Virus record (IMG/VR): IMGVR_UViG_3300037067_015007
Span: 25,321-89,320 of that record
Source of the DNA: a virus
Taxonomy: Duplodnaviria; Caudoviricetes
Strand: one strand, 5' to 3'
DNA length: 64,000 bases
Shown: positions 1-64,000 of the stretch, piece by piece
Layout: every line of letters starts with the position of its first letter
Numbering within the stretch: the first letter of the stretch is position 1
The notes under the pieces: generated by a model
What the model saw: only the letters and a program-made list of their open reading frames with translations
What the model was told of the DNA's origin: nothing
Databases searched by the model: none
Translations under genes and position numbers: made by a program

Positions 1-489
1 AATTTCATCTAATTGAATATCCAATCGTTTTGCAATTTGGGCGGCAAGTTTTTTGGGATTGGCTAACACAGCTTCCACTTCGTCCACTTCAGCAGGTTCC
101 TTTATCCATTTATCCTGCAATAAATCATAGATGCCGTCAGCCAATGTTTCCATATCTTTCACTTCATCATTGCGGTAATAAAAATTGATTGGGAAAGGCC
201 CGAAGAAATGACGCTCGTTGATAACCCTTGTGGTCTTGCCATAATTTTTCAAAGTGTCCGCATCGACATCACAAAATACATTGCAATCAATGTCGGATTC
301 TTGCGACCAAAATTTTCCCGTAATGGAACCTACGATTATCAATTCACGATACACAATTTTTAGTTCACGAAGAATATCTATAATCCGTATGCGAATCAAA
401 GGGTTGATTTTTTTGTCTTTCCACACATAGGGATTTTCCGATTCTTGTGCGGGGTCAATAATAGATTCACGCAAGGTTTTGAAGTTCAT
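1..489 (-). CDS. Pol-beta-superfamily nucleotidyltransferase (runs off the window's left edge)
   Basis: Hand translation from ATG at 489: MNFKTLRESIIDP...IIVGSITGKFWSQESDIDCNVF...PINFY...GIYDL. The GS-x9-SDID motif matches the NTase signature. Not in the ORF track because it is open-ended. Confidence 0.7.
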   Translation of the reverse strand, partial: MNFKTLRESIIDPAQESENPYVWKDKKINPLIRIRIIDILRELKIVYRELIIVGSITGKFWSQESDIDCNVFCDVDADTLKNYGKTTRVINERHFFGPFPINFYYRNDEVKDMETLADGIYDLLQDKWIKEPAEVDEVEAVLANPKKLAAQIAKRLDIQLDEI

Positions 490-490
490 T

Positions 491-904
491 TTAAGTTGAG
501 GGGATACTAGAAGTAGTGGTTTCCTGAAATTTAACGATAGTGTCCATTAATTTTTCTACATCCTCATCGTTATAAGTCATTCTTTGGTTTCCGACATTAC
601 CCAATAATTTAGCCAATTCTAATTTTTCATTTTGAGTCATTGATTCTCTATTGGTTCTCAATTTGTGAATCAACTTTTCTATTTTTCCCGCCTTTGGGGA
701 TGATACTACTTTATGGTACTCATCTAAATATTGTAAAAAATAATTTTTAAATCTTTCAAAATCAGTTTTTTCCATACCGTCAATCCCACCAATTATTTTT
801 TTTCTATCTTCTTTAAAGTTGTTTATTAATTTTTTAACTATTGCCAAAACTTTATCTTCTTGAAGTCCCACCATTGCATAAAAATCGGTATAATCTGCTT
901 TCAT
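491..904 (-). CDS. hypothetical protein
   Basis: 137-aa ORF packed 1 nt from its neighbours on both sides. Confidence 0.6.
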   Translation of the reverse strand: MKADYTDFYAMVGLQEDKVLAIVKKLINNFKEDRKKIIGGIDGMEKTDFERFKNYFLQYLDEYHKVVSSPKAGKIEKLIHKLRTNRESMTQNEKLELAKLLGNVGNQRMTYNDEDVEKLMDTIVKFQETTTSSIPST

Positions 905-905
905 T

Positions 906-1325
906 TTACTTCCTCTTCTTTGCTTTTGCTATTTGTTTGTTTCTTTGTGCTAAAAGCGCAGCAAACTCTTCATCTGTCCAAGGCTTATTCCTATCTTGTT
1001 TTTGTTGTCGTTTTCTCTTTGGTTTTGATACAGAGGTTTCCGAAAGACCTAAACTTCTTTGTATAATACCGTTTACTTGGGGGCTGTTGCTAATCAAACC
1101 TTTGATTACTTTTTGCTCATCATCGGTATATTCTTTTTTGTGTTTAAATATTGAGATAACACTACTTACCAAATTTGTCATGTTTGTGAGAAACTCTGTT
1201 TTTACCCCAAACAACCTACCAATATTTGCAAGATTCTGAATGACATCTGCTGTTTTCTTACCTATTTGTTCTGCTTTGGTATCTTCTTGAATTTTTCGTT
1301 TGGGTTCTATTACTTTAAATTTCAT
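906..1325 (-). CDS. hypothetical protein, basic C-terminus
   Basis: 139-aa ORF with GGATGGAG SD-like sequence upstream; first gene of the leftward unit. Confidence 0.6.
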   Translation of the reverse strand: MKFKVIEPKRKIQEDTKAEQIGKKTADVIQNLANIGRLFGVKTEFLTNMTNLVSSVISIFKHKKEYTDDEQKVIKGLISNSPQVNGIIQRSLGLSETSVSKPKRKRQQKQDRNKPWTDEEFAALLAQRNKQIAKAKKRK

Positions 1326-1367
1326 AATGCTTCTCCATCCTTATTTATTATAAATCAATAAATAGAA

Positions 1368-1604
1368 GTGATGGCTTTATACAAATTTTCTAAGCAACAA
1401 AAATATTGCGGGACATGCGATTATTGGTATGGTTGCAGAAAACTCGATTCTATTTGGAATCCAATGTTTGTTATTGTTGAAGGAGCAGGTGCCGAAGAAA
1501 TGGGAGTTTGTGGACATCGCCGCAGCGGTTGGTGGAATCAGAAGAAAAAAGCAAATATGACTTGTCCGAAATGGGAATTGTTTGCAAGGTTGAAGAATCT
1601 CTAA
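1368..1604 (+). CDS. small Cys-rich (putative Zn-binding) protein
   Basis: CGTC...C...C...CPKW pattern; preceded by TAAATA. Confidence 0.55.
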   Translation: MMALYKFSKQQKYCGTCDYWYGCRKLDSIWNPMFVIVEGAGAEEMGVCGHRRSGWWNQKKKANMTCPKWELFARLKNL

Positions 1605-1606
1605 AA

Positions 1607-2320
1607 ATGGGAACAATATATATAGCAACTAACTTGACAAATCAAAAGCAATATGTGGGTAGAACTGTACAAAATTTTAAAAATAGGAAAAATAGTCATA
1701 TAAAATTGAGCAAAGAAGAAAATCCAAAATTCTTTTTTCATAAGGCTATTAAAAAATATGGAGTAGATTCTTTTAAATGGATATGTATAGAATATCCCAA
1801 AAAAGAGTTGAATGAAATGGAGATGTTTTGGATAAAGACTTTGGGCACAAAGGCACCAAATGGTTACAATTTAACTGACGGTGGAGAAGGTACTTTCAAC
1901 CCATCAAAAATAACAAGAATGAAAATGAGTGAAAAAAGAAAAGGTATGTATGAAGGAGAAAAAAATCCTTTTTTCGGTAAACATCATTCTACTGAAGTTT
2001 GCCAATTTTTATCTGATATCAATAAAGGTGAAAATCATCCGCATTGGGGTAAAAAACATTCTGAAAAAACCAAGCAACTACAATCTTTAAATATAAAAAA
2101 TCATCCACAAAGAAAAGAGATAAATGAAAAAATAAGAAAAGCCAAGTTAAAAATGTTCAAATTCCTATCTCCTAAAGGAAAAGAAGTTATTTGGAAAAAT
2201 GGTATCAATAAATTTTGTGAATATTATCAACTAAACTATCATAGTATTTGTGCTATTATGAGCAATCATTGGAAACGAACCGAATATAAAGGTTGGAAGT
2301 TTTTAGGGATGGTAGAATAA
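1607..2320 (+). CDS. GIY-YIG homing endonuclease with NUMOD3-like repeats
   Basis: GTIYIATNLTNQKQYVGRT; YN(L)TDGGEG; NPFFGKHHS and HPHWGKKHS repeats. Start set at ATG 1607 (ORF track starts at 1508). Confidence 0.85.
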   Translation: MGTIYIATNLTNQKQYVGRTVQNFKNRKNSHIKLSKEENPKFFFHKAIKKYGVDSFKWICIEYPKKELNEMEMFWIKTLGTKAPNGYNLTDGGEGTFNPSKITRMKMSEKRKGMYEGEKNPFFGKHHSTEVCQFLSDINKGENHPHWGKKHSEKTKQLQSLNIKNHPQRKEINEKIRKAKLKMFKFLSPKGKEVIWKNGINKFCEYYQLNYHSICAIMSNHWKRTEYKGWKFLGMVE

Positions 2321-3474
2321 TGCTACAATTTTCCTCAAATATATATTATTATAATAAAAATATCAAGTCGATGTTGATAGGATTTCTCAACATATTTCCG
2401 CAGATGCAGGTAAAAACCTACAATTCCGAAACAGGCCAACCTGAATCGACAATGACTGTTCCTATCATGTTCGGCCCGATTGAAAGAAGCACTTATATGA
2501 ATTCTGAAGGGCAAAGTGTAAATCGCACAGTTCAAATGCCATTGCTTCATTTTGAATTGACCAATATGGAACTCGACAAGAACCGTGCCTTTGCAATGAA
2601 AAGTTTGCATGCGATAGGTAGTCGCTCAGGGGTTGATATCGATAATCTAATGCCTCAACCTTGGAACTTCACTATTATCATGAACATCTATGCGAAGTAT
2701 CAAGAAGAGTTGATGCAGTTGATTGAACAAATTGTCCCTCTGTTCAATTATCATAGAGTTTACTACACCTATCATCCCATTTTTTCAGAGACCATTACAT
2801 TGCCGCATTGGGCGAACATTACGACATATCCAAATTTTGCATTCAACTATGATTATCCTGCGGACGAACGCCGAGGAATTCTTGCTGTTCCCGTTACGTT
2901 TTTGATTGAAAGTTGGTTGGTTCGTGAGTCTTATGAATCGTATGGATTGGTTAAGGAAATTATCACCAATTACCAAGATTACGCAACGCAAAAAGGTTTA
3001 TCAAAAGTTAGGCTCCTGGCTGACCCGACAATTCGTGAAGTGATTTATACGGCGAACCCTTTATACACTCCTGCACTTGGACAGTTACTTAGTGGCTCAC
3101 ATTTTACAGGAACTATCGTTGATGTTGCATCGGGGTTTTCGGGGGTTTCTTCTTATTATTCTGACGGGTCTGCATCGGGTTGGTCTGGATATTCGGATGG
3201 AAAATTAGTTGTAAAATTCAATACGGAAAAAGAAGTCTTTCTCAAAAACGAAGGAATACGGGTTGGACTTTCTGCCGTTGGCACAACTTGTTCTTGCGAA
3301 CCATACAAACCTTTTGTACAATCAGATTATGGTTGGTCTGCATATTCGGGGGTTTCTGCTGTCAGCGGATGGAGCATGTATTCAGGTGTCAGCGGTTATT
3401 CGACATATGTTGTTCACCCGTCTTACTCAGGTTATTCGGAGATAAAAACGGATGGGGTTTCGGGTATTATATAA
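2320..3474 (+). CDS. tail terminator / sheath stabiliser (T4 gp15-like) with C-terminal SG-repeat extension
   Basis: YYYNKNIK...FLNIF, VPIMFGP, PLLHFELT, QPWNF..MNIYAKYQEELMQLIEQIVPLFN resemble gp15; position just before the sheath gene. Confidence 0.7.
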   Translation: MLQFSSNIYYYNKNIKSMLIGFLNIFPQMQVKTYNSETGQPESTMTVPIMFGPIERSTYMNSEGQSVNRTVQMPLLHFELTNMELDKNRAFAMKSLHAIGSRSGVDIDNLMPQPWNFTIIMNIYAKYQEELMQLIEQIVPLFNYHRVYYTYHPIFSETITLPHWANITTYPNFAFNYDYPADERRGILAVPVTFLIESWLVRESYESYGLVKEIITNYQDYATQKGLSKVRLLADPTIREVIYTANPLYTPALGQLLSGSHFTGTIVDVASGFSGVSSYYSDGSASGWSGYSDGKLVVKFNTEKEVFLKNEGIRVGLSAVGTTCSCEPYKPFVQSDYGWSAYSGVSAVSGWSMYSGVSGYSTYVVHPSYSGYSEIKTDGVSGII

Positions 3475-3536
3475 AATATAAAATTATGAAACATGATAAA
3501 ATTCAAAACAATAAATAAGTATGATGGAGGTACAAG

Positions 3537-3848
3537 ATGAATGCAGAAGCAAAAGTAACTATTGTAAATAAGAGTGCTAGTTTACAAACGGTAACTTATA
3601 CGAATTGGACATATGCGAGTCCCTCGACATCCCGTTCGGTAGTTATTCCCGCAGGTTCTAGTTTCGTTACTTACAATTGGTGGGAACTTGACCCCGATGA
3701 TGGCGTAACTCATGTGGCTGTAACGGAAAATATTTTTAATCTTCCTATTGATGAAGGAACCACCTTGACTAAAATTCTTATTCAAGATTTTGCATATGAT
3801 AAAGACAGGGTGTCAATCACATTAACAGCAGGTAGTTACAGCGCATAA
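3537..3848 (+). CDS. small putative virion protein
   Basis: TAAATA and GGAGG upstream; beta-rich; sits between terminator and sheath. Confidence 0.6.
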   Translation: MNAEAKVTIVNKSASLQTVTYTNWTYASPSTSRSVVIPAGSSFVTYNWWELDPDDGVTHVAVTENIFNLPIDEGTTLTKILIQDFAYDKDRVSITLTAGSYSA

Positions 3849-3859
3849 GGAGAATCACA

Positions 3860-6325
3860 ATGGCAGAATATATTAAACCTGGAATTTATATCAATGAGTA
3901 CGACAAGTCCTCATATATTACGGAAGGCCCAACTACAATTACAGGTATTTGTGGAACCTCGGCAAAAGGACCAGCAAACGAAGTAACCTTGATGACCAAC
4001 TATTCCGAATTTGTTACGACATTCGGACAGGATAGTGGTTATCTAGATTTTTTTGCTAGATTCTTCTTCAAATATGGTGGAAATAAATTACTCGTTGTCC
4101 GTGCGACTGACCAATTCAGTTTCGCAGGTATCACCAACGGTATTGAGTCGATTTATCAAGTTAAAACAACATTAGCACCTAGCGATACAGAAATTGATAT
4201 CGAATATGTTTCGGGAGCCGATTATACATATTGGCCCGATTCAGGACTAGTTCGTTTAGACTACAATGGGGATACTGAATATATTGTCTATCGTGAATTG
4301 TATCATCTTTCAGGAGCAAGCAACCTTCAGTTACTTGGTTGTCATAGGGCAGTAGATAGCACAACCGCAATCACGATTAGCACTTGGGGAATCTCAGTAA
4401 CTCCAGATGCAACTACGGATTATTTTACCTCAGTAACACCACACGGACTTGTAAATGGACAAAATGTCCGCTTTACAGGAGTAGGTGGTGGTGTATCAAC
4501 GGGAACGGATTATTGGGTTATTAATAAATCATCATATAGGTTCCAAATCACCGCAGTTAACGGTGGAACCACCCCATTTAATTTGACAGACGCAACAGTA
4601 AATACTGCTCAAAAATATCCTGTTCCAACAAAGTATATCCATGTTGTAACACCTGTAGTTTGTGGAAATATTGTTTCAGGAGAAGGCACAGCGTCAATTG
4701 CTCTTGATGGTATGAAATATGGTCAATTGCTTGTTGGTCAGACTATAAAATTTGCAGATATATCAAATACTGAAAGAGTAATTCGTGGAATTACCACAGC
4801 ATTTAGCGAAAGCGCAAGAACACAAGCAATAACCCTTACGGGGTCGGCTCCTGCGGCAGTAGATGCAACTTGGGCATGTGTGGTTCCAAATCCGTTTTAT
4901 GGGGAAATGGGAGCATATACTTTACCGATGTATTCAAACTATGATGCATGGGCTTTGCCGAAGTATGATGAAAATGGTTACGTAACAAAAGGCGCAGGAA
5001 TCTCAGACCCAACTGAACCCGCAATTTTCATGAACATTTATGCTCGTTCATGCGGTGCATGGGCAAACACGGACGTTCGTGTAACAGTTTACACTCATGC
5101 AACATGGGATTCAGCAACCGTTACTCCATATTTTAAAAACAAAGTAGATTTCGCTCCATCAACCGATGATGAACTTTTGGTTATCGTTGAAAGCGTAGCA
5201 ACAGGAAATATCGAAGAATCTTGGTTGGTATCATTGATTCCAACAAAGGTCGATTATTGGGGTAAGGCAATGTTTATTACCGACCTCATCAACGACTATT
5301 CAAATTGGATTCGTGTATTCGTGAACCCACAGTATATTGCCGCAACAGGAAGTGCATATAATACACCAACCTCAATCACTTATCTTCCTCATTCATTTGA
5401 ACGGTATTATCTTGGTGGTGGGACGGATGGTGCATCAAGCATCACTTCTCTTGGTATTTACAGCACACCACAAGTTAGAGAATTTAAGATTATGGCAGGA
5501 TACGACTTGTTTGCCGACAAGAATAAGGTGGACGTTGACCTTATTTCGGCAGGTGGAAATCAATCGTTAGCAATTCAGGCTAATATCAAGTCTATCTGCG
5601 AAACAAGAAAAGACTGCGTAGGTATTTTGAATATTCCTTGGGGCTTGTCAATTACGGATGCTGTTCGTTACAAGAACCTTTTGGGAAGCACCACATATTC
5701 AGCAATCTATTGCAACGGCTCAAAGGTTTTGGATGCATTCACGGGGTCTTATGTAACCCTTCCACCTGCAATTCAGGTAACTCCATTGATTGTTAAGACA
5801 GACCTCATCAGAGACCCGTGGTATGCCGTGGCAGGTGTCAACCGTGGTATGTTGAATGAAGTTATCGAACTTGAAGAAGATATCACCGAAGGTGATTTTG
5901 AAACGCTTTATGGTGCAGGTATTAACCCGATTATCAATGATGGCGATGGCCCTGTTATTTACGGTATCAAAACCATGTACACAGGTTCGTCTGCTTTCAA
6001 TAAACTTCCAATTCGTAGATTGATGTTGAAGATGGAGAAGGACATCAAGAATAGCATGAAGGCTTTCTTGTTTGAACCGAACACTTTCGATACGAGATTG
6101 AGAATTGTTAGAACGGTCGAGCCTTACCTTGAATCAATCAAAGCAAGAGATGGTATCGAAGATTTCCGTGTAGTCTGCGACTCTACAAATAATACCAATC
6201 AGACTATAGCACAGGGTCAAATCATTGTTGACATTTACATCAAGCCTGTATTCGCCGCAGAATACATCATCTTTAACTTCACGGTTACAAAGGATGAAAT
6301 TAGCTCGATTATTAACAATGCATAA
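3860..6325 (+). CDS. contractile tail sheath protein (T4 gp18-like) with inserted domains
   Basis: N-term PGIYINEYDKS..GICGTSAKGP; C-term PWYAVAGVNRG, GINPI, KLPIRRLML, FLFEPNT, VVCDSTNNT, IDIYIKPVFAAEYIIFNF. Confidence 0.95.
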   Translation: MAEYIKPGIYINEYDKSSYITEGPTTITGICGTSAKGPANEVTLMTNYSEFVTTFGQDSGYLDFFARFFFKYGGNKLLVVRATDQFSFAGITNGIESIYQVKTTLAPSDTEIDIEYVSGADYTYWPDSGLVRLDYNGDTEYIVYRELYHLSGASNLQLLGCHRAVDSTTAITISTWGISVTPDATTDYFTSVTPHGLVNGQNVRFTGVGGGVSTGTDYWVINKSSYRFQITAVNGGTTPFNLTDATVNTAQKYPVPTKYIHVVTPVVCGNIVSGEGTASIALDGMKYGQLLVGQTIKFADISNTERVIRGITTAFSESARTQAITLTGSAPAAVDATWACVVPNPFYGEMGAYTLPMYSNYDAWALPKYDENGYVTKGAGISDPTEPAIFMNIYARSCGAWANTDVRVTVYTHATWDSATVTPYFKNKVDFAPSTDDELLVIVESVATGNIEESWLVSLIPTKVDYWGKAMFITDLINDYSNWIRVFVNPQYIAATGSAYNTPTSITYLPHSFERYYLGGGTDGASSITSLGIYSTPQVREFKIMAGYDLFADKNKVDVDLISAGGNQSLAIQANIKSICETRKDCVGILNIPWGLSITDAVRYKNLLGSTTYSAIYCNGSKVLDAFTGSYVTLPPAIQVTPLIVKTDLIRDPWYAVAGVNRGMLNEVIELEEDITEGDFETLYGAGINPIINDGDGPVIYGIKTMYTGSSAFNKLPIRRLMLKMEKDIKNSMKAFLFEPNTFDTRLRIVRTVEPYLESIKARDGIEDFRVVCDSTNNTNQTIAQGQIIVDIYIKPVFAAEYIIFNFTVTKDEISSIINNA

Positions 6326-6337
6326 GGAGAGTAAAAC

Positions 6338-6892
6338 ATGGCTAATGCAGTAATCCCACCGACAGCGTTTTTTGATAGAACAATTCCGAAAACGGATTAT
6401 CACCGTCAGTATTTGTTCAAGGTCGTTCTTGACAAAATTGCGGGAGCCGCTGATGAATCGTTAATTACGTATTTTGTTGCCAACACATCTTCACCTACTG
6501 AAACTACAGGTATGATTCCTGTCGATTGGATGAACTCCCAACTCAAACTCGGTGGCAGAACCATCTATGCAGAATGGACAGTAACAGTTAGAGACGATAC
6601 AGATTCGAAGGCTTATCAATATTTCAAGTTATGGAGACGTTTGGTTTACCAAACCTCCGACCAAGGTGGTGTAGCAGGTGGCGGTGGACAATCAAGCCTT
6701 CCTTGGGAATATAAAAAGAGCATCAGCCTCTTTCTTTTGGATAATCGTGGAGACGAAACCAAAAGAGGGTATGTTTTGAAAGGAGCATTCCCAACAGTTA
6801 TCGGGGCGATGACTTTAGATTATTCGACAGAAGGAATTGTTACCTTCCCTGTTACCATACAGTATGACGAGTTCTTACCATATCCTCTATAA
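6338..6892 (+). CDS. tail tube protein (T4 gp19-like)
   Basis: Directly after sheath; YLFKV, KLGGRT.Y.EWTVTVRDD, LKGAFPT.IG..TLDYS, FPVTIQYD. Confidence 0.85.
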   Translation: MANAVIPPTAFFDRTIPKTDYHRQYLFKVVLDKIAGAADESLITYFVANTSSPTETTGMIPVDWMNSQLKLGGRTIYAEWTVTVRDDTDSKAYQYFKLWRRLVYQTSDQGGVAGGGGQSSLPWEYKKSISLFLLDNRGDETKRGYVLKGAFPTVIGAMTLDYSTEGIVTFPVTIQYDEFLPYPL

Positions 6893-6939
6893 TTGATATA
6901 AATTTTATATTTGGTACAGGGGGTAAGGAACAAAACTAA

Positions 6940-7746
6940 ATGGAAAGATTATCCCCGAAAAGTTTTAGTACAATCATTGATTCTATTGAGTATCAAAAAG
7001 CCTATCTATTTCGTATTCTGCTTCCTGAAGTTGACTTGATTGATAGTTCAGGAAATAGAGGGGCCACGAAACTAAAACCATTTGAAAAATTCGAATTATG
7101 CACTTCAGCAACAGCATTGCCTGGTTTACAAACGGATGTTCAACCTATTCCTTATTACAATGGAGAATTGAAGATTGCCACTAAAACCAAATATGGAAAT
7201 TGGGGTGCGACATTCAGATTGGATATAAACAAACAAGCGGCAGGGCATGGACTTGGGCCTATAACTAAAGTCTCTAGTCCTCTTTTAAGTTATTTTTTTG
7301 GAATCAATGCCAATATCCCATTAGACGCTACGAGCACATATCAATATTTTTACAATTGGGCTAGGGTCGTTTACAATATTAAGACCCGTGTTTCTTATTT
7401 ACCAATAGTTTATAAACAACCGATAGATTTATTTTTACTCAATGAGCAAGGTCAAGACATTTTGAACTTTACATTGTATGGAGCATTTCCTGTCAATATT
7501 AGTGGTGGAAATTTGGATTATGCCAATGATGGTCTATTGACTTATAATGTTGATTTCGCATTTGATAGTTTTGAGTTAAAAGATGTAGGCACGTCTCAAT
7601 ATGTATCGGCATCAACAGCGGCAGACCAAAGAGCGACACAACTAAAGGCCATTGAAAATATTAAGAATTCTACTGTAGAAATTGTGAAAGAGGGAATAGA
7701 AGGTGTTAAAAACGAATTGGAAGCGATAGCAACAATATTCAAATAA
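6940..7746 (+). CDS. tail tube-like paralog 2
   Basis: AYLFRI, LPG..T..QPIPYYNG.LKIA, LYGAFPVNISGGNLDY, VDFAFD. Confidence 0.7.
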   Translation: MERLSPKSFSTIIDSIEYQKAYLFRILLPEVDLIDSSGNRGATKLKPFEKFELCTSATALPGLQTDVQPIPYYNGELKIATKTKYGNWGATFRLDINKQAAGHGLGPITKVSSPLLSYFFGINANIPLDATSTYQYFYNWARVVYNIKTRVSYLPIVYKQPIDLFLLNEQGQDILNFTLYGAFPVNISGGNLDYANDGLLTYNVDFAFDSFELKDVGTSQYVSASTAADQRATQLKAIENIKNSTVEIVKEGIEGVKNELEAIATIFK

Positions 7747-7747
7747 A

Positions 7748-8257
7748 ATGGCAAACATATTCACTATCAAACAATTTAATGAAATAGCAATCAAGGATTA
7801 TCTTCGAACCTATCTTTTTCAAGTGGATATATCTTATCAAGGTTCGGCTCAATTTAACTGTCAATGGATATCAAATACAGCAACTCCTGTCGTGGTTACA
7901 AGTGCCCAAGTTATCGATTACATGCACACCCAAGTTAGAAGAGGCGGCAAAACCATTCCCCAACAATGGCAAATTACTGTAAGAGATGATAGTATGGGAG
8001 AAGCATTTTCTTTTTTTAATACATGGAGAAATTTGATATATCCTCATATGAAAACATCCGTCCCGTTTGATTATAAGGGGTTTGCTACGTTGAGATTGAT
8101 GAACCCTTCTTTTGAATTGGACAGGATTTATAAACTTTATGGTGTATGGCCTATGGAAATTGGTGCTATCACATTGGATTATGAATCAGATAATATCAGT
8201 ACATTCCCCGCAACCTTATCTTTTGATTTTTTTGAAACAGGAAGTATATCAACATGA
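7748..8257 (+). CDS. tail tube-like paralog 3
   Basis: RTYLFQV, GGKT...WQITVRDD, LYGVWPMEIGAITLDY, FPATLSFD. Confidence 0.75.
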   Translation: MANIFTIKQFNEIAIKDYLRTYLFQVDISYQGSAQFNCQWISNTATPVVVTSAQVIDYMHTQVRRGGKTIPQQWQITVRDDSMGEAFSFFNTWRNLIYPHMKTSVPFDYKGFATLRLMNPSFELDRIYKLYGVWPMEIGAITLDYESDNISTFPATLSFDFFETGSIST

Positions 8258-8838
8258 TGCCGATGTCGCCTTCAGAATTCCAAAATACTTTAAACAAATA
8301 TTTAGATTTTCATAGAGCATATTTGTTTAGAGTTCTATTTTTTGATAACATTGTTGGAACCGTAGGCGGCATTTTAGTAACTGAATTAATCTCCGCAACA
8401 GATACTCCATCTTCATCAACAACTCAAATTAACGTTGGGTGGATGGGAAGTAAATTGAAATTGGCGGGTAAGACTGATTATGTAAATTGGAAAGTGAGTG
8501 TTCGTGATGACGCTAGAAATGTGGCCTTTTCTTATTTTCAGGATTGGCGGGAAAGGGTATATAGCATCAAAAGCGGACGAAGTTATAGAGAATCGGGGTC
8601 TTTATCAAAATTGGGATATAAAAGGTCAGCAGTAGTTGCCTTGATAGGAAATAGGCCAACAGATTTGACAATTGCAAGAGCATATATTTTACGTGGAATA
8701 TGGCCTACTGATGTCGGCCCTGTTTCGCTTGATTATTCTACAGAACAATTATCAATTTTTCCTGTGAATTTTTCGATGGATTATTTCGAACCTTATTCTT
8801 TAACTTCCGAACTTAGTAAACTAATCACAAAAGTATAA
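8254..8838 (+). CDS. tail tube-like paralog 4
   Basis: RAYLFRV, WMGSKLKLAGKT...WKVSVRDD, LRGIWPTDVGPVSLDYS, FPVNFSMD. Confidence 0.75.
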   Translation: MMPMSPSEFQNTLNKYLDFHRAYLFRVLFFDNIVGTVGGILVTELISATDTPSSSTTQINVGWMGSKLKLAGKTDYVNWKVSVRDDARNVAFSYFQDWRERVYSIKSGRSYRESGSLSKLGYKRSAVVALIGNRPTDLTIARAYILRGIWPTDVGPVSLDYSTEQLSIFPVNFSMDYFEPYSLTSELSKLITKV

Positions 8839-8910
8839 ATCTCAAAAAACGAAATAATCAACATTTTACATAAATAAAGGTGTCCAAGTACAAAGGAGGA
8901 TTTTATACAA

Positions 8911-9828
8911 ATGGAACAACCAAAAAATTTACAACAAATTGCGAAGGAAAAGGCTCAGGCGCAGATGCCTAATGCCCCAACCCCCGCACCTACAGTTCCC
9001 AACGTGGAAGCTGAGGGGATGGAAAAGTTAAATGCTTTACCATCCAATCACATCATGAATGTTATCAGGTCGTTGAAGGAAAACCAAACAAGACCGACCG
9101 TATGGTTTGATTTTGAATTACCTTCAAATGGGAAATGCGGTTATCCGAAAGACATCAAATTGAGGGAGTTAACAACTGAAGATGAGAAAATTCTTATCAA
9201 AGAAATGTTTGCTTCAAAGGACAATTCACTCTTGGATGTTATCAAAAAATGTGCCAAGTTTGAGACCATGCCGAACTTCGATTTTGAAAACTTGACGAAT
9301 TTTGACCAAGACTTCATTATTATTGAATTGTCGGCAATCACTTTCCCAGGTGAAAAAGACATCACCATTACGGATGATAAGAACCACAAAATCGGAATCA
9401 AATTGAACAAGGAAGATTTATCTTTTACTCCTGTTCCTGCCGATTTAGAATATCCGTTAAAAGTGGTCTTGCCTTCAACTAAAATCGAGTGGTATCTCAA
9501 TTTTATTACTTTGAAAAAAGTGAAAGAAATTGATAAGGCTGTAAAGTCTTTATCTGCCGATGTCTTGACCCGCTTGCTCGTTTCTATTGCTCTTTCAACA
9601 GAGAAAATAGAGAAAAACAATCAACCGATTACGTCTGAAAACTTTTATGAACTCGTAAAGTTGCTTGACAGCCTTCCCCCGACAGATTTGAAAAAAATCA
9701 TCGACTCGTATAATGAAATGAGTGAAGCGTATGGTTATAAACTGACCAAAGACTATTACTGCACCGAATGCGGTAAGGGAGGGCAGATGGAGCTTGAACC
9801 GCTCAACTTTTTTCGGATTACAATATAA
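8911..9828 (+). CDS. baseplate hub / tail assembly chaperone (T4 gp26-like)
   Basis: FELPS, LRELTTEDEKIL, DQDFIIIELSA, C-terminal CTECG Zn ribbon followed by FF; position before tape measure. Confidence 0.7.
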   Translation: MEQPKNLQQIAKEKAQAQMPNAPTPAPTVPNVEAEGMEKLNALPSNHIMNVIRSLKENQTRPTVWFDFELPSNGKCGYPKDIKLRELTTEDEKILIKEMFASKDNSLLDVIKKCAKFETMPNFDFENLTNFDQDFIIIELSAITFPGEKDITITDDKNHKIGIKLNKEDLSFTPVPADLEYPLKVVLPSTKIEWYLNFITLKKVKEIDKAVKSLSADVLTRLLVSIALSTEKIEKNNQPITSENFYELVKLLDSLPPTDLKKIIDSYNEMSEAYGYKLTKDYYCTECGKGGQMELEPLNFFRITI

Positions 9829-10021
9829 CGCTTCAAAACTAGTCAGTCGCTACAAGGATTTATTGACGGAAGTTTTTAACCTTAGTTATTTGGGGCATTT
9901 AGGCGGTATTAACGATATTTTTGCTTTATCAGTAAACGATAGAATCATATTTTTAGATATTTTGAATAAGACGCTAAATGCAGAGAAAAATAGTCAAAAC
10001 GCTATACAACAAATACGATAA
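9794..10021 (+). CDS. small hub assembly factor (T4 gp51-like)
   Basis: Overlaps the gp26-like end; short helical ORF (DIFALSVNDRIIFLDIL) in the usual gp51 position. Start codon uncertain. Confidence 0.45.
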   Translation: MNRSTFFGLQYNASKLVSRYKDLLTEVFNLSYLGHLGGINDIFALSVNDRIIFLDILNKTLNAEKNSQNAIQQIR

Positions 10022-10024
10022 CAA

Positions 10025-10121
10025 TAAATAGTAGTGAAGGACAGGGCTGACGAGCCTTTTTGAGATGCCTTAATCATTTCAAATTACTTCATTTATATTT
10101 TGACCGATTAAGGAGGGCAAA
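10025..10121 (+). ncRNA. endonuclease-leader structured RNA, copy 1 (TAAATA + 3-way junction + SD pseudoknot)
   Basis: P1 AGTGAAG/CTTCATT; P2 GGCT/AGCC; P3 TTTGAGATG/CATTTCAAA; loop CCTTAAT pairs with ATTAAGG (10107-10113), which overlaps the SD AGGAGG. Confidence 0.75.
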
Positions 10122-10691
10122 ATGAATTATAAACATCTTACTGAAGAAGAAAGAAAACAATCAAAACAAAGAAGAAATCATAGATATTATGAAAATAATA
10201 AAAAAAAGATAATTATAGAAGTAAAAAAATATCGTAAAAAACATAAAGAAATTTTACAGAAGTACAGTAAAAATTATTATCAAACTCATAAAAAGGAAAT
10301 AAATACTAATCATAAAAATTATCGTGAAAATCATAGAAAAGAAATGTCCAAATATATTGTAAATAGATTAAAAACAGACATAAATTTTAAACTTGCCCAT
10401 AATTTACGAAATAGATTGAGAAAGGCTTTACATCGTAACCAAAAATCGGGTTCCGCAGTTGGAGATTTAGGTTGTTCTATTTCTGCCCTCAAAACATATT
10501 TAGAATCCAAGTTTCAAGAGGGAATGGCTTGGGAGAATTGGAGTAAAACAGGTTGGCATATAGACCATATTATACCTTTGGATTCATTCAATCTTCAAAA
10601 TAGGGAAGAATTTCTAAAGGCTTGTCATTACACAAATCTTCAACCACTTTGGGCTGAAGAGAATATTACTAAAGGAAACAATTTATTATAA
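10122..10691 (+). CDS. HNH homing endonuclease
   Basis: Basic N-terminal repeats, then LGCS..LKTYLESKF..GM.WENW..GWHIDHIIPL..F....ACHYTNLQPLWAEEN. Confidence 0.9.
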   Translation: MNYKHLTEEERKQSKQRRNHRYYENNKKKIIIEVKKYRKKHKEILQKYSKNYYQTHKKEINTNHKNYRENHRKEMSKYIVNRLKTDINFKLAHNLRNRLRKALHRNQKSGSAVGDLGCSISALKTYLESKFQEGMAWENWSKTGWHIDHIIPLDSFNLQNREEFLKACHYTNLQPLWAEENITKGNNLL

Positions 10692-10744
10692 TAAATAATA
10701 TTGAAAAGGATTTTCTCTTTCACTTTCAATAAGGATTTCACAAT

Positions 10745-13465
10745 ATGGCAGAAGTTAATTTAAAAGACCTCGAAGCAATTCAAACCTCTCTGAAAAGCAT
10801 TTCAAGCAAGACAACTTTTGATGAAGTCAAAAAATCCATTGTTAATCTTGCTGATTCCTTAAAAGACAGTTTGGAAGAATTTCAAAAGAATGAAGCCAAA
10901 GCCCGACAGAGAAGAACCCAACTGAATGCAACCCATTTACAAGAAGAATTGAAAAAAAGACTTGACCTTAATAAAAAAATAATGACTTGGGAAGCAAAAC
11001 AGTTTGACGAAAGATTTGAATTGAACAAGCGTTATCATACAAGAGTAGTCAATGAACTGAAGAAGCAACATAAGGAAAGAGAGTTTCTTGAAAAAAGGAT
11101 GTTCTTGCGCCAAGCCGCAATGAATAAAGAATTTTACGGAAAGATAGATGAGAGTTTTAAAAAATTAAACGATAGGACTTCAAAACTTGCAGGAAAACTT
11201 GACTCTGTTTTTGGTACAGGATTTTTTACTTCTCTTCAAAAAATTTCAAGTTTAATTACAGGATTCACTAAAAATGCTTTGAAACTAACACTTGGGGGCT
11301 TACAATTTATACAAACAGCAAAACAAGGTGGGATAAAAAAAGCCTTTGCACAAACCAAAATAGGTAAAGGAATTCATACTGCTAAACGAACAGTAAGACG
11401 AGCCGCAAGCACTATTAGAAAGATTACAGGTGCAGGGGTTAGTGGAAGAATAGAAAGTAGAAAGGAAAAAGAAGAAGCAGAAAAATCCCAATCAGGTATA
11501 GCCAAAGGAATAGGAAAAACAGGAAAGACACAAGAAGCCGCACTTATAGGCCAAGTTAAATTTTTTGAATGGTTTAAAAAATTTGCAATATTTAAATGGC
11601 TTTGGGAAAAAGCAAATTTCGCCGCTGATAAATTATCCAAACTATTAGGCCTTGGTGGTGAAGGTGGGATTAAAGGTTTATTCAAAGCAGGATTAGGTAA
11701 ATTTTTTAGTACGGGAATAGGAAAATTTATAGGCGGTACTTCAGGCGGTCTCTTACAAAAAACTCTCACATCAATAGTGGGCCTAGGCGGGGCCATCGGC
11801 GGCATCAAAGGAGCCATCAAAGGAATAAGCCAATTTGGAGCTGTATCAAAAAAATATGGTGGGGGTGCTGAAGGCGATGCTATGGGTGTCGCTTATACTG
11901 CCAAAAAAATATCAAGTGGAATTTTATCAGGATTGACGTTGGGGTTAGTTTCTCCAAAAAGCATGGATAAACTAATCAATGCTGGTAGTAGAATAACTGA
12001 AAAATTTGTGGATGCTTTATCTCCTAATCAAAAATTTTATGATAAACTCAGTCAAGCAAAAACAGGATTAAGTAAACGTTCAATAGATATAGGAAAGACA
12101 TTGGATTCCATTATGGAAAAAACAGGGACAAAAGGCACGGGAGCCTCCCAAATGAAAGCAATTATGGCTGACAAGGAAAAATGGAACAAACTCAATAAAG
12201 AAGAACAAGAACTTGTTAGAAAAAAAGTAGAAGGTGCCAAAAAACTTCAACAAGTTGCCCAACTCCCTGCAAATAAACCTGTAGAAAAGAAGGCCGCACA
12301 AGGATTCCCTGGTATTAAAACACCAACAAAACTTGGAGACCTTTTTGGAAAAATTAGTAGGCAAACCAATCTTACTGTAGGTGAAGGTGGTGAAGAATAC
12401 TTAGCGGTTTTGAATAAAGAGCAATATAACGATATAAAAGGCTTACTAGGTACAAATTTACAATCTTTCAATTTATCGCAAAAATTAAAACCAAAACCAA
12501 AAACATTTATGCAAAATTTAGTTGATAAATTTAAACTATCAAAAAAGAAAGAATCTCCATTAGAAGATAAACCAAAAGACCAACAAAATATGGCCCCTAG
12601 TGCGAATATTGATTTGAGTTCTTTCACCATTCCTAATATCAACACAAGTATTCAAAAATTACAACCAACATTTAAAACTAAATTACTTGGAATGTTAGGA
12701 GAATATAAAAAATTATCAGGAAAACAAGCTCCTGTTAATGAGGCTTATCGTGATACGGAATATCAAAAAAAATTATATGAAGCAGACATTGCCAAAAAAA
12801 GATTAAATCCTGCTCATAGAATGAAAACAAATAAACCAGGAACATCTCCTCATGAAAAAGGCATCGCTGCCGATTTGAATACTGCTGATTTGGATGCGAT
12901 GGATTATAAGTATGGTTTAATAGATAAATATAAACTTAAAAGAGCATCAAGTTATTCTCGAATTGGTCCAGGTAAGAGACATGAAAGTTGGCATGTCCAA
13001 GCCGCAGAAGGTGCGGCATTTGATAAAGCACCTAAAGATTTCATGATGAAGGGTCATGCAGGAGAAGGGGCATTTGTTGCCAAGTCTAAAGAATTTACAA
13101 CCGTATTCAAATATTTTGAAATGGGTAAGAAACTTGCGGAAGAGGCTTCAGGTGCGGTTAAAGATGTATCGATGGCATTTGCTAAGGATAAGCCAGGACA
13201 AGCATTGAAAAATATGCAAAAAGAACAAGGCATAGGAGAAGGTAAAGATTCAAAAATTGTTAAATTACTTTCCGATATCAAAACAGGAATTGAAAAAGGA
13301 GCAAAACCTTCTGAAGAAAAAGAGGCTTCAAAATCCTCACCATCTGTTCCACCGTCAACAAAAGGCGGCGAGGCCAACTATAAATCAAGAAGTGATGTCT
13401 TTCCATCTGATACGATGTTTACAAATATGTACGCTCTAGTTTCGCAATTCAGCGGAGGATATTAA
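10745..13465 (+). CDS. tape measure protein with M15-type (VanY-like) peptidase motif
   Basis: Long helical/coiled-coil N-terminus, Gly/hydrophobic middle; YR..EYQKKLY...PGTSPHEKGIAADL...HESWHVQ; typical position. Confidence 0.8.
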   Translation: MAEVNLKDLEAIQTSLKSISSKTTFDEVKKSIVNLADSLKDSLEEFQKNEAKARQRRTQLNATHLQEELKKRLDLNKKIMTWEAKQFDERFELNKRYHTRVVNELKKQHKEREFLEKRMFLRQAAMNKEFYGKIDESFKKLNDRTSKLAGKLDSVFGTGFFTSLQKISSLITGFTKNALKLTLGGLQFIQTAKQGGIKKAFAQTKIGKGIHTAKRTVRRAASTIRKITGAGVSGRIESRKEKEEAEKSQSGIAKGIGKTGKTQEAALIGQVKFFEWFKKFAIFKWLWEKANFAADKLSKLLGLGGEGGIKGLFKAGLGKFFSTGIGKFIGGTSGGLLQKTLTSIVGLGGAIGGIKGAIKGISQFGAVSKKYGGGAEGDAMGVAYTAKKISSGILSGLTLGLVSPKSMDKLINAGSRITEKFVDALSPNQKFYDKLSQAKTGLSKRSIDIGKTLDSIMEKTGTKGTGASQMKAIMADKEKWNKLNKEEQELVRKKVEGAKKLQQVAQLPANKPVEKKAAQGFPGIKTPTKLGDLFGKISRQTNLTVGEGGEEYLAVLNKEQYNDIKGLLGTNLQSFNLSQKLKPKPKTFMQNLVDKFKLSKKKESPLEDKPKDQQNMAPSANIDLSSFTIPNINTSIQKLQPTFKTKLLGMLGEYKKLSGKQAPVNEAYRDTEYQKKLYEADIAKKRLNPAHRMKTNKPGTSPHEKGIAADLNTADLDAMDYKYGLIDKYKLKRASSYSRIGPGKRHESWHVQAAEGAAFDKAPKDFMMKGHAGEGAFVAKSKEFTTVFKYFEMGKKLAEEASGAVKDVSMAFAKDKPGQALKNMQKEQGIGEGKDSKIVKLLSDIKTGIEKGAKPSEEKEASKSSPSVPPSTKGGEANYKSRSDVFPSDTMFTNMYALVSQFSGGY

Positions 13466-13466
13466 A

Positions 13467-14288
13467 ATGGCAGATAATTTTGTAGCCGCAGATGAAAGGA
13501 ATATGACATATGCGGAAAGAGCAAATATCAGATTGGATTTTCATAGATGGATTCCGTCCAAAGAAAATCAAACACAAGAAGTAGAGGAAGATGTTTCTTC
13601 TCCTGCGGATGATATAGAGAGGTCATCTCAATCAACAAGCACTTGGTATCATTCTCTTTATGGATTTTTAAAAGACGAAGGTTTATCTTTAACACTCAAT
13701 AATAAATTTGAAGTTGCTTTGAATTTAGTGGGTGGATTATTGGGGCAATTGGGTGAATTGACTGCGGGAGTTACTGCTCTTGGAAAAGCAATAACAGGTA
13801 ATCAAACCCAAGGATATATTACAACAGGATTTGGAGAAAATGCAAGCATTATTTTGAATACACCTTTGTTTTGGCAAGGTACAGACCCTATAGAATTTTC
13901 AGTTTCATTATTTCAAATTGCAGATAAAGAAAATCAAATCATAGAAAATTATCAAAGGATTTTAGAAGTTCTATCTCCATCTACAGGCCAAGGGGCTATG
14001 ACAGCCACTTTATCAGGAGAAGGGCCAGGAATTATATATGTGCATTATTTTCCTGAAGTTCAAAGTGGGACAGGAAACGCCGCCGCAGGACAAGGTAAAA
14101 TTATATTCGGCCCGTGTCTTTGTAGAAGAGTAGATATGAGAATTGCGCCGCCATATTCATTTCAGTTTATGCCGATTGTAGGAGAATATACTTTCACTAT
14201 GGTAACATCCAGAATACTTGACAGGTCTCAAATTCAATCACTTTTTAATAAACAGTTTCCATATCCAAAAACAGGAACCATAACATGA
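13467..14288 (+). CDS. baseplate tail-tube initiator/cap (gp48/gp54-like)
   Basis: PLFWQGTDPIEFSVSL, IIFGPCLCRRVDM..APPY; follows the tape measure. Confidence 0.5.
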   Translation: MADNFVAADERNMTYAERANIRLDFHRWIPSKENQTQEVEEDVSSPADDIERSSQSTSTWYHSLYGFLKDEGLSLTLNNKFEVALNLVGGLLGQLGELTAGVTALGKAITGNQTQGYITTGFGENASIILNTPLFWQGTDPIEFSVSLFQIADKENQIIENYQRILEVLSPSTGQGAMTATLSGEGPGIIYVHYFPEVQSGTGNAAAGQGKIIFGPCLCRRVDMRIAPPYSFQFMPIVGEYTFTMVTSRILDRSQIQSLFNKQFPYPKTGTIT

Positions 14289-14671
14289 AATACACATATA
14301 CTAAAACTACAAAAAATATTTTAGATTTTTTCGGTACGAAAATAAGATACACTTATTCTAAACTTGACGGACTCATCTACAAAGATGTAGCCAATAATAC
14401 TTATTTTCAAACTGTGGATATGGAGTTAAAAATCGATAAAGGGACATATCGTGATTCTCAATTTTATACTATTACCGAAGAAACTAAATACCGTCCCGAC
14501 CGCTTGGCTTATATTGCTTATGGGGATGAAACGCTTGCTTGGATAGTCTTGCGTTTCAATGACATCACAAATCCGTTTGAACTTGAAGTTGGTCGGATAA
14601 TAGAGATACCATCTCTCACTAGAGTAAACAATACCCTCCAAGCAAAGAGACAAAAATTGCAATACCGTTAA
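14285..14671 (+). CDS. baseplate wedge protein (T4 gp53-like, LysM-like)
   Basis: YTITEETKYRPDRLAYIAYGDETLAWIVLRFNDITNPFELEVGRIIEIP. Confidence 0.8.
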   Translation: MKYTYTKTTKNILDFFGTKIRYTYSKLDGLIYKDVANNTYFQTVDMELKIDKGTYRDSQFYTITEETKYRPDRLAYIAYGDETLAWIVLRFNDITNPFELEVGRIIEIPSLTRVNNTLQAKRQKLQYR

Positions 14672-14682
14672 CATGAAAACAA

Positions 14683-14783
14683 TAAATAATAGTGTAGGGA
14701 CAAGGAGTAATTACCCATTCAGAATACCTCGTATATTCTGGATTACCTACACTATTTTAATAATTTTACGAGGGGGTTATTGA
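14683..14783 (+). ncRNA. endonuclease-leader structured RNA, copy 2
   Basis: P1 ATAGTGTAGG/CCTACACTAT; P3 TCAGAATA/TATTCTGG; loop CCTCGTA pairs with TACGAGG (14767-14773). Confidence 0.75.
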
Positions 14784-15365
14784 ATGTCAATACAAAAATA
14801 TTTTACTAAAGAAGAAAGAAGAATTGCACACAATAAAACTAATGAAAAATATCGTAGAAGTAAAGAAATAGTAGCAAGAAAAAAATTCAATACGGAAAAT
14901 GAAAGAATAGCAGCAGGAATAGAATATCAAAAACAATATTATCAAAACCACAAGAAAGAAAAATTAAAAAAAGAAAAAGAATATCGTAAAAATCATAAAG
15001 AAGAAAGAAATTTATGGGCAAGAAAACATGATAATGAAAAATATGAAACGAATATTAAGTTTAAACTTGCTAAAATTTTACGAAGTAGAATGCGTTTGGC
15101 AATTCACAATAATCAAAGAGCAGGTTCAGCAGTTCGAGACCTTGGATGTTCTATTCCTGAATTAAAAATATATTTAGAGAATAAATTTCAAGAAGGAATG
15201 ACTTGGGAAAATTGGAAACATAATGGTTGGCATATTGACCACGTTATTCCCTTGGATAACTTCAATCTTCAGAACAGGGAAGAGTTTCTAAAAGCATGTC
15301 ATTACACTAATCTTCAACCTTTGTGGGCTGAAGAAAATTTAAGTAAACATAATAAGGTGATATAA
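14784..15365 (+). CDS. HNH homing endonuclease
   Basis: GWHIDHVIPLDNFNL...ACHYTNLQPLWAEEN. Confidence 0.9.
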   Translation: MSIQKYFTKEERRIAHNKTNEKYRRSKEIVARKKFNTENERIAAGIEYQKQYYQNHKKEKLKKEKEYRKNHKEERNLWARKHDNEKYETNIKFKLAKILRSRMRLAIHNNQRAGSAVRDLGCSIPELKIYLENKFQEGMTWENWKHNGWHIDHVIPLDNFNLQNREEFLKACHYTNLQPLWAEENLSKHNKVI

Positions 15366-16634
15366 ATGCAAGGAATTGGGGATGCTCCAAAGATTACAAT
15401 AAAAGGACATAAACAAGATATTAGTTTATCAAATTGGCACTTCGAAAATTTTCGTTATGTTGAAGATATCAACCTTGGATTCCCAACGATTGAGTTCGCT
15501 TTGAGAGATAATACATACAAACTTTTACGAGAAGGATTATTCGGAGATGAAGAACTGATTGTCGAGGAATTCGTAAGAGACCAATTTAAATTTGATAAAA
15601 AAAGTTTTACGATAAAGTCAATAGGGTCATTGGGTGAAGAACCAAAACCAATGGCAAGTCAAGTTGTCAAACTATTGGCAATCGACAAAAATTATGATTC
15701 TATTTTAAAAAATCAAAAATCTGTTTATTTTCTTTCTAGCGAAAAGAAGAAAATTTCTGATTTATTGAAGAAACTTTTGACACAAGTTGGTATTGTGGAA
15801 GCAGAAAATTTCAAACTAGTTATTGAAGAAACAGCACCTTTACTTGACCAAGGATTTCAAAATTTATTTATACCATACAGCAGAGACCCAATGAAGGTGA
15901 TGAGAAAACTTTCCAATTACGCAATGACTCCTGATGGGACAGGAGCCTTTACGTTTTTCATCAATCGCAGAGGGTTAAATTTCGTTCCTGTTAGTAAGTT
16001 ATTTGTGGATATCGTTAAAGATAAAACGCCATATTTAAGAATTTCAGATATTCGTCAAACTTACGGAATCAGTAGTGCTAAACTTTCCACTTTCAATGCA
16101 TTTTCGAATTTCATTACAGGTCATGAAAAGAAAATCATGGGGTTCAACCTGTACGAAAAGGAATACAACTCGATATGGTATAAACCGAATGCAAAATACA
16201 TCGAGCATTCAGAATATATAGATAAACCCGAAATCGTATCAAATGTCAAAACCATGCCATTACCCCAAGTTGCCAATAGTAATGCTATTCCTTTTTCGAA
16301 AGATTTCATTACAGGGAATATCAAAACATATTACACCCCTCTTGACAATCCAATGGCTCTGAAGGCATTTGGTGATAGATTGTATTATTCACAAATGTTC
16401 AACTATGTATTAGAACTAAATGTGGACTTGATACAAACCATGCCCGATTTTGCTATTGGGGAAATGGTTGATGTAGAATTTTTTGTTACTGATAAAGATT
16501 CATGGTCAGCCTTGAATGGTGGTTGGCTTTTAAAAAGTTTCGCATATACATATCCTGGCGATAATGTAACTTTGAAGTTGACAAGAATTGGGATTGGTAC
16601 TCTTCCCGAACAGTACATAAAAGTGGGTGAATAA
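15366..16634 (+). CDS. baseplate hub protein (gp27-like)
   Basis: Position between gp53-like and gp5-like genes; size; beta-rich; GEMVDV..GGWLLKS..Y C-terminus. Confidence 0.55.
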   Translation: MQGIGDAPKITIKGHKQDISLSNWHFENFRYVEDINLGFPTIEFALRDNTYKLLREGLFGDEELIVEEFVRDQFKFDKKSFTIKSIGSLGEEPKPMASQVVKLLAIDKNYDSILKNQKSVYFLSSEKKKISDLLKKLLTQVGIVEAENFKLVIEETAPLLDQGFQNLFIPYSRDPMKVMRKLSNYAMTPDGTGAFTFFINRRGLNFVPVSKLFVDIVKDKTPYLRISDIRQTYGISSAKLSTFNAFSNFITGHEKKIMGFNLYEKEYNSIWYKPNAKYIEHSEYIDKPEIVSNVKTMPLPQVANSNAIPFSKDFITGNIKTYYTPLDNPMALKAFGDRLYYSQMFNYVLELNVDLIQTMPDFAIGEMVDVEFFVTDKDSWSALNGGWLLKSFAYTYPGDNVTLKLTRIGIGTLPEQYIKVGE

Positions 16635-18480
16635 GATGTTTGATTTGGACAGCATTAAATCCTTAGAAGATACACAACGCAGTAATTTTTATCGTGCCCA
16701 AGTGATATCTTTGGACGACCCTTTAAATTTGAACAGAATACAAATTAATATTTTTGGCTTAACGGATGATATCCCAAGCGAAAGTTTGCCTTGGTGTGAA
16801 TTGCAATTTACAGCAGGATTTTCAACTTACCCTATTCTTAATGACATTGTTTGGCTCTTTTTTGAAGGCGGTGATATTTTTCGTCCTGTATATTTAGGTA
16901 CAATTTATGCGGGGCTTGATATCGATACGGATACAGGTTATGAGAAATTTTCTTTAGCAGCAGGAAGTATAACGGAATCCGCAACAGGGGTATTAGGTAT
17001 AGGATACGATTTTAAAGGTATTGATGATAAAGACTCTTATCGTTCAGCCTTGCGAACTGTAAACAATGTTGAGGAAGATAAACACTTGACATTGAAAGAT
17101 ACAATTTCCCATTACGATGCCATTTCTTCAGGAAATACTTGGTGGAGAAAATTTTCAGGATTAGATTCTGTTAATACTGATGATATAGCACCAGGACAAA
17201 CTTTATGGCTTTCAGGGGTTGACCCCACTTATGGTAAATGTCCCTTCAAAGAGAAAAAAGTTTATCCGTGGTATGAACTTCGAGAAACTAATCAAAATAG
17301 TTGGAAATCAATTTATGGTGGATGGAGATTTTTTACAGAGACAGACTTAATTAATGGTTTAGGTTCTTTCCCTGACAATATTCGCCGTACATATATGAAG
17401 CGTGTAAGAAATTGGGCAAATTGGACAGTTTGGAAATCACGAAAAGAAATATGGGTTCCTGAGTCGGGTCTTTATAAAAATGCAGTTCCTAAAAGTTGGA
17501 ATTTTATTCCTATGTCTGTTACTCTTTATTCCGACCCTGAATTATTCAGCGTATCTTTTTCTAGAGATGCAATAAACACCGACCCCGAAACATTAGATGA
17601 GCGTCCTGGTGGGGATTTACATACTGAAGAAATGCAGGGATTTGTCAACATTAAACCGTTCCCATTAGGGACAATGAAAATAAAAAATCGCAAGTTTTAT
17701 AAGCAATCTACATGGATGAGTTATGATGGAAAATCTGCAATAGAACTAGATGATAATGACAACTATGAACGATTAAGATTAGATTATAACTACAGCGAAG
17801 GCGGTCTTGAATTTTCCCGTGTCGGTTGGCATGGCTTGAATATATGGACAGAAGGTTCATTCATGATGAGAGCATGGGGCAGACAAGGAAATGGTAAAGG
17901 GGAAGGAATGTTTGTTGATAGTGCTATTGAATGTATTGACCATTCTCTTCTCATTAGTTCCAATAAAGCATTAATGCTTGGTGGAGATAGTTCAGCATCT
18001 TTGACATCTCTTGGCCCTGCGGGTGTCAGGTCAAAAATGAATGTAACTTCCATCACAGGTGGTGGTGGAGTAGTTATTCAAACAGAAGCAGGATTATCAA
18101 CAAGAGAAGGAGTAAGTGATTTTAATAGAGGTATTTGGATGGGTTCACCTATTATTGGTGGTAATGGTCAAGCAGGTGGAGATGGTGGAATGAACGGGTG
18201 GATGCCTGTGTTATGTGATAAAGATAAAGGTGAAGCAGAAAAATATTTCAGAGCACTTAATAGTGTATTGCTTATGGTGAGAAAATTAGCGTCTATGTGT
18301 TATCAACAACCAATGGTTACAGACCAATATACAGCAGTTCCACTTGCCGTCCAACTGCGGACTTGGGCAATAGGAGCCATGCAAGTTGTTAAAGATATTA
18401 AAGAAGGTTCCCTTTCAGCAGTATCAGTTATGGCAGGAAGTGAAAAAATTAACATAGAGGGTGCCGTAAAAGGTAAATGA
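16627..18480 (+). CDS. baseplate central spike (gp5/VgrG-like)
   Basis: N-terminal OB-fold motif YRAQV...DDPLNLNRIQ..FGL...LPW...P..ND.VW.FFEGGD.FRPVYLG; Gly/Ser-rich beta-helix-like C-terminus. Confidence 0.8.
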   Translation: MNKMFDLDSIKSLEDTQRSNFYRAQVISLDDPLNLNRIQINIFGLTDDIPSESLPWCELQFTAGFSTYPILNDIVWLFFEGGDIFRPVYLGTIYAGLDIDTDTGYEKFSLAAGSITESATGVLGIGYDFKGIDDKDSYRSALRTVNNVEEDKHLTLKDTISHYDAISSGNTWWRKFSGLDSVNTDDIAPGQTLWLSGVDPTYGKCPFKEKKVYPWYELRETNQNSWKSIYGGWRFFTETDLINGLGSFPDNIRRTYMKRVRNWANWTVWKSRKEIWVPESGLYKNAVPKSWNFIPMSVTLYSDPELFSVSFSRDAINTDPETLDERPGGDLHTEEMQGFVNIKPFPLGTMKIKNRKFYKQSTWMSYDGKSAIELDDNDNYERLRLDYNYSEGGLEFSRVGWHGLNIWTEGSFMMRAWGRQGNGKGEGMFVDSAIECIDHSLLISSNKALMLGGDSSASLTSLGPAGVRSKMNVTSITGGGGVVIQTEAGLSTREGVSDFNRGIWMGSPIIGGNGQAGGDGGMNGWMPVLCDKDKGEAEKYFRALNSVLLMVRKLASMCYQQPMVTDQYTAVPLAVQLRTWAIGAMQVVKDIKEGSLSAVSVMAGSEKINIEGAVKGK

Positions 18481-18499
18481 TAAATATATTGGAGGGAAA

Positions 18500-18664
18500 A
18501 TGTCAGAAATCACAATTATTTCTATAGATGCCTCAGAAATTGAGGGAGCATTTAATGCCGCCGCTCATACCCCACCTTTTGCGGGAGCAAATCAATTAAA
18601 AAATCAATTGGAAGCAGATATTTTAGAACTTTTAGAAGATAATGGGTTTACCCCCGTAGAGTAA
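18500..18664 (+). CDS. small acidic hypothetical protein (54 aa)
   Basis: TAAATA and GGAGG upstream; MSEITIISIDASEIEGAF...GFTPVE; below the ORF-track cutoff. Confidence 0.55.
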   Translation: MSEITIISIDASEIEGAFNAAAHTPPFAGANQLKNQLEADILELLEDNGFTPVE

Positions 18665-18667
18665 AAC

Positions 18668-19096
18668 ATGGCAGAAAAAACACTACAAAACTATTACAAC
18701 AATAATATTGTTGTTGATAAGGATATTAAGAAAATTTTTGCATTTTCTATGGGTGATTTACAGACCGTAACAAACTACAACTCTATAGTTCAATCCATAA
18801 GAAATATACTAAATACAAGAAAGGGTGAATTGATTGGACTAATCGAATACGGTTGTTCAGTTTACGAATTTTTGTTTGAACAAATGAGCGTGGCTAATAT
18901 TGAAGGGTTACGGGCTATATTGATTTCTGAAATCCAACGATGGGAAAATCGGGTTAATATAGTAGATTTTCAATATGAAATGAACAATCCGATTGGAACT
19001 TTGAAATTGGATATGATTTTCAGCATTAAGGCTTTAGGAGCAAATCAACTATTTCGTGAAGAGTTTCTTTTGAGCAATTCGGCTGAAGCGAGGTAA
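18668..19096 (+). CDS. baseplate wedge subunit (gp25-like)
   Basis: SIVQSIRNILNTRKGE....EYGCSVYEFLFE...EIQRWENRV. Confidence 0.9.
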   Translation: MAEKTLQNYYNNNIVVDKDIKKIFAFSMGDLQTVTNYNSIVQSIRNILNTRKGELIGLIEYGCSVYEFLFEQMSVANIEGLRAILISEIQRWENRVNIVDFQYEMNNPIGTLKLDMIFSIKALGANQLFREEFLLSNSAEAR

Positions 19097-19099
19097 AAC

Positions 19100-20602
19100 A
19101 TGGCTGATAGAATAAATGTATTGGCAGGAGATTTTGATACAATCCGTTCCGAACTGAATGCCAAATTATCCGTCCTTCCTGGTTGGAAAGACAATGTGGA
19201 AAGCGGAGTTGGTTCTAGTTTGGTTCGTATGTTTTCATATGTTGCAGATTTACTAAACTATCGTGTCAATGTTTTGGCAAATGAAAACTATTTAGATACA
19301 GCACAAATAAAAGAAAACATGATGAAGATTATCAAACTCTTGAACTATAAAGTAAAGAGAGCGGTTCCTTCTCATGGAGACCTTACCTTGTGGCTGAAAA
19401 ATGTTTCGGCTAACAATATCGTTATCCCACAAGGAACACGGTTATCAACCGCCGATAATACTCTCTTTTATACGGTTTATGAAAATGAAATCATAGCAGG
19501 TGATAAAGAAATCAGCGTAAAGGCAGTTCAGGGAGTACAAAAAGAAATTAGTTATGTGTCAGATGGTTCGAAAAATCAAGAGTTTCTTTTGAACTCCGAT
19601 AGCAAGAACTATTACATAGGTGGTGCAATTTGGCCCAATTCAGAATATGAATATTCAGGGCTGACGGTTTATGTCGATGACGTAGAATGGACGGAAATAG
19701 ATTCGTTGGTCAATGCAACCGCTACCGATATGGATTATTATGCGGAACAATATTCTGATTATGCGGTTCGAATTGTTTTCGGAGATGGAGACTTAGGGAA
19801 AATCCCGCCATCGGGTTCTATCATCAAGTTTGTATTCAACTTGAATATTGGAAAATTCGGGAACATCAACGCAGGCTCCATTACTCGTGTTCTCGATACT
19901 ATCAATGACACGGAAGCAAATCCTGTAACGGTTTACGTTACCCAATCACAATCATTCTTGAATGCAGGAGACCCTGAAGATATAGAATCAATTCGTTCCA
20001 ATGCCCCAAAATATTACACGACAGGAGACCGTGCAATTACCAATGATGATATCACAGCACTAATCAATGCCAACTTTTCAAATATTCTTGATATTTATAT
20101 TCTTTCAGAAGAAGATAAAAACCCGCCTAATTTCAAGGAGTTCAATCAAATCACTATTGGTTTGTTACTGCAAGATACAGATGGTGCCCCGCTTATCCCA
20201 TCATCAAATGGGGAAAATTATCTTTCCTATTATGAATCTGTTGATGAGTTGATAAAGAAAAAGAGGTCAATTACCGTTCATCGCAAATACATCATTCCTG
20301 CTCCTGTAGAAATACTTTTCAAAGTAACCTATAAAAAATATGACGGCTATACAGATTCATCAACTAGAGCCGCTATTCAAGGAGCCATTGAACAATATCT
20401 TTTGAATTATGGTCGATTGGGGGCAACCGTGAAATATTCAGATATAGTGTATGCCATTGAATCGCTTAGCAGTATTGATTGGTGTTACCTTGAAATGAAA
20501 AGAAGCACGGATGCAAGTTATTCAAATCAAAATATCGTTTGTGGAGAAACAGAATTTCCCGTAAAAGCAACAGGAACATATCTAACACTCACAAGGTCGT
20601 AA
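19100..20602 (+). CDS. baseplate wedge protein (T4 gp6 / baseplate J-like)
   Basis: DFDTIRSEL, D..ESGVGS.LV..FSY, ENYLDTA, VFGDGDLGKIP, GDPEDIESIRSNAP, RAIT.DD. Confidence 0.9.
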   Translation: MADRINVLAGDFDTIRSELNAKLSVLPGWKDNVESGVGSSLVRMFSYVADLLNYRVNVLANENYLDTAQIKENMMKIIKLLNYKVKRAVPSHGDLTLWLKNVSANNIVIPQGTRLSTADNTLFYTVYENEIIAGDKEISVKAVQGVQKEISYVSDGSKNQEFLLNSDSKNYYIGGAIWPNSEYEYSGLTVYVDDVEWTEIDSLVNATATDMDYYAEQYSDYAVRIVFGDGDLGKIPPSGSIIKFVFNLNIGKFGNINAGSITRVLDTINDTEANPVTVYVTQSQSFLNAGDPEDIESIRSNAPKYYTTGDRAITNDDITALINANFSNILDIYILSEEDKNPPNFKEFNQITIGLLLQDTDGAPLIPSSNGENYLSYYESVDELIKKKRSITVHRKYIIPAPVEILFKVTYKKYDGYTDSSTRAAIQGAIEQYLLNYGRLGATVKYSDIVYAIESLSSIDWCYLEMKRSTDASYSNQNIVCGETEFPVKATGTYLTLTRS

Positions 20603-20605
20603 AAT

Positions 20606-23600
20606 ATGGCAATAAAGTTCGTCAATCTTTTATCAAAATATCTTCCAGCACATTTCAAGATAGCCCCAAAAGATGTAGAAGTATATCTTGATGAACCCCT
20701 TGAACTTGTTCCTATTGAAAGAAACAAATATCTTGTAGGAACATTAAACCCCGATTCAACAGAAATCGAATACAATATGGGAGATAATACTTATCTTCTA
20801 AAAGATAAAGGGGTTGTAAAAATTGAAAACGAATATATCAAATACGACACAAATGACCTTGTAGAGCACAAACTTAAAAATCTTGAACGTGGATTTTTTG
20901 GAACAGAAGCAACAGCCCATTGTAATGAAGTATTATGGGGTGCTCTATTAGCAGAAGAAATAGATGCTTATACCACAACTGTAAATTTTACTTCAATTTC
21001 TGATGTGTCTGCAATTCCAAAACAAGGAAAGTTTGCACTATTTTCAGACAATAATGACCTTGAAGTTATTTCATACAGCGGCTATAATCAATGGCTGAAT
21101 GGATATCAATTTACAAATGTAACAAGAGGGGATGATGGTACTACTGCCAATAATCACGGCAAAGGAGCATATCTTCAAGAATATTCCGATTTGTTAATCA
21201 GCGAAGTTGAAACCATAAAGTATGATAAAGGATTATGGTCTGCTACTCTTGCAACAGCCTTGACAGAAACATCAACCGAAGCCGTCATTGCTTCTAAGTT
21301 TGTTGCCGCCTTGGATTCAGCCATGTCAGCGGTTGATAAAATCGTTTATTTAAAAAATATAGTAGGTACAGTTCCGAAAAATGGATATATTTTAATTGAT
21401 AATGAAATCATCCGTTATGGAAAATTCACAGCAGACCCGTTTATAGCAGATAGTGGATATCTCGAACAATGTATCAGAGGAAGTCAAAGTACCACAGGCG
21501 TTATTCATTTAATATCTGCTGTAGTTTATTATACTTTCCCGCAGAACGGAGAGTTTCTTGTTGATAATGAATATATCAGATACACGGCCTATGATAAAAT
21601 CACAAGAACATTTTCAGGATTGCTCCGTGGACGATATGAAACAACTCCTGATACACATACTGTTGGTACTTCTTTAACCGAACGCCGCCATACGGAATTG
21701 GAACCTATGGGAGTATTTCGTATTGGAAATGAATATTTCAAATATTGGTATTTGGATAATGAATATTTTTATATTGACAAACGCCCCGCTCTTAATGCCA
21801 AAACATATTATCACACTACAGGAGCAAATGTTACTTCAATTATCGAGGCACACTATGAAGGAGAAGTTATAACCACATACCATTTTGATGATGAGAATTC
21901 ATATTTGGTGGATTTTATTCATACAGTTGCAGAACATTTGGACTTGGCAATCAATACAAAAATTGACTCTTTTGAAAATTTCTCCGATGTGGATACTGTT
22001 GATGCAAATTATCTAAAATATATCGTCAAGGAGTTGGGTGAAAATTTAGAGGATTATCAAAACCTACCATTCTTTACAGGGGCCAATAGCGATTATCGCA
22101 CTCGTTTATTTACAAAGGAATTGGTCAATATATACAAAGAAAAAGGATTGCTTGTGGCTCTGAAGTTATGGCACACAATCATTTCAGAACCTTTGACTTC
22201 ATATCAGGATTTGTGGACATTCAACTATTGCAGTTTTTATTCATTACCTTTCTTGGTTTTACTGCTTTACGAACCATTGAGAACATTTTATCCAAGCAAT
22301 GAAAATTTCTTTCGTCCTCAAATTTCAAAAGCCTTGCAGGAAGAATTGGCTGAGTTTTATGAAGATGAAAAAATAAAGGATGTGGCAACGACTCTTTCTT
22401 ATGCTGTTCCTGATTTGAAACTTCTTGTTCATGAATGGAACTATTTTCGTAGAACAGATGATGATTTAAAAAGTTCGGGCGGCGGCAGTTTTGATGATAA
22501 ATTAGTTCCTTGTGATTCTGCAAATGACCTCGGAATCAATTTTGACCAAACAAACGTGGAACTTCAGGTGCGGGATACTTCAACCACACTTCCACTTCCT
22601 TTTTATGTAGAAGATTACGATGTAGATTTATTCAAATTTGAAGAAGAACTAGATGCAACGAAAGATGAAATGCCGACATCTTCAACAGTATGTGAGCCTA
22701 CAAAAACTGATGAAGGACTTATTTCAGATTATTCTTTTGAATGGATTAGGGATATTTATGGTGAAGATATTTTTGATTATTGCACTCTATCTGACAGACT
22801 TGAACCTATCCGTACTGATTTGAATGTTCTTCGGGATTTGACTAGTGATATCAGTAATGCTTCTTTGGAACTAGACCATAATATCGGAGCGGATGATACC
22901 GAAATAATTGTAAAGGTCATCGATGGTAAACTTTATGACCCTGCTGACCATATTATTACGAACACTAATCCCAACATTGTTCCAAAAGGATTTGTTAAAT
23001 TCGGAAATGAAATCATTTCATATACAGGCGTTGAATTTTACGACCATCACGAAGGAACGTTTACGGATAAGAGATACAAACTCACGGGATGCACAAGAGG
23101 AGTAAACAGCACAACCGCATCTGCTTATCAGGTTAATATTTATGAAGGAAACGAAAGATTATTAGCAGGAAATTATATTGAAGTGGTTTATGACCCGCAC
23201 GTACTTTATTGTTCAGTAGATATTATTGATAATATTTTAACTCATGTCAATCATGGATTAGTAACAAATGATATTATTTTATTTGACCCATCTGTTAGCG
23301 GCGGCGGGATTATTGGTACAAAAACAACAGATGCCATTCCGTCTTATTATTATGTTTATAAAATCAATGCAGATTCATTTAAGATTTCTTTGACACCAAT
23401 CACAGGAACTTTAACCCCTGTTGATATTACATCCAATACCCCTGTTACCTGTCATAAAATTTATTTTAGACTGTTGTTGACAAGAGACCCTAAAGGATAT
23501 GGAATTTCAGTAGGTGATTATCTGCAATTGGTACAAACAGGATACAATTATCAGCATCTCATCACAGCAGTTATTAGTGAATATAATTATTGCACATTAG

Positions 23601-25093
23601 AACATACTTATGGAATCGATTTTGTAACAGGCGTATTACCTATCCCAACGGTAAAAACATTGGGTGCGGCAGGACTACCTTCTCTAGCCCCAATCACAAC
23701 CTTCGATTGTAGAATCGATGAAGATAATTTTACTATAAATTATATCGATTCTGATGGCAATACCATCGTACATGGATTATCAGATGCGGACGTAATCTAT
23801 TTCCTAGCAAGCGTGGGAAATATTGATGCATATACTAATTATTATGTGAAGGTTCCCGCTCCTGATTATTTTGAAATAACAGCATCGATGACCCCGTGGG
23901 GAGTTGCTGTTACTTCCACAGCTTCTAACACTTTTAGCAGCGGGGCAACAGCACACGGATTAAATGATGGAGACTTGATAGTTTTTTCAGGAACAGGTGG
24001 AAATATTGACTCAGGTAAACACTATCTCGTAGGTAATGTTACGACTTACACTTTTAAAATCAGGGATATTCTAACAGGAGAATTGATTACACTAAATCCA
24101 CTAGAAGCCAATACGATTTCATATTCATCTTTGGCTTTGACAAATATCAATAATCCATTAAACACATATATGATTTCAGGAACAAGAGTGATTTCAACAG
24201 AAGAAGGATATCAGCATCGGTATTCCTTGATTCAACATCTTTTGTGGAGATTGGATAATGAAGTGAATGGTAATGATTTATCTTTGGTTTATGGGTTCAC
24301 TACTTCAGAATTAAAAACCAAGAAATTGAATTCTTACACAGGAGTTCGTGATGGCATTATTTGGCCCACACCACATTTCAAATATGGATTTGAAATATCG
24401 ACAGCAGATATTGGTAATTTCCCGCCTGATGAAGTTGTTGAATTAGTGTTAAGAAAACTTAAACAATATAAACCAAAACACACAGTTGCCGATTTGACAG
24501 TTGATTATCCGTTGGGTGGAAACCAACTTGCAATGACCCCAATGATGGAAAATTTTGAAACAGAAAATCTTATGAGTGATGCTTATAGGACTTTCAATGG
24601 CACCACCGATAATATAACGAATACTATAACGGCATACAATCACGACCTTCGTGAAGCCGAATCAATTTATATCGAAGGTGGGGATGGAGTTGGGTTAACT
24701 TTTGGAACCATTTATTATGTGAAATATGTAGATGCCAACTCATTTCAAGTTTCGACATCGACAAGTGGAACACCACCCGATGTTATTTCTGGACCTGCCG
24801 TAACTTTAACGGGGGTAACAACGGTGGTAATCACCCAAGCTCCTGTAGCAGAATATCGCATTGAACTTGACCATGATGTAACAGATAGTGTCATTGACAA
24901 GACTTACGATTTACCAATAATCACTTTAGATGAAGTGGTAGATTATGGAAGTACCGCAGATTTCTTTTATATATGGAAAGACGGAACCTCTGAACAAACA
25001 ACTTTCTATTATTCCCCTTTCGTGGCATATCCGTATGGGTTAAAAACTGATGTGTACAGGAATAGAAAGAGATTTTTGAGTTATGTTGACTAA
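20606..25093 (+). CDS. large baseplate wedge protein (gp7-like) with repeated accessory domains
   Basis: Follows gp6; DVDTVDANYLKYIVKELG, YRTRLFTKELVNIYKEKG and KQYKPKHT wedge motifs; internal repeats. Confidence 0.7.
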   Translation: MAIKFVNLLSKYLPAHFKIAPKDVEVYLDEPLELVPIERNKYLVGTLNPDSTEIEYNMGDNTYLLKDKGVVKIENEYIKYDTNDLVEHKLKNLERGFFGTEATAHCNEVLWGALLAEEIDAYTTTVNFTSISDVSAIPKQGKFALFSDNNDLEVISYSGYNQWLNGYQFTNVTRGDDGTTANNHGKGAYLQEYSDLLISEVETIKYDKGLWSATLATALTETSTEAVIASKFVAALDSAMSAVDKIVYLKNIVGTVPKNGYILIDNEIIRYGKFTADPFIADSGYLEQCIRGSQSTTGVIHLISAVVYYTFPQNGEFLVDNEYIRYTAYDKITRTFSGLLRGRYETTPDTHTVGTSLTERRHTELEPMGVFRIGNEYFKYWYLDNEYFYIDKRPALNAKTYYHTTGANVTSIIEAHYEGEVITTYHFDDENSYLVDFIHTVAEHLDLAINTKIDSFENFSDVDTVDANYLKYIVKELGENLEDYQNLPFFTGANSDYRTRLFTKELVNIYKEKGLLVALKLWHTIISEPLTSYQDLWTFNYCSFYSLPFLVLLLYEPLRTFYPSNENFFRPQISKALQEELAEFYEDEKIKDVATTLSYAVPDLKLLVHEWNYFRRTDDDLKSSGGGSFDDKLVPCDSANDLGINFDQTNVELQVRDTSTTLPLPFYVEDYDVDLFKFEEELDATKDEMPTSSTVCEPTKTDEGLISDYSFEWIRDIYGEDIFDYCTLSDRLEPIRTDLNVLRDLTSDISNASLELDHNIGADDTEIIVKVIDGKLYDPADHIITNTNPNIVPKGFVKFGNEIISYTGVEFYDHHEGTFTDKRYKLTGCTRGVNSTTASAYQVNIYEGNERLLAGNYIEVVYDPHVLYCSVDIIDNILTHVNHGLVTNDIILFDPSVSGGGIIGTKTTDAIPSYYYVYKINADSFKISLTPITGTLTPVDITSNTPVTCHKIYFRLLLTRDPKGYGISVGDYLQLVQTGYNYQHLITAVISEYNYCTLEHTYGIDFVTGVLPIPTVKTLGAAGLPSLAPITTFDCRIDEDNFTINYIDSDGNTIVHGLSDADVIYFLASVGNIDAYTNYYVKVPAPDYFEITASMTPWGVAVTSTASNTFSSGATAHGLNDGDLIVFSGTGGNIDSGKHYLVGNVTTYTFKIRDILTGELITLNPLEANTISYSSLALTNINNPLNTYMISGTRVISTEEGYQHRYSLIQHLLWRLDNEVNGNDLSLVYGFTTSELKTKKLNSYTGVRDGIIWPTPHFKYGFEISTADIGNFPPDEVVELVLRKLKQYKPKHTVADLTVDYPLGGNQLAMTPMMENFETENLMSDAYRTFNGTTDNITNTITAYNHDLREAESIYIEGGDGVGLTFGTIYYVKYVDANSFQVSTSTSGTPPDVISGPAVTLTGVTTVVITQAPVAEYRIELDHDVTDSVIDKTYDLPIITLDEVVDYGSTADFFYIWKDGTSEQTTFYYSPFVAYPYGLKTDVYRNRKRFLSYVD

Positions 25094-25112
25094 ATAATAT
25101 GGAGATATAAAT

Positions 25113-25610
25113 ATGGCAACGGTAAATAGCATACAAGTGGCTGTTACTACTGAAGGGTTAGAAAGTATAGCGGCAATGATAGCGGAAGGAACAGTTTTTA
25201 CAATTGCAACTTTTCGTCTATCAAATTTAGGAAATGAAAGTTATTTTGAAGCACAAAAAAGTTATACAGGCCTTGACCCTGATGCATTTTATATGCCATA
25301 TACAGCGGATGATTATGACATAAATGACGATGACCCCGCTATTGACGCACAACTTTATGCGGCAGGATTAGCCGATTCTGATGGTTATGTAACGGTCAAT
25401 TCAATCAGTTTGGCTGACCATATTACAGTTGAGATAGATTGTTATATTCCACCTGCGGTCGGAACTGCTTTCACTTCTAACGAAATCATGATTTATACGG
25501 GTTCAGGAACATTGGCAGACCCTTATAAATCTTTTATATGGGGAATTTTTCCTGAGATTACAAAACAGGAAAAATACGGAATCAATTTCAAAGTATTATT
25601 ACAATTCTAA
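25113..25610 (+). CDS. baseplate / tail-fibre attachment protein
   Basis: VTTEGLESIAAMIA N-terminus resembles fibre/collar N-terminal domains; TAAATA and GGAG upstream. Confidence 0.45.
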   Translation: MATVNSIQVAVTTEGLESIAAMIAEGTVFTIATFRLSNLGNESYFEAQKSYTGLDPDAFYMPYTADDYDINDDDPAIDAQLYAAGLADSDGYVTVNSISLADHITVEIDCYIPPAVGTAFTSNEIMIYTGSGTLADPYKSFIWGIFPEITKQEKYGINFKVLLQF

Positions 25611-25624
25611 TATGATAAAAACAA

Positions 25625-25719
25625 TAAATAATAGTGTAGGGACAAGGAGTAGCTACCCTTTCAAGATGCCTGTTCATCTTGGATTACCTACACTATTTTT
25701 GACCGAACAGGAGGGCAAA
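25625..25719 (+). ncRNA. endonuclease-leader structured RNA, copy 3
   Basis: P1 ATAGTGTAGG/CCTACACTAT; P3 TCAAGATG/CATCTTGG; loop CCTGTT pairs with AACAGG (25706-25711). Confidence 0.75.
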
Positions 25720-26319
25720 ATGGAAGAAGTAAAAAATATTATTTACAAAGCAAAGAATGAAGAAAGAAAATGTTTTTATGTTGGAAAATCTGTTTATGGA
25801 TTAACTGCAAGAAAACATCAGCATAAACATCGATGTTTTAAGACGAATTCAAATTATAAACTTTACAATTTTATCCGAAAATACGGTTGGGATACTTTTA
25901 CTTGGGAAATATTAGCAGTTTATTCCACACCTGAAGAACTACCACAAGCAGAGATAGATTGGTTAGTAGAACAAAAGAAAGAGTTTTCGGATTGGAAGTG
26001 TTTGAATTTGACAGATGGTGGAGATGGAAATTTAGGATGGAAACCTTCGGAAGAAATAAAAAGAAAAATTAGTGTTTCTAATAAAGGAGAAAAAAATCAT
26101 AATTTTGGGAAAACAATGACAAAAACACAAAAAGAAAAAATAGGTAAAAAATTAAAAGGCCGAATATTATCTAAAAAAACAAGAGAAAAAATGTCAAATT
26201 CAAAAAAAGGTAAAAATAATCCTATGTTTGGAATCCATCGTTTTGGGGAAAATGCTCCTAATTTTGGTCGTTTGAGAACTGATGTATCCACTTTGGAGAG
26301 AATAAAAAATGCCTGTTAA
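25720..26319 (+). CDS. GIY-YIG homing endonuclease
   Basis: IIYKAKN...FYVGKS; LNLTDGGDG; NUMOD3-like repeats. Start at ATG 25720 after GGAGGG. Confidence 0.85.
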   Translation: MEEVKNIIYKAKNEERKCFYVGKSVYGLTARKHQHKHRCFKTNSNYKLYNFIRKYGWDTFTWEILAVYSTPEELPQAEIDWLVEQKKEFSDWKCLNLTDGGDGNLGWKPSEEIKRKISVSNKGEKNHNFGKTMTKTQKEKIGKKLKGRILSKKTREKMSNSKKGKNNPMFGIHRFGENAPNFGRLRTDVSTLERIKNAC

Positions 26320-27874
26320 TTTTGGTATTGATGGTACACAAGTAGTAAATTATCATTATAAAAATAGACTTATTTCAAGTACGTCTAATAAACTTCTTTT
26401 TAATATATTTAATAAGGGTGTAATTCCTGAAAGTGGAACACCCACAATAGTTGATATAAATGGTGATGTTAGCATCCAAGGAATACAAATAAAAATTCCA
26501 TCAGGATTCTCATTCTTCATTTCTCCAAACAATAGATATAAAACAGGAGTCATTCAAGACGATTTTAATTCTCTTTCTACATTAGAACAAGCCATTCTCG
26601 AAAGACAGATTTTAAAATGTGATATTGTGAAAGATTTTTTTGTAACTCCAAAAAATTTTACGGGAACAACTGATGTTATAAATAAAAGAATTGTAGCCGC
26701 TGACCACGGATTTAATGCAGGTGATATTATTTTTATCAAAGGTGGAGAATCCGCAGGTTTAACTTATGGAACCCGATATCGAGTATTGGCAGGAGTAACT
26801 GAATACGATTTTCAAATTTCGGAATTTCATGACGACCCCGCCGATGATGAAGTTTTTGAATTTACTACAAATGTCGAAATAACTGTTATTCAAGCATTTG
26901 GTGGTTGGTTGGTTGCGGAATATAACTATTTGGAATTTGCGGATTTACCTGTAGAATTTAGTGTTCTTACAGAAGCCATCAAACCATCAGATAATAAAGT
27001 GGTTTTGGGAGAAATAGCAGGAGACCCAATTAACGGATATATTCAAACTATTTCCACTATTCAACAGGATATTACACAACTAAGTTCAAATATTTTTTAT
27101 GAAATGAATGTTGATAGGGTTGATGGATACCATGCAGGAAATGAATCAGGATATATTCCTATATCAAATAGCGGAGTGTGTTATGGTTTAAATGCCGAAA
27201 TGATAAATGGATATTCAGGATATGAAGCCGCAGAAAAATGGACACAAAATTTAGGTTTAAATGCGGAATACATAGCCGATGAATTTGGTCGATATTATCA
27301 ACCAGGAAATACTTCTGTAAAAATTCCATTAAGTAATACATTGATGAATCGGGATTTGAATGCTGAATTTGTTGGTGGGTCAGGATATACAACATTAGAA
27401 AGTGCAAAACACACACATTCTCTTGACAATATCACAGACGGCCCAACATTTAAAAAACCACTCAATGTCAATATCAATCAACACTTGACGCATGACTCAT
27501 TCAAAAATAGAGCAATCACAAAAGATAAAATACATAATGAATGTTTCTTTGCTCGTAATGATGACCTTGGTGGAAAACCAATGATAGTTACGGGACAGGA
27601 AACATTGACGGCAAACTATTCACATATTTCATTTGACCCTGAACATCAATTTGATGCTTCGTTCACAGAACCGCCTGATATCATGTTACAGATTATTGAC
27701 ACAGCGGGAGATTTTGGAGCTTGGAGTCATATTAAAGTCAAAGCGGCTGATATCACACCATCTCATTTTACTGTTGAATATACAGGATATTCGGGTCTTG
27801 ATGCGGGTCAATATTCAGGAGTTAGTTTATCAAGTTTGACAATACAATATGTTGCATTTGGATATGGGGCATAG
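26309..27874 (+). CDS. tail fibre/baseplate protein, paralog A
   Basis: GTQVVNYHY N-terminus shared with the next fibre genes; LNAE..GG repeats; HTHSLDNI; C-terminal F..SFTEPP domain. Confidence 0.6.
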   Translation: MPVNFGIDGTQVVNYHYKNRLISSTSNKLLFNIFNKGVIPESGTPTIVDINGDVSIQGIQIKIPSGFSFFISPNNRYKTGVIQDDFNSLSTLEQAILERQILKCDIVKDFFVTPKNFTGTTDVINKRIVAADHGFNAGDIIFIKGGESAGLTYGTRYRVLAGVTEYDFQISEFHDDPADDEVFEFTTNVEITVIQAFGGWLVAEYNYLEFADLPVEFSVLTEAIKPSDNKVVLGEIAGDPINGYIQTISTIQQDITQLSSNIFYEMNVDRVDGYHAGNESGYIPISNSGVCYGLNAEMINGYSGYEAAEKWTQNLGLNAEYIADEFGRYYQPGNTSVKIPLSNTLMNRDLNAEFVGGSGYTTLESAKHTHSLDNITDGPTFKKPLNVNINQHLTHDSFKNRAITKDKIHNECFFARNDDLGGKPMIVTGQETLTANYSHISFDPEHQFDASFTEPPDIMLQIIDTAGDFGAWSHIKVKAADITPSHFTVEYTGYSGLDAGQYSGVSLSSLTIQYVAFGYGA

Positions 27875-27877
27875 AAA

Positions 27878-29197
27878 ATGAAAACACTAAATGATGGGAC
27901 ACAAGTTTTGAACATTCATTATCGCCAAGAATTAGCCCCTGACGTTCTCAATAAAATATTTTATAAAGTATTTACCGCAGGGGTAATTGAAGGAACCTTT
28001 GAGTTTGGTTTAGATTCCGTTACAATTTCTTCTGTAAGTTTTTTGATTGCTCCGCAAAATCAATCAGATTTATTAGTTCGTATCGATACAACAGAACCAA
28101 TAACCATAAAAAATACTTCTCCGACAAATGTTTATTTGACAGCACGATATCGTTGGGAAAATGAAAACACAGGCGCAGAATTTTTATTTGCTGATGATTC
28201 AACAATTGTGGAAACAGACGTGATTCTTGTTGGCTTGGTTCTTGATGAAGATGGAAAAATATCTTCGCTTGATTATGACGTACAGGAACGAGCAAAATTG
28301 AAACTTATTCAGACTAATACAGCATTCCCGCTGATTTCTAAATTGGATGGTTATGGTGTTGGGCATGATTATGGACAGATTCCTGTTTCCGATGGAATAT
28401 TAAACTCCTCTCTCAATGCTCAATATTTCAATGGAAAAGAAGTAACAAAGTTTGCAGTCTCAAAACAACTTCCACAAATTGTAACAGGTGGGGATATTGC
28501 TACTATTATTGAACCTACTCTTCCTGAATGGATGGATGGTGTAGCGGTCGGAAAAGGAGAAGGCGTTACTGCTGAGTTTGTAATGGATAAAAAAGTTCAA
28601 CCACAAGACGGAACAACAAAACCAGGAACGCAAAACCAAATTCCTGTAGCCAATACCGTTTTACAAAAAGATTTGAATATTGAATTTTTAGGTGGGCATC
28701 TTCATACAGAGTTTGCAAAAACAACACATTCACATTCTTTGGATGAAATTTTTGACAATGGCAACCCTTCAGCACCTAATTATATTCGGATACTTGCCGT
28801 CAAAAACAATCTAGCCACGGGCGATTCAATCGAAGAAGATGATATCGAATATACCAATGTCGATATGATTGCTTATGACCCAACAATTTCTAACAGATTT
28901 CAACCCGTGTATGAAACAGGAGATTTTGATTTAGCAGGGGCGGTAGAAGGAACTGTTACATTTCAAAGACCAATGAAAAACGCTCGTATCATTTTACAGA
29001 GGGCACCAAAATCAATAGAAACGGTTGTTGCGGGGGCAGAAAAAAGAACAGCACGAATTACCGAAATTACAAATGCGGGGTTCAAGGCAAAACAGATGGG
29101 TAGTATAATAAAATCAGGAGCCACTTATATAAGAACAGATGCTTCAGATGCGGCGGCTAATCAATATTATTGGTTTGCGATTGGGGAGAAGGTATAA
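27878..29197 (+). CDS. tail fibre/baseplate protein, paralog B
   Basis: GTQVLNIHY; LNAQYFNG, LNIEFLGG; HSHSLDEI. Confidence 0.6.
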   Translation: MKTLNDGTQVLNIHYRQELAPDVLNKIFYKVFTAGVIEGTFEFGLDSVTISSVSFLIAPQNQSDLLVRIDTTEPITIKNTSPTNVYLTARYRWENENTGAEFLFADDSTIVETDVILVGLVLDEDGKISSLDYDVQERAKLKLIQTNTAFPLISKLDGYGVGHDYGQIPVSDGILNSSLNAQYFNGKEVTKFAVSKQLPQIVTGGDIATIIEPTLPEWMDGVAVGKGEGVTAEFVMDKKVQPQDGTTKPGTQNQIPVANTVLQKDLNIEFLGGHLHTEFAKTTHSHSLDEIFDNGNPSAPNYIRILAVKNNLATGDSIEEDDIEYTNVDMIAYDPTISNRFQPVYETGDFDLAGAVEGTVTFQRPMKNARIILQRAPKSIETVVAGAEKRTARITEITNAGFKAKQMGSIIKSGATYIRTDASDAAANQYYWFAIGEKV

Positions 29198-29198
29198 A

Positions 29199-29816
29199 AT
29201 GTGGGGATTTATTTACGCTTATACCATAAAAAATAAAAAATATATTGGTCAGGCTATTAATTTAAAAGATAGAATGAAAAAACATTTTAAAGAAACAGCA
29301 AATCCTTATTTCCATAATTCTTTACGAAAATATTTTAAACCTGGCGATTTTCGTATTTTGGAAGCACATTATGATACTCCTGAAAAACTTAAAATTTTAT
29401 TAGATAATAGAGAAATTTTTTGGATTGATAAATTAAATACTTATGACCCTAAACAAAAAACAGGTTGGAATTTGACGAAAGGTGGTAATGGACAGTTAGG
29501 ATGGGTGCCTAATGAAAAAACAAGAAAAAAAATGTCAGATATTAAAATAGGTAAACCCACATGGAGTAAGGGCCAAAAATTTACCACAAAACACAAAGAA
29601 AATATTTCAAAAAATCATGCAAATGTTGCTAATGAAAATAATCCACGGGCGAAATCAGTTATATTAATCTCTCCAAATAATGAAAAATATCAATTAGAAT
29701 GTTATGCTCCTTTTTGTAAAAAAAATAAATTAAGTCCAGCGTCTATTTGTTTTGTTCTTCAGGGAAAACAAAAACATCATAAAGGATGGACAGGGAATTA
29801 TATAAATGCAAGGTAA
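29199..29816 (+). CDS. GIY-YIG homing endonuclease (no leader RNA)
   Basis: GFIYAYTIKNKKYIGQA; WNLTKGGNG. ATG directly after the upstream stop. Confidence 0.85.
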   Translation: MWGFIYAYTIKNKKYIGQAINLKDRMKKHFKETANPYFHNSLRKYFKPGDFRILEAHYDTPEKLKILLDNREIFWIDKLNTYDPKQKTGWNLTKGGNGQLGWVPNEKTRKKMSDIKIGKPTWSKGQKFTTKHKENISKNHANVANENNPRAKSVILISPNNEKYQLECYAPFCKKNKLSPASICFVLQGKQKHHKGWTGNYINAR

Positions 29817-31485
29817 AATAGGAACTGCGGGGCAAATTATTAATTTTAATTATGTCCACGAATTTATTGCACAAAATTTGAATAAGATTCTTTATTCAAC
29901 TTTCACACCAGGCGTTTTAAAATTAGTTTTATCTGATTTTTCAGTAATCACAACAAAAGTTGAAATTCTTGAATTTTCAGGATTAATTAGACCATACAAT
30001 AAAAACTTCATTGTAAAAGTAGATACAATGAACACTATAACGGTATTAACAGATTCTACAAAACCATATTTAGTAGCTCGTATGGATTGGATAACGCCGC
30101 CTGATGGATATGATTATGAAACGGCAACTTATGGAGTATCAGGATATTCTGGATATTTTGAAGATACTGCAATATCTTGTGAATCATTTGACCCTGTTGG
30201 AGATAAAATAATTTCAACAGACCATAAACTTGTGATAGGAGATGTGATTCGTTTTAGTGCAACGGTCGGCGGGGTTACAAAAGATGTAGATTATTATGTA
30301 GTCAATACCGATTCAAACTCATTTCAAATTTCTACGACAGCAGGTGGGACTGTTCTTGATATCATTAGCACTTTGTCAATTACCAATACATATCGAAAAA
30401 TGAATTCTCATATTGTGAGATTTGATATGGTTGCTGAAAATGACATCAATCCCGATTATGATGTCATTTTAGTGAAATTGGATTTCGGCCCTGGTGGAGC
30501 GAAAGTGGTACTTAATTATGCGGAACAAACCCAAGTTTATTTGAATGATTATTGCATAAATTATAATTTAGTTCAGCGGTCGGGAGTTCGAACTTTAGAA
30601 GGAACCAATACAGACTATATTGGCATTTTAGGATTTAGTGGGACATCAGGAATATATGATTCAACAGATGAAACAATCGAACGTCATGTGGGCCACGCTT
30701 CAGGGCACATTCCTTGGAGTGAAGTATCGGGTTATACACCTGTAATGAATTATGGCCTCAATGCTCAATATGTAAATGGAATAACAGTAAGTAATGCGGA
30801 TAATAGTATCGGATTAAAAAATAATATTTTGTCAAAAAATATGGTCGCCGCTAGATTATTTTTAAATGGATTCGAATATGCAATAGGACAATCAGGAGTA
30901 ACAACCTATTCGGGATTTTCAGGCTATACAGGAATTTCGGGATGGAGTGGCGTTTCGGGATATTCGGCTTATTCAGGATATTTGCCCCTCAACAATGCCG
31001 TGTTGCAGACTTCATTGAATGCGGAATATTTCGGGGGATATAAAATTTCAGACTTTACTCCCGCAGGGCATACCCATAATCTTGATGAAATTGCCGATGG
31101 AGTATCATATATAAGAATGAGAGGAGTAGATGTTGACGGTTTGGTAACAACCGATGGTCTGACTGATGGGGCATTGGAATATCGGCATCAAAGTATTTCC
31201 GTTCCATTTCGCTATGATGGAGCAACAGAAAAGAAAATGTTCGCATTGGCAGGAGAAATAATGAAGAATGGTTCGACAACAGTAGCATTTAGAAAAACTT
31301 TCACTTCAGCTCCACGAGTGTTTATTCTAAATAATGAAAGTGATGAATGGAAAGCTGTAGATGAGGTATCAATAACTACGACAGGATTTGTAATTCATCA
31401 CCATGAAAATACTTCAGGTACTTCATTAGTAGCAGACACAACACTTTTTAGAACTCATTGGATTGCGATTGGAGAGTTGTCTTAA
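29806..31485 (+). CDS. tail fibre/baseplate protein, paralog C (with SG repeats)
   Basis: GQIINFNY; LNAQYVNG, LNAEYFGG; HTHNLDEI; SGFSGYTGISGWSG; C-terminal F.KTFTSAP. Confidence 0.6.
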   Translation: MQGKIGTAGQIINFNYVHEFIAQNLNKILYSTFTPGVLKLVLSDFSVITTKVEILEFSGLIRPYNKNFIVKVDTMNTITVLTDSTKPYLVARMDWITPPDGYDYETATYGVSGYSGYFEDTAISCESFDPVGDKIISTDHKLVIGDVIRFSATVGGVTKDVDYYVVNTDSNSFQISTTAGGTVLDIISTLSITNTYRKMNSHIVRFDMVAENDINPDYDVILVKLDFGPGGAKVVLNYAEQTQVYLNDYCINYNLVQRSGVRTLEGTNTDYIGILGFSGTSGIYDSTDETIERHVGHASGHIPWSEVSGYTPVMNYGLNAQYVNGITVSNADNSIGLKNNILSKNMVAARLFLNGFEYAIGQSGVTTYSGFSGYTGISGWSGVSGYSAYSGYLPLNNAVLQTSLNAEYFGGYKISDFTPAGHTHNLDEIADGVSYIRMRGVDVDGLVTTDGLTDGALEYRHQSISVPFRYDGATEKKMFALAGEIMKNGSTTVAFRKTFTSAPRVFILNNESDEWKAVDEVSITTTGFVIHHHENTSGTSLVADTTLFRTHWIAIGELS

Positions 31486-31495
31486 ATGAAAATAA

Positions 31496-31590
31496 TAAAT
31501 AGTAGTGTAGGGACAGGGAGTCATGACCCTTTCAAGATGTCCACTCATCCTGAATTACCTACACTATATTTTGACCAAGTGGAGGGGCAA
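31496..31590 (+). ncRNA. endonuclease-leader structured RNA, copy 4
   Basis: P1 TAGTGTAGG/CCTACACTA; P3 TTCAAGATG/CATCCTGAA; loop TCCACT pairs with AGTGGA (31578-31583). Confidence 0.75.
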
Positions 31591-32136
31591 ATGGATAATC
31601 AAAACGGAACGATTTATATAGCCACCAATCTAATCAATAGAAAGCAATATGTGGGGCAAACTATTAGAACTTTGAAAGAAAGAATAAACTGTCATAAATC
31701 TTCTCTTTCTTATTGTTTTGGAAATGCTATCAAAAAATACGGAATTCAAAATTTTAAATGGGTTCCTATTGAATATCCTATTGAAGAATTAGATAAAATG
31801 GAGTGTTTTTGGATTCAAACACTAAACACCATTAGGCCTAATGGATATAATTTACAATATGGTGGACAAAAATCTCATTCTTATTCAGAAGAATTAAAAA
31901 GAAAAATGAGAGAAAATCATACAGATTATTCAGGAAAAAATCACCCTCGTTTTGGTTTACATTGGGATGAAGAACACAAACAAAATCAAAGTAAAAAATT
32001 AAAAGGTAGGTTTATAGGTGAAAAAAATCCTAATTTTGGCAATAAATGGACACAAGAACAAAAAGATGCATTGAGTAAGAAAAAGAAAGAAATGCATCAA
32101 AATAAGATACAAAGAATAAATAATATAGAGGAGTAA
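31591..32136 (+). CDS. GIY-YIG homing endonuclease
   Basis: GTIYIATNLINRKQYVGQT; PNGYNLQYGG. Confidence 0.85.
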   Translation: MDNQNGTIYIATNLINRKQYVGQTIRTLKERINCHKSSLSYCFGNAIKKYGIQNFKWVPIEYPIEELDKMECFWIQTLNTIRPNGYNLQYGGQKSHSYSEELKRKMRENHTDYSGKNHPRFGLHWDEEHKQNQSKKLKGRFIGEKNPNFGNKWTQEQKDALSKKKKEMHQNKIQRINNIEE

Positions 32137-32142
32137 GATAAA

Positions 32143-33246
32143 ATGGCAAAATATAAATCAGTTGCGGGTTATACAGGAACAAATTATGACCAAAGTGTTA
32201 TCTGGTCATATAAAACGGACATAGATAGAAATGTTCTTGCAAGATGGTTTGTTAATATTTACGAACAAGGGGTATTAAAATACACTCCATCGGCTACAGG
32301 CCAAGTGGGGCCGACTATTGCGGCAGGAACATCTTTCTTGATTAAACAAAAAGATGCAACAAGTCCAAATGAAAAAATAGCCAAAGTCGATATGATTTAT
32401 GACTATACTCTTCCTGTTTATGGTGATGCTGCGGGGTATGCTTTAATTGCTATGTGGGAAAACGCCGCAGACGAATATCGAGGCGTTGAATTTTATTTAA
32501 AAACCCCTGCTGAAATGGTATTAATAGTTGCCGCAGGATACAATTATGTTCAGTTCGGAACAGTAGAAATAGATTCAACGGCAGGGGCACCGACCCCAGG
32601 TTGGGTGGTTTCAAACACTACAGTTGGAATGACCCAAGCAGGTATGTCATCAGGATTGTTAGGTTATTCAGGATATAGCGGTATAGGTTTATCGGGATTC
32701 TCAGGTTATTCAGGAGACCCTGCCGCCAATTCAGGATTCTCAGGCTGGTCAGGAACATCGGGAGAAAAAGGTGATATCGGTCCAGGCGGTGGAGATTCAG
32801 GATTTTCAGGATGGTCGGGTGTATCAGGATATAGTAGTACAGTCCCAGGAAGTCAGGGAACTTCAGGATATTCAGGAAGGTCTGGCTTTTCAGGACTCAC
32901 AGGTTCAGAATGTATTCTATTGACTTGTTCAGACGAAACTACTCCTTTGACGACAGGGACAAAAATAACATTCAGAATGCCTTATGCTATGAGTTTCTTA
33001 TATGGTAGAGTCAAAGCAAGTTTAACAACTGCAAGTAGTGTAGGTATTACTGATATCGATGTCCGTAAGGCAGGACTGACTATTTTATCAGCGTCAATAT
33101 CTATGGGGCCAACCGAAGAAGTAAAAACAGGTGCAGGATTTTCTACAACTTCTTTAGTTGAAAATGATAAAATAACTGTTTATTTATCTTCAGTAGGAAC
33201 AGGGGCAACGGGACTTAAAGTTTATTTGATTGGAAACAAGGCATAA
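32143..33246 (+). CDS. tail fibre-like protein with SG-repeat segment and C-terminal beta-sandwich
   Basis: GYSGYSG..SGFSG run; C-terminal domain ITFRMPYAM...VKASLTTAS...DIDVRKAG...GLKVYL. Confidence 0.6.
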   Translation: MAKYKSVAGYTGTNYDQSVIWSYKTDIDRNVLARWFVNIYEQGVLKYTPSATGQVGPTIAAGTSFLIKQKDATSPNEKIAKVDMIYDYTLPVYGDAAGYALIAMWENAADEYRGVEFYLKTPAEMVLIVAAGYNYVQFGTVEIDSTAGAPTPGWVVSNTTVGMTQAGMSSGLLGYSGYSGIGLSGFSGYSGDPAANSGFSGWSGTSGEKGDIGPGGGDSGFSGWSGVSGYSSTVPGSQGTSGYSGRSGFSGLTGSECILLTCSDETTPLTTGTKITFRMPYAMSFLYGRVKASLTTASSVGITDIDVRKAGLTILSASISMGPTEEVKTGAGFSTTSLVENDKITVYLSSVGTGATGLKVYLIGNKA

Positions 33247-33262
33247 AAATGGAGATTGAAAT

Positions 33263-34474
33263 ATGATTGGATTTGTTGACCCTTATCAATTTACTAATGT
33301 TCCTGTAGGAGTTATTATTCCTTGGGCATCGGGAGCGCATATACCGCCTACGGGTTGGACTTTCTTTACTGCTCCAAATCCAGGTGTTGGTGGATTTAGC
33401 GGATGTTACATAAGAGCCGCAGGGGGAACAGTAGGTGTAAATACAACGGGAATTGGAGGCACTCCTGCGGGGCATGTAAGATTTGATTCACAACCTGATG
33501 GGACACATCTTGGTACAGGCGGGGCAGCAAACCAAGCAGAAGCATATACGCAAGATGTACAATGCCCTGCCCATAATCCTTCTTGGAGATTAGAAGGCGG
33601 CGAAGAATCTGGAAATCATACACATACTTTAGATGCAACACCTGTAATGGGATATACACAATTTCAATTTATTAGGGCTTCAGTACAAGTTGAAAAATTT
33701 CCGATAAACGGTGTTCTCCTAAACACTACACACTCTGCAAGTTCTCTTCAATCAATTTATACTCAAATAGCAAGTACAGGAAAATATCTTCGAGCTGCCG
33801 ATAGATATTCTTCCGCAGAAACTTCATGTCCGACAACAATGGACAATACTCTTGATAATGGAAAACACAGACATTATTGGTGGCCAGCATATTGGGCTTT
33901 AGGCCCAGGTGGGACAAATAGCCAAAATATTTTTTATAGTTCTGTTGGGCCAAATTGGGACGGATGGACAGGATATCATTTGCATACAATCAACTCAGTT
34001 AGTTTAGTAGATAATATTAAAAAAATATATACAACTGCATGGACAAATCAAACAACAGAATTTACAGGATTCAGAGGAATGCTTGCATTTTGGGATGGAA
34101 TAACACCTGCAACTTGTCCTGATGGATGGTCTCTCTGCGATGGTTCTAATGGAACAATTGATATGAGGGAATATTTTATTATGATGGGTGGTATAACAGA
34201 AACAACGCCTTTGGGATTCAAAACAGGAACTAACCAAATTAATGTTGTACCCGCATCGGGAAATATGTTAGCGACTCAAAACTTTACCAATCTTCCTGGT
34301 GGTCAGGGTCATAGGCATACTGAAAATGAATATGTAGATATTAGTGGTGGTTATAGATTAACAAGTGCATGGCATATGCCTTTTGATGTGAACCATTGGC
34401 ACGGTTCAACACAAGGACTTAGCCTATCATATTATCCACAATATTATGGACTTTATGTTATTCAAAAATTATAA
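33263..34474 (+). CDS. tail fibre tip / receptor-binding protein with two collar-like domains
   Basis: PVGVIIPW...PPTGW and GMLAFW...PDGWSLCDGSNGTIDMR; several HxH motifs (HTH, HRH, HLH, HWH). Confidence 0.7.
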   Translation: MIGFVDPYQFTNVPVGVIIPWASGAHIPPTGWTFFTAPNPGVGGFSGCYIRAAGGTVGVNTTGIGGTPAGHVRFDSQPDGTHLGTGGAANQAEAYTQDVQCPAHNPSWRLEGGEESGNHTHTLDATPVMGYTQFQFIRASVQVEKFPINGVLLNTTHSASSLQSIYTQIASTGKYLRAADRYSSAETSCPTTMDNTLDNGKHRHYWWPAYWALGPGGTNSQNIFYSSVGPNWDGWTGYHLHTINSVSLVDNIKKIYTTAWTNQTTEFTGFRGMLAFWDGITPATCPDGWSLCDGSNGTIDMREYFIMMGGITETTPLGFKTGTNQINVVPASGNMLATQNFTNLPGGQGHRHTENEYVDISGGYRLTSAWHMPFDVNHWHGSTQGLSLSYYPQYYGLYVIQKL

Positions 34475-34475
34475 A

Positions 34476-35018
34476 ATGAAAAAGAAATATTTTACAGAAG
34501 AAGAAAAAATAATTGCTAAAAAAGAATATCAAAAGAAGTATAAAAAAACGCATAAAGAAGAAAGAAAAAAATATGATAAAAAGTATTGTCAAAATCACAA
34601 AGAAAATATAGCCATAAAGAAGAAAGAATATTATGAAAACCATAAAGAAAAAACAAATATATATCAAAAAGAATATAGAAATAATAGATTAAAAAAAGAT
34701 ATTAATTTTAGAATGATTTGCTATTTACGAAGTAGAATGTATTGGTCAATTAGAGGAAACTATAAATCAGGCTCCGCAGTCAGAGACCTCGGTTGTCCTA
34801 TTTCTGAATTTAAGACCTATATAGAATCAAAGTTCCAAGACGGAATGACTTGGGAAAATTGGAGTAAAACGGGTTGGCATATAGACCATATTATACCTTT
34901 AGATTCTTTCAATCTTCAGAATAGGGAAGAATTTCTAAAAGCCTGTCATTATACAAATCTTCAACCTATGTGGGCTGAAGAGAATTTGAGAAAAGGGGGT
35001 AAAGTATGCCGAACATAA
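34476..35018 (+). CDS. HNH homing endonuclease (no leader RNA)
   Basis: GWHIDHIIPL...ACHYTNLQPMWAEEN. ATG directly after the upstream stop. Confidence 0.9.
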   Translation: MKKKYFTEEEKIIAKKEYQKKYKKTHKEERKKYDKKYCQNHKENIAIKKKEYYENHKEKTNIYQKEYRNNRLKKDINFRMICYLRSRMYWSIRGNYKSGSAVRDLGCPISEFKTYIESKFQDGMTWENWSKTGWHIDHIIPLDSFNLQNREEFLKACHYTNLQPMWAEENLRKGGKVCRT

Positions 35019-35845
35019 ATGCCCGTGAAATCATGGGGCTAGGAGCCGTATCAGGAATATCAGGATACAGCGGAAAAGTTGGAACATCAGGATATTCAGG
35101 AATTTCAGGAATATCAGGATGGAGTGGGGAAAATCCTGGTGCATCGGGACTTTCAGGATATAGTGCATGGTCAGGATTTTCAGGAATAAGTGCATGGTCA
35201 GGATTTTCAGGAATAAGTGCATGGTCAGGATTTTCAGGAGCAACAGGGGCATCAGGTTTTTCAGGAGTAGCAAGCGCAGCAACTTCAGGATGGTCTGGAC
35301 CAAGTGGATTTTCAGGTTACTCAGGTAAAAGTGGATTCAGCGGCTACTCAGGTGTCTCAGGATTTTCAGGAGCAGGTACAAGTGGATTTTCTGCATGGAG
35401 TGGATATAGTGGATATAGTGGGTATAGTGGTAAAAGTGGGTATAGTGGCCCTTCAGGATATTCAGGCCCAAGCGGATATTCAAGTATAAGTGGATACAGC
35501 GGCCCTTCAGGATTTTCAGGATATAGTGCCGCCAACCTTGGATATTATTCAGCAACTTTTGATGCCTCTGCTTCTTGGTCAGATGCAACAACTTATTACA
35601 GAGTTGATTTTACTCACAATCTTAATTCACAAAAACTTCTCGTTCAAGTTTGGGATGAAACTATTTCACCAGGAAATTCGGGATATGACCCTGTTCCTGT
35701 AGCACCATATTATGAAACACAAACAATTCCTAAACCGTTCCAACTTGTAAAAAGAGGAGCAAATGTTCTCAGATTGCAAGTAAACCAAACACCAGGAGTT
35801 GATGGACGTTTTGCAGGTAGAATTGTTATTGTAAGTGTACCGTAA
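35006..35845 (+). CDS. (Ser-Gly-X)n repeat fibre protein
   Basis: About 55 consecutive SGX triplets, then an FTHNLNSQKLLVQVWD domain. Confidence 0.7.
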   Translation: MPNINAREIMGLGAVSGISGYSGKVGTSGYSGISGISGWSGENPGASGLSGYSAWSGFSGISAWSGFSGISAWSGFSGATGASGFSGVASAATSGWSGPSGFSGYSGKSGFSGYSGVSGFSGAGTSGFSAWSGYSGYSGYSGKSGYSGPSGYSGPSGYSSISGYSGPSGFSGYSAANLGYYSATFDASASWSDATTYYRVDFTHNLNSQKLLVQVWDETISPGNSGYDPVPVAPYYETQTIPKPFQLVKRGANVLRLQVNQTPGVDGRFAGRIVIVSVP

Positions 35846-35871
35846 TTTTTCGATAAGGATAAATAATTTAG

Positions 35872-36195
35872 ATGGGCTTACAAGCAGGAGAGATACTTCT
35901 AAACAATAATCAATCAGCATATGCTGACCTGCTAACCTTCTACACTTTAACTTTCAAAGGTGCGAAAATAGCATACACCATAATTCGAGGCGACCTAGTT
36001 GAACAAGGCGATATTTATTTATCATACAATCGATTTGCTGATACTGCACAAATAACAACAGAAGCAAATTTTGACGATACAGGTGTTCAATTTTGCGCTT
36101 CAGTTAATGAAGGGTATATTCGTCTTTTGTACACATCGACAAATACGGGAATAACTCCCATTTTCAAACATAACATAACATTCTTTCCACTATAA
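35872..36195 (+). CDS. small putative virion protein
   Basis: GAKIAYTIIRG..VEQG.IY...beta-rich; TAAATA upstream; coupled to the next gene. Confidence 0.55.
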   Translation: MGLQAGEILLNNNQSAYADLLTFYTLTFKGAKIAYTIIRGDLVEQGDIYLSYNRFADTAQITTEANFDDTGVQFCASVNEGYIRLLYTSTNTGITPIFKHNITFFPL

Positions 36196-37805
36196 TGAGC
36201 AAGAGAATATTTCAAAACTGCGGTAAGGTTTTTACAATAGAAGATAGTGGTCTAATTACCGCAGGAGATACTTCTCAATATGACACATTAGTAACAAGCG
36301 ATAATGATATTCCAAATAAAGCATATGTAGATTCTCATGGTGCTGGTGCATCAGGATGGTCAGGATATTCTGGACCAAGTGGTTATTCTGGACCAAGTGG
36401 GTATTCAGGTATATCAGGATTTTCAAGTCAAAGTGGCTATTCAGGAGTCAGCGGATTTACAGGTTATTCAGGAGTTAGTGGTTATTCAGGATATTCAGGA
36501 GTAAGTGGATATTCAGGATATTCAGGAGTCAGCGGTTATAGTGGAACAAGTGGATATTCAGGCTATTCAGGCGTAAGTGGTTATTCAGGGGTAAGCGGTT
36601 TCTCTGCCTACAGCGGAATAAGTGGATATTCAGGCGTAAGTGGTTATTCAGGTAAAAGTGGATATAGCGGCTACAGCGGGGCTAGTGGTTTTAGTGGATT
36701 GGCTTCAATTGGGGGAGCATATGTTTACACTAAACTAGTTGGTGATGCAAATGCCACTTGGACTATCGTTCATAACTTAGGTCAACAATATGTTAATGTA
36801 CAATTAATTAATGGAGCAACAGGAACGGCATTTGATGGAACTTATGATTTTCCAACAATAACTTTTGATAATGCAAACCAATTAACAGTTACATTTGGTT
36901 CTGCACAATATGGTTGGGCTTCAGTTGTATCAGGCGGCGGCATTAGTGGATACTCAGGTTCAGATGCACAGCAATCAGGATATAGCGGTGTTTCAGGATA
37001 TAGTGGAGTAAGTGGATATAGTGGAGTCTCAGGATTTTCTGGAACAGTAACAAAGGGAAATACAGGAGATTCAGGATATAGCGGTTATTCAGGGGTCAGC
37101 GGTTACAGCGGAGTCAGCGGTTATTCAGGTAAAAGTGGATATAGCGGTTACTCAGGCGTAAGTGGTTACTCTGCATACTCAGGCGTAAGTGGTTATTCAG
37201 GCTATTCAGGGACTAGCGGTTATTCAGGCAAAAGTGGATATAGCGGTTACTCAGGCGTATCAGGCACTTCGGGTTGGAGCGGTACTTCAGGCACAAAAGG
37301 CAATACAGGCGCAACAGGCACATCGGGCTACTCAGGCACATCAGGCGCAAAGGGTGCATCAGGCGCAAAAGGCACATCGGGCTACTCAGGCACATCTGGA
37401 TACTCCGGAGTTGGTACTACGACAGGAACTTGGACTCCAACAATTACAGGGGGCACTACAGAAGGAACAACGACTTATACTATTCAAGATGGTTATTATA
37501 TTCAAATAGGAAAATTAGTATATGCAACTTGTAGGGTAACTTGGACAAATGCTACAGGCACAGGCACAATAAAGTTAGATGGTCTTCCTGCAACAGTTAA
37601 AAATGTTACAAACGGAACGCAAGTTATAACGATATATGCTCAAAGTGGGATTGCACATACTGCGGGAAATTTAATACAAGGATATTTAGTTCCTAATACA
37701 ACTTATGGACTTATGACCCAAGTGGATAAAGATGGAGTACTTGATAATTTATATATAGTTACAGCAGGTTCATTCAGACTTGGGATAACATATTTGGCAG
37801 AATAG
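36195..37805 (+). CDS. long (Ser-Gly-X)n repeat fibre protein
   Basis: Two long SGYSGV blocks separated by a WTIVHNLGQQYVNVQ domain; C-terminal GTWTPT...GYYIQIGKLVY...LDGLP adhesin-like domain. Confidence 0.75.
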   Translation: MSKRIFQNCGKVFTIEDSGLITAGDTSQYDTLVTSDNDIPNKAYVDSHGAGASGWSGYSGPSGYSGPSGYSGISGFSSQSGYSGVSGFTGYSGVSGYSGYSGVSGYSGYSGVSGYSGTSGYSGYSGVSGYSGVSGFSAYSGISGYSGVSGYSGKSGYSGYSGASGFSGLASIGGAYVYTKLVGDANATWTIVHNLGQQYVNVQLINGATGTAFDGTYDFPTITFDNANQLTVTFGSAQYGWASVVSGGGISGYSGSDAQQSGYSGVSGYSGVSGYSGVSGFSGTVTKGNTGDSGYSGYSGVSGYSGVSGYSGKSGYSGYSGVSGYSAYSGVSGYSGYSGTSGYSGKSGYSGYSGVSGTSGWSGTSGTKGNTGATGTSGYSGTSGAKGASGAKGTSGYSGTSGYSGVGTTTGTWTPTITGGTTEGTTTYTIQDGYYIQIGKLVYATCRVTWTNATGTGTIKLDGLPATVKNVTNGTQVITIYAQSGIAHTAGNLIQGYLVPNTTYGLMTQVDKDGVLDNLYIVTAGSFRLGITYLAE

Positions 37806-37816
37806 GAGATAAAGAA

Positions 37817-37903
37817 ATGGCAACAACTAAACTAAACAATTTCTATCGGGGTGATACACGGTCATATGCTTTAACATTCACAAGCAATAGTGTTTGCCTA
37901 TGA
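37817..37903 (+). pseudogene. 28-codon N-terminal stub of a baseplate-upper-protein-like gene
   Basis: AGGAG SD, then MATTKLNNFYRGDTRSYALTF, then a stop at 37901; the downstream coding sequence is in another frame. Confidence 0.5.
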
Positions 37904-38420
37904 TATTACAGGTGCTGCGGGAACAGGTAACACAGGCGCAGGTGGAACTTATTGTTTTTCAGTTCCCGCTACAGGAGCGCACAGCGACCATTCTTGCTCA
38001 GCAGTCCTCAATAACGATGCGGTTAAAAAAGCAATATTGACAGCATGGAGTAATGCTTCAGCAGATTTTAGTGCGGTCGCAGGAATGATAGCAATGTACG
38101 AAAGTACAACCCCCCCTGCGGGATGGTCTCTTTGTAATGGTGCTGGAGCCACGATGGATTTACGGGATTACTTTGTTTATATAGGCACAACAGGAACACA
38201 CGGAACGAGGTCAGGAACTAACAGAGTATCTGTTGATATTACTATTGGTTCATCTAGCAACACCCACAATCACCAATCAGGAGGGCATTTAGAAGAAGGA
38301 GACACCTTTGTTCGCCACGGCTCATATTCTAACACTCATTCGCATGATGGAACAATTACAGGCTCAATTCATAATTTTATTCCTGTTTATTATGCCTTAG
38401 CATTTATTCAAAAAGATTAG
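37890..38420 (+). CDS. C-terminal fragment of a tail-fibre tip protein (collar-like domain)
   Basis: GMIAMY...PPAGWSLCNG...MDLRDYF and HTH/HSH motifs, paralogous to the second half of 33263-34474; GTG start without a clear SD. Confidence 0.55.
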   Translation: MFAYDITGAAGTGNTGAGGTYCFSVPATGAHSDHSCSAVLNNDAVKKAILTAWSNASADFSAVAGMIAMYESTTPPAGWSLCNGAGATMDLRDYFVYIGTTGTHGTRSGTNRVSVDITIGSSSNTHNHQSGGHLEEGDTFVRHGSYSNTHSHDGTITGSIHNFIPVYYALAFIQKD

Positions 38421-38428
38421 GAGGAAAA

Positions 38429-39085
38429 ATGAACAGCAAAATGTTTTTAATTGAAAAGGGGAAATTCGTTGTGATTAGAGACAACAACGACAACGAAATC
38501 TCATTCAGTACGATAGAAGAGTTTAAAAAATTCTATCCTGAAATTGGGACTTTTATTGATAGTAAATGGTATGTTGACTATGAACCAAATCGATATTGTC
38601 ATTTTATTATCATAGATAATAATACAGAGAATATTTTTAAAACCAATCCGTTTGTTCAGGAATACGAACAGGCCATTGTCAATCTTCAAGTAATAATCGA
38701 CAGGAAAAATAACCCATATTACAACAAGACCTTAGAAGAGGCTAAAGCAATTGCCATTACTGACTTAAAATCAAATACCCGTAGTTATATCAATCAACAT
38801 ATGCCTGATTGGAAACAGTTCCGTTGGAATCAGTTTATGCAAATTTATGAAAAAGTTAAAAAGAATGAAACACTAACAGATTTAGAAACGGCTGTTTATA
38901 ATGATTTCCCTGATACAGAAACAGGAGAAACGGCGAAATCTTGTTATGATGATTGCCAAACCGCATTCAATTGGAACCTAATCTGTATCAAAGAGAACAA
39001 CAAAGCGGAAAAATTAATTCAAAAAACTACCACAATTGAGGAAATAAAGACAATAATCCCCGCATATCCTGTTTGGCCTTTGTAA
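38429..39085 (+). CDS. putative tail fibre assembly/chaperone protein
   Basis: Follows the fibre tip; KTLEEAKAIAITDLK helical domain; terminal YPVWP. Confidence 0.5.
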   Translation: MNSKMFLIEKGKFVVIRDNNDNEISFSTIEEFKKFYPEIGTFIDSKWYVDYEPNRYCHFIIIDNNTENIFKTNPFVQEYEQAIVNLQVIIDRKNNPYYNKTLEEAKAIAITDLKSNTRSYINQHMPDWKQFRWNQFMQIYEKVKKNETLTDLETAVYNDFPDTETGETAKSCYDDCQTAFNWNLICIKENNKAEKLIQKTTTIEEIKTIIPAYPVWPL

Positions 39086-39123
39086 GTTTTTCGTCAATTT
39101 CAATAAATAGTATTGGTGAAAGA

Positions 39124-40239
39124 ATGTTAAACGATAAACAACGAGCAGAATTCTTTTTCAATATTCATGACACAAACAGTATAATCACAGGCGGCAGGAC
39201 TACAGGTGGTTATTATTGTCCTGTCAATTGCATATTCTGTATGTGTAAAGGGGATAATCCTGATATTAATTCCATGATTCCTTTCATTGAAATGGATGAG
39301 TTAAAAGAAGGATTGCGGTTCATTGATTGGAAAAACAAAAAGGTTAACCTTGGTGATGGAATTACAAAATTGTCTGCTGAAGCCTTCGCTCACCCTAGAA
39401 TCTATGATATCTTGGAATACACTTGTAAAAATCTTCCTGACCACCAAGTAAGCATCATGACTACGGGTGTATTGATAAAAGAGGATAAAATAGAATTTTT
39501 AAATAGTTTGAAAAATCTATACATATCTATTTCTGTCAATACATTGCAGGAAAATGAACGCAAGAAAATAATGCCTCATCCTGAAACAGAAAAAATAAAA
39601 ACACTACTCAAAAGATTGAAAAGTGTCGGAGTGCAATTATTGGATATGGGGGATAATGAAATTCTGAAGGCTGATATTGAGGAACTGAAAAAAGTAAATA
39701 AGGCTGATAACTTTCAATTGAGAAGAATAGAACATTCAAAATATCATATTGATGAAGCCGTAACTCTGTCAAAACAAAGTATTGTGAACTATGATAAATC
39801 AGTTCATTACATTCAGGATAATTTTCCCGATGCTACTTATTGGACTCCTTATTTGAGGTACGATTTACGAAATCCTAGAAAAATGCAAGGAGTTTTTACA
39901 TATCTTGCAGAGATATGTGATTTTTTGAATAAGAACAAAACCAAAAAATATTTGTTTTGTGCGGCAGAATCGTCTTATGAATTGTGGGATATTTGGCTTA
40001 GAGGATTCAAAAATGTAAAGGTTAAACTTATCAAAAATGATACATACGGGGGTTCGGTAACTGTAGCAGGATTATTGACATTTGATGATATGAGTAAAAC
40101 ATTGAAACAAACAGACCTTTCGAATATACAAGGATTATTACTACCCCGTATAATGTTAAATAAAGCATTTGCTGATTTGAATGGTAAAACGATTGTGGAT
40201 TTTCATAAAGAAATGGGAGTTTATCCCGTAATAGTGTGA
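39124..40239 (+). CDS. radical SAM protein with DUF512-like C-terminus
   Basis: YCPVNCIFC (CX3CX2C); C-terminal NDTYGGSVTVAGLLT...LLLPRIML. Start moved to ATG 39124. Confidence 0.75.
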   Translation: MLNDKQRAEFFFNIHDTNSIITGGRTTGGYYCPVNCIFCMCKGDNPDINSMIPFIEMDELKEGLRFIDWKNKKVNLGDGITKLSAEAFAHPRIYDILEYTCKNLPDHQVSIMTTGVLIKEDKIEFLNSLKNLYISISVNTLQENERKKIMPHPETEKIKTLLKRLKSVGVQLLDMGDNEILKADIEELKKVNKADNFQLRRIEHSKYHIDEAVTLSKQSIVNYDKSVHYIQDNFPDATYWTPYLRYDLRNPRKMQGVFTYLAEICDFLNKNKTKKYLFCAAESSYELWDIWLRGFKNVKVKLIKNDTYGGSVTVAGLLTFDDMSKTLKQTDLSNIQGLLLPRIMLNKAFADLNGKTIVDFHKEMGVYPVIV

Positions 40240-40279
40240 AATATACTAAATATAGATAGAGAGTAAGGAGGATTAAAAG

Positions 40280-41668
40280 ATGGACAAAATGTATTTTATG
40301 TCGAGTGATATGTTTACTATGACTGCACCTACACAAAAATTTGTAACATGGGACGCTGAAAAAGGCACATGGGTTTTAAATGAAGAGCGTTGGTTTAACT
40401 ATTGCGCTTTAGATATGGCGAACCGTGGTGTGAATATGTTTCGTTGGTTAGGTTGGAGCGTATGGCCTAATTGGACTGACCCGAATGGGTACAAGACCAA
40501 TCTCACACCTTTCATTCAAGTTTCAGATGGTGTGTTTGACCTCACGAAACGCAATGACAAGTATTGGGAAATTGCGGAAAAAATGATTCGGATTATGAAT
40601 TATCCTTCGCAAACAGAAGGAAATACGGCTCCTGGTATTACGCTTTGGATTGACCTTTTCTATCAGTACACAAATAACGCCGATGACCAAAAGTATTCAC
40701 CTTGGCGCAATAACGTTCAAGGAACCAAAAATCTTTACGACATCGAGAACCGTCAGTACGCATTGGCATATATGTTGGAATGGTTCAAACTCGCAAAGGA
40801 AAAAGGTCTAAAGATTGTTTTCGGAATGGGTAATGAAATGACGGCAGAAAGCCTTGACTTTTGTTATTTCGTGTTGGATACAATGGACCAGCAAAGAATT
40901 TGGCCTCACGCTTGGGCAATCTGTCCTGATATTCCTTCAAACGGCAACGACCTTTTCAAGAAACTTCCAGGTTATATTTATGATAGAGGTTTATTCATGT
41001 GGCATCCGCTACGTCAAGACCCCGCAGACAGATGGGATACGAGTATCATTCGTCCGACCCACGGCTGTTGCGGTTGCGTGAACAACCAAGGTGTGAACGT
41101 ATTTGAACAGGCTATGGATTATTGGGCTGTTCATCCTATCCGTTGGCAAGTGAGTGATGACGGTTGCATGGGTGGTTCTACACCACGTCCAGGCGTTGAC
41201 CAATGGACACAGATGGTAACTCGTATCTGCACCTATCGTGGAACAGAAGCCTTGACGAAAGTTTGGAACGGTATTGAAATGCCAATTATGGGTATTGAAC
41301 ATCTTCCTGATGATGAACCTTGGGATGATTGTAGAGAAGAACAACTCAAAATCTTTGAGGCAATGGCGGCTCCTTATGAACTGTATGTTGCCCCATTGGA
41401 GAACAAGGGAAAGTGGACTGTTCCTTATGTGAAACCCGAATGTGAAGTGGGACAGAGCAAAACAATAACCTGTTATGATGGTTCGGTTATCATAACCCAT
41501 ACTTGTGAAAATGGAAAATGGAAAGAAACAGGTAATACTTGTCCTACCCCGCCTGACCAAAAATGTTCCTGTTTTTACTATATAAATTGGAACGACAAAT
41601 TATTTGGAATTCCAAATTTTATCAAATGTATCACAGGAAAGATAGATAAATATTGTAAAAATAAATAA
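40280..41668 (+). CDS. glycoside-hydrolase-like TIM-barrel protein with Cys-rich tail
   Basis: GVNMFRW, FGMGNE (GH-A clan-like NE motif), GIEH; Trp-rich; TAAATA and AAGGAGG upstream. Confidence 0.45.
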   Translation: MDKMYFMSSDMFTMTAPTQKFVTWDAEKGTWVLNEERWFNYCALDMANRGVNMFRWLGWSVWPNWTDPNGYKTNLTPFIQVSDGVFDLTKRNDKYWEIAEKMIRIMNYPSQTEGNTAPGITLWIDLFYQYTNNADDQKYSPWRNNVQGTKNLYDIENRQYALAYMLEWFKLAKEKGLKIVFGMGNEMTAESLDFCYFVLDTMDQQRIWPHAWAICPDIPSNGNDLFKKLPGYIYDRGLFMWHPLRQDPADRWDTSIIRPTHGCCGCVNNQGVNVFEQAMDYWAVHPIRWQVSDDGCMGGSTPRPGVDQWTQMVTRICTYRGTEALTKVWNGIEMPIMGIEHLPDDEPWDDCREEQLKIFEAMAAPYELYVAPLENKGKWTVPYVKPECEVGQSKTITCYDGSVIITHTCENGKWKETGNTCPTPPDQKCSCFYYINWNDKLFGIPNFIKCITGKIDKYCKNK

Positions 41669-41676
41669 TAAAACAC

Positions 41677-41772
41677 TAAATAATAGTGTAGGAACAAGGT
41701 TCGCTACCCTTCTAAAAGGCCACACTCTTTTGGATTACCTACACTAAAATTCAACTTGTGTGGAGGCTGAAA
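41677..41772 (+). ncRNA. endonuclease-leader structured RNA, copy 5
   Basis: P1 TAGTGTAGG/CCTACACTA; P3 TCTAAAAG/CTTTTGGA; loop CCACAC pairs with GTGTGG (41758-41763). Confidence 0.75.
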
Positions 41773-42351
41773 ATGAAAAGAAAATTTAATTCAGAGGAAG
41801 AAAGGAGATTAGCAAAGAACGAGCGGGAAAGACGATATTATGAAAAAAATGATAAGGAAGTAAGATTGTTAATTTGTAAAAAATATCGTGAAAAGAATAA
41901 AGAAATATTAAAAATGAAAAGACGAGAATATTATCAAAAGCACAAAGAAGAATTCAAATCATATGCAAAAAATTATAATAAAAATCATAAAGAAGAAAGA
42001 AATATATATTATAATAACAGAATAAAAACAGATATAAATTTTAAACTCTCTTGTGGTTTACGATGTAGATTGAATAAAGCCCTCAGAGGAAATCAAAAAT
42101 CAGGTTCAGCAGTTCAAGACCTAGGTTGTTCCATCCCCGAATTTAAATTATATTTAAAATCTAAATGGAAAGACGGAATGAATTGGGATAACTATGGATT
42201 TTATGGATGGCATATAGACCATATTATACCTTTAGATTTTTACGACCTTCAAAATAGAGAAGAATTCTTAAAAGCCTGTCATTATACAAATCTTCAGCCA
42301 TTGTGGGCAGAGGAAAATATAACAAAGGGTAATAAAATAGTAATAAAATGA
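41773..42351 (+). CDS. HNH homing endonuclease
   Basis: GWHIDHIIPL...ACHYTNLQPLWAEEN. Confidence 0.9.
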   Translation: MKRKFNSEEERRLAKNERERRYYEKNDKEVRLLICKKYREKNKEILKMKRREYYQKHKEEFKSYAKNYNKNHKEERNIYYNNRIKTDINFKLSCGLRCRLNKALRGNQKSGSAVQDLGCSIPEFKLYLKSKWKDGMNWDNYGFYGWHIDHIIPLDFYDLQNREEFLKACHYTNLQPLWAEENITKGNKIVIK

Positions 42352-42518
42352 ATACAATAATAAAAAGTTCAATGTCAGTAGCGGGGGAAATTTTTACATC
42401 GGGTTATTGTAATCTGAATTGCTCCTATTGTTATATTGAGAAAACAGATTATCTTAAAAAACTCCATCAAGATATCATCAAGAAAATTCAGACAGGGGAC
42501 ATTATTTGGAATACCTAA
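42348..42518 (+). pseudogene. truncated divergent copy of the radical SAM N-terminus fused to a copy of the 40280 gene's 3' end
   Basis: MNTIIKSSMSVAGEIFTSGYCNLNCSYCYIEKT...IQTG matches the start of 43277; 42498-42600 nearly duplicates 41594-41700. Confidence 0.8.
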
Positions 42519-42575
42519 TTTCTTGAAATGTATCACAGGTAATAAAGATAAGTATTGTAAAAAATAACAAAACAC

Positions 42576-42672
42576 TAAATAATAGTGTAGGGACAAGGAG
42601 TAATTACCCATCTAAGATGCCTACTCATCTTGGATTACCTACACTATATTTTGACCAAGTAGGAGGCAAAAG
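42576..42672 (+). ncRNA. endonuclease-leader structured RNA, copy 6
   Basis: P1 ATAGTGTAGG/CCTACACTAT; P3 TCTAAGATG/CATCTTGGA; loop CCTACT pairs with AGTAGG (42658-42663). Confidence 0.75.
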
Positions 42673-43290
42673 ATGAATCAAGGAAAAGAAGGTATTGTGT
42701 ACATAGCAACGAATTTGATTAATAATAAACAATATATTGGGCAAACGGTAAGAAAATTAAAATATCGTTTATATGAACATATTCATCACCCTGATAATAG
42801 TTATCCTTTTAGTAAAGCATTGAGAAAATATGGTATTGAAAATTTTAAAATTGTTCCTTTTTCTTGTCTTGAAAAAGATTTGGATTGGACAGAAAGTTTT
42901 CTAATAAAAAAGTTAAATACACTAAAACCCAACGGTTATAATCTTGAAAGTGGTGGGAATAATCAAAAACATCTTCACGAAGTAACAAAAAACAAAATAT
43001 CCAAAAAAACAAAAGGGGAAAATAATCCTCGATATGGAATAAAGTTAGAAGAAGAAACAAAAGAAAAAATTAGAGAAAGTATTAATGAATGGTATAAAAC
43101 ACACGAAGCACCGAGTAAGGGTATTTTAAAAACAAAAGAAGAAAAAATAAAACTATCTGAAGCAAGAAAAAAATATTATGAAATACACGAATCACCATTT
43201 AAAGGTAAACGACATTCAAAAGAAGCAAAAGAAAAAATGAGAATATCAAGATTAGAATATTTAAAAAGGATTAAAAATGAGCGTAATTAA
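42673..43290 (+). CDS. GIY-YIG homing endonuclease
   Basis: GIVYIATNLINNKQYIGQT; PNGYNLESGG. Confidence 0.9.
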   Translation: MNQGKEGIVYIATNLINNKQYIGQTVRKLKYRLYEHIHHPDNSYPFSKALRKYGIENFKIVPFSCLEKDLDWTESFLIKKLNTLKPNGYNLESGGNNQKHLHEVTKNKISKKTKGENNPRYGIKLEEETKEKIRESINEWYKTHEAPSKGILKTKEEKIKLSEARKKYYEIHESPFKGKRHSKEAKEKMRISRLEYLKRIKNERN

Positions 43291-44674
43291 ATCAGAATTA
43301 TCCGTTGCAGGAGAAATTTTCACTTCTGCTTTATGTGCAGGGGCCAATTGTAATTATTGTTATATAGAAAAAACGCCACATCTTCAAGAATTACAAAAAA
43401 ATCTGATAAAAAAATTACAAAGTGGTGAATATATTGGGGAATTAAAAAAATTGTACGGTGAAAAATTAACTGCTTTAGCCTTTTGGGGTGCGGAACCTAC
43501 CACCACCCTTAATTATATAACGGAAAAAATTCCCGAACTTCTAAATACTTTCCCGACCTTGACAGAGATTTCATTCTCTACAAATATGTTATCAGACCCA
43601 ACAATAATAAAAAATTTTATTATGAAGGTGATGGAACAAAACAGAAACATAATGATAAAGATACAATGCTCAATTGATGGGCCTCCAGAGGTAACGGATT
43701 TAAATAGAAGTCAAGGTGCGACTGCAAAAATTAAAGGGAATTTTTTAAAATTATTACAGCAATTACAAAGTGAAAATTTAAAAAATACAAAAATAAAATT
43801 CCATTTTAAACCAACTTGGTCAATTGAAAATTTAAATTGGCTTAATGAAGAGGAATCTAGGTATCGGTATTATTTCTTTTTCTTTGATGAGTGGATAGAC
43901 CTTGCAAAAGGAATCAATAGGCAAAAAAATATTTATTTAGACTTAAATGGTGTTCCATCAATGTCTGTTCCTGGCACATATAGTTCAGAAGATGGTAAGA
44001 TATGGGCAAAAACCTGTTGGCATTTAAAGCGTTTATCTAATGAACAAAGACAACGACCCTTTTTAAAACATCAAAATGCTTCATTCAATACATATACTTA
44101 CAGATTGATACGGCTGTTTGATTTCAGCAGAGAATTCTTTTCAAAGCCTGATATGTTTTCCTGTTCAGCAGGACGTTCACAAAATCAATTAGGGGAACTT
44201 CAAGACCTTCATTTATGTCATCGTTCTCTTTTTATGAATCATTCCGAATATGAAAAAGAATTAAGGAACGAAGGAAATTGGGATTTTCATTTACAACAGA
44301 AAGACAGAATAAAATTGGTGAAGGAAAAACATATTGTAGATATCAATAATCAATTAGAAGTTGATAGAGCATTTTATACTTGGTCTTGTTTTCAGACTTT
44401 TTCTAAACATAAAACAGCGACAAGTTTAGCACTTATCAAAGAGTTAGTATATAGTAAACAAATAAGTGAAGATTTTGCAGATGAAAACCTTGCCACTTTG
44501 TTCGCCATATTCATTAACTACGGTTTAGGCTGCCCTATGGAAAATATTTTACAAACAGGAAGTTTGTTTACTAGTCCCATTTCGCTATTTAGACTGTTTG
44601 GGGCATCTGATAATAATTTACCTTGTGCGTTCCAAATTATATTAGAGGAAGCAAGAAGTGAAATTAATAAATAA
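43277..44674 (+). CDS. radical SAM protein, atypical CX4CX2C motif, degenerate SPASM-like tail
   Basis: ALCAGANCNYCY; AFWGAEPT; FSTN; CSIDGP; later CSAG...LCHR...GCP. Confidence 0.75.
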   Translation: MSVIKSELSVAGEIFTSALCAGANCNYCYIEKTPHLQELQKNLIKKLQSGEYIGELKKLYGEKLTALAFWGAEPTTTLNYITEKIPELLNTFPTLTEISFSTNMLSDPTIIKNFIMKVMEQNRNIMIKIQCSIDGPPEVTDLNRSQGATAKIKGNFLKLLQQLQSENLKNTKIKFHFKPTWSIENLNWLNEEESRYRYYFFFFDEWIDLAKGINRQKNIYLDLNGVPSMSVPGTYSSEDGKIWAKTCWHLKRLSNEQRQRPFLKHQNASFNTYTYRLIRLFDFSREFFSKPDMFSCSAGRSQNQLGELQDLHLCHRSLFMNHSEYEKELRNEGNWDFHLQQKDRIKLVKEKHIVDINNQLEVDRAFYTWSCFQTFSKHKTATSLALIKELVYSKQISEDFADENLATLFAIFINYGLGCPMENILQTGSLFTSPISLFRLFGASDNNLPCAFQIILEEARSEINK

Positions 44675-44767
44675 TAGTGAAAGACAGGGGTTGCAACCCT
44701 TTCTAAAATGCTTATCCTATTTTAGATTATTTCACTATTTTTATTTTGACTTGGATAAGGAGACAAA
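44668..44767 (+). ncRNA. endonuclease-leader structured RNA, copy 7
   Basis: P1 ATAGTGAAA/TTTCACTAT (compensatory changes relative to other copies); P2 GGGTTGCAACCC; loop CTTATCC pairs with GGATAAG (44753-44759). Confidence 0.75.
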
Positions 44768-45451
44768 ATGAGTCAAGAAGTTGGAACAATTTATGTGGCT
44801 ACCAATTTAGTGAATGGAAAGCAGTATGTGGGGCAAACAACAATAACATTAAAAGAGCGGTGGTATCAACATAAAAACGGTACTAATTGCCCACTTATTC
44901 ATAGAGCAATTCAAAAATACGGTATGGAAAAATTTAAGATTATTTCCTTTCCTTGTCTTGAAGAAGATTTGGATTGGACAGAAGGGTTTTTACAAAAAGA
45001 ATTTAATACTATCGCACCAAATGGATACAATTTAATATTGAATGAAGCACAACACAGACGACATAACGAGAGTTCAAAAGAAAAAATGAAAAAAAATCAC
45101 GCAGATTTTTCAGGTAAAAATCATCCTCAATATGGATTAAGAGGAGAAAAAAGTGTAAATTTTGGTAGAGTTTTCTCACAAGAAGAAAAAGAAAAGGTAA
45201 AAGAGGGATTATTAAAATATTTTCAAAAGTTCCCGCAAGCACATAAAGGTAAAAATAATCCTATGTTTAATAAAGAACACAGATTAGATACCAAAGAAAA
45301 AATGAAATTATCAAAAATAGGAAAATACTTTGGTAAAAATAATCCCAATTTTGGTCATAAGTGGACACAAGAACAGAAAGATGCACAAAGTAATAAAATG
45401 AAATTAATAAAACAAAAGAGGCAAAATGAACACATTTCAGAAACAGAATAA
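44768..45451 (+). CDS. GIY-YIG homing endonuclease
   Basis: GTIYVATNLVNGKQYVGQT; PNGYNL; NUMOD3-like repeats. Confidence 0.9.
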   Translation: MSQEVGTIYVATNLVNGKQYVGQTTITLKERWYQHKNGTNCPLIHRAIQKYGMEKFKIISFPCLEEDLDWTEGFLQKEFNTIAPNGYNLILNEAQHRRHNESSKEKMKKNHADFSGKNHPQYGLRGEKSVNFGRVFSQEEKEKVKEGLLKYFQKFPQAHKGKNNPMFNKEHRLDTKEKMKLSKIGKYFGKNNPNFGHKWTQEQKDAQSNKMKLIKQKRQNEHISETE

Positions 45452-46763
45452 TGAATTGCTAAAAAATTTTTTATCAAGGACGTTCTTTAAATCGTGGCGT
45501 AGTTGGCGAGAAAGAAAAACAGATAAAGGCTATGCTTTACAAAATTATACAGGGTTTGAATTTGACCTTTCCGATGCTTGTGAATTAAAATGCTCCTATT
45601 GTTATGTTGTTAAATTTGGCGATAAATATTATCCTAAGCCTGAACTAAAAAATCCTGCTACGGTATTTAAAAATGCTAAAATTATAATGGATTGGTTATG
45701 GGAAAATCAATATCGACCTAAATTAGAATTGTTTGGCGGCGATGCATTTAATCAAAATGTAGGATTCGATATTGTTGAGGAATCCCTTAAAAGAGCTGAA
45801 GCAGGTCAACCTATTTGTACAGAAATTGTAGTGCCAACGAATATGAATTTCTTATTCAGCGAGAATAGAACTAGACTCGTTGAAGATTTTATAGAAAGAG
45901 GAAGAAAGATAGATTGCCCGTTAATTGTAAGTGCATCTGTTGATGGAATTTTTATGGAAGATAATAGGTCATTTCGTAGTGAAAGAGTACGGGACGAAAT
46001 ATTTTATGATAAACTTTTTAAGTTTGCTAGAAAATATAGAATAGGCTTTCACCCGATGATTTATTCAAACAACATCGAGAAATGGTGGGATAATTTTATG
46101 TGGTTCCAAAAGAAATTTAAAGAATATGGGTTCCCGCCCAATAATCTCTATTTGCTTGAAGTACGAAATGCGGAATGGACAGAAGAACAATCAAAACATC
46201 TTTATGAATTTATGCGTAAATTATCAAGTTGGGTAGGTGAACATTTGAAAAAAATGGATAACCCTGTTCATCAATTATTTCATAACCATTGGGCCTTTAA
46301 TACTTTATCAAGCCCCTTCTCAACGACAGGAAGGGGGCTAGGATGCTCATTACAATCAGGTATCTATTTACGAATGGGAGACTTAACTGCATTTCCTTGT
46401 CATCGTTTGATGTATGATTATTTTAAAATGTTTAGATTCCTAACTAAAGACGATAAGATTTTTGATGTGGAAGCAATAAGTCCCGAATTACATATAGCAA
46501 CAAATGCTAGTGATGGGGATAATTTTCCAATGTGTGAACAATGCGTTATAAATTCAATGTGTAGCCACGGATGTTTAGGAGCGCAATTTGAAAATACAGG
46601 TGATATGTTTGTTCCAATACCTTCAGCATGCCGTATGGAATTTTATAGAATAAAGGGTATTATTGATGGTTTTCAGGAAAGCGGGATGCTAGATATGATT
46701 TTGGGTGCCGTAAACAAAAATAAAATAAACAAGGTTTTGAGGGTTATGGAGGAAATAAAATGA
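45426..46763 (+). CDS. radical SAM/SPASM-domain peptide-maturase-like protein
   Basis: ACELKCSYC (CX3CX2C); LFGGDA; VPTN; ASVDG; GCS...FPCHRL...CEQC...MCSHGC...SAC (SPASM Cys pattern). Confidence 0.85.
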   Translation: MNTFQKQNNELLKNFLSRTFFKSWRSWRERKTDKGYALQNYTGFEFDLSDACELKCSYCYVVKFGDKYYPKPELKNPATVFKNAKIIMDWLWENQYRPKLELFGGDAFNQNVGFDIVEESLKRAEAGQPICTEIVVPTNMNFLFSENRTRLVEDFIERGRKIDCPLIVSASVDGIFMEDNRSFRSERVRDEIFYDKLFKFARKYRIGFHPMIYSNNIEKWWDNFMWFQKKFKEYGFPPNNLYLLEVRNAEWTEEQSKHLYEFMRKLSSWVGEHLKKMDNPVHQLFHNHWAFNTLSSPFSTTGRGLGCSLQSGIYLRMGDLTAFPCHRLMYDYFKMFRFLTKDDKIFDVEAISPELHIATNASDGDNFPMCEQCVINSMCSHGCLGAQFENTGDMFVPIPSACRMEFYRIKGIIDGFQESGMLDMILGAVNKNKINKVLRVMEEIK

Positions 46764-47236
46764 AAATTGATGAATTCATCAAACAATTGAAATGTTATTT
46801 GGAAAGTTCTGATGCTACCTATTTACTCAGTAAAAGAAAGGAACTGTTTATTCAGGTAATTAATAAAGTCAAAGAAGATGTTATAATCTGTGAAAAAAAT
46901 GAATGGAAGGAAACTTCAACCATTCCTATTATTGAAAGTTTAGAATATCTATTAGCAGTTCTTAATGAACAACCTATTTCAATAGAGGCATCAAAATTTA
47001 TTGAATCTTATTCTACATTGTTATACAATCATAATGAGAATACCAATAAATCTGAAAAAGTAAATTTATTGACCCAAACAGTTAATAGATTTATCACCCT
47101 CAGAATGACCACAATGGAATTAATTCAAAACCTAAAAATAGTATCAAAAATGGTCAAAGAATTAAGCCATGTAGGGTTTCAACCAACGCAACTTTCGAAA
47201 CATTATTTGGCTTCTTTTGATAAACAAAATCAATAA
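46760..47236 (+). CDS. helical hypothetical protein coupled to the rSAM/SPASM gene
   Basis: ATGA overlap with 45426-46763; 158 aa. Confidence 0.6.
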   Translation: MKIDEFIKQLKCYLESSDATYLLSKRKELFIQVINKVKEDVIICEKNEWKETSTIPIIESLEYLLAVLNEQPISIEASKFIESYSTLLYNHNENTNKSEKVNLLTQTVNRFITLRMTTMELIQNLKIVSKMVKELSHVGFQPTQLSKHYLASFDKQNQ

Positions 47237-47257
47237 ATAGTATAGAGGAGTTTTGAT

Positions 47258-47881
47258 ATGGGATTTGTTTGGACAACAATGCCTGTTACTGCTGGAACAG
47301 ATAAACCAACAGCGGTAAGGATTGCCGAAATTCGGGCCAATACCAATTTAGATAGAGGTTATGTTTCTCTTGGTAATTATTCATGGGTGAAAACTATTAA
47401 TATAGGGACAAAAATCGAGGCAAGTGAATATACTGAATTAAAAACAGCTTTAGACCAAGCGTGGGATGCAAACATCTGCTCAGCCCATCGAACCACACAC
47501 GAAACATCAGTCCAATCGACTCACGATGCCGCCGTTCGAGCAACGCATTATACTACATATCAAGCAACAGATAATAAAACCGTTTTAGGAAGTCATTTAG
47601 AAACAGATAGGGCAACCCACGAGGCAACCGTTCAAAATTCTCACAACACAACAGATAATGCGACCAACAACACATCACACGATACAGACTTACACGGAAC
47701 CCATAAAGCCACTTATTACACTTCAGATAATTACCCGCATTATGACACTTTTTATGATGGGCACGATAATACATATCAGGGTAGTAACAATACCACTCTT
47801 GATACGGGTGATAATATAACAGTTAAAGCCTCTTATGATTTATCAGTTCAATCAACAGATTTTTATATAAAAGGTGGATAA
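47258..47881 (+). CDS. His-rich octapeptide-repeat protein 1
   Basis: N-terminal domain, then C, then about 16 octamers with S/T every 4th residue and His every 8th (THETSVQS THDAAVRA THYTTYQA...). TAAATA and GAGGAG upstream. Confidence 0.7.
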   Translation: MGFVWTTMPVTAGTDKPTAVRIAEIRANTNLDRGYVSLGNYSWVKTINIGTKIEASEYTELKTALDQAWDANICSAHRTTHETSVQSTHDAAVRATHYTTYQATDNKTVLGSHLETDRATHEATVQNSHNTTDNATNNTSHDTDLHGTHKATYYTSDNYPHYDTFYDGHDNTYQGSNNTTLDTGDNITVKASYDLSVQSTDFYIKGG

Positions 47882-47883
47882 GG

Positions 47884-48402
47884 ATGAGTTACGATAAAGT
47901 AGGCGGTTGTAAGGATTGGACACAAACCATTGCGACAGGTGGCGATATTGAAGCAGTCGATACCAATGAATTTATGACCAATATAGATTGGATAAAAGAT
48001 AATTTGGCTTGTTTAAGTCATAATTCAATTGTTAGGGCAACACATTATTCAGCGGATGATTTAGGACATAACGGAACTTATAAAGCAACCCATTACTCAA
48101 CTTACCAAGTTACAAATGATTCAGCAGAAAAAGCATCACATAATTCTATCTATAAAACAACAAATTATACAGGCGACCTAAATTCACATTATGACCAAAA
48201 CTATAATAACCATGATATAGGTTATGATGCTACATATAATGCAACTCACGAAAATGCAGTAGAATCATATTATTTAGCAGAACACAATTTATCAATTAAT
48301 TGGACTAATAATACTTCTCATTATCCTGGTGATGATGCTTATGAAAATGTAACTAATAATAGCACCGTTAATAATCCATTTTGTCCTGCTTTTGCATCTT
48401 AA
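47884..48402 (+). CDS. His-rich octapeptide-repeat protein 2
   Basis: N-terminal WTQTIATG.DIEA...EF..NID, then C, then SHNSIVRA THYSADDL GHNGTYKA THYSTYQV... Confidence 0.7.
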   Translation: MSYDKVGGCKDWTQTIATGGDIEAVDTNEFMTNIDWIKDNLACLSHNSIVRATHYSADDLGHNGTYKATHYSTYQVTNDSAEKASHNSIYKTTNYTGDLNSHYDQNYNNHDIGYDATYNATHENAVESYYLAEHNLSINWTNNTSHYPGDDAYENVTNNSTVNNPFCPAFAS

Positions 48403-48429
48403 TAACTTGATATAAAATTTAAAAAGGAT

Positions 48430-49416
48430 TTGAAAATGAAAGTTTTTTTAATTAATCTCAATGTCGGTTCAGGAATAGAAACAGTCGGGGATACCATCAA
48501 AAAATGGATACAGGAACTACCTGTAGAATTAGTAGAATATAAAGACCAAACGAAAGAAGGCTCAACAATGTCTCGTTTGTTGAAAGAACACCCTGATGTT
48601 ATTGTGATAAACGAGATTTTTCCTAGAATCATCTCTCCTGTTCTATTTTATAAATTAACATTTCCGAACACCAAAGTAATTATGTTTGCTCATTCACAAA
48701 AATATTTTATTACTCCCAATGAACCTGATAATCAGCACGTTTTATTGACGGATTTACTCAAATTGACAGACGTTGTTTATACTTTAGATGCTAGTAAAGA
48801 AAAAATATTACAGATAGAAAATCTAAAGTTCTGCCCCTCTGACCCTGAAATATTTCACAATGAAATACCTTGGAAGGACAGACCTAAGTTTTTTTGCGTA
48901 ATGGGTGGAATTTATCCTCTGAAAGTTCATCCTGATTTTTTAAATTTGGCACATTGTATTCCTGCTGAAATTGATGTATATGGTGAAGTGTCGGAAAAAT
49001 TTACCACGCCTGAGTATCGTATGGCATTTGCTCTAGCCGCTTCAAAAAATTTAGAACATAAAAAAAGAATACCACAAACAGAAGTAGGAAAAATACTAAA
49101 CCAATACAAATACATCGTTTTTCCACATCACGGTTCTGAAACTTTTTGTATGATGCTCCAACAGGCAATTATGTGTGGAACCATTCCTATTGTTTTGAAT
49201 GATGATTCAGGAAAAGATTTTAACCCTAGTTGGATTGAATGGACTGATAATATGTGCTATGTAACCAACAACATTAAAACCTTTATTGAAAATCTTACAC
49301 TCATAGTAAAAGACGAAACGGACTACACTCCCGTTTCACAGTTCATTTCAAAAGAGATAACAAAACGTTTCGGATATTATGATTTTAAAAAACATTTTCA
49401 AGAACAAATCAAATAG
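48430..49416 (+). CDS. GT-B fold glycosyltransferase (GT4-like)
   Basis: C-terminal YKYIVFPHHGSETFCMMLQQAIMCGTIPIV resembles the E-x-F-G-x5-EA-x3-G-x-P motif; N-terminal PDVIVIN. Confidence 0.75.
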   Translation: MKMKVFLINLNVGSGIETVGDTIKKWIQELPVELVEYKDQTKEGSTMSRLLKEHPDVIVINEIFPRIISPVLFYKLTFPNTKVIMFAHSQKYFITPNEPDNQHVLLTDLLKLTDVVYTLDASKEKILQIENLKFCPSDPEIFHNEIPWKDRPKFFCVMGGIYPLKVHPDFLNLAHCIPAEIDVYGEVSEKFTTPEYRMAFALAASKNLEHKKRIPQTEVGKILNQYKYIVFPHHGSETFCMMLQQAIMCGTIPIVLNDDSGKDFNPSWIEWTDNMCYVTNNIKTFIENLTLIVKDETDYTPVSQFISKEITKRFGYYDFKKHFQEQIK

Positions 49417-49729
49417 GCTTTTTCTCATAACCCGAACAAAACCCAATTTCTCTAGTAACTTCCTTTTCCCCATTCCAAACCTTTATGATTAGATTAAGAA
49501 TAAGATGTTGTTTAATTCCTACTCTACTACAAATTGTAAACGATTTACCATACATCGTCCTATCGGCATTGTATTTACATTCATTACAACCACCAAAATA
49601 ACTGTCAATCTCATCCGCTAATTCTTTTGAAATTTCACCTGTTAAAACTCTTTGCAGTTTTGCTTTGCGAAGAAGCCTAATCAAGCCCTGGTCCGTGGCT
49701 TTAAATCCCCTAATTACAGGAGTTCCCAT
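49409..49729 (-). CDS. divergent member of the small Cys4 paralog family
   Basis: RLLRKAKLQRVL...CNEC...C...FCSGY. Confidence 0.5.
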   Translation of the reverse strand: MGTPVIRGFKATDQGLIRLLRKAKLQRVLTGEISKELADEIDSYFGGCNECKYNADRTMYGKSFTICSRVGIKQHLILNLIIKVWNGEKEVTREIGFCSGYEKKPI

Positions 49730-50173
49730 TTAACCTTCAAGATTTTCGAAATACTCTTTTAGAATAGTTGTGTAGATATGAGTATTCGGAACATATCCTT
49801 TATATGCAAAAACCCATTCGTCCGTTCCATAAATAATTTTTGATAGAGCTGCGGCAGTAGCAGAACTCCTAGAAATTCCTGCATCGCATTGGCAAACTAT
49901 ATAATAGATATTCTCGTTCTCTTTTTTCACAAGGTCAAGAATTTGTTTTGCATGCTCACGATTGAACAGGACTGCTCCTTCCCAAGCGGCATGAGGATTC
50001 GTGTCATGAACAGGGATTTCAAGATGGCCCCTGCACCACGGGGAAAATGTAATCGGTGGGTAAACCAAGCCAGGGGTGCGATATCCGATTACAATATGGT
50101 CATAAGGAAATACTACTGACGTTCCCTGCCATGCCCTAAAATTTCTAACTGTGATATTAATTTTCTGATTCAT
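49730..50173 (-). CDS. protein-tyrosine/dual-specificity phosphatase-like protein
   Basis: VCQCDAGISRSSATAAAL (CX5R P-loop). Confidence 0.8.
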   Translation of the reverse strand: MNQKINITVRNFRAWQGTSVVFPYDHIVIGYRTPGLVYPPITFSPWCRGHLEIPVHDTNPHAAWEGAVLFNREHAKQILDLVKKENENIYYIVCQCDAGISRSSATAAALSKIIYGTDEWVFAYKGYVPNTHIYTTILKEYFENLEG

Positions 50174-50516
50174 TTGTATTCAAAAATCCAAAACAAACGG
50201 TTACATAATCTCCACCATGAAACCATGCAGGGAGCCGCCCATACTCATCCTGCACTTTCCATCGTTCGAACTCTTGCCACCAATGGATTTTTTCTCTGAT
50301 ATTTGCTTTATTATCCCCCATCATCAAAATCTTTTTTGAAGAGGCATCATATCCAATGGTGTAAAAATTATGAGCCACTTGACAAATTCCCCCATTCATT
50401 TTCCTGCACTTGGAACAATTCGATTGCTGATTATGCATATCCTGAAGGAACTTAACATCGTTGCCATGTAAAACGATGTAGAGTTTAATTTTTCTTTGCA
50501 GTTTGTCCTTGTTCAT
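50157..50516 (-). CDS. small Cys4 paralog family member (outlier)
   Basis: LQRKIKLYIVLHG...CSKC...C...VCFGF. Confidence 0.65.
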   Translation of the reverse strand: MNKDKLQRKIKLYIVLHGNDVKFLQDMHNQQSNCSKCRKMNGGICQVAHNFYTIGYDASSKKILMMGDNKANIREKIHWWQEFERWKVQDEYGRLPAWFHGGDYVTVCFGFLNTNESEN

Positions 50517-50865
50517 TATTCTTTCCTCTATTTCTCAATATCTTCATTCCTTCTTCATTATCCCAATCAGGCCGTATTTCAAATCTCATGCATGCTTTGT
50601 CAACATTGTCTCTGCTTTTCCCCCAAAGAGGATGTTTCTTTTCCTGAAGCATTTTCCTATAGCATAGAGGGAATTCGGGGTCATGAACACAAACCACACA
50701 AGTAGGGTCATATCCATGCATCAACCTGTAGAACTTGTGCCAATTTTTAACTCTGTTATATAATCTCCTTTGTTGATTGATTTCCCAATCCCAAGTCAAT
50801 CTACTAATAAAGTTTTTTAAGAAGTTCATTCTCTTTCTGTATCCGAGTTCGTTCCAAATCTTCAA
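50485..50865 (-). CDS. small Cys4 paralog family member (outlier)
   Basis: WHKFYRLMHG...CVVC...LC...ACMRF; true start probably later than the ORF-track start. Confidence 0.55.
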   Translation of the reverse strand: MKIWNELGYRKRMNFLKNFISRLTWDWEINQQRRLYNRVKNWHKFYRLMHGYDPTCVVCVHDPEFPLCYRKMLQEKKHPLWGKSRDNVDKACMRFEIRPDWDNEEGMKILRNRGKNNEQGQTAKKN

Positions 50866-50986
50866 AGAACCTCTTGTTAAAATCTAACATATCCTGAAGG
50901 AATTTCTTCCTGTTCAGTTTCATAACAGCCTTACTAGGTCTTTTTACTTTTTTGATTTTAACAGTATCTCTTCCCATTTCATACTC

Positions 50987-51415
50987 CTATTTTATCAACC
51001 ACCAACCCAAGAGCATTAAAACTAAATGCATTGTATTATCAACGACTGTGTAAACAACGGCGGTGAACCCCCCTCGCAGGACATGGTAGTTCTCAGCCTT
51101 GATATTCCATTTTTCAAAAGGAATATCCTTGTGCCCGTTCTCCATGTAATCAGCAAGAGACCTTCCCTTGATAAACAGCATCCAACGGTCAGCCAACCCC
51201 CAACGGTCAATAGGATAATGTGAAGCAAATACAATAAAAGGCCACCACCAATTTTTGATAACAGGCAGAGTTACCACACAAAGGGTCAGCGTATAAATGA
51301 TGCAATGCACAAAACACTTGAAATGACTAGCGTTTTTGTTCATTGCCATCCATTTATTCTGAAAAAGGTAATCGCCTATCAGGTGGCCTAGAAGGATAAA
51401 ATCGAAAGTGCTCAT
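50987..51415 (-). CDS. DUF3307-like membrane protein
   Basis: LLGHLIGDYLFQ..WMA, HC.IY, SHYPID, DNTMHL. Confidence 0.8.
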   Translation of the reverse strand: MSTFDFILLGHLIGDYLFQNKWMAMNKNASHFKCFVHCIIYTLTLCVVTLPVIKNWWWPFIVFASHYPIDRWGLADRWMLFIKGRSLADYMENGHKDIPFEKWNIKAENYHVLRGGFTAVVYTVVDNTMHLVLMLLGWWLIK

Positions 51416-51807
51416 GCGTTCTTATCCTTTTCGTAATGTTCACAGCAACGGCCCAAGATGTAAAATGATTTCTTGTCTTTCTTGACAAAGACGAGATTCG
51501 ACTTGTCGCCGCTCTTGATGTAGCCCTTGGAACAACCACCCCAATCATTGCGAATGGCGCAGTTGTCGCAACTCAATTTCAGGTGGTTCATCACCGAGAC
51601 AAACCGCAACTTGTTCACGGTTCTTGTTTCGGTCGGAGTCATGCCGATAATCTGCGCCGACACACCTTCGATGTGCTTGCAAATGATATGGCGAAACTTC
51701 CATTGCGGACAAGAGCACCCGAAATCGCCCTCTTCAGAACGGGCCACGGTATAGAACTTGGTCGGGTCGCTCTCTGATTGAACTGACCATCGGTCAACCC
51801 ATTTCAT
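51412..51807 (-). CDS. SWIM zinc-finger protein
   Basis: WSVQSES...FYTV......GCSCPQW.....CKHI. Confidence 0.8.
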   Translation of the reverse strand: MKWVDRWSVQSESDPTKFYTVARSEEGDFGCSCPQWKFRHIICKHIEGVSAQIIGMTPTETRTVNKLRFVSVMNHLKLSCDNCAIRNDWGGCSKGYIKSGDKSNLVFVKKDKKSFYILGRCCEHYEKDKNA

Positions 51808-51833
51808 ATTTGTTCTCCTTATTCATCATTGAT

Positions 51834-51862
51834 ATTATACCACACTTTGTAATGCTTGTCAA
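51834..51862 (-). promoter_or_regulatory. sigma70/sigmaA-type early promoter
   Basis: TTGACA-17 bp-TATAAT, perfect consensus, upstream of 51807. Confidence 0.85.
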
Positions 51863-51872
51863 GTCTTTTCAC

Positions 51873-51968
51873 TAAATAATAGTGTAGGGACAGGGGATGC
51901 AACCCTTTTTGAAAAGCCATGTCTTTTCAGATTACCTACAATAAATTAAACTTACATGGAGGTTTAAA
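51873..51968 (+). ncRNA. endonuclease-leader structured RNA, copy 8
   Basis: P1 TGTAGG/CCTACA; P3 TTGAAAAG/CTTTTCAG; loop CCATGT pairs with ACATGG (51954-51959). Confidence 0.75.
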
Positions 51969-52565
51969 ATGGATAAAGAAGAAAAGAGATTATATGATAA
52001 GGAATATCGACAAAGGAATAAAGAAAAAGAAAAATTAAGGCATCAAGAATATTATCAAAACAATAAAGAAAAAATATTATTAATATGTAAAAAATATCGA
52101 AATAATAATAGAAAGAAAATAAATGAACGAAGAGATAATAAGAAAAAAATCAACATTAATTTTAAAATTACTTGTGGGTTACGAGGTAGAATTGCTAAGG
52201 CAATTAAAGGAAATTACAAGTCAGGTTCGGCAGTCAAAGACCTTGGATGTTCTATTCCCGAACTTAAAACCTATTTAGAATCCAAGTTTCAAGAGGGAAT
52301 GACTTGGGAGAATTGGGGAATCCACGGATGGCATATAGACCATATTACACCCTTGGACTCTTTTAATCTCCAAAACAGGGAAGAATTTTTGAAGGCTTGT
52401 CATTATACAAACCTTCAACCACTTTGGGCTGAAGAAAATTTAACTAAAGGGGCTTCTCCTTCCTTTCCTTCATACCCTTCAGCATCGAAAAGAAACGAGC
52501 CGCACCACAAGAGAAATTCTTCTCCATTGCCTTATGCCTACGGCATGCGGCGGTCTCGGTGCTAG
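51969..52565 (+). CDS. HNH homing endonuclease inserted antisense in the early region
   Basis: GWHIDHITPL...ACHYTNLQPLWAEENLTKG, then read-through into the antisense of the neighbouring gene. Confidence 0.9.
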   Translation: MDKEEKRLYDKEYRQRNKEKEKLRHQEYYQNNKEKILLICKKYRNNNRKKINERRDNKKKININFKITCGLRGRIAKAIKGNYKSGSAVKDLGCSIPELKTYLESKFQEGMTWENWGIHGWHIDHITPLDSFNLQNREEFLKACHYTNLQPLWAEENLTKGASPSFPSYPSASKRNEPHHKRNSSPLPYAYGMRRSRC

Positions 52566-52668
52566 GAAGAATAGCGAAAGCGCATTCCCCCTTAAACGGG
52601 CATTCGACCCCTTTTGGAATCAGGCCATCGACTAGCCCGTTTTCATTTTCCCAATCAAGGCAACTCAT
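52444..52668 (-). CDS. small Cys-rich hypothetical protein
   Basis: CPFKGEC...CRRH...FSC; follows 52672-53109 closely. Confidence 0.5.
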   Translation of the reverse strand: MSCLDWENENGLVDGLIPKGVECPFKGECAFAILPSTETAACRRHKAMEKNFSCGAARFFSMLKGMKERKEKPL

Positions 52669-52671
52669 ATT

Positions 52672-53109
52672 TTACTCCTGATTCTTGCGGTTACGGAAGA
52701 AATCAAACACCTGCGAACGGGTGCCTTCGATGATGGCTTCGTTGAAATCGTTCTCGGCTCCCCACACGGAATACACGAAACCACCTTCACCATCAGGCTT
52801 GCGGGGGCTGACCGTCCAAATGACATCCCCGCTCTTCAGGTCGCAAATGCGAAAGTCGTCATACAGTCCACCCCAACCCGCAGGGCAGTTGTTCTTGAAG
52901 AACACATACCTTGTGGTCAGGTCAACGGGAACGACCTTCAGGAAAGACTTCAGAGCAGAGAACAACGTCTTGGTCTTGTTGGCAAGGCTCTTGTCCTTGC
53001 AGAACCAATCGTACCACCCTGCGGCGCATTGGGTCTTGAAATCGGGGGCTTCGTACTTTCCCGCCTCAAATTCCTTCAACTGAACCTTCAGGTTTTTCTG
53101 CTTGCTCAT
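52672..53109 (-). CDS. conserved-looking phage hypothetical protein
   Basis: AGWYDWFCKDKSL, YVFFKNNCP..GGLYDDFRICD; GC-richer codon usage; GGAG SD. Confidence 0.7.
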   Translation of the reverse strand: MSKQKNLKVQLKEFEAGKYEAPDFKTQCAAGWYDWFCKDKSLANKTKTLFSALKSFLKVVPVDLTTRYVFFKNNCPAGWGGLYDDFRICDLKSGDVIWTVSPRKPDGEGGFVYSVWGAENDFNEAIIEGTRSQVFDFFRNRKNQE

Positions 53110-53111
53110 TA

Positions 53112-53348
53112 TTAGTTCTCCTTAATCGTTATTTTATATTCAGTAAAATACTCAATAAGATTTTGCAAATTGTAAAGATTGAAAAACTTATCGTTCCCTG
53201 CCCGAATCAATTCCCTGCCGAACTCTTGTGATTTTTGGCAATCTTCACAAAGACTCAACCGTTGAAGATTCAGCGGCAGTTTCCATTTCCATACCTTTTG
53301 ATGGCAAGAAACACAAGTGATTTTTTTAGTTCTGTTTTTCATTACCAA
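53112..53348 (-). CDS. small Zn-finger-like protein
   Basis: CVSCH...LCEDCQ. Confidence 0.5.
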   Translation of the reverse strand: MVMKNRTKKITCVSCHQKVWKWKLPLNLQRLSLCEDCQKSQEFGRELIRAGNDKFFNLYNLQNLIEYFTEYKITIKEN

Positions 53349-53593
53349 CCTCTTTTTAAAGTGTATTCCTGTTTATATTGAAGAGAGGTAAGATGTTCAA
53401 CATTGAACTTATACCATTTTTCGTCCACTTTGATATAAGCGTAAAAGCCCCAAGTCGAATCGCAACGGACATCGGTTTCGACACCATTGACCTTGATAAC
53501 AGTCCAAGTGTCCCACGTTCTTCCCCTGCCGCCAAACTTGGGCTTGGCACAGTTCTTAACCACAATCTTTTGATTGTCTATTACTAATTTCAT
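53342..53593 (-). CDS. hypothetical protein
   Basis: 83-aa ORF right after the promoter at 53600. Confidence 0.55.
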   Translation of the reverse strand: MKLVIDNQKIVVKNCAKPKFGGRGRTWDTWTVIKVNGVETDVRCDSTWGFYAYIKVDEKWYKFNVEHLTSLQYKQEYTLKRGW

Positions 53594-53599
53594 ACTTAT

Positions 53600-53628
53600 A
53601 TTATACCAAATGAAAACCCGTTTGTCAA
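53600..53628 (-). promoter_or_regulatory. sigma70-type promoter
   Basis: TTGACA-17-TATAAT. Confidence 0.85.
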
Positions 53629-53942
53629 GCCTTTTTACTATTTTTATATGTTTTTATCCATTCAATACAACGAGAACCTTCTGGAATATCTTCGATTTTA
53701 TCTTCTAGAATTATACCTGTTAACGTTGCGGGATAAGCAATTAGTCGTTTCCCCTGTCTTTTACAACGCTGTTCCTTCGTACCTGCCACAGTTGCTTTTG
53801 GTGAATTCCCTGAAATTATATAAGAATGTTTACACCCATCGCAATAAAAAGAACGATAATTTTTCCAATCTAAATATTCCTGATAGTGCATAACAAAATA
53901 AAATCTGAGTTTCCTCAGCCAATATTCAGGAGGTCTAAACAT
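53625..53942 (-). CDS. Cys4 array paralog 17
   Basis: PPEYWLRKLRFYFVMH..CDGC..C..CIEWIK. Confidence 0.8.
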   Translation of the reverse strand: MFRPPEYWLRKLRFYFVMHYQEYLDWKNYRSFYCDGCKHSYIISGNSPKATVAGTKEQRCKRQGKRLIAYPATLTGIILEDKIEDIPEGSRCIEWIKTYKNSKKA

Positions 53943-54237
53943 TTCTTATCCACTCAATACAATGGAAATCTTCATCATAATCAGGCCGATTATTTAATGT
54001 ATAAACGTCATTCAGAAATCTCATGACAAATAACCGCTTAGGATTATTTTCATAATCACATTTAGGCCCAAGAACATTCAACATTACCAAATAAGCATTA
54101 GGATGATAATGATGGCACAGTTCACAAGGATTGAAAGAATGGCAATAGGGCCATTGCTCCCGTTCTTGCGGATGAAGTATAAACCACAACCGCAATTTCC
54201 CTAGCCAATACTTAGGCGGTCTATCTAATCGGGACAA
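53935..54237 (-). CDS. Cys4 array paralog 16
   Basis: PPKYWLGKLRLWFILH..CELC..C..CIEWIRNV; TTG start. Confidence 0.8.
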   Translation of the reverse strand: MSRLDRPPKYWLGKLRLWFILHPQEREQWPYCHSFNPCELCHHYHPNAYLVMLNVLGPKCDYENNPKRLFVMRFLNDVYTLNNRPDYDEDFHCIEWIRNV

Positions 54238-54464
54238 ATTTTACATTCTCCTTCAATGTGGCAAAAATCATCGATGTGGCAATCATAACAACAGGTGAAA
54301 TTAGGACAGTTGTTTTGTATGATGCCATATGCCTCATCCCCAAATTTATCAACCAACTCATTCAGTATCCTAGTCAGCATGCGGCTGTTAGGATGAAGCA
54401 TGAGAGGACATTCATTGCAATTTTCATCACACAGTTTAACTTTTGCTTTCTTCATCATTCCCAC
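54225..54464 (-). CDS. unrelated Cys-rich small protein inserted in the array
   Basis: LCDENCNECPL...CPNFTCCYDCHIDDFCH; lacks the family motifs. Confidence 0.6.
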   Translation of the reverse strand: MGMMKKAKVKLCDENCNECPLMLHPNSRMLTRILNELVDKFGDEAYGIIQNNCPNFTCCYDCHIDDFCHIEGECKICPD

Positions 54465-54691
54465 CTTAATTTTTTAGTGATGTATTCTTTCGCCTCATCG
54501 AAATTGTCAGCTGTGAAAGGCATGACAACTTTCTTTACGAACTCATTGCCTTCACAATCCCTAGTGTAATCGTCATGGTCGCCAAACCAACGCTTGACCT
54601 GGACCGTTCCGTTGCTGTGAAGATAACCCCAAAACCAAAGACCTTGTAGATTTTTCTCAATCATTTTTTCACTCCTACATATCTGACCCAT
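54455..54691 (-). CDS. unrelated small protein inserted in the array
   Basis: WFWGYLHSNGTVQVKRWFGD; likely start is the later ATG (MIEKN). Confidence 0.6.
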   Translation of the reverse strand: MGQICRSEKMIEKNLQGLWFWGYLHSNGTVQVKRWFGDHDDYTRDCEGNEFVKKVVMPFTADNFDEAKEYITKKLRWE

Positions 54692-55002
54692 TCAAAACAT
54701 TCTAAATGCGGTGCTAATGCTTCATTACTAATCGATGCTTGCTTTTTCTTTTTATCATACATCAAAGTCTCTCGGCCTGAGCATAAGGGAGTTTCATCGG
54801 TAAATGAACCTTCACGATGAGGGCATAATTTACAATACTCATAAGGATTATTTTCGTGATGAAAGATTTTATAAAATTTCGCCTTGTTATATAATCTATT
54901 GATATCCGTCTGCGACATATCTTCCTTTTTATGAATTCTCCTTTTCATCACAGTTATTTCCCGTATTAAAGATGCGGGTTGCGCTAAATTTTTTTCATAC
55001 AT
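54661..55002 (-). CDS. Cys4 array paralog 15
   Basis: NKAKFYKIFH..CKLC..C..CFEWVRYV. Confidence 0.75.
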   Translation of the reverse strand: MYEKNLAQPASLIREITVMKRRIHKKEDMSQTDINRLYNKAKFYKIFHHENNPYEYCKLCPHREGSFTDETPLCSGRETLMYDKKKKQASISNEALAPHLECFEWVRYVGVKK

Positions 55003-55228
55003 GCTTGATGAACTCTATGCAAGTCCATTTGCTCGTGTCAGGTTCTCTATGCCACGATACATACTTCAATTTTCTTCTAGGGCGCACAGTCAATGTAATA
55101 TCAGGGCAAGTGTCATGTTCATAATGAGGGCATCGTTCGCACATATTTTTTTGAAATCTTTCCAATGGGTGCAGTACACACCACAATTTGAATTTGTTTT
55201 TCCAACGGATGAATTTAAGTCTGCTCAT
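54995..55228 (-). CDS. Cys4 array paralog 14
   Basis: WKNKFKLWCVLHP..CERC..C..CIEFIKHV. Confidence 0.8.
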   Translation of the reverse strand: MSRLKFIRWKNKFKLWCVLHPLERFQKNMCERCPHYEHDTCPDITLTVRPRRKLKYVSWHREPDTSKWTCIEFIKHV

Positions 55229-55566
55229 TTCTGTTGTCCATGTTTCAGATAATTGTCATTATGTAAAAACCCTAAACATTGCTGTGAACCAATGATACCT
55301 GTTTTGATTATCTTTATGAACTGCACTTTGATATATGATTTACTCGCTACACAATCTTCATATGAACGTTTATGATAATAACAGTTACAATGTTCACAAT
55401 GAGATTCATTAGGATGAAATAGATGCCACACTCTGAATTTATTCACCAACCTGTTTATCATTTCATCACTCAATTCTTCGGCAAGAGAACTGAAAGGCTC
55501 ACAAACGGTTACATCATGACCTTTATATTCGGGAAGATGCCAAGAGTCTTTTCTTAATATTCTCAT
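55225..55566 (-). CDS. Cys4 array paralog 13
   Basis: NKFRVWHLFHP..CEHC..C..CLGF. Confidence 0.7.
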   Translation of the reverse strand: MRILRKDSWHLPEYKGHDVTVCEPFSSLAEELSDEMINRLVNKFRVWHLFHPNESHCEHCNCYYHKRSYEDCVASKSYIKVQFIKIIKTGIIGSQQCLGFLHNDNYLKHGQQK

Positions 55567-55817
55567 TTTACATAGTTGCCTTCAAGCAGAAAACGGACAC
55601 AGGCTGACATTTCCTCACCATCTTTATGCTTCATATTGAATTCCATGTAATAACCCTGACGGCATCCGCAATCCTTATCCTTTGGATTCGTCCTTGCACA
55701 ATGATGGCATACATGGTCGTTAGGGTGCAACATTCGCCAAACTAAAAACTTATTCCTCAGTTTCTCGTTGAACTTTTTTACTTTGGCTTCTTCAGGTATT
55801 CTTGATTTATCAATCAT
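55563..55817 (-). CDS. Cys4 array paralog 12
   Basis: NKFLVWRMLHP..CHHC..C..CVRF. Confidence 0.7.
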   Translation of the reverse strand: MIDKSRIPEEAKVKKFNEKLRNKFLVWRMLHPNDHVCHHCARTNPKDKDCGCRQGYYMEFNMKHKDGEEMSACVRFLLEGNYVK

Positions 55818-55832
55818 TTATCACCATCATAT

Positions 55833-55861
55833 ATAATAGCATACATTTTCATTTTTGTCAA
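55833..55861 (-). promoter_or_regulatory. internal sigma70-type promoter within the array
   Basis: TTGACA-17-TATTAT. Confidence 0.7.
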
Positions 55862-56157
55862 GATATATGTTTTACCCATTCGATACACAGCAAGTTATGT
55901 GTGAATTCATTTTTGTTATATACTTTTAAAAATTCTCTATCCGTATGTAATCTGAAACAAGTTGTAAACATTTTACAATCAACAGGCTGACCTTCATATA
56001 GCATTATCATTTCCTGTCCCGAAGGATAATGCTTGCAGTTCCTACAGGCCTCAATAATATTATCCAATCCTATCCCATGCAGGACAAGCCACAACTTTGC
56101 CTTCCGCATCAACGTTTCCTCAACGGGGGGTGGAAAGGGGGTTTGATTTTCAGACAT
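55858..56157 (-). CDS. Cys4 array paralog 11
   Basis: RKAKLWLVLHG..CRNC..C..CIEWVKHI. Confidence 0.8.
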   Translation of the reverse strand: MSENQTPFPPPVEETLMRKAKLWLVLHGIGLDNIIEACRNCKHYPSGQEMIMLYEGQPVDCKMFTTCFRLHTDREFLKVYNKNEFTHNLLCIEWVKHIS

Positions 56158-56422
56158 GCTTAATCCATTCTACGCAATATTTGTAGGCATGCCCAGGTTC
56201 CAAGACAACCACTTTCTTGAAATCATCTGTTACCAATCGTTTAAGAGGGCAATGGAGTATTTTAACTCCAATCCCTTCTATAGTTGGTGAATGCAAGCAT
56301 TTCCCGCACATATCCTGAAAATTGAAGCGGTCATGCATTTGCATGAATTCAGGGTGCAGGACTCTCCACAACTTGAACTTGTTTTCATACATCTGCAAAT
56401 TACGTTCTGATATGTTATTCAT
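56150..56422 (-). CDS. Cys4 array paralog 10
   Basis: NKFKLWRVLHP..CGKC..C..CVEWIKHV. Confidence 0.8.
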   Translation of the reverse strand: MNNISERNLQMYENKFKLWRVLHPEFMQMHDRFNFQDMCGKCLHSPTIEGIGVKILHCPLKRLVTDDFKKVVVLEPGHAYKYCVEWIKHV

Positions 56423-56747
56423 ATTTTATCCACTCCTTGCAATCTTCAACACCCACAAGAATTCTCGTTTCTAAATAATAATCAATTTTACTGAGTTTCA
56501 TGCGGAATTCATAATTAAGAATTAAACGAGGGACATCACGAATAGGACAATTTGTCAACTCTGCTTGTAATACATATGAATTCCTTCGTATCACTCTTTG
56601 CAGTTCTAAATCTCCGATGATGCCTTTCTTATACATGCAAGATACGCATTTGACACATTTGTTTTCAGGATTCCATATTCCCCCATGCAGGATATGCCAC
56701 AGTTTATATTTTCTGTCCCAATATTCAATGCTATGCTCTTCACACAT
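56415..56747 (-). CDS. Cys4 array paralog 9
   Basis: EYWDRKYKLWHILHGG..CVSC..C..CKEWIKYE; start reset to the junction ATG. Confidence 0.8.
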   Translation of the reverse strand: MCEEHSIEYWDRKYKLWHILHGGIWNPENKCVKCVSCMYKKGIIGDLELQRVIRRNSYVLQAELTNCPIRDVPRLILNYEFRMKLSKIDYYLETRILVGVEDCKEWIKYE

Positions 56748-57012
56748 GCTTAATCCATTCAATACACCAACTACCCTGAAAAAAACCAGGTATTTGAAAA
56801 AAACCTGTATTTGAAACATATACTATTTTAGAGGTAGAACTACTGATTGCAATAACTTGACTAGGGCATGCATATGTCGTTGGTGGTAGATGATGTTTGC
56901 AACGATGGCAATGGTCTAACATAGTACGGTTTTCTTTTTCAGGATGAAGTATCATCCATAATCTCCATTTATTAAACCATTTGTTCAATTCTTCTTTGGA
57001 CATATTAGACAT
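56740..57012 (-). CDS. Cys4 array paralog 8
   Basis: WFNKWRLWMILHP..CHRC..C..CIEWIKHV. Confidence 0.8.
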   Translation of the reverse strand: MSNMSKEELNKWFNKWRLWMILHPEKENRTMLDHCHRCKHHLPPTTYACPSQVIAISSSTSKIVYVSNTGFFQIPGFFQGSWCIEWIKHV

Positions 57013-57298
57013 CTTTCACCCACTCCACGCAAAAATACTCGTGTTCAGCATCCCCTGCATTGCCCTGCGGATTGAATTTGATTGAACTCAAATCTTTCTT
57101 CGCCATCAACCTTCCCCGCATTTCATCTTTCCTTTTGCAACGGTGATGTACAACTCCCCATTGACTTGTCAAAGGGCCAATAAGATATCGGCAATTACTG
57201 CACAGGTCAACATTTTGAATGCCCTTCCAACCCCCGTGTAAAACCATCCACAGTTTCACCTTGCCTAGCCAATACGCATTCGGTTTTGATTCAGACAT
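57005..57298 (-). CDS. Cys4 array paralog 7
   Basis: YWLGKVKLWMVLHGG..CSNC..C..CVEWVKDV; start reset to the junction ATG. Confidence 0.8.
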   Translation of the reverse strand: MSESKPNAYWLGKVKLWMVLHGGWKGIQNVDLCSNCRYLIGPLTSQWGVVHHRCKRKDEMRGRLMAKKDLSSIKFNPQGNAGDAEHEYFCVEWVKDV

Positions 57299-57552
57299 GC
57301 TTAACCCATTCCGCACAAGCCCAATTCCATACATACCTGTTTTTTTAAATTCAACCACTCTTCCACAGTTTCAACCAAGAACACCTGAGTGAGTTTTTTA
57401 TTACCTACTAAAAAATTCTGTCTGTTGCATATTTTACATAGATTGCAAACTAGTGTTCTGTTTTCCATAGTGCTAGGTACATTGTTTATACCATGCAACA
57501 CAAGCCATAGCCTAGCCTTACGGATTTGTCTATCCTCTTTTATCTCAAACAT
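57291..57552 (-). pseudogene. Cys4 array paralog 6, frameshifted in an A7 tract
   Basis: RKARLWLVLHG..CNLCKIC; the ACAEWVKHV end is in another frame; removing one base from T7 at 57340-57346 restores it. Confidence 0.7.
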
Positions 57553-57817
57553 GCTTGGCCCACTCTATGCATATTCTTCCATGACCTATACCAAGTTTCC
57601 ATTCCGTAAAATGGGGAGCATTACTTGTCAACAAACTCCAAGTGTTTATAGAACAATACAAATCACCTATTTCTTTTTCCAAGCGCATCGGGCATTTGAA
57701 CTTACAAAACCACCGCAATTCATCTTCAGCCTTTTCGTACTCTCCATGCAATACAAACCACAACTTTGCCTTTCTCATCCAATACTCAGGCGGTCTATCT
57801 ATTACATCTTTAGACAT
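57545..57817 (-). CDS. Cys4 array paralog 5
   Basis: PPEYWMRKAKLWFVLHG..CKFKC..C..CIEWAKHV. Confidence 0.8.
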   Translation of the reverse strand: MSKDVIDRPPEYWMRKAKLWFVLHGEYEKAEDELRWFCKFKCPMRLEKEIGDLYCSINTWSLLTSNAPHFTEWKLGIGHGRICIEWAKHV

Positions 57818-58109
57818 GCTTTATCCATTCGGCGCAGAACGTTCTTTCGGGAACTCCCTTCTCCACATTATACATCGCTTTCAAATCATGCGTAGCCCTT
57901 AATCTTTTATCCCCTATCGGGCGATTGCACCATCCCCCATCCTTGCCGCCGTAAGGACATAACTTAGTACAAGGCCTTCTGTCTTTATCATTCCCCTGCC
58001 ACCACTTCAACCCACCATGCAACGCAACAAACAGTTTCAATTTCCTAAACCAATAATCAACTGTATGTCCATCAGTCTCTACATTAAGTTCAAGGATGAT
58101 TTCAGACAT
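57810..58109 (-). CDS. Cys4 array paralog 4
   Basis: DYWFRKLKLFVALHGG..CTKLC..C..CAEWIKHV. Confidence 0.8.
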   Translation of the reverse strand: MSEIILELNVETDGHTVDYWFRKLKLFVALHGGLKWWQGNDKDRRPCTKLCPYGGKDGGWCNRPIGDKRLRATHDLKAMYNVEKGVPERTFCAEWIKHV

Positions 58110-58326
58110 ACTTAATCCATTCTATACAATCATCAGTATCAAGACACATTTCCATACTTAAAGAAATAGTTTTACTATTCCTATTAAAAACCAAACCCTT
58201 CATTGTCGCACAATTTTCATTTCTCAACAGGCATACTCCACAATTTTTAAAAGAGGTAATATTAGGATGCAAGACTCTCCATAATCTAAACTTTCTCTCC
58301 CAATATTCTAATGTATGCTCAGACAT
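58102..58326 (-). CDS. Cys4 array paralog 3
   Basis: EYWERKFRLWRVLHP..CGVC..C..CIEWIKYV. Confidence 0.8.
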   Translation of the reverse strand: MSEHTLEYWERKFRLWRVLHPNITSFKNCGVCLLRNENCATMKGLVFNRNSKTISLSMEMCLDTDDCIEWIKYV

Positions 58327-58594
58327 GCTTTATCCATTCGGCACAATGCCACGTCTTGCTAAACAATCTATGACTGTTTTCAATCTTCGTAAAATCTCTC
58401 TTTATCATCATCCTTTTTTCTTTTAACAAACGCAAGTTACATTTAACCCATATCAATGAATACCCTCGCTTTTTATCAACATAATGCTTGCAGGATTTGC
58501 ATATGGCTTTTTGCTTATAGTTTTTAATCCCGCCATGCAGTATTACCCAAAGTTTAAATTTCCTATTCCAATATCCCAATGTATGCTTAGACAT
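58319..58594 (-). CDS. Cys4 array paralog 2
   Basis: GYWNRKFKLWVILHGG..CKSC..C..CAEWIKHV. Confidence 0.8.
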   Translation of the reverse strand: MSKHTLGYWNRKFKLWVILHGGIKNYKQKAICKSCKHYVDKKRGYSLIWVKCNLRLLKEKRMMIKRDFTKIENSHRLFSKTWHCAEWIKHV

Positions 58595-58838
58595 GCTTTA
58601 TCCATTCCGCACAAGCCCATACACTATTATAAAGTTTCTTTGAATATTGAACATCCTTAAAATCCCGCCGCACCATTATCCTATTCAAATTTCTTTTTAA
58701 TCTTGTACAATAACCACCACCATTATAGTTAGGACATTTACGACATACAATTCTTTGTTTATACTTGTTCATACCACCATGCAATACCACCCAAAGTCTG
58801 AACTTTCCACCCCAATATTCAGGTGTACGTCTAAGCAT
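58587..58838 (-). CDS. Cys4 array paralog 1
   Basis: PEYWGGKFRLWVVLHGG..CRKC..C..CAEWIKHV. Confidence 0.8.
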   Translation of the reverse strand: MLRRTPEYWGGKFRLWVVLHGGMNKYKQRIVCRKCPNYNGGGYCTRLKRNLNRIMVRRDFKDVQYSKKLYNSVWACAEWIKHV

Positions 58839-58911
58839 GAATAGACCCCATTTTTATGCTGTTTTGCAGGGCCAATTTATTACGCTTACAATATACCTTA
58901 CACATAAAAAT

Positions 58912-58940
58912 ATTATAGCATAATTTATACCTGTTGTCAA
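58912..58940 (-). promoter_or_regulatory. sigma70-type promoter driving the array
   Basis: TTGACA-17-TATAAT about 70 bp upstream of paralog 1. Confidence 0.85.
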
Positions 58941-59304
58941 GACCTTTTTGCCCCTACAAGATACCCTAGTTTGTCGATAGCAGAGTATATCAGAGTGATA
59001 TCATTTTGATATATCCTGCCATGTTCGGCCCATCCGTAATAGGTCAGGGCATTGTACATAGAACATATCCTAACAGGGTCATACTAAATTCTAGCCCCGC
59101 AGAAAAAAATAAAAATTTACTTCTTAACAATTTCTACTAGGTCTGAACAATTCGCAACCTGCTCATCTTGCATAATTTTTATACCTCTCGGCGGGGAAAA
59201 TCAATTCAGCAAAATTCTGCGTACAGTATATTCTAGAGCCAATCGCAATTCAGGTTCAATACTGCAAAATTGCACTCACACATATCTGTAATAGCAAAAG
59301 TCTC

Positions 59305-59399
59305 CGCAAAAACAAAAAGGGTCAGGACTGCTAACGGTCAACCCATTAGCACTCCTCACCCTTCTTGCGAGAGGTCAGAGACATGGCGTTCCCTGACCC
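59305..59399 (-). terminator. branched stem-loop followed by a U-tract (terminator or small structured RNA)
   Basis: GGGTCAGG/CCTGACCC closing stem with internal TGCTAA/TTAGCA hairpin, followed on the - strand by TTTTTGTTTTT. Confidence 0.5.
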
Positions 59400-59425
59400 C
59401 TCTATCTCAATTGGAGTCGAGATTC

Positions 59426-59626
59426 TTAATACTTCTCCACCGTGGCCTTGATGTCCTTGACGTACTGTTCAAGTTTCTCTTTGCTTGCGTCAAGTTGGGC
59501 CAACTCAGCATGAAACCTTTTCATGAACAGTTCTTTATCAGCCTCGTTCAGTTTCTTGGCGGCTTTCACAGCCTGACCCCACAACGCATCCATTTCATCA
59601 TCGAACTTTTCTTTGTCGGACTTCAT
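59426..59626 (-). CDS. small helical hypothetical protein
   Basis: GGAG SD; directly after the AAA gene. Confidence 0.6.
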   Translation of the reverse strand: MKSDKEKFDDEMDALWGQAVKAAKKLNEADKELFMKRFHAELAQLDASKEKLEQYVKDIKATVEKY

Positions 59627-59635
59627 GTTGCTCTC

Positions 59636-60967
59636 CTAGTCCAAGTCGGACAGCGTATGCCACTTGAAGAAAATCATGCCGTAGATATCCACGATGTTCT
59701 CGCCCGTTTCGGGGTTCTTCTCCATCTTGACGGCACCCGACTTCAGAGCCTTCTGAAAGCCCTTGTCGATTTTGTCAAGGATTTCAAGTTCGTCCTTGAT
59801 GTTGACGAGGAAGAGAATGGTCAGTTCCTCACGCTTGTCGTTGACATCCTTCGGGTTCTTCATATTGACGAAATACTGAAAGATGTCGAAGGCCTTATCG
59901 GGTGAGGTCTTGACAAGTTTTTCCTTGTTGATGAGTTCGTTGCCGACCTTCTGATTGGCGACCAACTGCAACTCCACACGGTCGAAGTACATCCCCTTCT
60001 TCAGAATGACATCGACATCGGGAATGTCCTTGGTGAATTCCTTGAAGGTTTCGAACTTGGCGGCACACGCCTGACCTACTGAATCGGAGATTGCATCGGC
60101 TTCCCTGCCGCCGTATTTGATTTTACGGGCCGACTTTTCCCACGACCTGAAGGTGGGGAAGTTGCCCTTGCCTTGGTCGAGCTTGTACAGAACATTCTTG
60201 TCCTGTTCCTTGTTGAACTGAAGGAAGGCGATAAGGGTTTCATCGTAGCCGTGCCCGTTCGCCATGTACTTGACAAAGCCATCGTAGTCGATATCGAGGG
60301 CGATATGGTCGAAACGGTTTTCAAGGGCGATGCTCATTTCGAAATGAACACCGCCATCTTCGGGACGGTTCCCCGCCGCAATCACGATACAGCGGTCGGG
60401 AAGGCGATAGTCGCCAACCTTGCGGTCGTTGATAAGTTGATAACCTGCGGACTGCACCATGTCCGAGGCCAACGGAAATTCGTCAAGCAGAAGGAAGATG
60501 GGATGCGTGGACTTGGGGTCGGGCAGGATGGAGTTGAAGCGGATGAACCCCGCCTTCATGTTGACGGTATCGTAGAAGGGCGCACCCTTGATTTCCACGG
60601 GGTCAACTTGGCTGAGGCGCACATCCATCAGGATGTAGCCTTCGCTGTGCTTGTCGAACTCCTTGGTTTCGGCGGCAGTATAGAAACTCCAATTCGAAGC
60701 GTCCCAAGGGCGATGCTTCATCAGCATCTTTTCGCTGTACATCGCCACCTTGTTGCCCTTGCCGTCATCGGTCGTGGCCTTCATCCAACTGTCCTTACAG
60801 ATGGACGCAAGAATCATGCTCTTGCCAATTCCTGGCGGCCCCCAAACGAAAGTGGGAATGTTGTGCTCTAGGTCTCCTGCCTCAACCGCCTTGCAACGAC
60901 CCGTCATCAGGTCAAGCAAGTGGTTGCGGTAGGCCTTCATGTTCAAACTACGAATTGTCATTGCCAT
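59636..60967 (-). CDS. MoxR-like / AAA_5 ATPase
   Basis: Walker A WGPPGIGKS, Walker B LLLDE, AAGNR, ALENRF, PTFRSWE. Confidence 0.9.
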   Translation of the reverse strand: MAMTIRSLNMKAYRNHLLDLMTGRCKAVEAGDLEHNIPTFVWGPPGIGKSMILASICKDSWMKATTDDGKGNKVAMYSEKMLMKHRPWDASNWSFYTAAETKEFDKHSEGYILMDVRLSQVDPVEIKGAPFYDTVNMKAGFIRFNSILPDPKSTHPIFLLLDEFPLASDMVQSAGYQLINDRKVGDYRLPDRCIVIAAGNRPEDGGVHFEMSIALENRFDHIALDIDYDGFVKYMANGHGYDETLIAFLQFNKEQDKNVLYKLDQGKGNFPTFRSWEKSARKIKYGGREADAISDSVGQACAAKFETFKEFTKDIPDVDVILKKGMYFDRVELQLVANQKVGNELINKEKLVKTSPDKAFDIFQYFVNMKNPKDVNDKREELTILFLVNIKDELEILDKIDKGFQKALKSGAVKMEKNPETGENIVDIYGMIFFKWHTLSDLD

Positions 60968-60987
60968 GTCTCGACTCCTTTGTTATG

Positions 60988-61182
60988 TTATTTTTCTTTA
61001 ATAAACAAACTCTTGCCGCAATAAGGGCAATGCTCAAAGCCGTTCACCAAGTTCTTGCTCAACCAATTGGATGTGGCTTCGATGCAGGGGATGTACCAAT
61101 TGGGCTTCACGTTTGCTTTCTTCAATGAATACTTGACATCCCACGCATTCGTCATAACCCATGTACAATCTTTCTTTTTCAT
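60988..61182 (-). CDS. small Zn-ribbon protein
   Basis: FEHCPYCGK; follows the promoter at 61189. Confidence 0.6.
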   Translation of the reverse strand: MKKKDCTWVMTNAWDVKYSLKKANVKPNWYIPCIEATSNWLSKNLVNGFEHCPYCGKSLFIKEK

Positions 61183-61188
61183 GTCTAT

Positions 61189-61217
61189 ATTATATCACAC
61201 TCTTTTGCGTTTGTCAA
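61189..61217 (-). promoter_or_regulatory. sigma70-type promoter
   Basis: TTGACA-17-TATAAT. Confidence 0.85.
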
Positions 61218-61362
61218 GCCCTCTATCCTTTATTTCGAAGTCCACCAACTCTTCCAACTTGTCCAAGTATGCGGTCAATGCCATGAACTTATCGTTGCCG
61301 CAGACGGGGCAGGTATTGGGATTGTCGTCAACCGCTCCGCACCTGTTACATGCTAGTTTCAT
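61195..61362 (-). CDS. small rubredoxin-like Zn-ribbon protein (55 aa)
   Basis: Hand translation MKLACNRCG...TCPVCG; GAGG SD; below the ORF-track cutoff. Confidence 0.6.
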   Translation of the reverse strand: MKLACNRCGAVDDNPNTCPVCGNDKFMALTAYLDKLEELVDFEIKDRGLDKRKRV

Positions 61363-61514
61363 CTTTATCCTCTATAAATATGGTCTCAACTAATGCAACG
61401 ATGATGGCAACGATGAGTAATCCTACCCACGCCCTTAATCCTCTATACCCCGCATGGCGCAACATACTCATGACCACGAATCCGATGAATAGGTTAACAA
61501 TAAACATTTTCATT

Positions 61515-61703
61515 TTACACCACCTTTTTTATTGCTTGATAGGGCACCTGCCAAATCTCACCATCATTCCTGATATAAGCCCAAAGGGTTGCGAAGGATA
61601 CAATCCTGCCGAATCGCAACTGTCGCCCCCAAAATCGTACCCGTTCGCCTTTGCGAAAAGTTACGACCCTGTTGCGACCCTTATACCTTACTGTTACTTT
61701 CAT
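61515..61703 (-). CDS. small SH3/KOW-like protein
   Basis: FRKGERVRFW....FGRIV. Confidence 0.5.
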   Translation of the reverse strand: MKVTVRYKGRNRVVTFRKGERVRFWGRQLRFGRIVSFATLWAYIRNDGEIWQVPYQAIKKVV

Positions 61704-61770
61704 TCCTCAATCCTGCTGAAGTGCCAATCCGTGAAGAACCATTTCAGAAAGTCCTTCACCATCTGCCACA

Positions 61771-62118
61771 TTACAGCACCTTGCCGCTGACGCACATATA
61801 CCCTTTGGAATACTTCAGATAGATATGGACTTGGCGGGTAATGTTGGGTATCTCCACGACCATTCCGATGGGCCGCTTGGTCGAACGGATGAACCTGACT
61901 TCGGCGGGAAGGAACGAGCGCATGACCTTTTCGTAGTCCTTCCAATCCTCATACTCATGCTCATCCAACCATCGGTTACGCAGGTTGTCCAACGTCAGGA
62001 TGAACTTCTTGCTGTTGCCAATCTCTCCGACATACTTCTTGTACGCATCGAGCTCGGCTTGGCTCAGGCTCCAAGATGAATACTGCTTCATGTTACTGCT
62101 CCTTCCTTTCGGTGGCAT
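61771..62118 (-). CDS. hypothetical protein
   Basis: GGAAGGAG SD before MKQYSSW; GC-rich codon usage like its neighbours. Confidence 0.6.
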   Translation of the reverse strand: MPPKGRSSNMKQYSSWSLSQAELDAYKKYVGEIGNSKKFILTLDNLRNRWLDEHEYEDWKDYEKVMRSFLPAEVRFIRSTKRPIGMVVEIPNITRQVHIYLKYSKGYMCVSGKVL

Positions 62119-62267
62119 TCAATATCTTCTCTAGATACTTGATGCGTTTCTTGTGCTCATCGCTCAACTTGATGCCGAGCGTCAGCAGGGTCTTGCGGCT
62201 CTCGTAGAGCATGCCGAGTTCTTCGGGCCACGATATCATCAGTCGTGAATAGACAGGCTTGCTCATC

Positions 62268-62582
62268 CTACTGCTCCTTGCTGAGCATGGCGTAGGGAAC
62301 ATTCCAATTGACATGCTGAACGGGTACGAACTGATTGCCCCTGCATTCAGTCTTGACGATGGCACGAGTGCGGTTCAACTTGGTGATGATACCGTGCTCG
62401 ACCCCACGCCGACCTTTGAAGAACACCTTGTCGCCCACGGCGTACTCTTCGTTGCCTTGGTTAGACTTGGCCCTGATGAACCCAACGATATATTTGTTGA
62501 GGTTGATGAGTTCATCGATGCCCATGCTCTTCACGATGTCCATGACCTGATTGACCTTATCGACCTTCAGTTCTTCGTTCAT
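62268..62582 (-). CDS. small SH3-like protein
   Basis: YAVGDKVFFKGRRGVEHGIITKLNRTRAIV; AAGGAG SD. Confidence 0.65.
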   Translation of the reverse strand: MNEELKVDKVNQVMDIVKSMGIDELINLNKYIVGFIRAKSNQGNEEYAVGDKVFFKGRRGVEHGIITKLNRTRAIVKTECRGNQFVPVQHVNWNVPYAMLSKEQ

Positions 62583-62593
62583 GTTATCTCTCC

Positions 62594-62905
62594 TTACTTT
62601 ACTATTGTAAGTTTAGTAACCCTGACAACTATCGGACTCCATTCCTGACCCTCACCAACGATGAAGGCATTGGTGCCCATGATGCTGAACAACTTACCCG
62701 TGCACTTGCCGAACCTCTTGGAGTTCCACGTAACCTTCATGTCGGGCTTGAACTGTTTGGCTACCTTCTTCTCACTCACCTTAATCTCTTCATCAAGCCA
62801 ATTGCGAAGAGCAACGAGTTCATTGTAACTGAACTGTCCATACTCTTGCATCTCTTTGATAGTGCGAGTGGCCCTTGCTATTGCTCTATTGTTTACATTG
62901 TTCAT
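62594..62905 (-). CDS. small SH3-like protein (paralog-like architecture to 62268)
   Basis: ELVALRNWLD helix, then FKPDMKVTW.SKRFGKCTGKL; start reset to ATG 62905 after the promoter. Confidence 0.6.
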   Translation of the reverse strand: MNNVNNRAIARATRTIKEMQEYGQFSYNELVALRNWLDEEIKVSEKKVAKQFKPDMKVTWNSKRFGKCTGKLFSIMGTNAFIVGEGQEWSPIVVRVTKLTIVK

Positions 62906-62911
62906 ACCCAC

Positions 62912-62940
62912 ATTGTACCATATAAGATTACACTTGTCAA
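62912..62940 (-). promoter_or_regulatory. sigma70-type promoter
   Basis: TTGACA-17-TACAAT. Confidence 0.75.
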
Positions 62941-62999
62941 GGCTGCTGTGAATTTTTCTACTGATAAGATTCAGTAACATTCAACCAGGGCTTAGGGGC

Positions 63000-63029
63000 T
63001 TGACAAGTGGTGGGGTAGTATGGTATAAT
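63000..63029 (+). promoter_or_regulatory. divergent sigma70-type promoter with no downstream + strand gene
   Basis: TTGACA-18-TATAAT, followed by G-runs. Confidence 0.6.
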
Positions 63030-63161
63030 GGGGGTAGGCGGGGGGTGCATAGGGGGAGGGGCCGCTATAGGGGTATATTGGTATAGGGTGGGCTTGGGCT
63101 TAGAGGGTGCTACCTTGGCAACAATTAAACCCGACACCACCCACTTTTTGCATAATCATAT

Positions 63162-63544
63162 AAGCATGCTTTTCGCCCCGTGTAATATTAGGTAATATTA
63201 ATAAGCATGCTTTCAGCCGCAAATTAATATTAGGTAATATTAATAAGCATGCTTTTCTTTCTAGAATATCTGCAATCGAAATAGTCAGGATTCAGGCATC
63301 CCTTGTCTCCGCATGCATGAGGGCAGATTATTTCAGGCTCTACGCACATATGAGGAACTTCAGGATGTTCTAGAGGGACTTTAGAAAGGTCTTTATATTC
63401 TTCTAATTTTGGAAGCATGCTTTTAGTCAATCATTCAAAAGCCAAGGGCCAATAACAAAAACCCCAAGCAAAAACCCTAGGATTGATATTAATAATCTAC
63501 CCCACCAAGATTCTAAAAAATTCAGTATTTTTATAAGCATGCTT
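63162..63544. repeat. five copies of the palindrome AAGCATGCTT plus a direct repeat TAATATTAGGTAATATTAATAAGCATGCTTT
   Basis: Copies at 63162, 63203, 63245, 63413 and 63535; direct repeat at about 63183 and 63225. Confidence 0.8.
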
Positions 63545-63547
63545 TTC

Positions 63548-63877
63548 TTATTCTTCCCAAAAATCACTATCATAATCTTCAGGGACGAACATTACTTCTA
63601 TGCTTATTTCCTTTTCAAATTCTCTGACAAAAATTTTAAATCCACCGACATCATGATAGATGAAATCAGGAAGTTCATAAAAGGCTTTAATGGCACTATC
63701 TACAAAGGATAAGACCCCTTCTTTTAATTGAGGGACAGTTGGCACTCCGTTTACTTGAAAATCTTCTCTGTTTATATGCCATTCCCAATTTAAAAAGGTC
63801 ATGATTTTATGAACCTTTTCCCAATCGAATTCTTCAATTAACTTTTCTTTGAATTTGTCAAAATCTTCTTTCTTCAT
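63548..63877 (-). CDS. hypothetical protein
   Basis: 109 aa with AAAAGGAG SD; FDWEKVHKIM..LNWEW. Confidence 0.65.
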   Translation of the reverse strand: MKKEDFDKFKEKLIEEFDWEKVHKIMTFLNWEWHINREDFQVNGVPTVPQLKEGVLSFVDSAIKAFYELPDFIYHDVGGFKIFVREFEKEISIEVMFVPEDYDSDFWEE

Positions 63878-64000
63878 GCTTTCTCCTTTTCATGATGTAT
63901 AAACATAGTCCGTAACGGTATAACTCGTACACCACAAGTCGCCCGTCCCGATTGTTCCTGACCCGCCGTAAGTAATTGAAGCGGTCGATGTTGAAGTTAC

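Follow-up and report, generated by a model that had tools for sequence, protein, structure and literature searches.

Introduction

In plasmids of the IncI-alpha and IncB groups, a hairpin loop ahead of repZ (repA) pairs with bases adjacent to the ribosome-binding site, and a leader open reading frame (ORF) ends at the gene start. This pseudoknot activates translation; its target lies inside an inhibitory stem, and the loop is contested by an antisense RNA. In the operators of ribosomal proteins L20, S15, and S4, and in T4 gene 32, long-range loop pairing at the Shine-Dalgarno (SD) sequence represses translation, each system being autoregulated by its own RNA-binding protein product. Fully paired kissing loops of 6–7 nt are formed by ColE1 RNA I/RNA II and by TAR-TAR*, and phi29 pRNA also uses loop pairing. 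In T-even phages, structures which sequester the ribosome-binding site restrict translation of the homing endonuclease genes I-TevI, I-TevII, I-TevIII, segB, and Aeh1 mobE (PMC2988022). The PeSL cassettes of T4-like phages consist of a terminator stem-loop and an early promoter (PMC2839356, PMC4122927).

Here we describe a folded RNA leader of ~95 bases found ahead of eight selfish nuclease genes, all on the plus strand, in a 64-kb stretch of DNA from an uncultured giant phage (the whole of which we call the window). Like the T-even hairpins, it precedes selfish phage nucleases, is predicted to bury the SD in RNA structure, begins with a late-type promoter motif, and would restrict nuclease translation. 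However, the T-even hairpins are single and gene-specific, whereas the leader is a conserved four-helix fold with at least 57 copies ahead of at least three nuclease families. T-even endonuclease genes also carry their late promoter inside the 5′ arm of the hairpin, so that late transcripts escape the lock, while the promoter-like motif of the leader lies 5′ of the whole structure. We therefore rejected an I-TevI-type single hairpin with an arm-internal late promoter. With PeSL cassettes, which act as exchange points between unrelated sequences and are repeated in hyperplastic regions, the leader shares the character of a short repeated promoter cassette beside accessory ORFs, and it could be an exchange point too; in contrast to the leader, PeSL has neither a link to an SD nor a kissing interaction. 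Identity with PeSL was rejected because the late-like motif precedes the structure, which lies on the translated strand, because no U-tract follows the hairpins, and because the copies lie mostly among late structural genes.

Compared with the IncI-alpha/IncB pseudoknot, the target in the leader is an exposed loop, the pairing covers bases of the SD itself, and no antisense partner for the loop was found (complementarity of ≥12 nt, 89-kb record). Autoregulation of the ribosomal-protein kind is implausible because four unrelated nuclease families share the leader. As in ColE1, TAR, and pRNA, all loop bases are paired and loop sequences covary between relatives, but those interactions are intermolecular and do not mask a ribosome site. 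We found no publication describing the leader.

Results

A covariance model of the three-way junction recovered all eight leaders of the preliminary description, with the layout and positions given there, at 72–86 bits (E 1e-14 to 1e-17), and found no further copy in the window (Table 1). In the whole 89-kb virus record, which CheckV estimates to be 39% complete, the same search found 11 copies, and in IMG/VR at least 57 non-redundant copies. All of the IMG/VR copies come from one clade of large myoviruses, of which one complete relative measures 223 kb. No Rfam 15 family matched the 64-kb window at gathering score, and none overlapped a leader at E≤10 in positions 41600-44800, which hold three copies; the leader thus remains an uncatalogued cis-RNA, as first proposed.

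Table 1. Positions of the leaders, their loops, and the genes they precede in the window.
Feature	Position	Strand	L3	L4 (anti-L3)	Remarks
Leader copy 1	10025..10121	+	10068-10074 CCTTAAT	10107-10113 ATTAAGG	TAAATAGTA motif; P1 short variant GTGAAG/CTTCAT, P2, P3, P4; 77.9 bits
HNH-type nuclease gene	10122..10691	+			189 aa
Leader copy 2	14683..14783	+	14727-14733 CCTCGTA	14767-14773 TACGAGG	
HNH-type nuclease gene	14784..15365	+			193 aa
Leader copy 3	25625..25719	+	25669-25674 CCTGTT	25706-25711 AACAGG	
GIY-YIG + NUMOD3 nuclease gene	25720..26319	+			199 aa
Leader copy 4	31496..31590	+	31540-31545 TCCACT	31578-31583 AGTGGA	
GIY-YIG + NUMOD3 nuclease gene	31591..32136	+			181 aa
Leader copy 5	41677..41772	+	41720-41725 CCACAC	41758-41763 GTGTGG	J1/2 = AACA
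HNH-type nuclease gene	41773..42351	+			192 aa
Leader copy 6	42576..42672	+	42620-42625 CCTACT	42658-42663 AGTAGG	98 bits (in a separate search)
GIY-YIG + NUMOD3 nuclease gene	42673..43290	+			205 aa
Leader copy 7	44668..44767	+	44711-44717 CTTATCC	44753-44759 GGATAAG	P1 variant GTGAAA/TTTCAC; 85.8 bits
GIY-YIG + NUMOD3 nuclease gene	44768..45451	+			227 aa
Leader copy 8	51873..51968	+	51917-51922 CCATGT	51954-51959 ACATGG	
HNH-type nuclease gene	51969..52565	+			198 aa; ~35-aa tail non-homologous

The eight downstream genes had been described as four HNH and four GIY-YIG genes. The GIY-YIG half of this assignment is borne out by Pfam matches to PF01541 (GIY-YIG) and PF07460 (NUMOD3) in the proteins starting at 25720, 31591, 42673, and 44768, with which a genome-wide scan was concordant; the GIY-YIG score of the 25720 protein is slightly under the cut-off. 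The proteins starting at 10122, 14784, 41773, and 51969 form one family with a C-terminal HIDH...N...NLQPLW...N motif, and WHIDH...N...YTNLQP(L/M)W...N is invariant in 15 family members. They match phrog_1035, “endonuclease VII,” at 1e-7 to 1e-9 and an HNH phrog weakly, but Pfam HNH was not significant for these four, and by sequence they have no relative in the PDB; we call them HNH-type. At least three families are preceded by the leader (GIY-YIG, HNH-type, DUF7487/DUF559, and a second HNH-like nuclease), and all 42 complete downstream ORFs belong to nuclease families or, as a singleton, are Cys-rich and HNH-like. Thus the leader is indeed shared by unrelated families of homing endonucleases, as had been claimed, but not by all such genes: 3/11 nuclease genes in the window lack it, as do HNH-family relatives in other phages. 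Its distribution is that of a single phage clade rather than of a nuclease family.

The predicted junction consists of P1 (6–7 bp), a short P2, and P3 (8 bp with a loop of 6–8 nt), and the fold rests on this prediction together with covariation. Among 54 distinct sequences, pairing occurs in 94.4% of cells versus 83.9% in shuffles, and both partners have changed in 14/18 pairs, among them 8/8 of P3 and 4/6 of P1, where compensatory changes had already been noted. Covariation of P1 and P3 is strong. Support for P2 is thin, with two near-invariant GC pairs and variable extras; in the divergent copies L071/L072 both P2 and P3 are completely re-paired. When the most divergent copies are included, only ~5 bases of the junction are invariant (A18, C19, and the A-U-N-A of J3/1), while the sequences of P3, L2, and L3 drift.

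In all eight window copies, the P3 loop (L3) is, as originally reported, the exact reverse complement of a segment overlapping its own SD, and all intact copies have 6–8 contiguous Watson-Crick pairs between this loop and the bases at the SD. At least six contiguous pairs occur in cis in 39/39 parsed copies, versus only 2% of non-cognate loop/tail combinations; mean complementarity is 6.7 nt in cis and 3.7 nt in trans, with duplex energies of −9.4 and −4.5 kcal/mol, respectively. These 39 copies carry 32 distinct loops, and each of positions 3–7 of the loop-loop helix shows all four Watson-Crick pair types. The 11 loops of this genome all differ from each other, and each pairs best, or nearly so, with its cognate partner. 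As read from the sequences, complementarity ends at the loop edges; P3 and the kiss would thus coexist.

The earlier model of a three-way junction plus pseudoknot holds for the junction, but L3 is predicted to pair with the loop (L4) of a fourth covarying hairpin, P4, and not with a free strand. With L4 as the target of L3, the “pseudoknot” would be a complex of kissing loops in which the whole ribosome site is buried. P4 and this kissing-loop arrangement are new in this analysis. A hairpin of 5–12 bp encloses the partner segment in 43/43 copies (mean z −2.7); positional pairing of P4 is 82.6%, versus 37–63% when slid, and 7/7 P4 pairs covary in a model-based alignment. Stem energies are weak (−0.4 to −7.5 kcal/mol). 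Many P4 pairs place a U opposite an SD-side G, which on the other strand would be an A-C mismatch; this assigns the fold to the sense RNA. In 8/8 window copies and in 43/43 analyzed, the SD is predicted to be divided between L4, where it pairs with L3, and the 3′ strand of P4, in agreement with the original view that the leader buries it. The remaining SD bases, followed by the spacer that leads to the AUG, make up this strand.

The leader begins with a late-promoter-like TAAATARTA motif, and P1 starts 3–6 nt after it. The AAAACAATAAATARTA context is also found ahead of non-nuclease late genes starting at 3537, 25113, 32143, and 47258, and TAAATA lies within 70 nt upstream of 8/36 non-nuclease late genes, compared with ~1.9 expected. 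A TAAATAATA motif at 32117, inside the 3′ end of the gene starting at 31591, precedes the next gene, and copy 5 has a second TAAATAATA at 41662. If transcription starts ~6 nt after TAAATA, the cassette’s own transcripts would lack the first 2 (at most 2–3) nt of P1. The stop codon of the upstream gene often lies inside the TAAATAA.

A short leader ORF, which has no SD, runs through the fold in about half of the copies. A start codon is present at −10 or −13 in 23/43 copies, versus ~9% by chance, and no stop interrupts its frame within the junction in 38/43, compared with 9/43 and 6/43 for the other two frames; these copies come from a few lineages, and the counts are not independent. When the start codon is present, the frame either ends between −19 and +1 relative to the nuclease ATG or continues in frame into the nuclease in 22/23 copies; when it is absent, the frame ends suitably in 7/20. 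A gap of 0–1 nt separates the upstream stop from the leader-ORF ATG that follows it in copies 2, 3, and 4. The leader ORF of copy 2 starts at 14673 and its TGA stop abuts the nuclease ATG, while the upstream ATGs of copies 3 (25612) and 4 (31486) are in frame with the nuclease. Window copies 1, 5, 6, and 8 have no leader-ORF start codon and keep the full fold.

Discussion

From the fold and its genes we infer that the leader, with its promoter-like motif, is probably a cis-acting translational lock ahead of a free-standing homing endonuclease gene, and that its most likely effect would be to keep nuclease production low. The three-way junction of P1, P2, and P3 would form, with P4 3′ of it, and L3 would pair base for base with L4 in a kissing complex. 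With an SD that runs from the 3′ end of L4 into the beginning of the P4 3′ strand, a formed kiss would make the entire ribosome-binding site double-stranded and exclude the 30S subunit, such that a strong SD and a probable late promoter would still yield little nuclease. The main role of the junction may be that of a scaffold presenting the P3 loop; as a structure at the 5′ end, it would probably also shield a poorly translated mRNA. The T-even structures that sequester the ribosome-binding site are a precedent for such a lock. Counted against it are the weak P4 stems, the thin support for P2, and the three nuclease genes of the window that do without the leader.

Because a simple hairpin would suffice for occlusion, the conserved junction, strong promoter, and strong SD hint at conditional release. 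The junction might bind a protein (of phage or host), a small molecule, or an RNA in trans which stabilizes or releases the kiss, making synthesis conditional and not merely damped. Its invariant bases amid drifting helices and loops, the combination of a lock with a strong SD and a promoter-like motif, and the protein-stabilized loop-to-RBS pseudoknots known from the L20, S15, and S4 operators speak for such a switch, but we consider it unlikely, since so few invariant bases hardly make a ligand pocket, the well-aligned part of the leader contains no conserved alternative fold or helix, the rest of the 89-kb record yields no complementary RNA of ≥12 nt, and Rfam returned no riboswitch match. 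Alternatively, as in IncI-alpha/IncB repZ-repY, ribosomes on the leader ORF, begun by those leaving the upstream gene, would melt P1, P3, and P4 and pass to the nuclease start, with nuclease made from read-through transcripts only. The excess of start codons, the open frame, the placement of its ends, and the upstream stops of copies 2, 3, and 4 agree with this, and read-through of a leader ORF coupled to the upstream gene could also open the fold of a lock in about half of the copies. We give translation-coupled release only a minor chance of being the explanation, because the other half of the copies lack the start codon (four of them in the window, with the fold intact), because the counts derive from few lineages and the ORF has no SD, and because the plasmid pseudoknot activates translation and has a stem-buried target, whereas the target here is a loop.

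A junction that blocks 5′-dependent RNases, or marks cleavage from the upstream late message, with SD pairing secondary, would fit the position of P1 just past the promoter-like motif, hence at the extreme 5′ end of a transcript, and the frequent termination of the upstream gene within TAAATAA; we think such a stabilizing or processing role improbable, as it leaves unexplained both P4 and a loop partner that always contains SD bases and covaries with the loop. It is very doubtful that L3 finds its L4 on a second molecule of the same mRNA, hand in hand as in phi29 pRNA: the distinct loops of this genome could be addresses for homo-oligomers, but the two loops lie ~30 nt apart on one chain, where we estimate from helix and linker lengths that they can meet, and mRNA oligomers have no apparent function. 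Equally remote is a self-cleaving ribozyme or an element acting only as DNA (a recombination site, nuclease target, or promoter). The ribozyme and ligand readings offered in the preliminary description drew no positive evidence; there was no match to a ribozyme family of Rfam, and few unpaired bases are invariant. At the DNA level, the repeats could be exchange points like PeSL cassettes (PMC4122927), and the leader block does occur in unrelated contexts; such a role may coexist with one in RNA, but it does not account for the covariation, and the G-U pairs, constant sense orientation, and coupling to the SD favor RNA.

More speculatively, and with a low probability in our estimation, the translational lock would be programmable and conditionally opened, its junction receiving a clade-specific signal that releases all of the phage’s nuclease genes together. 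The signal may be a phage protein, a metabolite, or upstream ribosomes acting via the leader ORF, and a gene-specific kissing “address” may keep the locks orthogonal. If so, the leader would represent a modular riboregulator of a new class, one that can naturally be transferred between unrelated genes.

The portability of the module, already suspected, is illustrated by copy 2 and locus L020, which have only a 148-bp leader block in common, their flanks and ORFs being unrelated; the leader appears to travel as a ~150-bp module. The cassette of copy 8 is antisense to its minus-strand neighbors, and thus needs its own promoter.

Leader structure and distribution

The ~95-nt leaders that precede nuclease genes in the window form a genuine cis-regulatory RNA family that is uncatalogued and has unusually clean covariation; its fold, its covariation and its association with these genes are shown here. 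The preliminary description had proposed a fixed order of elements, and that order was present in all eight window copies: TAAATA(A/G)TA, P1, (G/A)ACA, P2, TT, P3, (G/A)ATTA, P1′, an A/U-rich linker, a purine-rich Shine-Dalgarno sequence (SD) and ATG, with P1, P2 and P3 forming a three-way junction. A covariance model of the junction (R1) scored the eight window copies at 72–86 bits and matched 11 copies in the whole 89-kb record. It also matched eight in a relative whose 223-kb genome is complete and has terminal repeats, and five in another relative, of 169 kb. Scanning IMG/VR with a sequence pattern returned 61 loci, the full element being found in ~45, and 57 non-redundant copies were collected in all. 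In bacterial and archaeal genomes, the 97 pattern matches approximated chance expectation, and none of 80 fetched loci passed R1. R1 is a narrow model, and more distant analogues of the leader may lie beyond its reach. Rfam gave no match at the leaders, either at the gathering score or at a permissive E-value. We found no description of the motif in the literature, although it may be among the more than 10,000 candidate viral RNAs catalogued in 2023 (PMC10690425).

Among 54 distinct junction sequences, 94.4% of cells were paired, compared with 83.9% after shuffling and 39–62% when the partners were slid. Both sides changed at all eight pairs of P3 and at four of the six pairs of P1, and a MAFFT alignment gave a similar result. 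The P1 statistics were taken from two alignments of the copies (A2 and A3), because alignment to a second covariance model that includes P4 (R2) misplaces the short P1 variant. P2 is short, with two nearly invariant G-C pairs and variable extra pairs. In two divergent IMG/VR copies (L071 and L072), P2 is re-paired as AAAGG/CCUUU, and P3 is an entirely different GC-rich helix.

Predicted kissing interaction at the Shine-Dalgarno sequence

In 39 of 39 parsed copies, the P3 loop (L3) forms 6–8 contiguous Watson-Crick pairs with bases abutting or overlapping the SD, while only 2% of non-cognate combinations of loop and SD side attain 6 pairs; 32 distinct loops occur among these 39 copies. The loop-SD duplex has an energy of -9.4 kcal/mol in cis versus -4.5 in trans, and all four Watson-Crick pair types are found at each of positions 3 to 7 of the helix. 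No two of the 11 loops in the 89-kb record are alike, and each loop pairs best, or nearly best, with its own partner. As read from the sequences, the complementarity stops exactly at the edges of the loop, which implies that P3 is formed simultaneously with the loop-SD helix.

The exact loop-to-SD complementarity asserted in the preliminary description thus stands; what does not is the partner as a plain SD-side segment, which is instead the loop (L4) of a fourth hairpin, P4. The linker immediately 5′ of the partner segment forms one strand of P4, and the other strand consists of the SD's 3′ part plus the spacer up to the AUG. Folding with the partner segment constrained to be unpaired gave a 5–12-bp enclosing hairpin in 43 of 43 copies (mean z-score -2.7 against shuffles of the 5′ flank), and pairing scored by position about the segment, -k against +k, was 82.6% versus 37–63% when slid. 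P4 uses several pair types, and 7 of 7 pairs change on both sides in the R2 alignment; the 3′ tail as aligned by MAFFT (A7) does not follow the structure. P4 and the kissing fold are present in all eight window copies. Because the SD-side partner is itself the P4 loop, the L3-L4 interaction is modeled as a kissing-loop complex. The SD (GGAGG, GAGGAG and similar) straddles L4 and the 3′ strand of P4, and it is therefore fully paired in the predicted fold. Many P4 pairs are U-G, with the G on the SD side; on the other strand each would become an A-C mismatch, and the structure was therefore assigned to the sense RNA.

Proposed mechanism and its release

The position of the SD, together with the precedent of the T-even phages, suggests that the leader represses translation of the nuclease. 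The SD, which is strong, optimally spaced and downstream of a probable late promoter, would be held by a double lock consisting of the L3:L4 kiss and P4. The junction would be transcribed first, presenting L3, and L4 would pair as it emerged, ahead of binding of the 30S subunit. The outcome would be a low, tunable nuclease level, set for each gene by the variable loop pair and the variable strength of P4. Placed at the very 5′ terminus, the junction would in addition protect a seldom-translated mRNA.

How such a lock would open can be read in more than one way. A leader open reading frame (ORF), enriched over chance and not universal, starts 10 or 13 nt before TAAATA and spans the whole fold, and its translation may release the lock in a subset of copies. 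A start codon (ATG, GTG or TTG) lies at -10 or -13 in 23 of 43 copies, in the only frame that TAAATAATAG leaves open. Across the junction this frame lacks stops in 38/43 copies, whereas the other two lack them in 9/43 and 6/43. In 22 of the 23 copies with a start codon and 7 of the 20 without, it either ends between -19 and +1 relative to the nuclease ATG or runs into the nuclease in frame. These counts overstate independence, as the copies come from few lineages. A ribosome translating this frame would open both P3 and P4 before terminating at the start of the nuclease gene. However, window copies 1, 5, 6 and 8 keep the fold without a leader-ORF start codon. A protein or ligand may also act on the junction to open the lock, although we found no positive evidence for action of either.

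Other readings of the element were tried and dropped. For a tRNA-like reading (7-bp P1, 7-nt loop), ARAGORN gives no tRNA in the window; for a trans-acting complementary RNA, the 89-kb record holds no complement of at least 12 nt to the junction elsewhere. Dimerization through self-complementary P2 loops was set aside when palindromes proved not to be enriched (12 of 25 distinct P2 segments versus 37% of shuffled cores), and a bistable alternative fold when no conserved covarying helix of at least 4 bp was found other than the kissing helix. The idea that the loop address matches the ribosome-binding site (RBS) of the displaced downstream gene, and so senses the nuclease-free allele, gave no convincing match by eye in copies 1 and 4.

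Homing endonucleases are toxic passengers, and, to our knowledge, the way in which phages keep them silent has been described for only a few T-even genes, which have one-off hairpins. The plasmid repZ system resembles the leader in its loop-to-RBS pairing and leader ORF; in repZ, however, the pairing activates translation, unlike the role proposed here. The RBS structures of I-TevI, I-TevII, I-TevIII, segB and mobE each consist of one hairpin that contains the late promoter in its 5′ arm (PMC2988022); the leader would work alike, but it is a conserved four-helix kissing fold lying wholly downstream of the promoter-like motif. Like the PeSLs (PMC4122927), the leader is a repeated, exchange-prone cassette, although PeSL anatomy differs. 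SD sequestration on phage nuclease genes is already known as a kind of mechanism; new are the architecture of the leader, its reuse across families, its high copy number and its modular address. One compact fold is reused before at least three unrelated nuclease families, 11 times in an 89-kb record and on dozens of metagenomic contigs. For RNA biologists, it offers an uncatalogued family whose function is open to testing with simple loop and compensatory mutants. The 6–7-nt loop pair is a natural exchangeable address that may interest engineers of translational control, and the leader is a marker for mobile nuclease cassettes in uncultured phage genomes.

The 5′ promoter-like motif

The TAAATA(A/G)TA motif, often inside AAAACAATAAATA(A/G)TA, occurs 12–53 nt before eight non-nuclease genes on the + strand, against a chance expectation of ~1.9. 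It is clearest at the genes starting at 3537, 25113, 32143 and 47258, with an SD within a few bases downstream. The T4 late promoter is TATAAATA. Phage nuclease genes use this promoter (PMC2988022), and by analogy the TAAATA(A/G)TA motif is a probable late promoter. Its TAA frequently serves as the stop codon of the upstream gene. Two nuclease genes have the motif at their 3′ end or within it (10692 and 32117), which gives the impression that the cassette re-supplies the promoter of the gene it displaced. Any expression of copy 8, which is antisense to all of its neighbors, must come from a promoter of its own. Two tandem TAAATAATA motifs, 15 nt apart, precede copy 5 (window 41662–41685).

Nuclease genes with and without leaders

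The window copies divide, as the preliminary description had it, into four before HNH-type and four before GIY-YIG genes. Leaders precede 42 complete ORFs, of which 19 are GIY-YIG/NUMOD3; 16 belong to a family of HNH-type look with an invariant WHIDH...N...YTNLQP(L/M)W...N motif, which matches phrog_1035 and for which Pfam HNH is not significant; six carry DUF7487, some together with DUF559 (Vsr-like endonuclease fold); and one encodes a Cys-rich protein with an HNH-like C-terminus. This last protein, encoded at IMG/VR locus L020, is a further unclassified nuclease-like passenger.

The HNH-type family occupies at least 583 IMG/VR loci, and only 2 of the 80 closest have the leader, both from the same phage clade as the window. 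Upstream of 79 HNH-family relatives in other phages, a structure-independent search showed no enrichment of complementarity between loop and RBS (3.09 nt versus 3.20 nt in controls). Thus, the leader is tied to the phage lineage and not to the nuclease family.

Three nuclease genes in the window have no leader, and an SD precedes only one of them, at 29199 (GGAGAAGG); all three resemble translationally coupled cassettes without a promoter. A small Cys-containing ORF (window 1369–1606, + strand) lies behind a TAAATAGAAGTG motif, and its TAA is 2 nt 5′ of the leaderless GIY-YIG gene at 1607. In the HNH-type ORF of copy 8, family homology ends after EENLTKG and is followed by ~35 unrelated codons (window 52463–52565), a tail that is presumably read-through into the flank of the antisense insertion.

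Coordinates of leaders, leader ORFs, promoter-like motifs and nuclease genes in the window, in IMG/VR leader loci (L009, L020, L041) and in a related phage genome (G001)
Feature	Location	Strand	Remark
Leaders, copies 1–8	window 10025, 14683, 25625, 31496, 41677, 42576, 44668, 51873	+	
Leader ORF (M-K-T-I-N-N-S...)	window 14673-14783, 25612-25719, 31486-31590		ends at nuclease ATG or fused in frame
(AAAACAA)TAAATA(A/G)TA sites	window ~3512, 10692, 25091, 32117, 47234	+	before non-nuclease late genes
GIY-YIG gene without leader	window 1607-2320	+	start at or within a few bases of upstream stop codon
GIY-YIG gene without leader	window 29199-29816	+	start at or within a few bases of upstream stop codon
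HNH-type gene without leader	window 34476-35018	+	start at or within a few bases of upstream stop codon
Cys-rich protein, 199 aa, C-terminal CPTCH-type motif	L020:4-600	-	behind leader nearly identical to window copy 2
Orphan or truncated leaders	L041:8854-8959; L009:8596-8665		
Leaders followed by nuclease remnants	G001 19954-20205, 25452-25529, 124000-124386		stop codons or N-terminal stub only

Mobility and decay of the cassettes

Copy 2 and the L020 leader share a 148-bp block at 88.5% identity, with the same loop address. The block begins ~10 nt ahead of TAAATA and ends ~37 nt inside the ORF. Beyond it, the two loci have unrelated sequence on either side, and their proteins are not related to each other. 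The leader moves as a block of ~150 bp. In the complete 223-kb relative, decayed nuclease remnants lie behind several leaders. The cassettes are decaying in related phages, a life cycle expected of selfish cassettes. Cassettes 5 (HNH-type) and 6 (GIY-YIG) stand back to back, 224 nt apart.

The source phage

The window, AT-rich at 36.8% GC, covers the 3′-terminal 64 kb of an 89,320-bp IMG/VR record, and its + strand carries a myovirus late structural module with tail sheath, baseplate wedge, hub and tail fibers. As the record, despite this length, is only 39% complete by CheckV, the source phage is probably a jumbo phage. Among INPHARED phages, nucleotide matches were absent for the leader and for one large structural gene. 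In a 906-aa late protein (window 10745–13465, + strand), residues 633–752 weakly match, at ~38% identity, a peptidase/endolysin domain of T4-like Campylobacter phages, the sole link found to cultured phages.

Follow-up and report, generated by a model that had tools for sequence, protein, structure and literature searches.

We report a five-gene set of an uncultured landfill/groundwater phage, comprising two radical-SAM genes, the gene for a helical partner and two repeat-protein genes downstream of the tail-fibre genes, which, judged from its sequence, probably modifies a virion rod chemically. The set is likely to be a late-expressed phage module by which two rod-forming structural proteins, here called A and B, are both produced and modified. 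A more specific form of this proposal is put forward only tentatively: in phages of anoxic habitats, a dedicated radical-SAM pair would introduce serial modifications into the repeat cores of two proteins that co-assemble into a virion rod, and the trio of rSAM1, rSAM2 and small partner would have been exchanged with CPR bacteria, in which it would serve a His-Xaa-Ser (HXS)-type system. No paper describing the five-gene set was found, nor were any cultured or isolated phages found to carry the module.

All five open reading frames assigned by a first-pass annotation to positions 43277–48402 of the window (the whole 64,000-nucleotide stretch of viral DNA that was analysed) are present (Table 1), and the position ascribed to the cluster at the tail-fibre module is borne out by the sheath, baseplate and collagen-like fibre genes that precede it. 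The TAAATA late promoters proposed at the same time are borne out only in part: the motif lies 24 nt 5' of 47258 and 33 nt 5' of 40280, but before neither rSAM gene. The T4 octamer TATAAATA shows no enrichment, with five occurrences observed and 7.8 expected. Two GIY-YIG genes (42673 and 44768), absent from the first-pass annotation, are interleaved with the rSAM genes. The first of these is a mobile passenger outside the system: no such endonuclease is found in the related loci L001 and L002, where rSAM1 and rSAM2 overlap by 23 nt with no endonuclease between them. The allele remnant, which was scored as an rSAM in the locus scan, adjoins an HNH endonuclease gene (41758–42351) and, in L001 and L002, where rSAM1 is free of endonucleases, matches the N-terminus of that enzyme.

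Table 1. Features of the five-gene set and its neighbours (positions in the window)
Feature	Position	Strand	Description
rSAM1 allele remnant (second copy)	42348..42518	+	First 56 codons; canonical CNLNCSYC cluster motif
GIY-YIG/NUMOD3 homing endonuclease	42673..43290	+	Just 5' of rSAM1; Pfam GIY-YIG 4e-6, NUMOD3 6e-10
rSAM1	43277..44674	+	465 aa; radical SAM enzyme, one auxiliary-cluster site (twitch-like), not full SPASM
Second GIY-YIG/NUMOD3 homing endonuclease	44768..45451	+	Between rSAM1 and rSAM2; Pfam
rSAM2	45426..46763	+	445 aa; radical SAM/SPASM, CX3CX2C and seven-Cys SPASM motif
Small partner	46760..47236	+	158 aa; five-helix protein
Repeat protein A	47258..47881	+	Two-module N-terminal domain, junction Cys 74, ~16 octads
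Repeat protein B	47884..48402	+	One-module N-terminal domain, junction Cys 43, octad core
Family-1 glycosyltransferase	48430..49416	+	Pfam Glycos_transf_1 1.7e-7

The claim of two radical SAM enzymes stands, with the full CX3CX2C and SPASM motifs in rSAM2 and weaker family matches for rSAM1. In rSAM2, the CX3CX2C motif (C52, C56 and C59) is found in 54 of 54 relatives, and the SPASM cysteines C307, C325, C370, C373, C379, C383 and C402, assigned by the pattern CX9-15GX4C ... CX2CX5CX3C ... C that typifies binding of two auxiliary clusters, are invariant in 24 relatives; the cysteine set is complete for the SAM cluster and two auxiliary clusters. The TIGR04085 SPASM model, with a cut-off of 27, gives 20.7 bits for rSAM2 of the window and 28.1 bits for its L056 orthologue, and the solved structures closest to rSAM2 are 8vpo and 5wgg (both E ~1e-9), the latter a thioether-forming maturase that we take to be CteB. 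The N-terminal half of rSAM1 is homologous to rSAM2 in a profile–profile comparison (hhalign E 7e-6), the match of rSAM1 to Pfam Radical_SAM is weak (E 0.066), and its matches to NCBIfam rSAM/SPASM peptide maturases (E 7e-8 to 1e-4) all lie far under the family cut-offs. Three further family-conserved cysteines in the C-terminal part of rSAM1 are sufficient for one auxiliary-cluster site and fall short of the full seven-Cys SPASM pattern. The cluster motif of rSAM1 in the window is CAGANCNYC (CX4CX2C), whereas CX3CX2C is found in 47 of 49 relatives; this non-canonical form may impair the enzyme of the window, the activity of which is uncertain.

The start of the small-partner gene overlaps the stop of rSAM2 by 4 nt (46760 versus 46763), in agreement with the translational coupling proposed earlier. 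An AlphaFold2 model of the protein (mean pLDDT 92) consists of five helices, and its C-terminal motif PPAFELS(R/K)HYL is conserved; the family comprises 562 representatives at 50% identity. The fold has no match in the PDB and the protein belongs to no family in Pfam, NCBIfam or PHROG.

Proteins A and B share a conserved N-terminal module of ~35 residues, closed by the junction Cys and followed by a fast-evolving core; the N-terminal domain of A (MxFxW...E(I/L)(R/K)xNxD...DxNxC) is recognition-like. The junction Cys is conserved in most substrates, which mostly contain this single Cys, some B-type proteins having none. The C-terminal ~130 residues of both proteins are built of four- and eight-residue repeats, and the periodicity noticed at first reading, with Ser/Thr every fourth and His every eighth residue, is real and far above chance: against 2000 shuffles, the autocorrelation of His at lag 8 has z values of 5.8 (47258) and 4.5 (47884), and that of Ser/Thr in 47258 has z values of 5.6–6.3 at lags 4, 8, 12 and 16 (6.2 at lag 4). 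The notion that His-x-Ser/Thr is the defining target does not survive the family-wide comparison, in which the tetrad reads H/Y/V/D at position a, N/D at b, S/T/A at c and T/G at d, and the His positions of the window align in register with Asp or Gln. Because Asp, Gln or Val replaces His in relatives, a universal or serial His cyclophane is unlikely as the common chemistry, and because no residue type is invariant in the core, the target atom cannot be named.

Several lines of evidence support the earlier view of A and B as fibre-like, and by sequence the two proteins look structural. Protein A of locus L016 exceeds the Pfam cut-offs of both DUF2345 (52.8 bits) and Gp5_trimer_C (41.2 bits) and matches the β-helix part of the solved Gp5/Vgr protein 9gtr (E 3.6e-4); A and B of the window match no Pfam or PDB β-helix model themselves, and A of the window aligns with the L016 protein over its full length with the octads in register (E 3e-15). 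Modelled as a monomer with AlphaFold2, the core is helical, with low confidence (pLDDT 40–55). Three relatives carry large additional N-terminal regions, which in two are Laminin_G_3 lectin domains placed within or before the N-terminal module, and in 12 loci a fibre gene with a common C-terminal domain ends 1–14 nt 5' of the first repeat gene. Counted from the junction Cys, the cores comprise 134 residues in A and 130 in B; across 23 A/B pairs, some of which come from closely related loci, the core lengths within a locus are correlated (r 0.93), 14 of the pairs differing by no more than six residues over a range of 43–251, a match reached by none of 10000 shuffles. These matched lengths could also stem from gene conversion among the paralogous repeats instead of co-assembly.

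All five genes cluster in 49 of 58 non-redundant loci, with rSAM2 identities of 33–68%. The two rSAM genes are adjacent in virtually all loci, and 60 of 64 include the small gene. The co-occurrence check suggested by the first-pass annotation came out in its favour, the rSAM pair being accompanied by the repeat-protein pair in the same 49 non-redundant loci (55 of all 64 loci); the nine non-redundant loci without the pair comprise five truncated at rSAM1, a single fragmentary locus and three with another repeat protein directly upstream. Three gene orders are found, A–B–rSAM1–rSAM2–small, rSAM1–small–A–B–rSAM2–small and rSAM1–rSAM2–small–A–B, and in the split order (L016, L017, L019, L020 and L026) the A–B pair is flanked by the rSAMs, each with its own small partner. 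Among three contigs drawn independently via the small-protein family, one contains the complete set, the second contains both rSAMs, the small gene and an A-type protein, and the third is too short to judge. Retention in about 50 divergent loci and in three orders upholds the reading of the two rSAMs, the small protein and the repeat pair as one functional unit, and an enzyme–substrate link between the rSAMs and the repeat proteins is strongly supported by this context.

The same data bear on the possibility that A and B are conventional trimeric fibres or needles that carry no modification and at most a His/Asp metal ladder, and that the rSAMs and their partner act elsewhere, on a sugar, a cofactor or a neighbouring fibre, and lie close by only as late genes. 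In T4, the gp5-like fold is not known to require modification, a glycosyltransferase is often adjacent, and the clade of the window also has a DUF512-type rSAM and the unannotated 462-aa protein at 40280. However, the linkage of the five genes outlasts three rearrangements and the divergence given above, whereas in the locus scan no such conservation is seen for the glycosyltransferase (13 of 58 non-redundant loci, adjoining the small gene or the repeat pair), for the 40280-type protein or for DUF512. The split order, the trio recurring beside a repeat protein in CPR bacteria, which have no phage late module, and the peptide/protein maturases that are the closest characterised relatives of both enzymes also make this reading unlikely. 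The glycosyltransferase of the window is a possible candidate O-glycosylase of the Ser/Thr-rich rods. The 40280 protein had been labelled GH-like in the earlier annotation.

In HXS systems, HxsC–HxsD reportedly form the core complex that acts on HxsA, and phage DNA entry is reportedly blocked through an rSAM-matured repeat protein (PMC13128918). Homology to HxsA, HxsB, HxsC and HxsD, raised in the first-pass annotation, was not found for any protein of the window in searches with the TIGR03976–TIGR03979 models. HxsB (TIGR03978, cut-off 370 bits) is absent from the rSAM1 and rSAM2 matches at E <= 0.1 and matches nothing in the complete 89-kb record of the virus; HxsC (TIGR03977) matches no protein of the window at E <= 0.1 and no L056 orthologue at E <= 0.01; none of 48 small-protein family members matches HxsD or HxsD-like models (TIGR03976 and NF038315) at E <= 1; and for the HxsA type (TIGR03979, NF038309 HxsA3 and NF038313 HxsA4), the repeat proteins of the window match no NCBIfam model. 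The analogy nevertheless holds in part, as the trio orthologues lie within variant Hxs loci of CPR bacteria. On three cellular CPR contigs they follow a repeat protein with an HxsA3/A4-type N-terminus, which on two of the contigs scores on the HxsA3/A4 models. In these same two loci (L056 and L059), neighbouring genes score 514 and 476 bits for HxsB, serving as a control for TIGR03978, and 70 and 61 bits (cut-off 41) for an HxsD-like protein encoded separately from the small-protein orthologue. The CPR order is HxsD-like, HxsB, membrane protein, HxsA3/A4-like, rSAM1, rSAM2 and small orthologues, and the CPR sequences are nested among phage sequences in the rSAM2 tree.

This nesting, together with the reported block of DNA entry, would suit a phage-borne counterpart of the anti-phage HXS system, in which the matured repeat proteins are no part of the virion but act as effectors in the infected cell, either keeping competitors out when their DNA enters or countering an HXS-type host defence as its decoy or antagonist. 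We consider such a role improbable: the HxsA3/A4-type proteins of L056, L059 and L063 have a lysine-rich N-terminus and a hydrophobic segment, both of which the phage repeat proteins lack; the phage proteins are acidic, not basic (D 12%, K+R 3%), and rich in Ser, Thr, Tyr and Asn; and the repeat genes abut fibre genes, with lectin fusions in two relatives and a match to gp5/VgrG needle repeats in one. A classical RiPP pathway, in which N-terminal leaders are cleaved and the modified cores freed as diffusible bacteriocin-like or signalling peptides, would accord with the bipartite proteins (conserved N-terminus, hypervariable repeat core), the shortness of some relatives (75–100 aa) and the kinship of the enzymes with RiPP maturases, but is very improbable given that no protease or exporter/transporter gene is conserved in the 58 loci, that cores reach ~330 residues, that lectin domains are embedded in two N-terminal regions, and that A and B are always paired with matched lengths in a module within the fibre module.

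In the preferred reading of a modified virion rod, the N-terminal module would dock the unfolded precursor of A or B on the rSAM–partner complex, as HxsC–HxsD reportedly act on HxsA (PMC13128918), and both enzymes would abstract hydrogen at periodic core positions, thereby installing a repeated modification, for which a cross-link, an epimerisation or a Ser/Thr oxidation are candidates not distinguishable from sequence. Proteins A and B might subsequently come together, in register, as a gp5/VgrG-like triple β-helical rod near the tail fibres, the axis of which may be lined by metal ligands supplied by position a (His, Asp or Asn), and in some phages the rod might be decorated by the glycosyltransferase. 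If this is true, it would mark the first case of a virus structural protein being modified post-translationally by radical-SAM enzymes, and a single maturation machinery would serve on both sides of a phage–host conflict, the HXS type having been reported as an anti-phage defence.

Among known systems, the thioether-forming rSAM/SPASM enzymes of PapB/freyrasin, CteB/SCIFF and QhpD give the best sequence matches of rSAM2 and share its SPASM architecture, and, as in these systems, most phage substrates keep a Cys at the leader/core junction. The match of rSAM2 to NF047865 PapB is nearly full length (E 2.6e-14), yet its 53 bits lie far under the cut-off of 340, and in the thioether systems Cys is repeated, whereas the phage substrates mostly have the single junction Cys and some B-type proteins none; the module is thus not placed among the ranthipeptides or sactipeptides. 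The triceptide maturases (GrrM/OscB, XyeB, YhhB, FxsB and AmcB) match rSAM1 weakly (E 4e-6 to 2e-5), the best score, for TIGR04261, being 26 bits where the cut-off is 310 and covering the N-terminal 150 residues only, the SAM-binding half, and rSAM1 differs in having no full SPASM domain. The cores of the window resemble triceptide substrates in being rich in (H/Y)-x-(S/T/A) triplets, but the motif is not family-conserved, the aromatic position being Asp, Gln or Val in register-aligned relatives, and no cyclophane is possible where it is Asp or Val. With the triple β-helix of T4 gp5 (C-terminal part) and VgrG (Gp5_trimer_C, DUF2345), the phage proteins share the eight-residue periodicity and the phage tail context; they differ in lacking an OB-fold or lysozyme part and in being two distinct chains always accompanied by dedicated rSAMs, whereas gp5 and VgrG have no such enzymes. 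Finally, in both the HXS systems and the phage module two radical SAMs and a small partner stand beside a His/Ser-rich repeat substrate. However, the phage substrates have another N-terminal module and no export signal and come as a matched pair, their cores are long acidic tetrad/octad arrays instead of the five basic HxS repeats of the Hxs type, and the phage set lies in a fibre module, whereas HXS lies in a bacterial defence island.

The five genes of the module, encoding two radical SAM enzymes (rSAM1 and rSAM2), a 158-aa small protein and the repeat proteins A and B, are well supported as a functional unit with a defined substrate class, the product of which is likely to be a virion rod. 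rSAM2 has at least 177 relatives in a set of 5.8 billion proteins, and 63 loci from IMG/VR, JGI metagenomes and GTDB genomes were scanned with iterated HMMs and counted together with the window. Across these 64 loci, rSAM1 adjoins rSAM2 in virtually all cases; 60 have the small gene and 55 the A–B pair. The first-pass annotation had read the enzymes and the repeat proteins as a single system, and the pair indeed lies beside the rSAM genes in 49 of the 58 loci that remain once six duplicates are removed. The nine loci lacking the pair comprise five contigs that start in or at rSAM1, one fragmentary locus and three with a different repeat protein directly upstream, which is of the type of HxsA, the repeat substrate of the bacterial His-Xaa-Ser (Hxs) system, in L056 and L059, and has a GFNSGNY repeat in L041, the most distant locus. 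The usual gene order is A-B-rSAM1-rSAM2-small; in L016, L017, L019, L020 and L026 it is split into rSAM1-small-A-B-rSAM2-small, with a partner for each enzyme, and in the window clade the A–B pair comes after the small gene. Three contigs were sampled independently via the small-protein family: the full set is present in L064, both rSAM genes, the small gene and an A-type protein in L066, and the third contig is too short to tell. The glycosyltransferase is found in only 13 of the 58 loci.

Some loci deserve separate mention. In L041, a 201-aa protein with C-terminal GFNSGNY-type heptad repeats (L041:6903-7508) precedes the rSAM pair (28% rSAM2 identity), which suggests that the two enzymes have been re-targeted to another repeat. 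The phage-type loci from GTDB (L042–L063), whose contigs reach 238 kb, mostly belong to bins labelled as CPR bacteria or DPANN archaea, and are probably either mis-binned phage contigs or a hint of host range. In L037 (166 kb) and L038 (135 kb), rSAM1 and rSAM2 read as a series of short ORFs under table 11, which may reflect either another genetic code or degraded contigs. The L066 contig as a whole calls for TGA to be read as a sense codon; one TGA in the gene of its A-type protein (3680-4180) coincides exactly with the Trp conserved in the second N-terminal module, which favours TGA encoding Trp in that phage.

The virus is a myovirus with a tail sheath, a baseplate hub and several collagen-like (Ser-Gly-aromatic) fibres, and its IMG/VR record comprises 89 kb, with a CheckV completeness of 39%. 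Near-identical DNA occurs in landfill and groundwater metagenomes from several studies; no RNA sequencing runs with this sequence are listed, and searches at the DNA and protein level against 50,697 records of isolated phages gave no detectable relative of the region, rSAM2 or repeat protein A. The close relatives L001 (rSAM2 identity 92%, 223 kb contig) and L002 (68%, 169 kb contig) have the same genes and zero endonucleases, and their rSAM1 and rSAM2 genes overlap; the endonucleases of the window are therefore recent passengers. Relatives of the Cys-rich protein encoded at 40280 are confined to the window clade (five loci). Several late genes are preceded by TAAATA plus an (A/G)TATAGAGGAG-like sequence (window 8871, 25091, 32117, 40247 and 47234); the TAAATA-type motif is found upstream of six of 44 starts versus 4.6% of random positions, and it may be the late promoter or leader of this phage, distinct from the T4 octamer; the T4-type late promoter TATAAATA is not enriched.

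Features in and around the radical SAM module of the window
Feature	Position	Strand	Remarks
Third radical SAM gene, upstream of module	39073-40239		Radical_SAM (E 4e-14) and DUF512 (E 7e-10)
462-aa Cys-rich protein	40280-41668	+	No family match
Putative HNH-type endonuclease	41758-42351	+	Sequence reading of the first-pass annotation
56-codon remnant of an rSAM1 allele	42348-42518	+	Canonical CNLNCSYC motif
GIY-YIG endonuclease	42673-43290	+	
rSAM1	43277-44674	+	
Second GIY-YIG endonuclease	44768-45451	+	
rSAM2	45426-46763	+	
Small protein	46760-47236	+	4-nt overlap with rSAM2
Repeat protein A	47258-47881	+	
Repeat protein B	47884-48402	+	
Family-1 glycosyltransferase	48430-49416	+	

rSAM2 carries a CX3CX2C motif, conserved in 54 of 54 relatives, and the full seven-Cys SPASM pattern; none of the ten Cys residues varies among 24 relatives, the most distant of which has 34% identity. 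Among family models, rSAM2 matches those of peptide maturases best, namely PapB (2.6e-14), an ScfB-related model, QhpD and the SCIFF maturase, all far below the cut-off, and its nearest solved structures are 8vpo and 5wgg/5why, the latter being the thioether-forming maturase CteB. Membership of the ranthipeptide family was rejected, the PapB and SCIFF maturase matches being far below the cut-off, as was membership of the triceptide family, whose models likewise scored far below the cut-off. The homology between rSAM1 and rSAM2 is restricted to the SAM-binding half (hhalign E 7e-6). The rSAM1 family conserves C21, C25 and C28 together with C295, C313 and C418, and these three further Cys residues are, as judged from the sequences, sufficient for one auxiliary cluster site and not for a SPASM domain. 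The cluster motif of the window rSAM1, CAGANCNYC, is CX4CX2C with a one-residue insertion; CX3CX2C, by contrast, is found in 47 of 49 relatives and in the remnant upstream. This arrangement, with the canonical remnant beside the HNH gene, looks like the footprint of an endonuclease-driven allele replacement.

The small protein gave a confident five-helix AlphaFold2 model (mean pLDDT 92, 48-sequence alignment) with no significant fold match in the PDB. It belongs to no Pfam, NCBIfam or PHROG family, and the three protein families specific to the module are all without a model in these collections. The family has the C-terminal motif PPAFELS(R/K)HYL in common. A HMMER search through all 1.84 billion representatives yielded 562 family members at E ≤ 1e-3, of which 458 reached E ≤ 1e-10; the best 150 of the 562 are stand-alone proteins of about 145–270 residues. 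With 562 representatives of this marker, distinct at 50% identity and all from uncultured material, the module is recurrent rather than a one-off. The C-terminal motif of the small protein resembles that of HxsD-like proteins, but membership of their family was rejected as no model matched.

The repeat periodicity described in the first-pass annotation is borne out in A and B (His at lag 8, z 5.8 and 4.5; Ser/Thr at lag 4, z 6.2). The core of 59 relatives is built on a tetrad with H/Y/V/D at position a, N/D at b, S/T/A at c and T/G at d, and the octad arises from the tendency of His to alternate with Tyr or Val at position a; S, D, T, Y, N, G, V and H account for 78% of the residues in the core. 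The core is preceded by a conserved N-terminal module, MxFxW...G..I...E(I/L)(R/K)xNxD...DNxxC, in one copy in type B and two in type A, usually with a single junction Cys at its end. In the AlphaFold2 monomer of A, the N-terminal part is moderately confident (pLDDT 83–89); the helical core was disregarded owing to its low confidence. The profile of A matched no solved chain, and the ESM Atlas gave sub-threshold leads only, one being a viral cluster with an rSAM-target Cxxx-repeat family (score 0.78). Since a word-based search with A found a single relative, relatives were gathered through rSAM2.

Evidence for a structural role comes from protein A of L016, which exceeds the Pfam cut-offs for DUF2345 and Gp5_trimer_C and also matches the β-helical part of a solved Gp5/Vgr protein; the triple β-helix of gp5 has a period of eight residues per repeat. 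The window protein A aligns with it over the full length (E 3e-15) with the octads in register. Large extra N-terminal regions are present in three relatives (L021:5983-7188, L060:2517-4193 and L012:5299-6816), consisting of a Laminin_G_3 lectin domain in the first two and lacking a family match in L012; in one of the two lectin-bearing relatives the lectin is placed between two N-terminal modules, which argues against a discarded leader. Furthermore, in 12 loci the first repeat gene follows 1–14 nt after the end of a fibre gene whose product has a shared C-terminal domain, and one such fibre protein matches tail-fibre PHROGs. Measured from the junction Cys onwards, A and B of one locus have cores of matching length (r 0.93; range 43–251): 14 of 23 pairs agree to within six residues, a match reached in none of 10,000 shuffles. 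These matched lengths fit in-register co-assembly of A and B, although they could also have been caused by gene conversion between the paralogous repeats or by the relatedness of some loci.

As for the chemistry, radical SAM/SPASM maturases are familiar from peptide natural products of bacteria and from the maturation of a few proteins, and our literature search found no paper on such an enzyme modifying a virus structural protein, nor on a phage system of this kind. In the in-register alignment, the His residues of the window protein A lie opposite Asp, Gln or Glu in L016, so that His is one option at a polar position and not a conserved target, and a universal His cyclophane is excluded by the Asp and Val substitutions at this position. 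Repeated cross-links involving position c (Ser/Thr), epimerization, Ser/Thr oxidation and a thioether from the junction Cys are the candidates, each of them improbable when taken singly. If the overall reading holds, the rod proteins, paired and built of tetrads/octads behind a conserved docking module, would constitute a new substrate class and the small protein a new helical partner fold, and the system would offer a testable route to enzymatically stapled or epimerized β-helical rods.

The first-pass annotation had likened the module to the Hxs system. No window protein matches any Hxs model, and Hxs family membership was rejected; the connection is instead a physical one. In the CPR bacterial loci L056 and L059, genes for an HxsD-like protein (70 and 61 bits, respectively; cut-off 41), HxsB (514 and 476 bits; cut-off 370) and an HxsA3/A4-like His-Xaa-Ser repeat protein are followed by orthologues of rSAM1, rSAM2 and the small protein, with a membrane protein between HxsB and the HxsA3/A4-like gene in L056 only; L063 resembles them as judged by gene layout. 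L056 also contains what are presumably trigger factor, ClpP and pyrophosphatase genes, and L063 presumably RNase HII and the DNA polymerase III α-subunit, as recognized from N-terminal sequences; no such housekeeping gene was seen in L059, which was counted as cellular because of its MAG bin and the absence of phage genes. In the CPR-binned L059, this locus is also followed by seven more radical-SAM-like genes (L059:10879-18737), one of 404 aa and the others of about 300 aa. In a quick unrooted tree of rSAM2 the cellular copies are nested among the phage copies, which is compatible with phage–cell exchange in either direction. The physical tie to variant Hxs loci provides a handle on the Hxs chemistry, as well as on the trade in such machinery between phages and CPR bacteria. 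The HXS system has recently been reported as an anti-phage system in which HxsA is matured by HxsB and HxsC, and HxsD is bound by HxsC (PMC13128918); this report offers a precedent for a complex of a radical SAM enzyme and a small partner working on a repeat protein.
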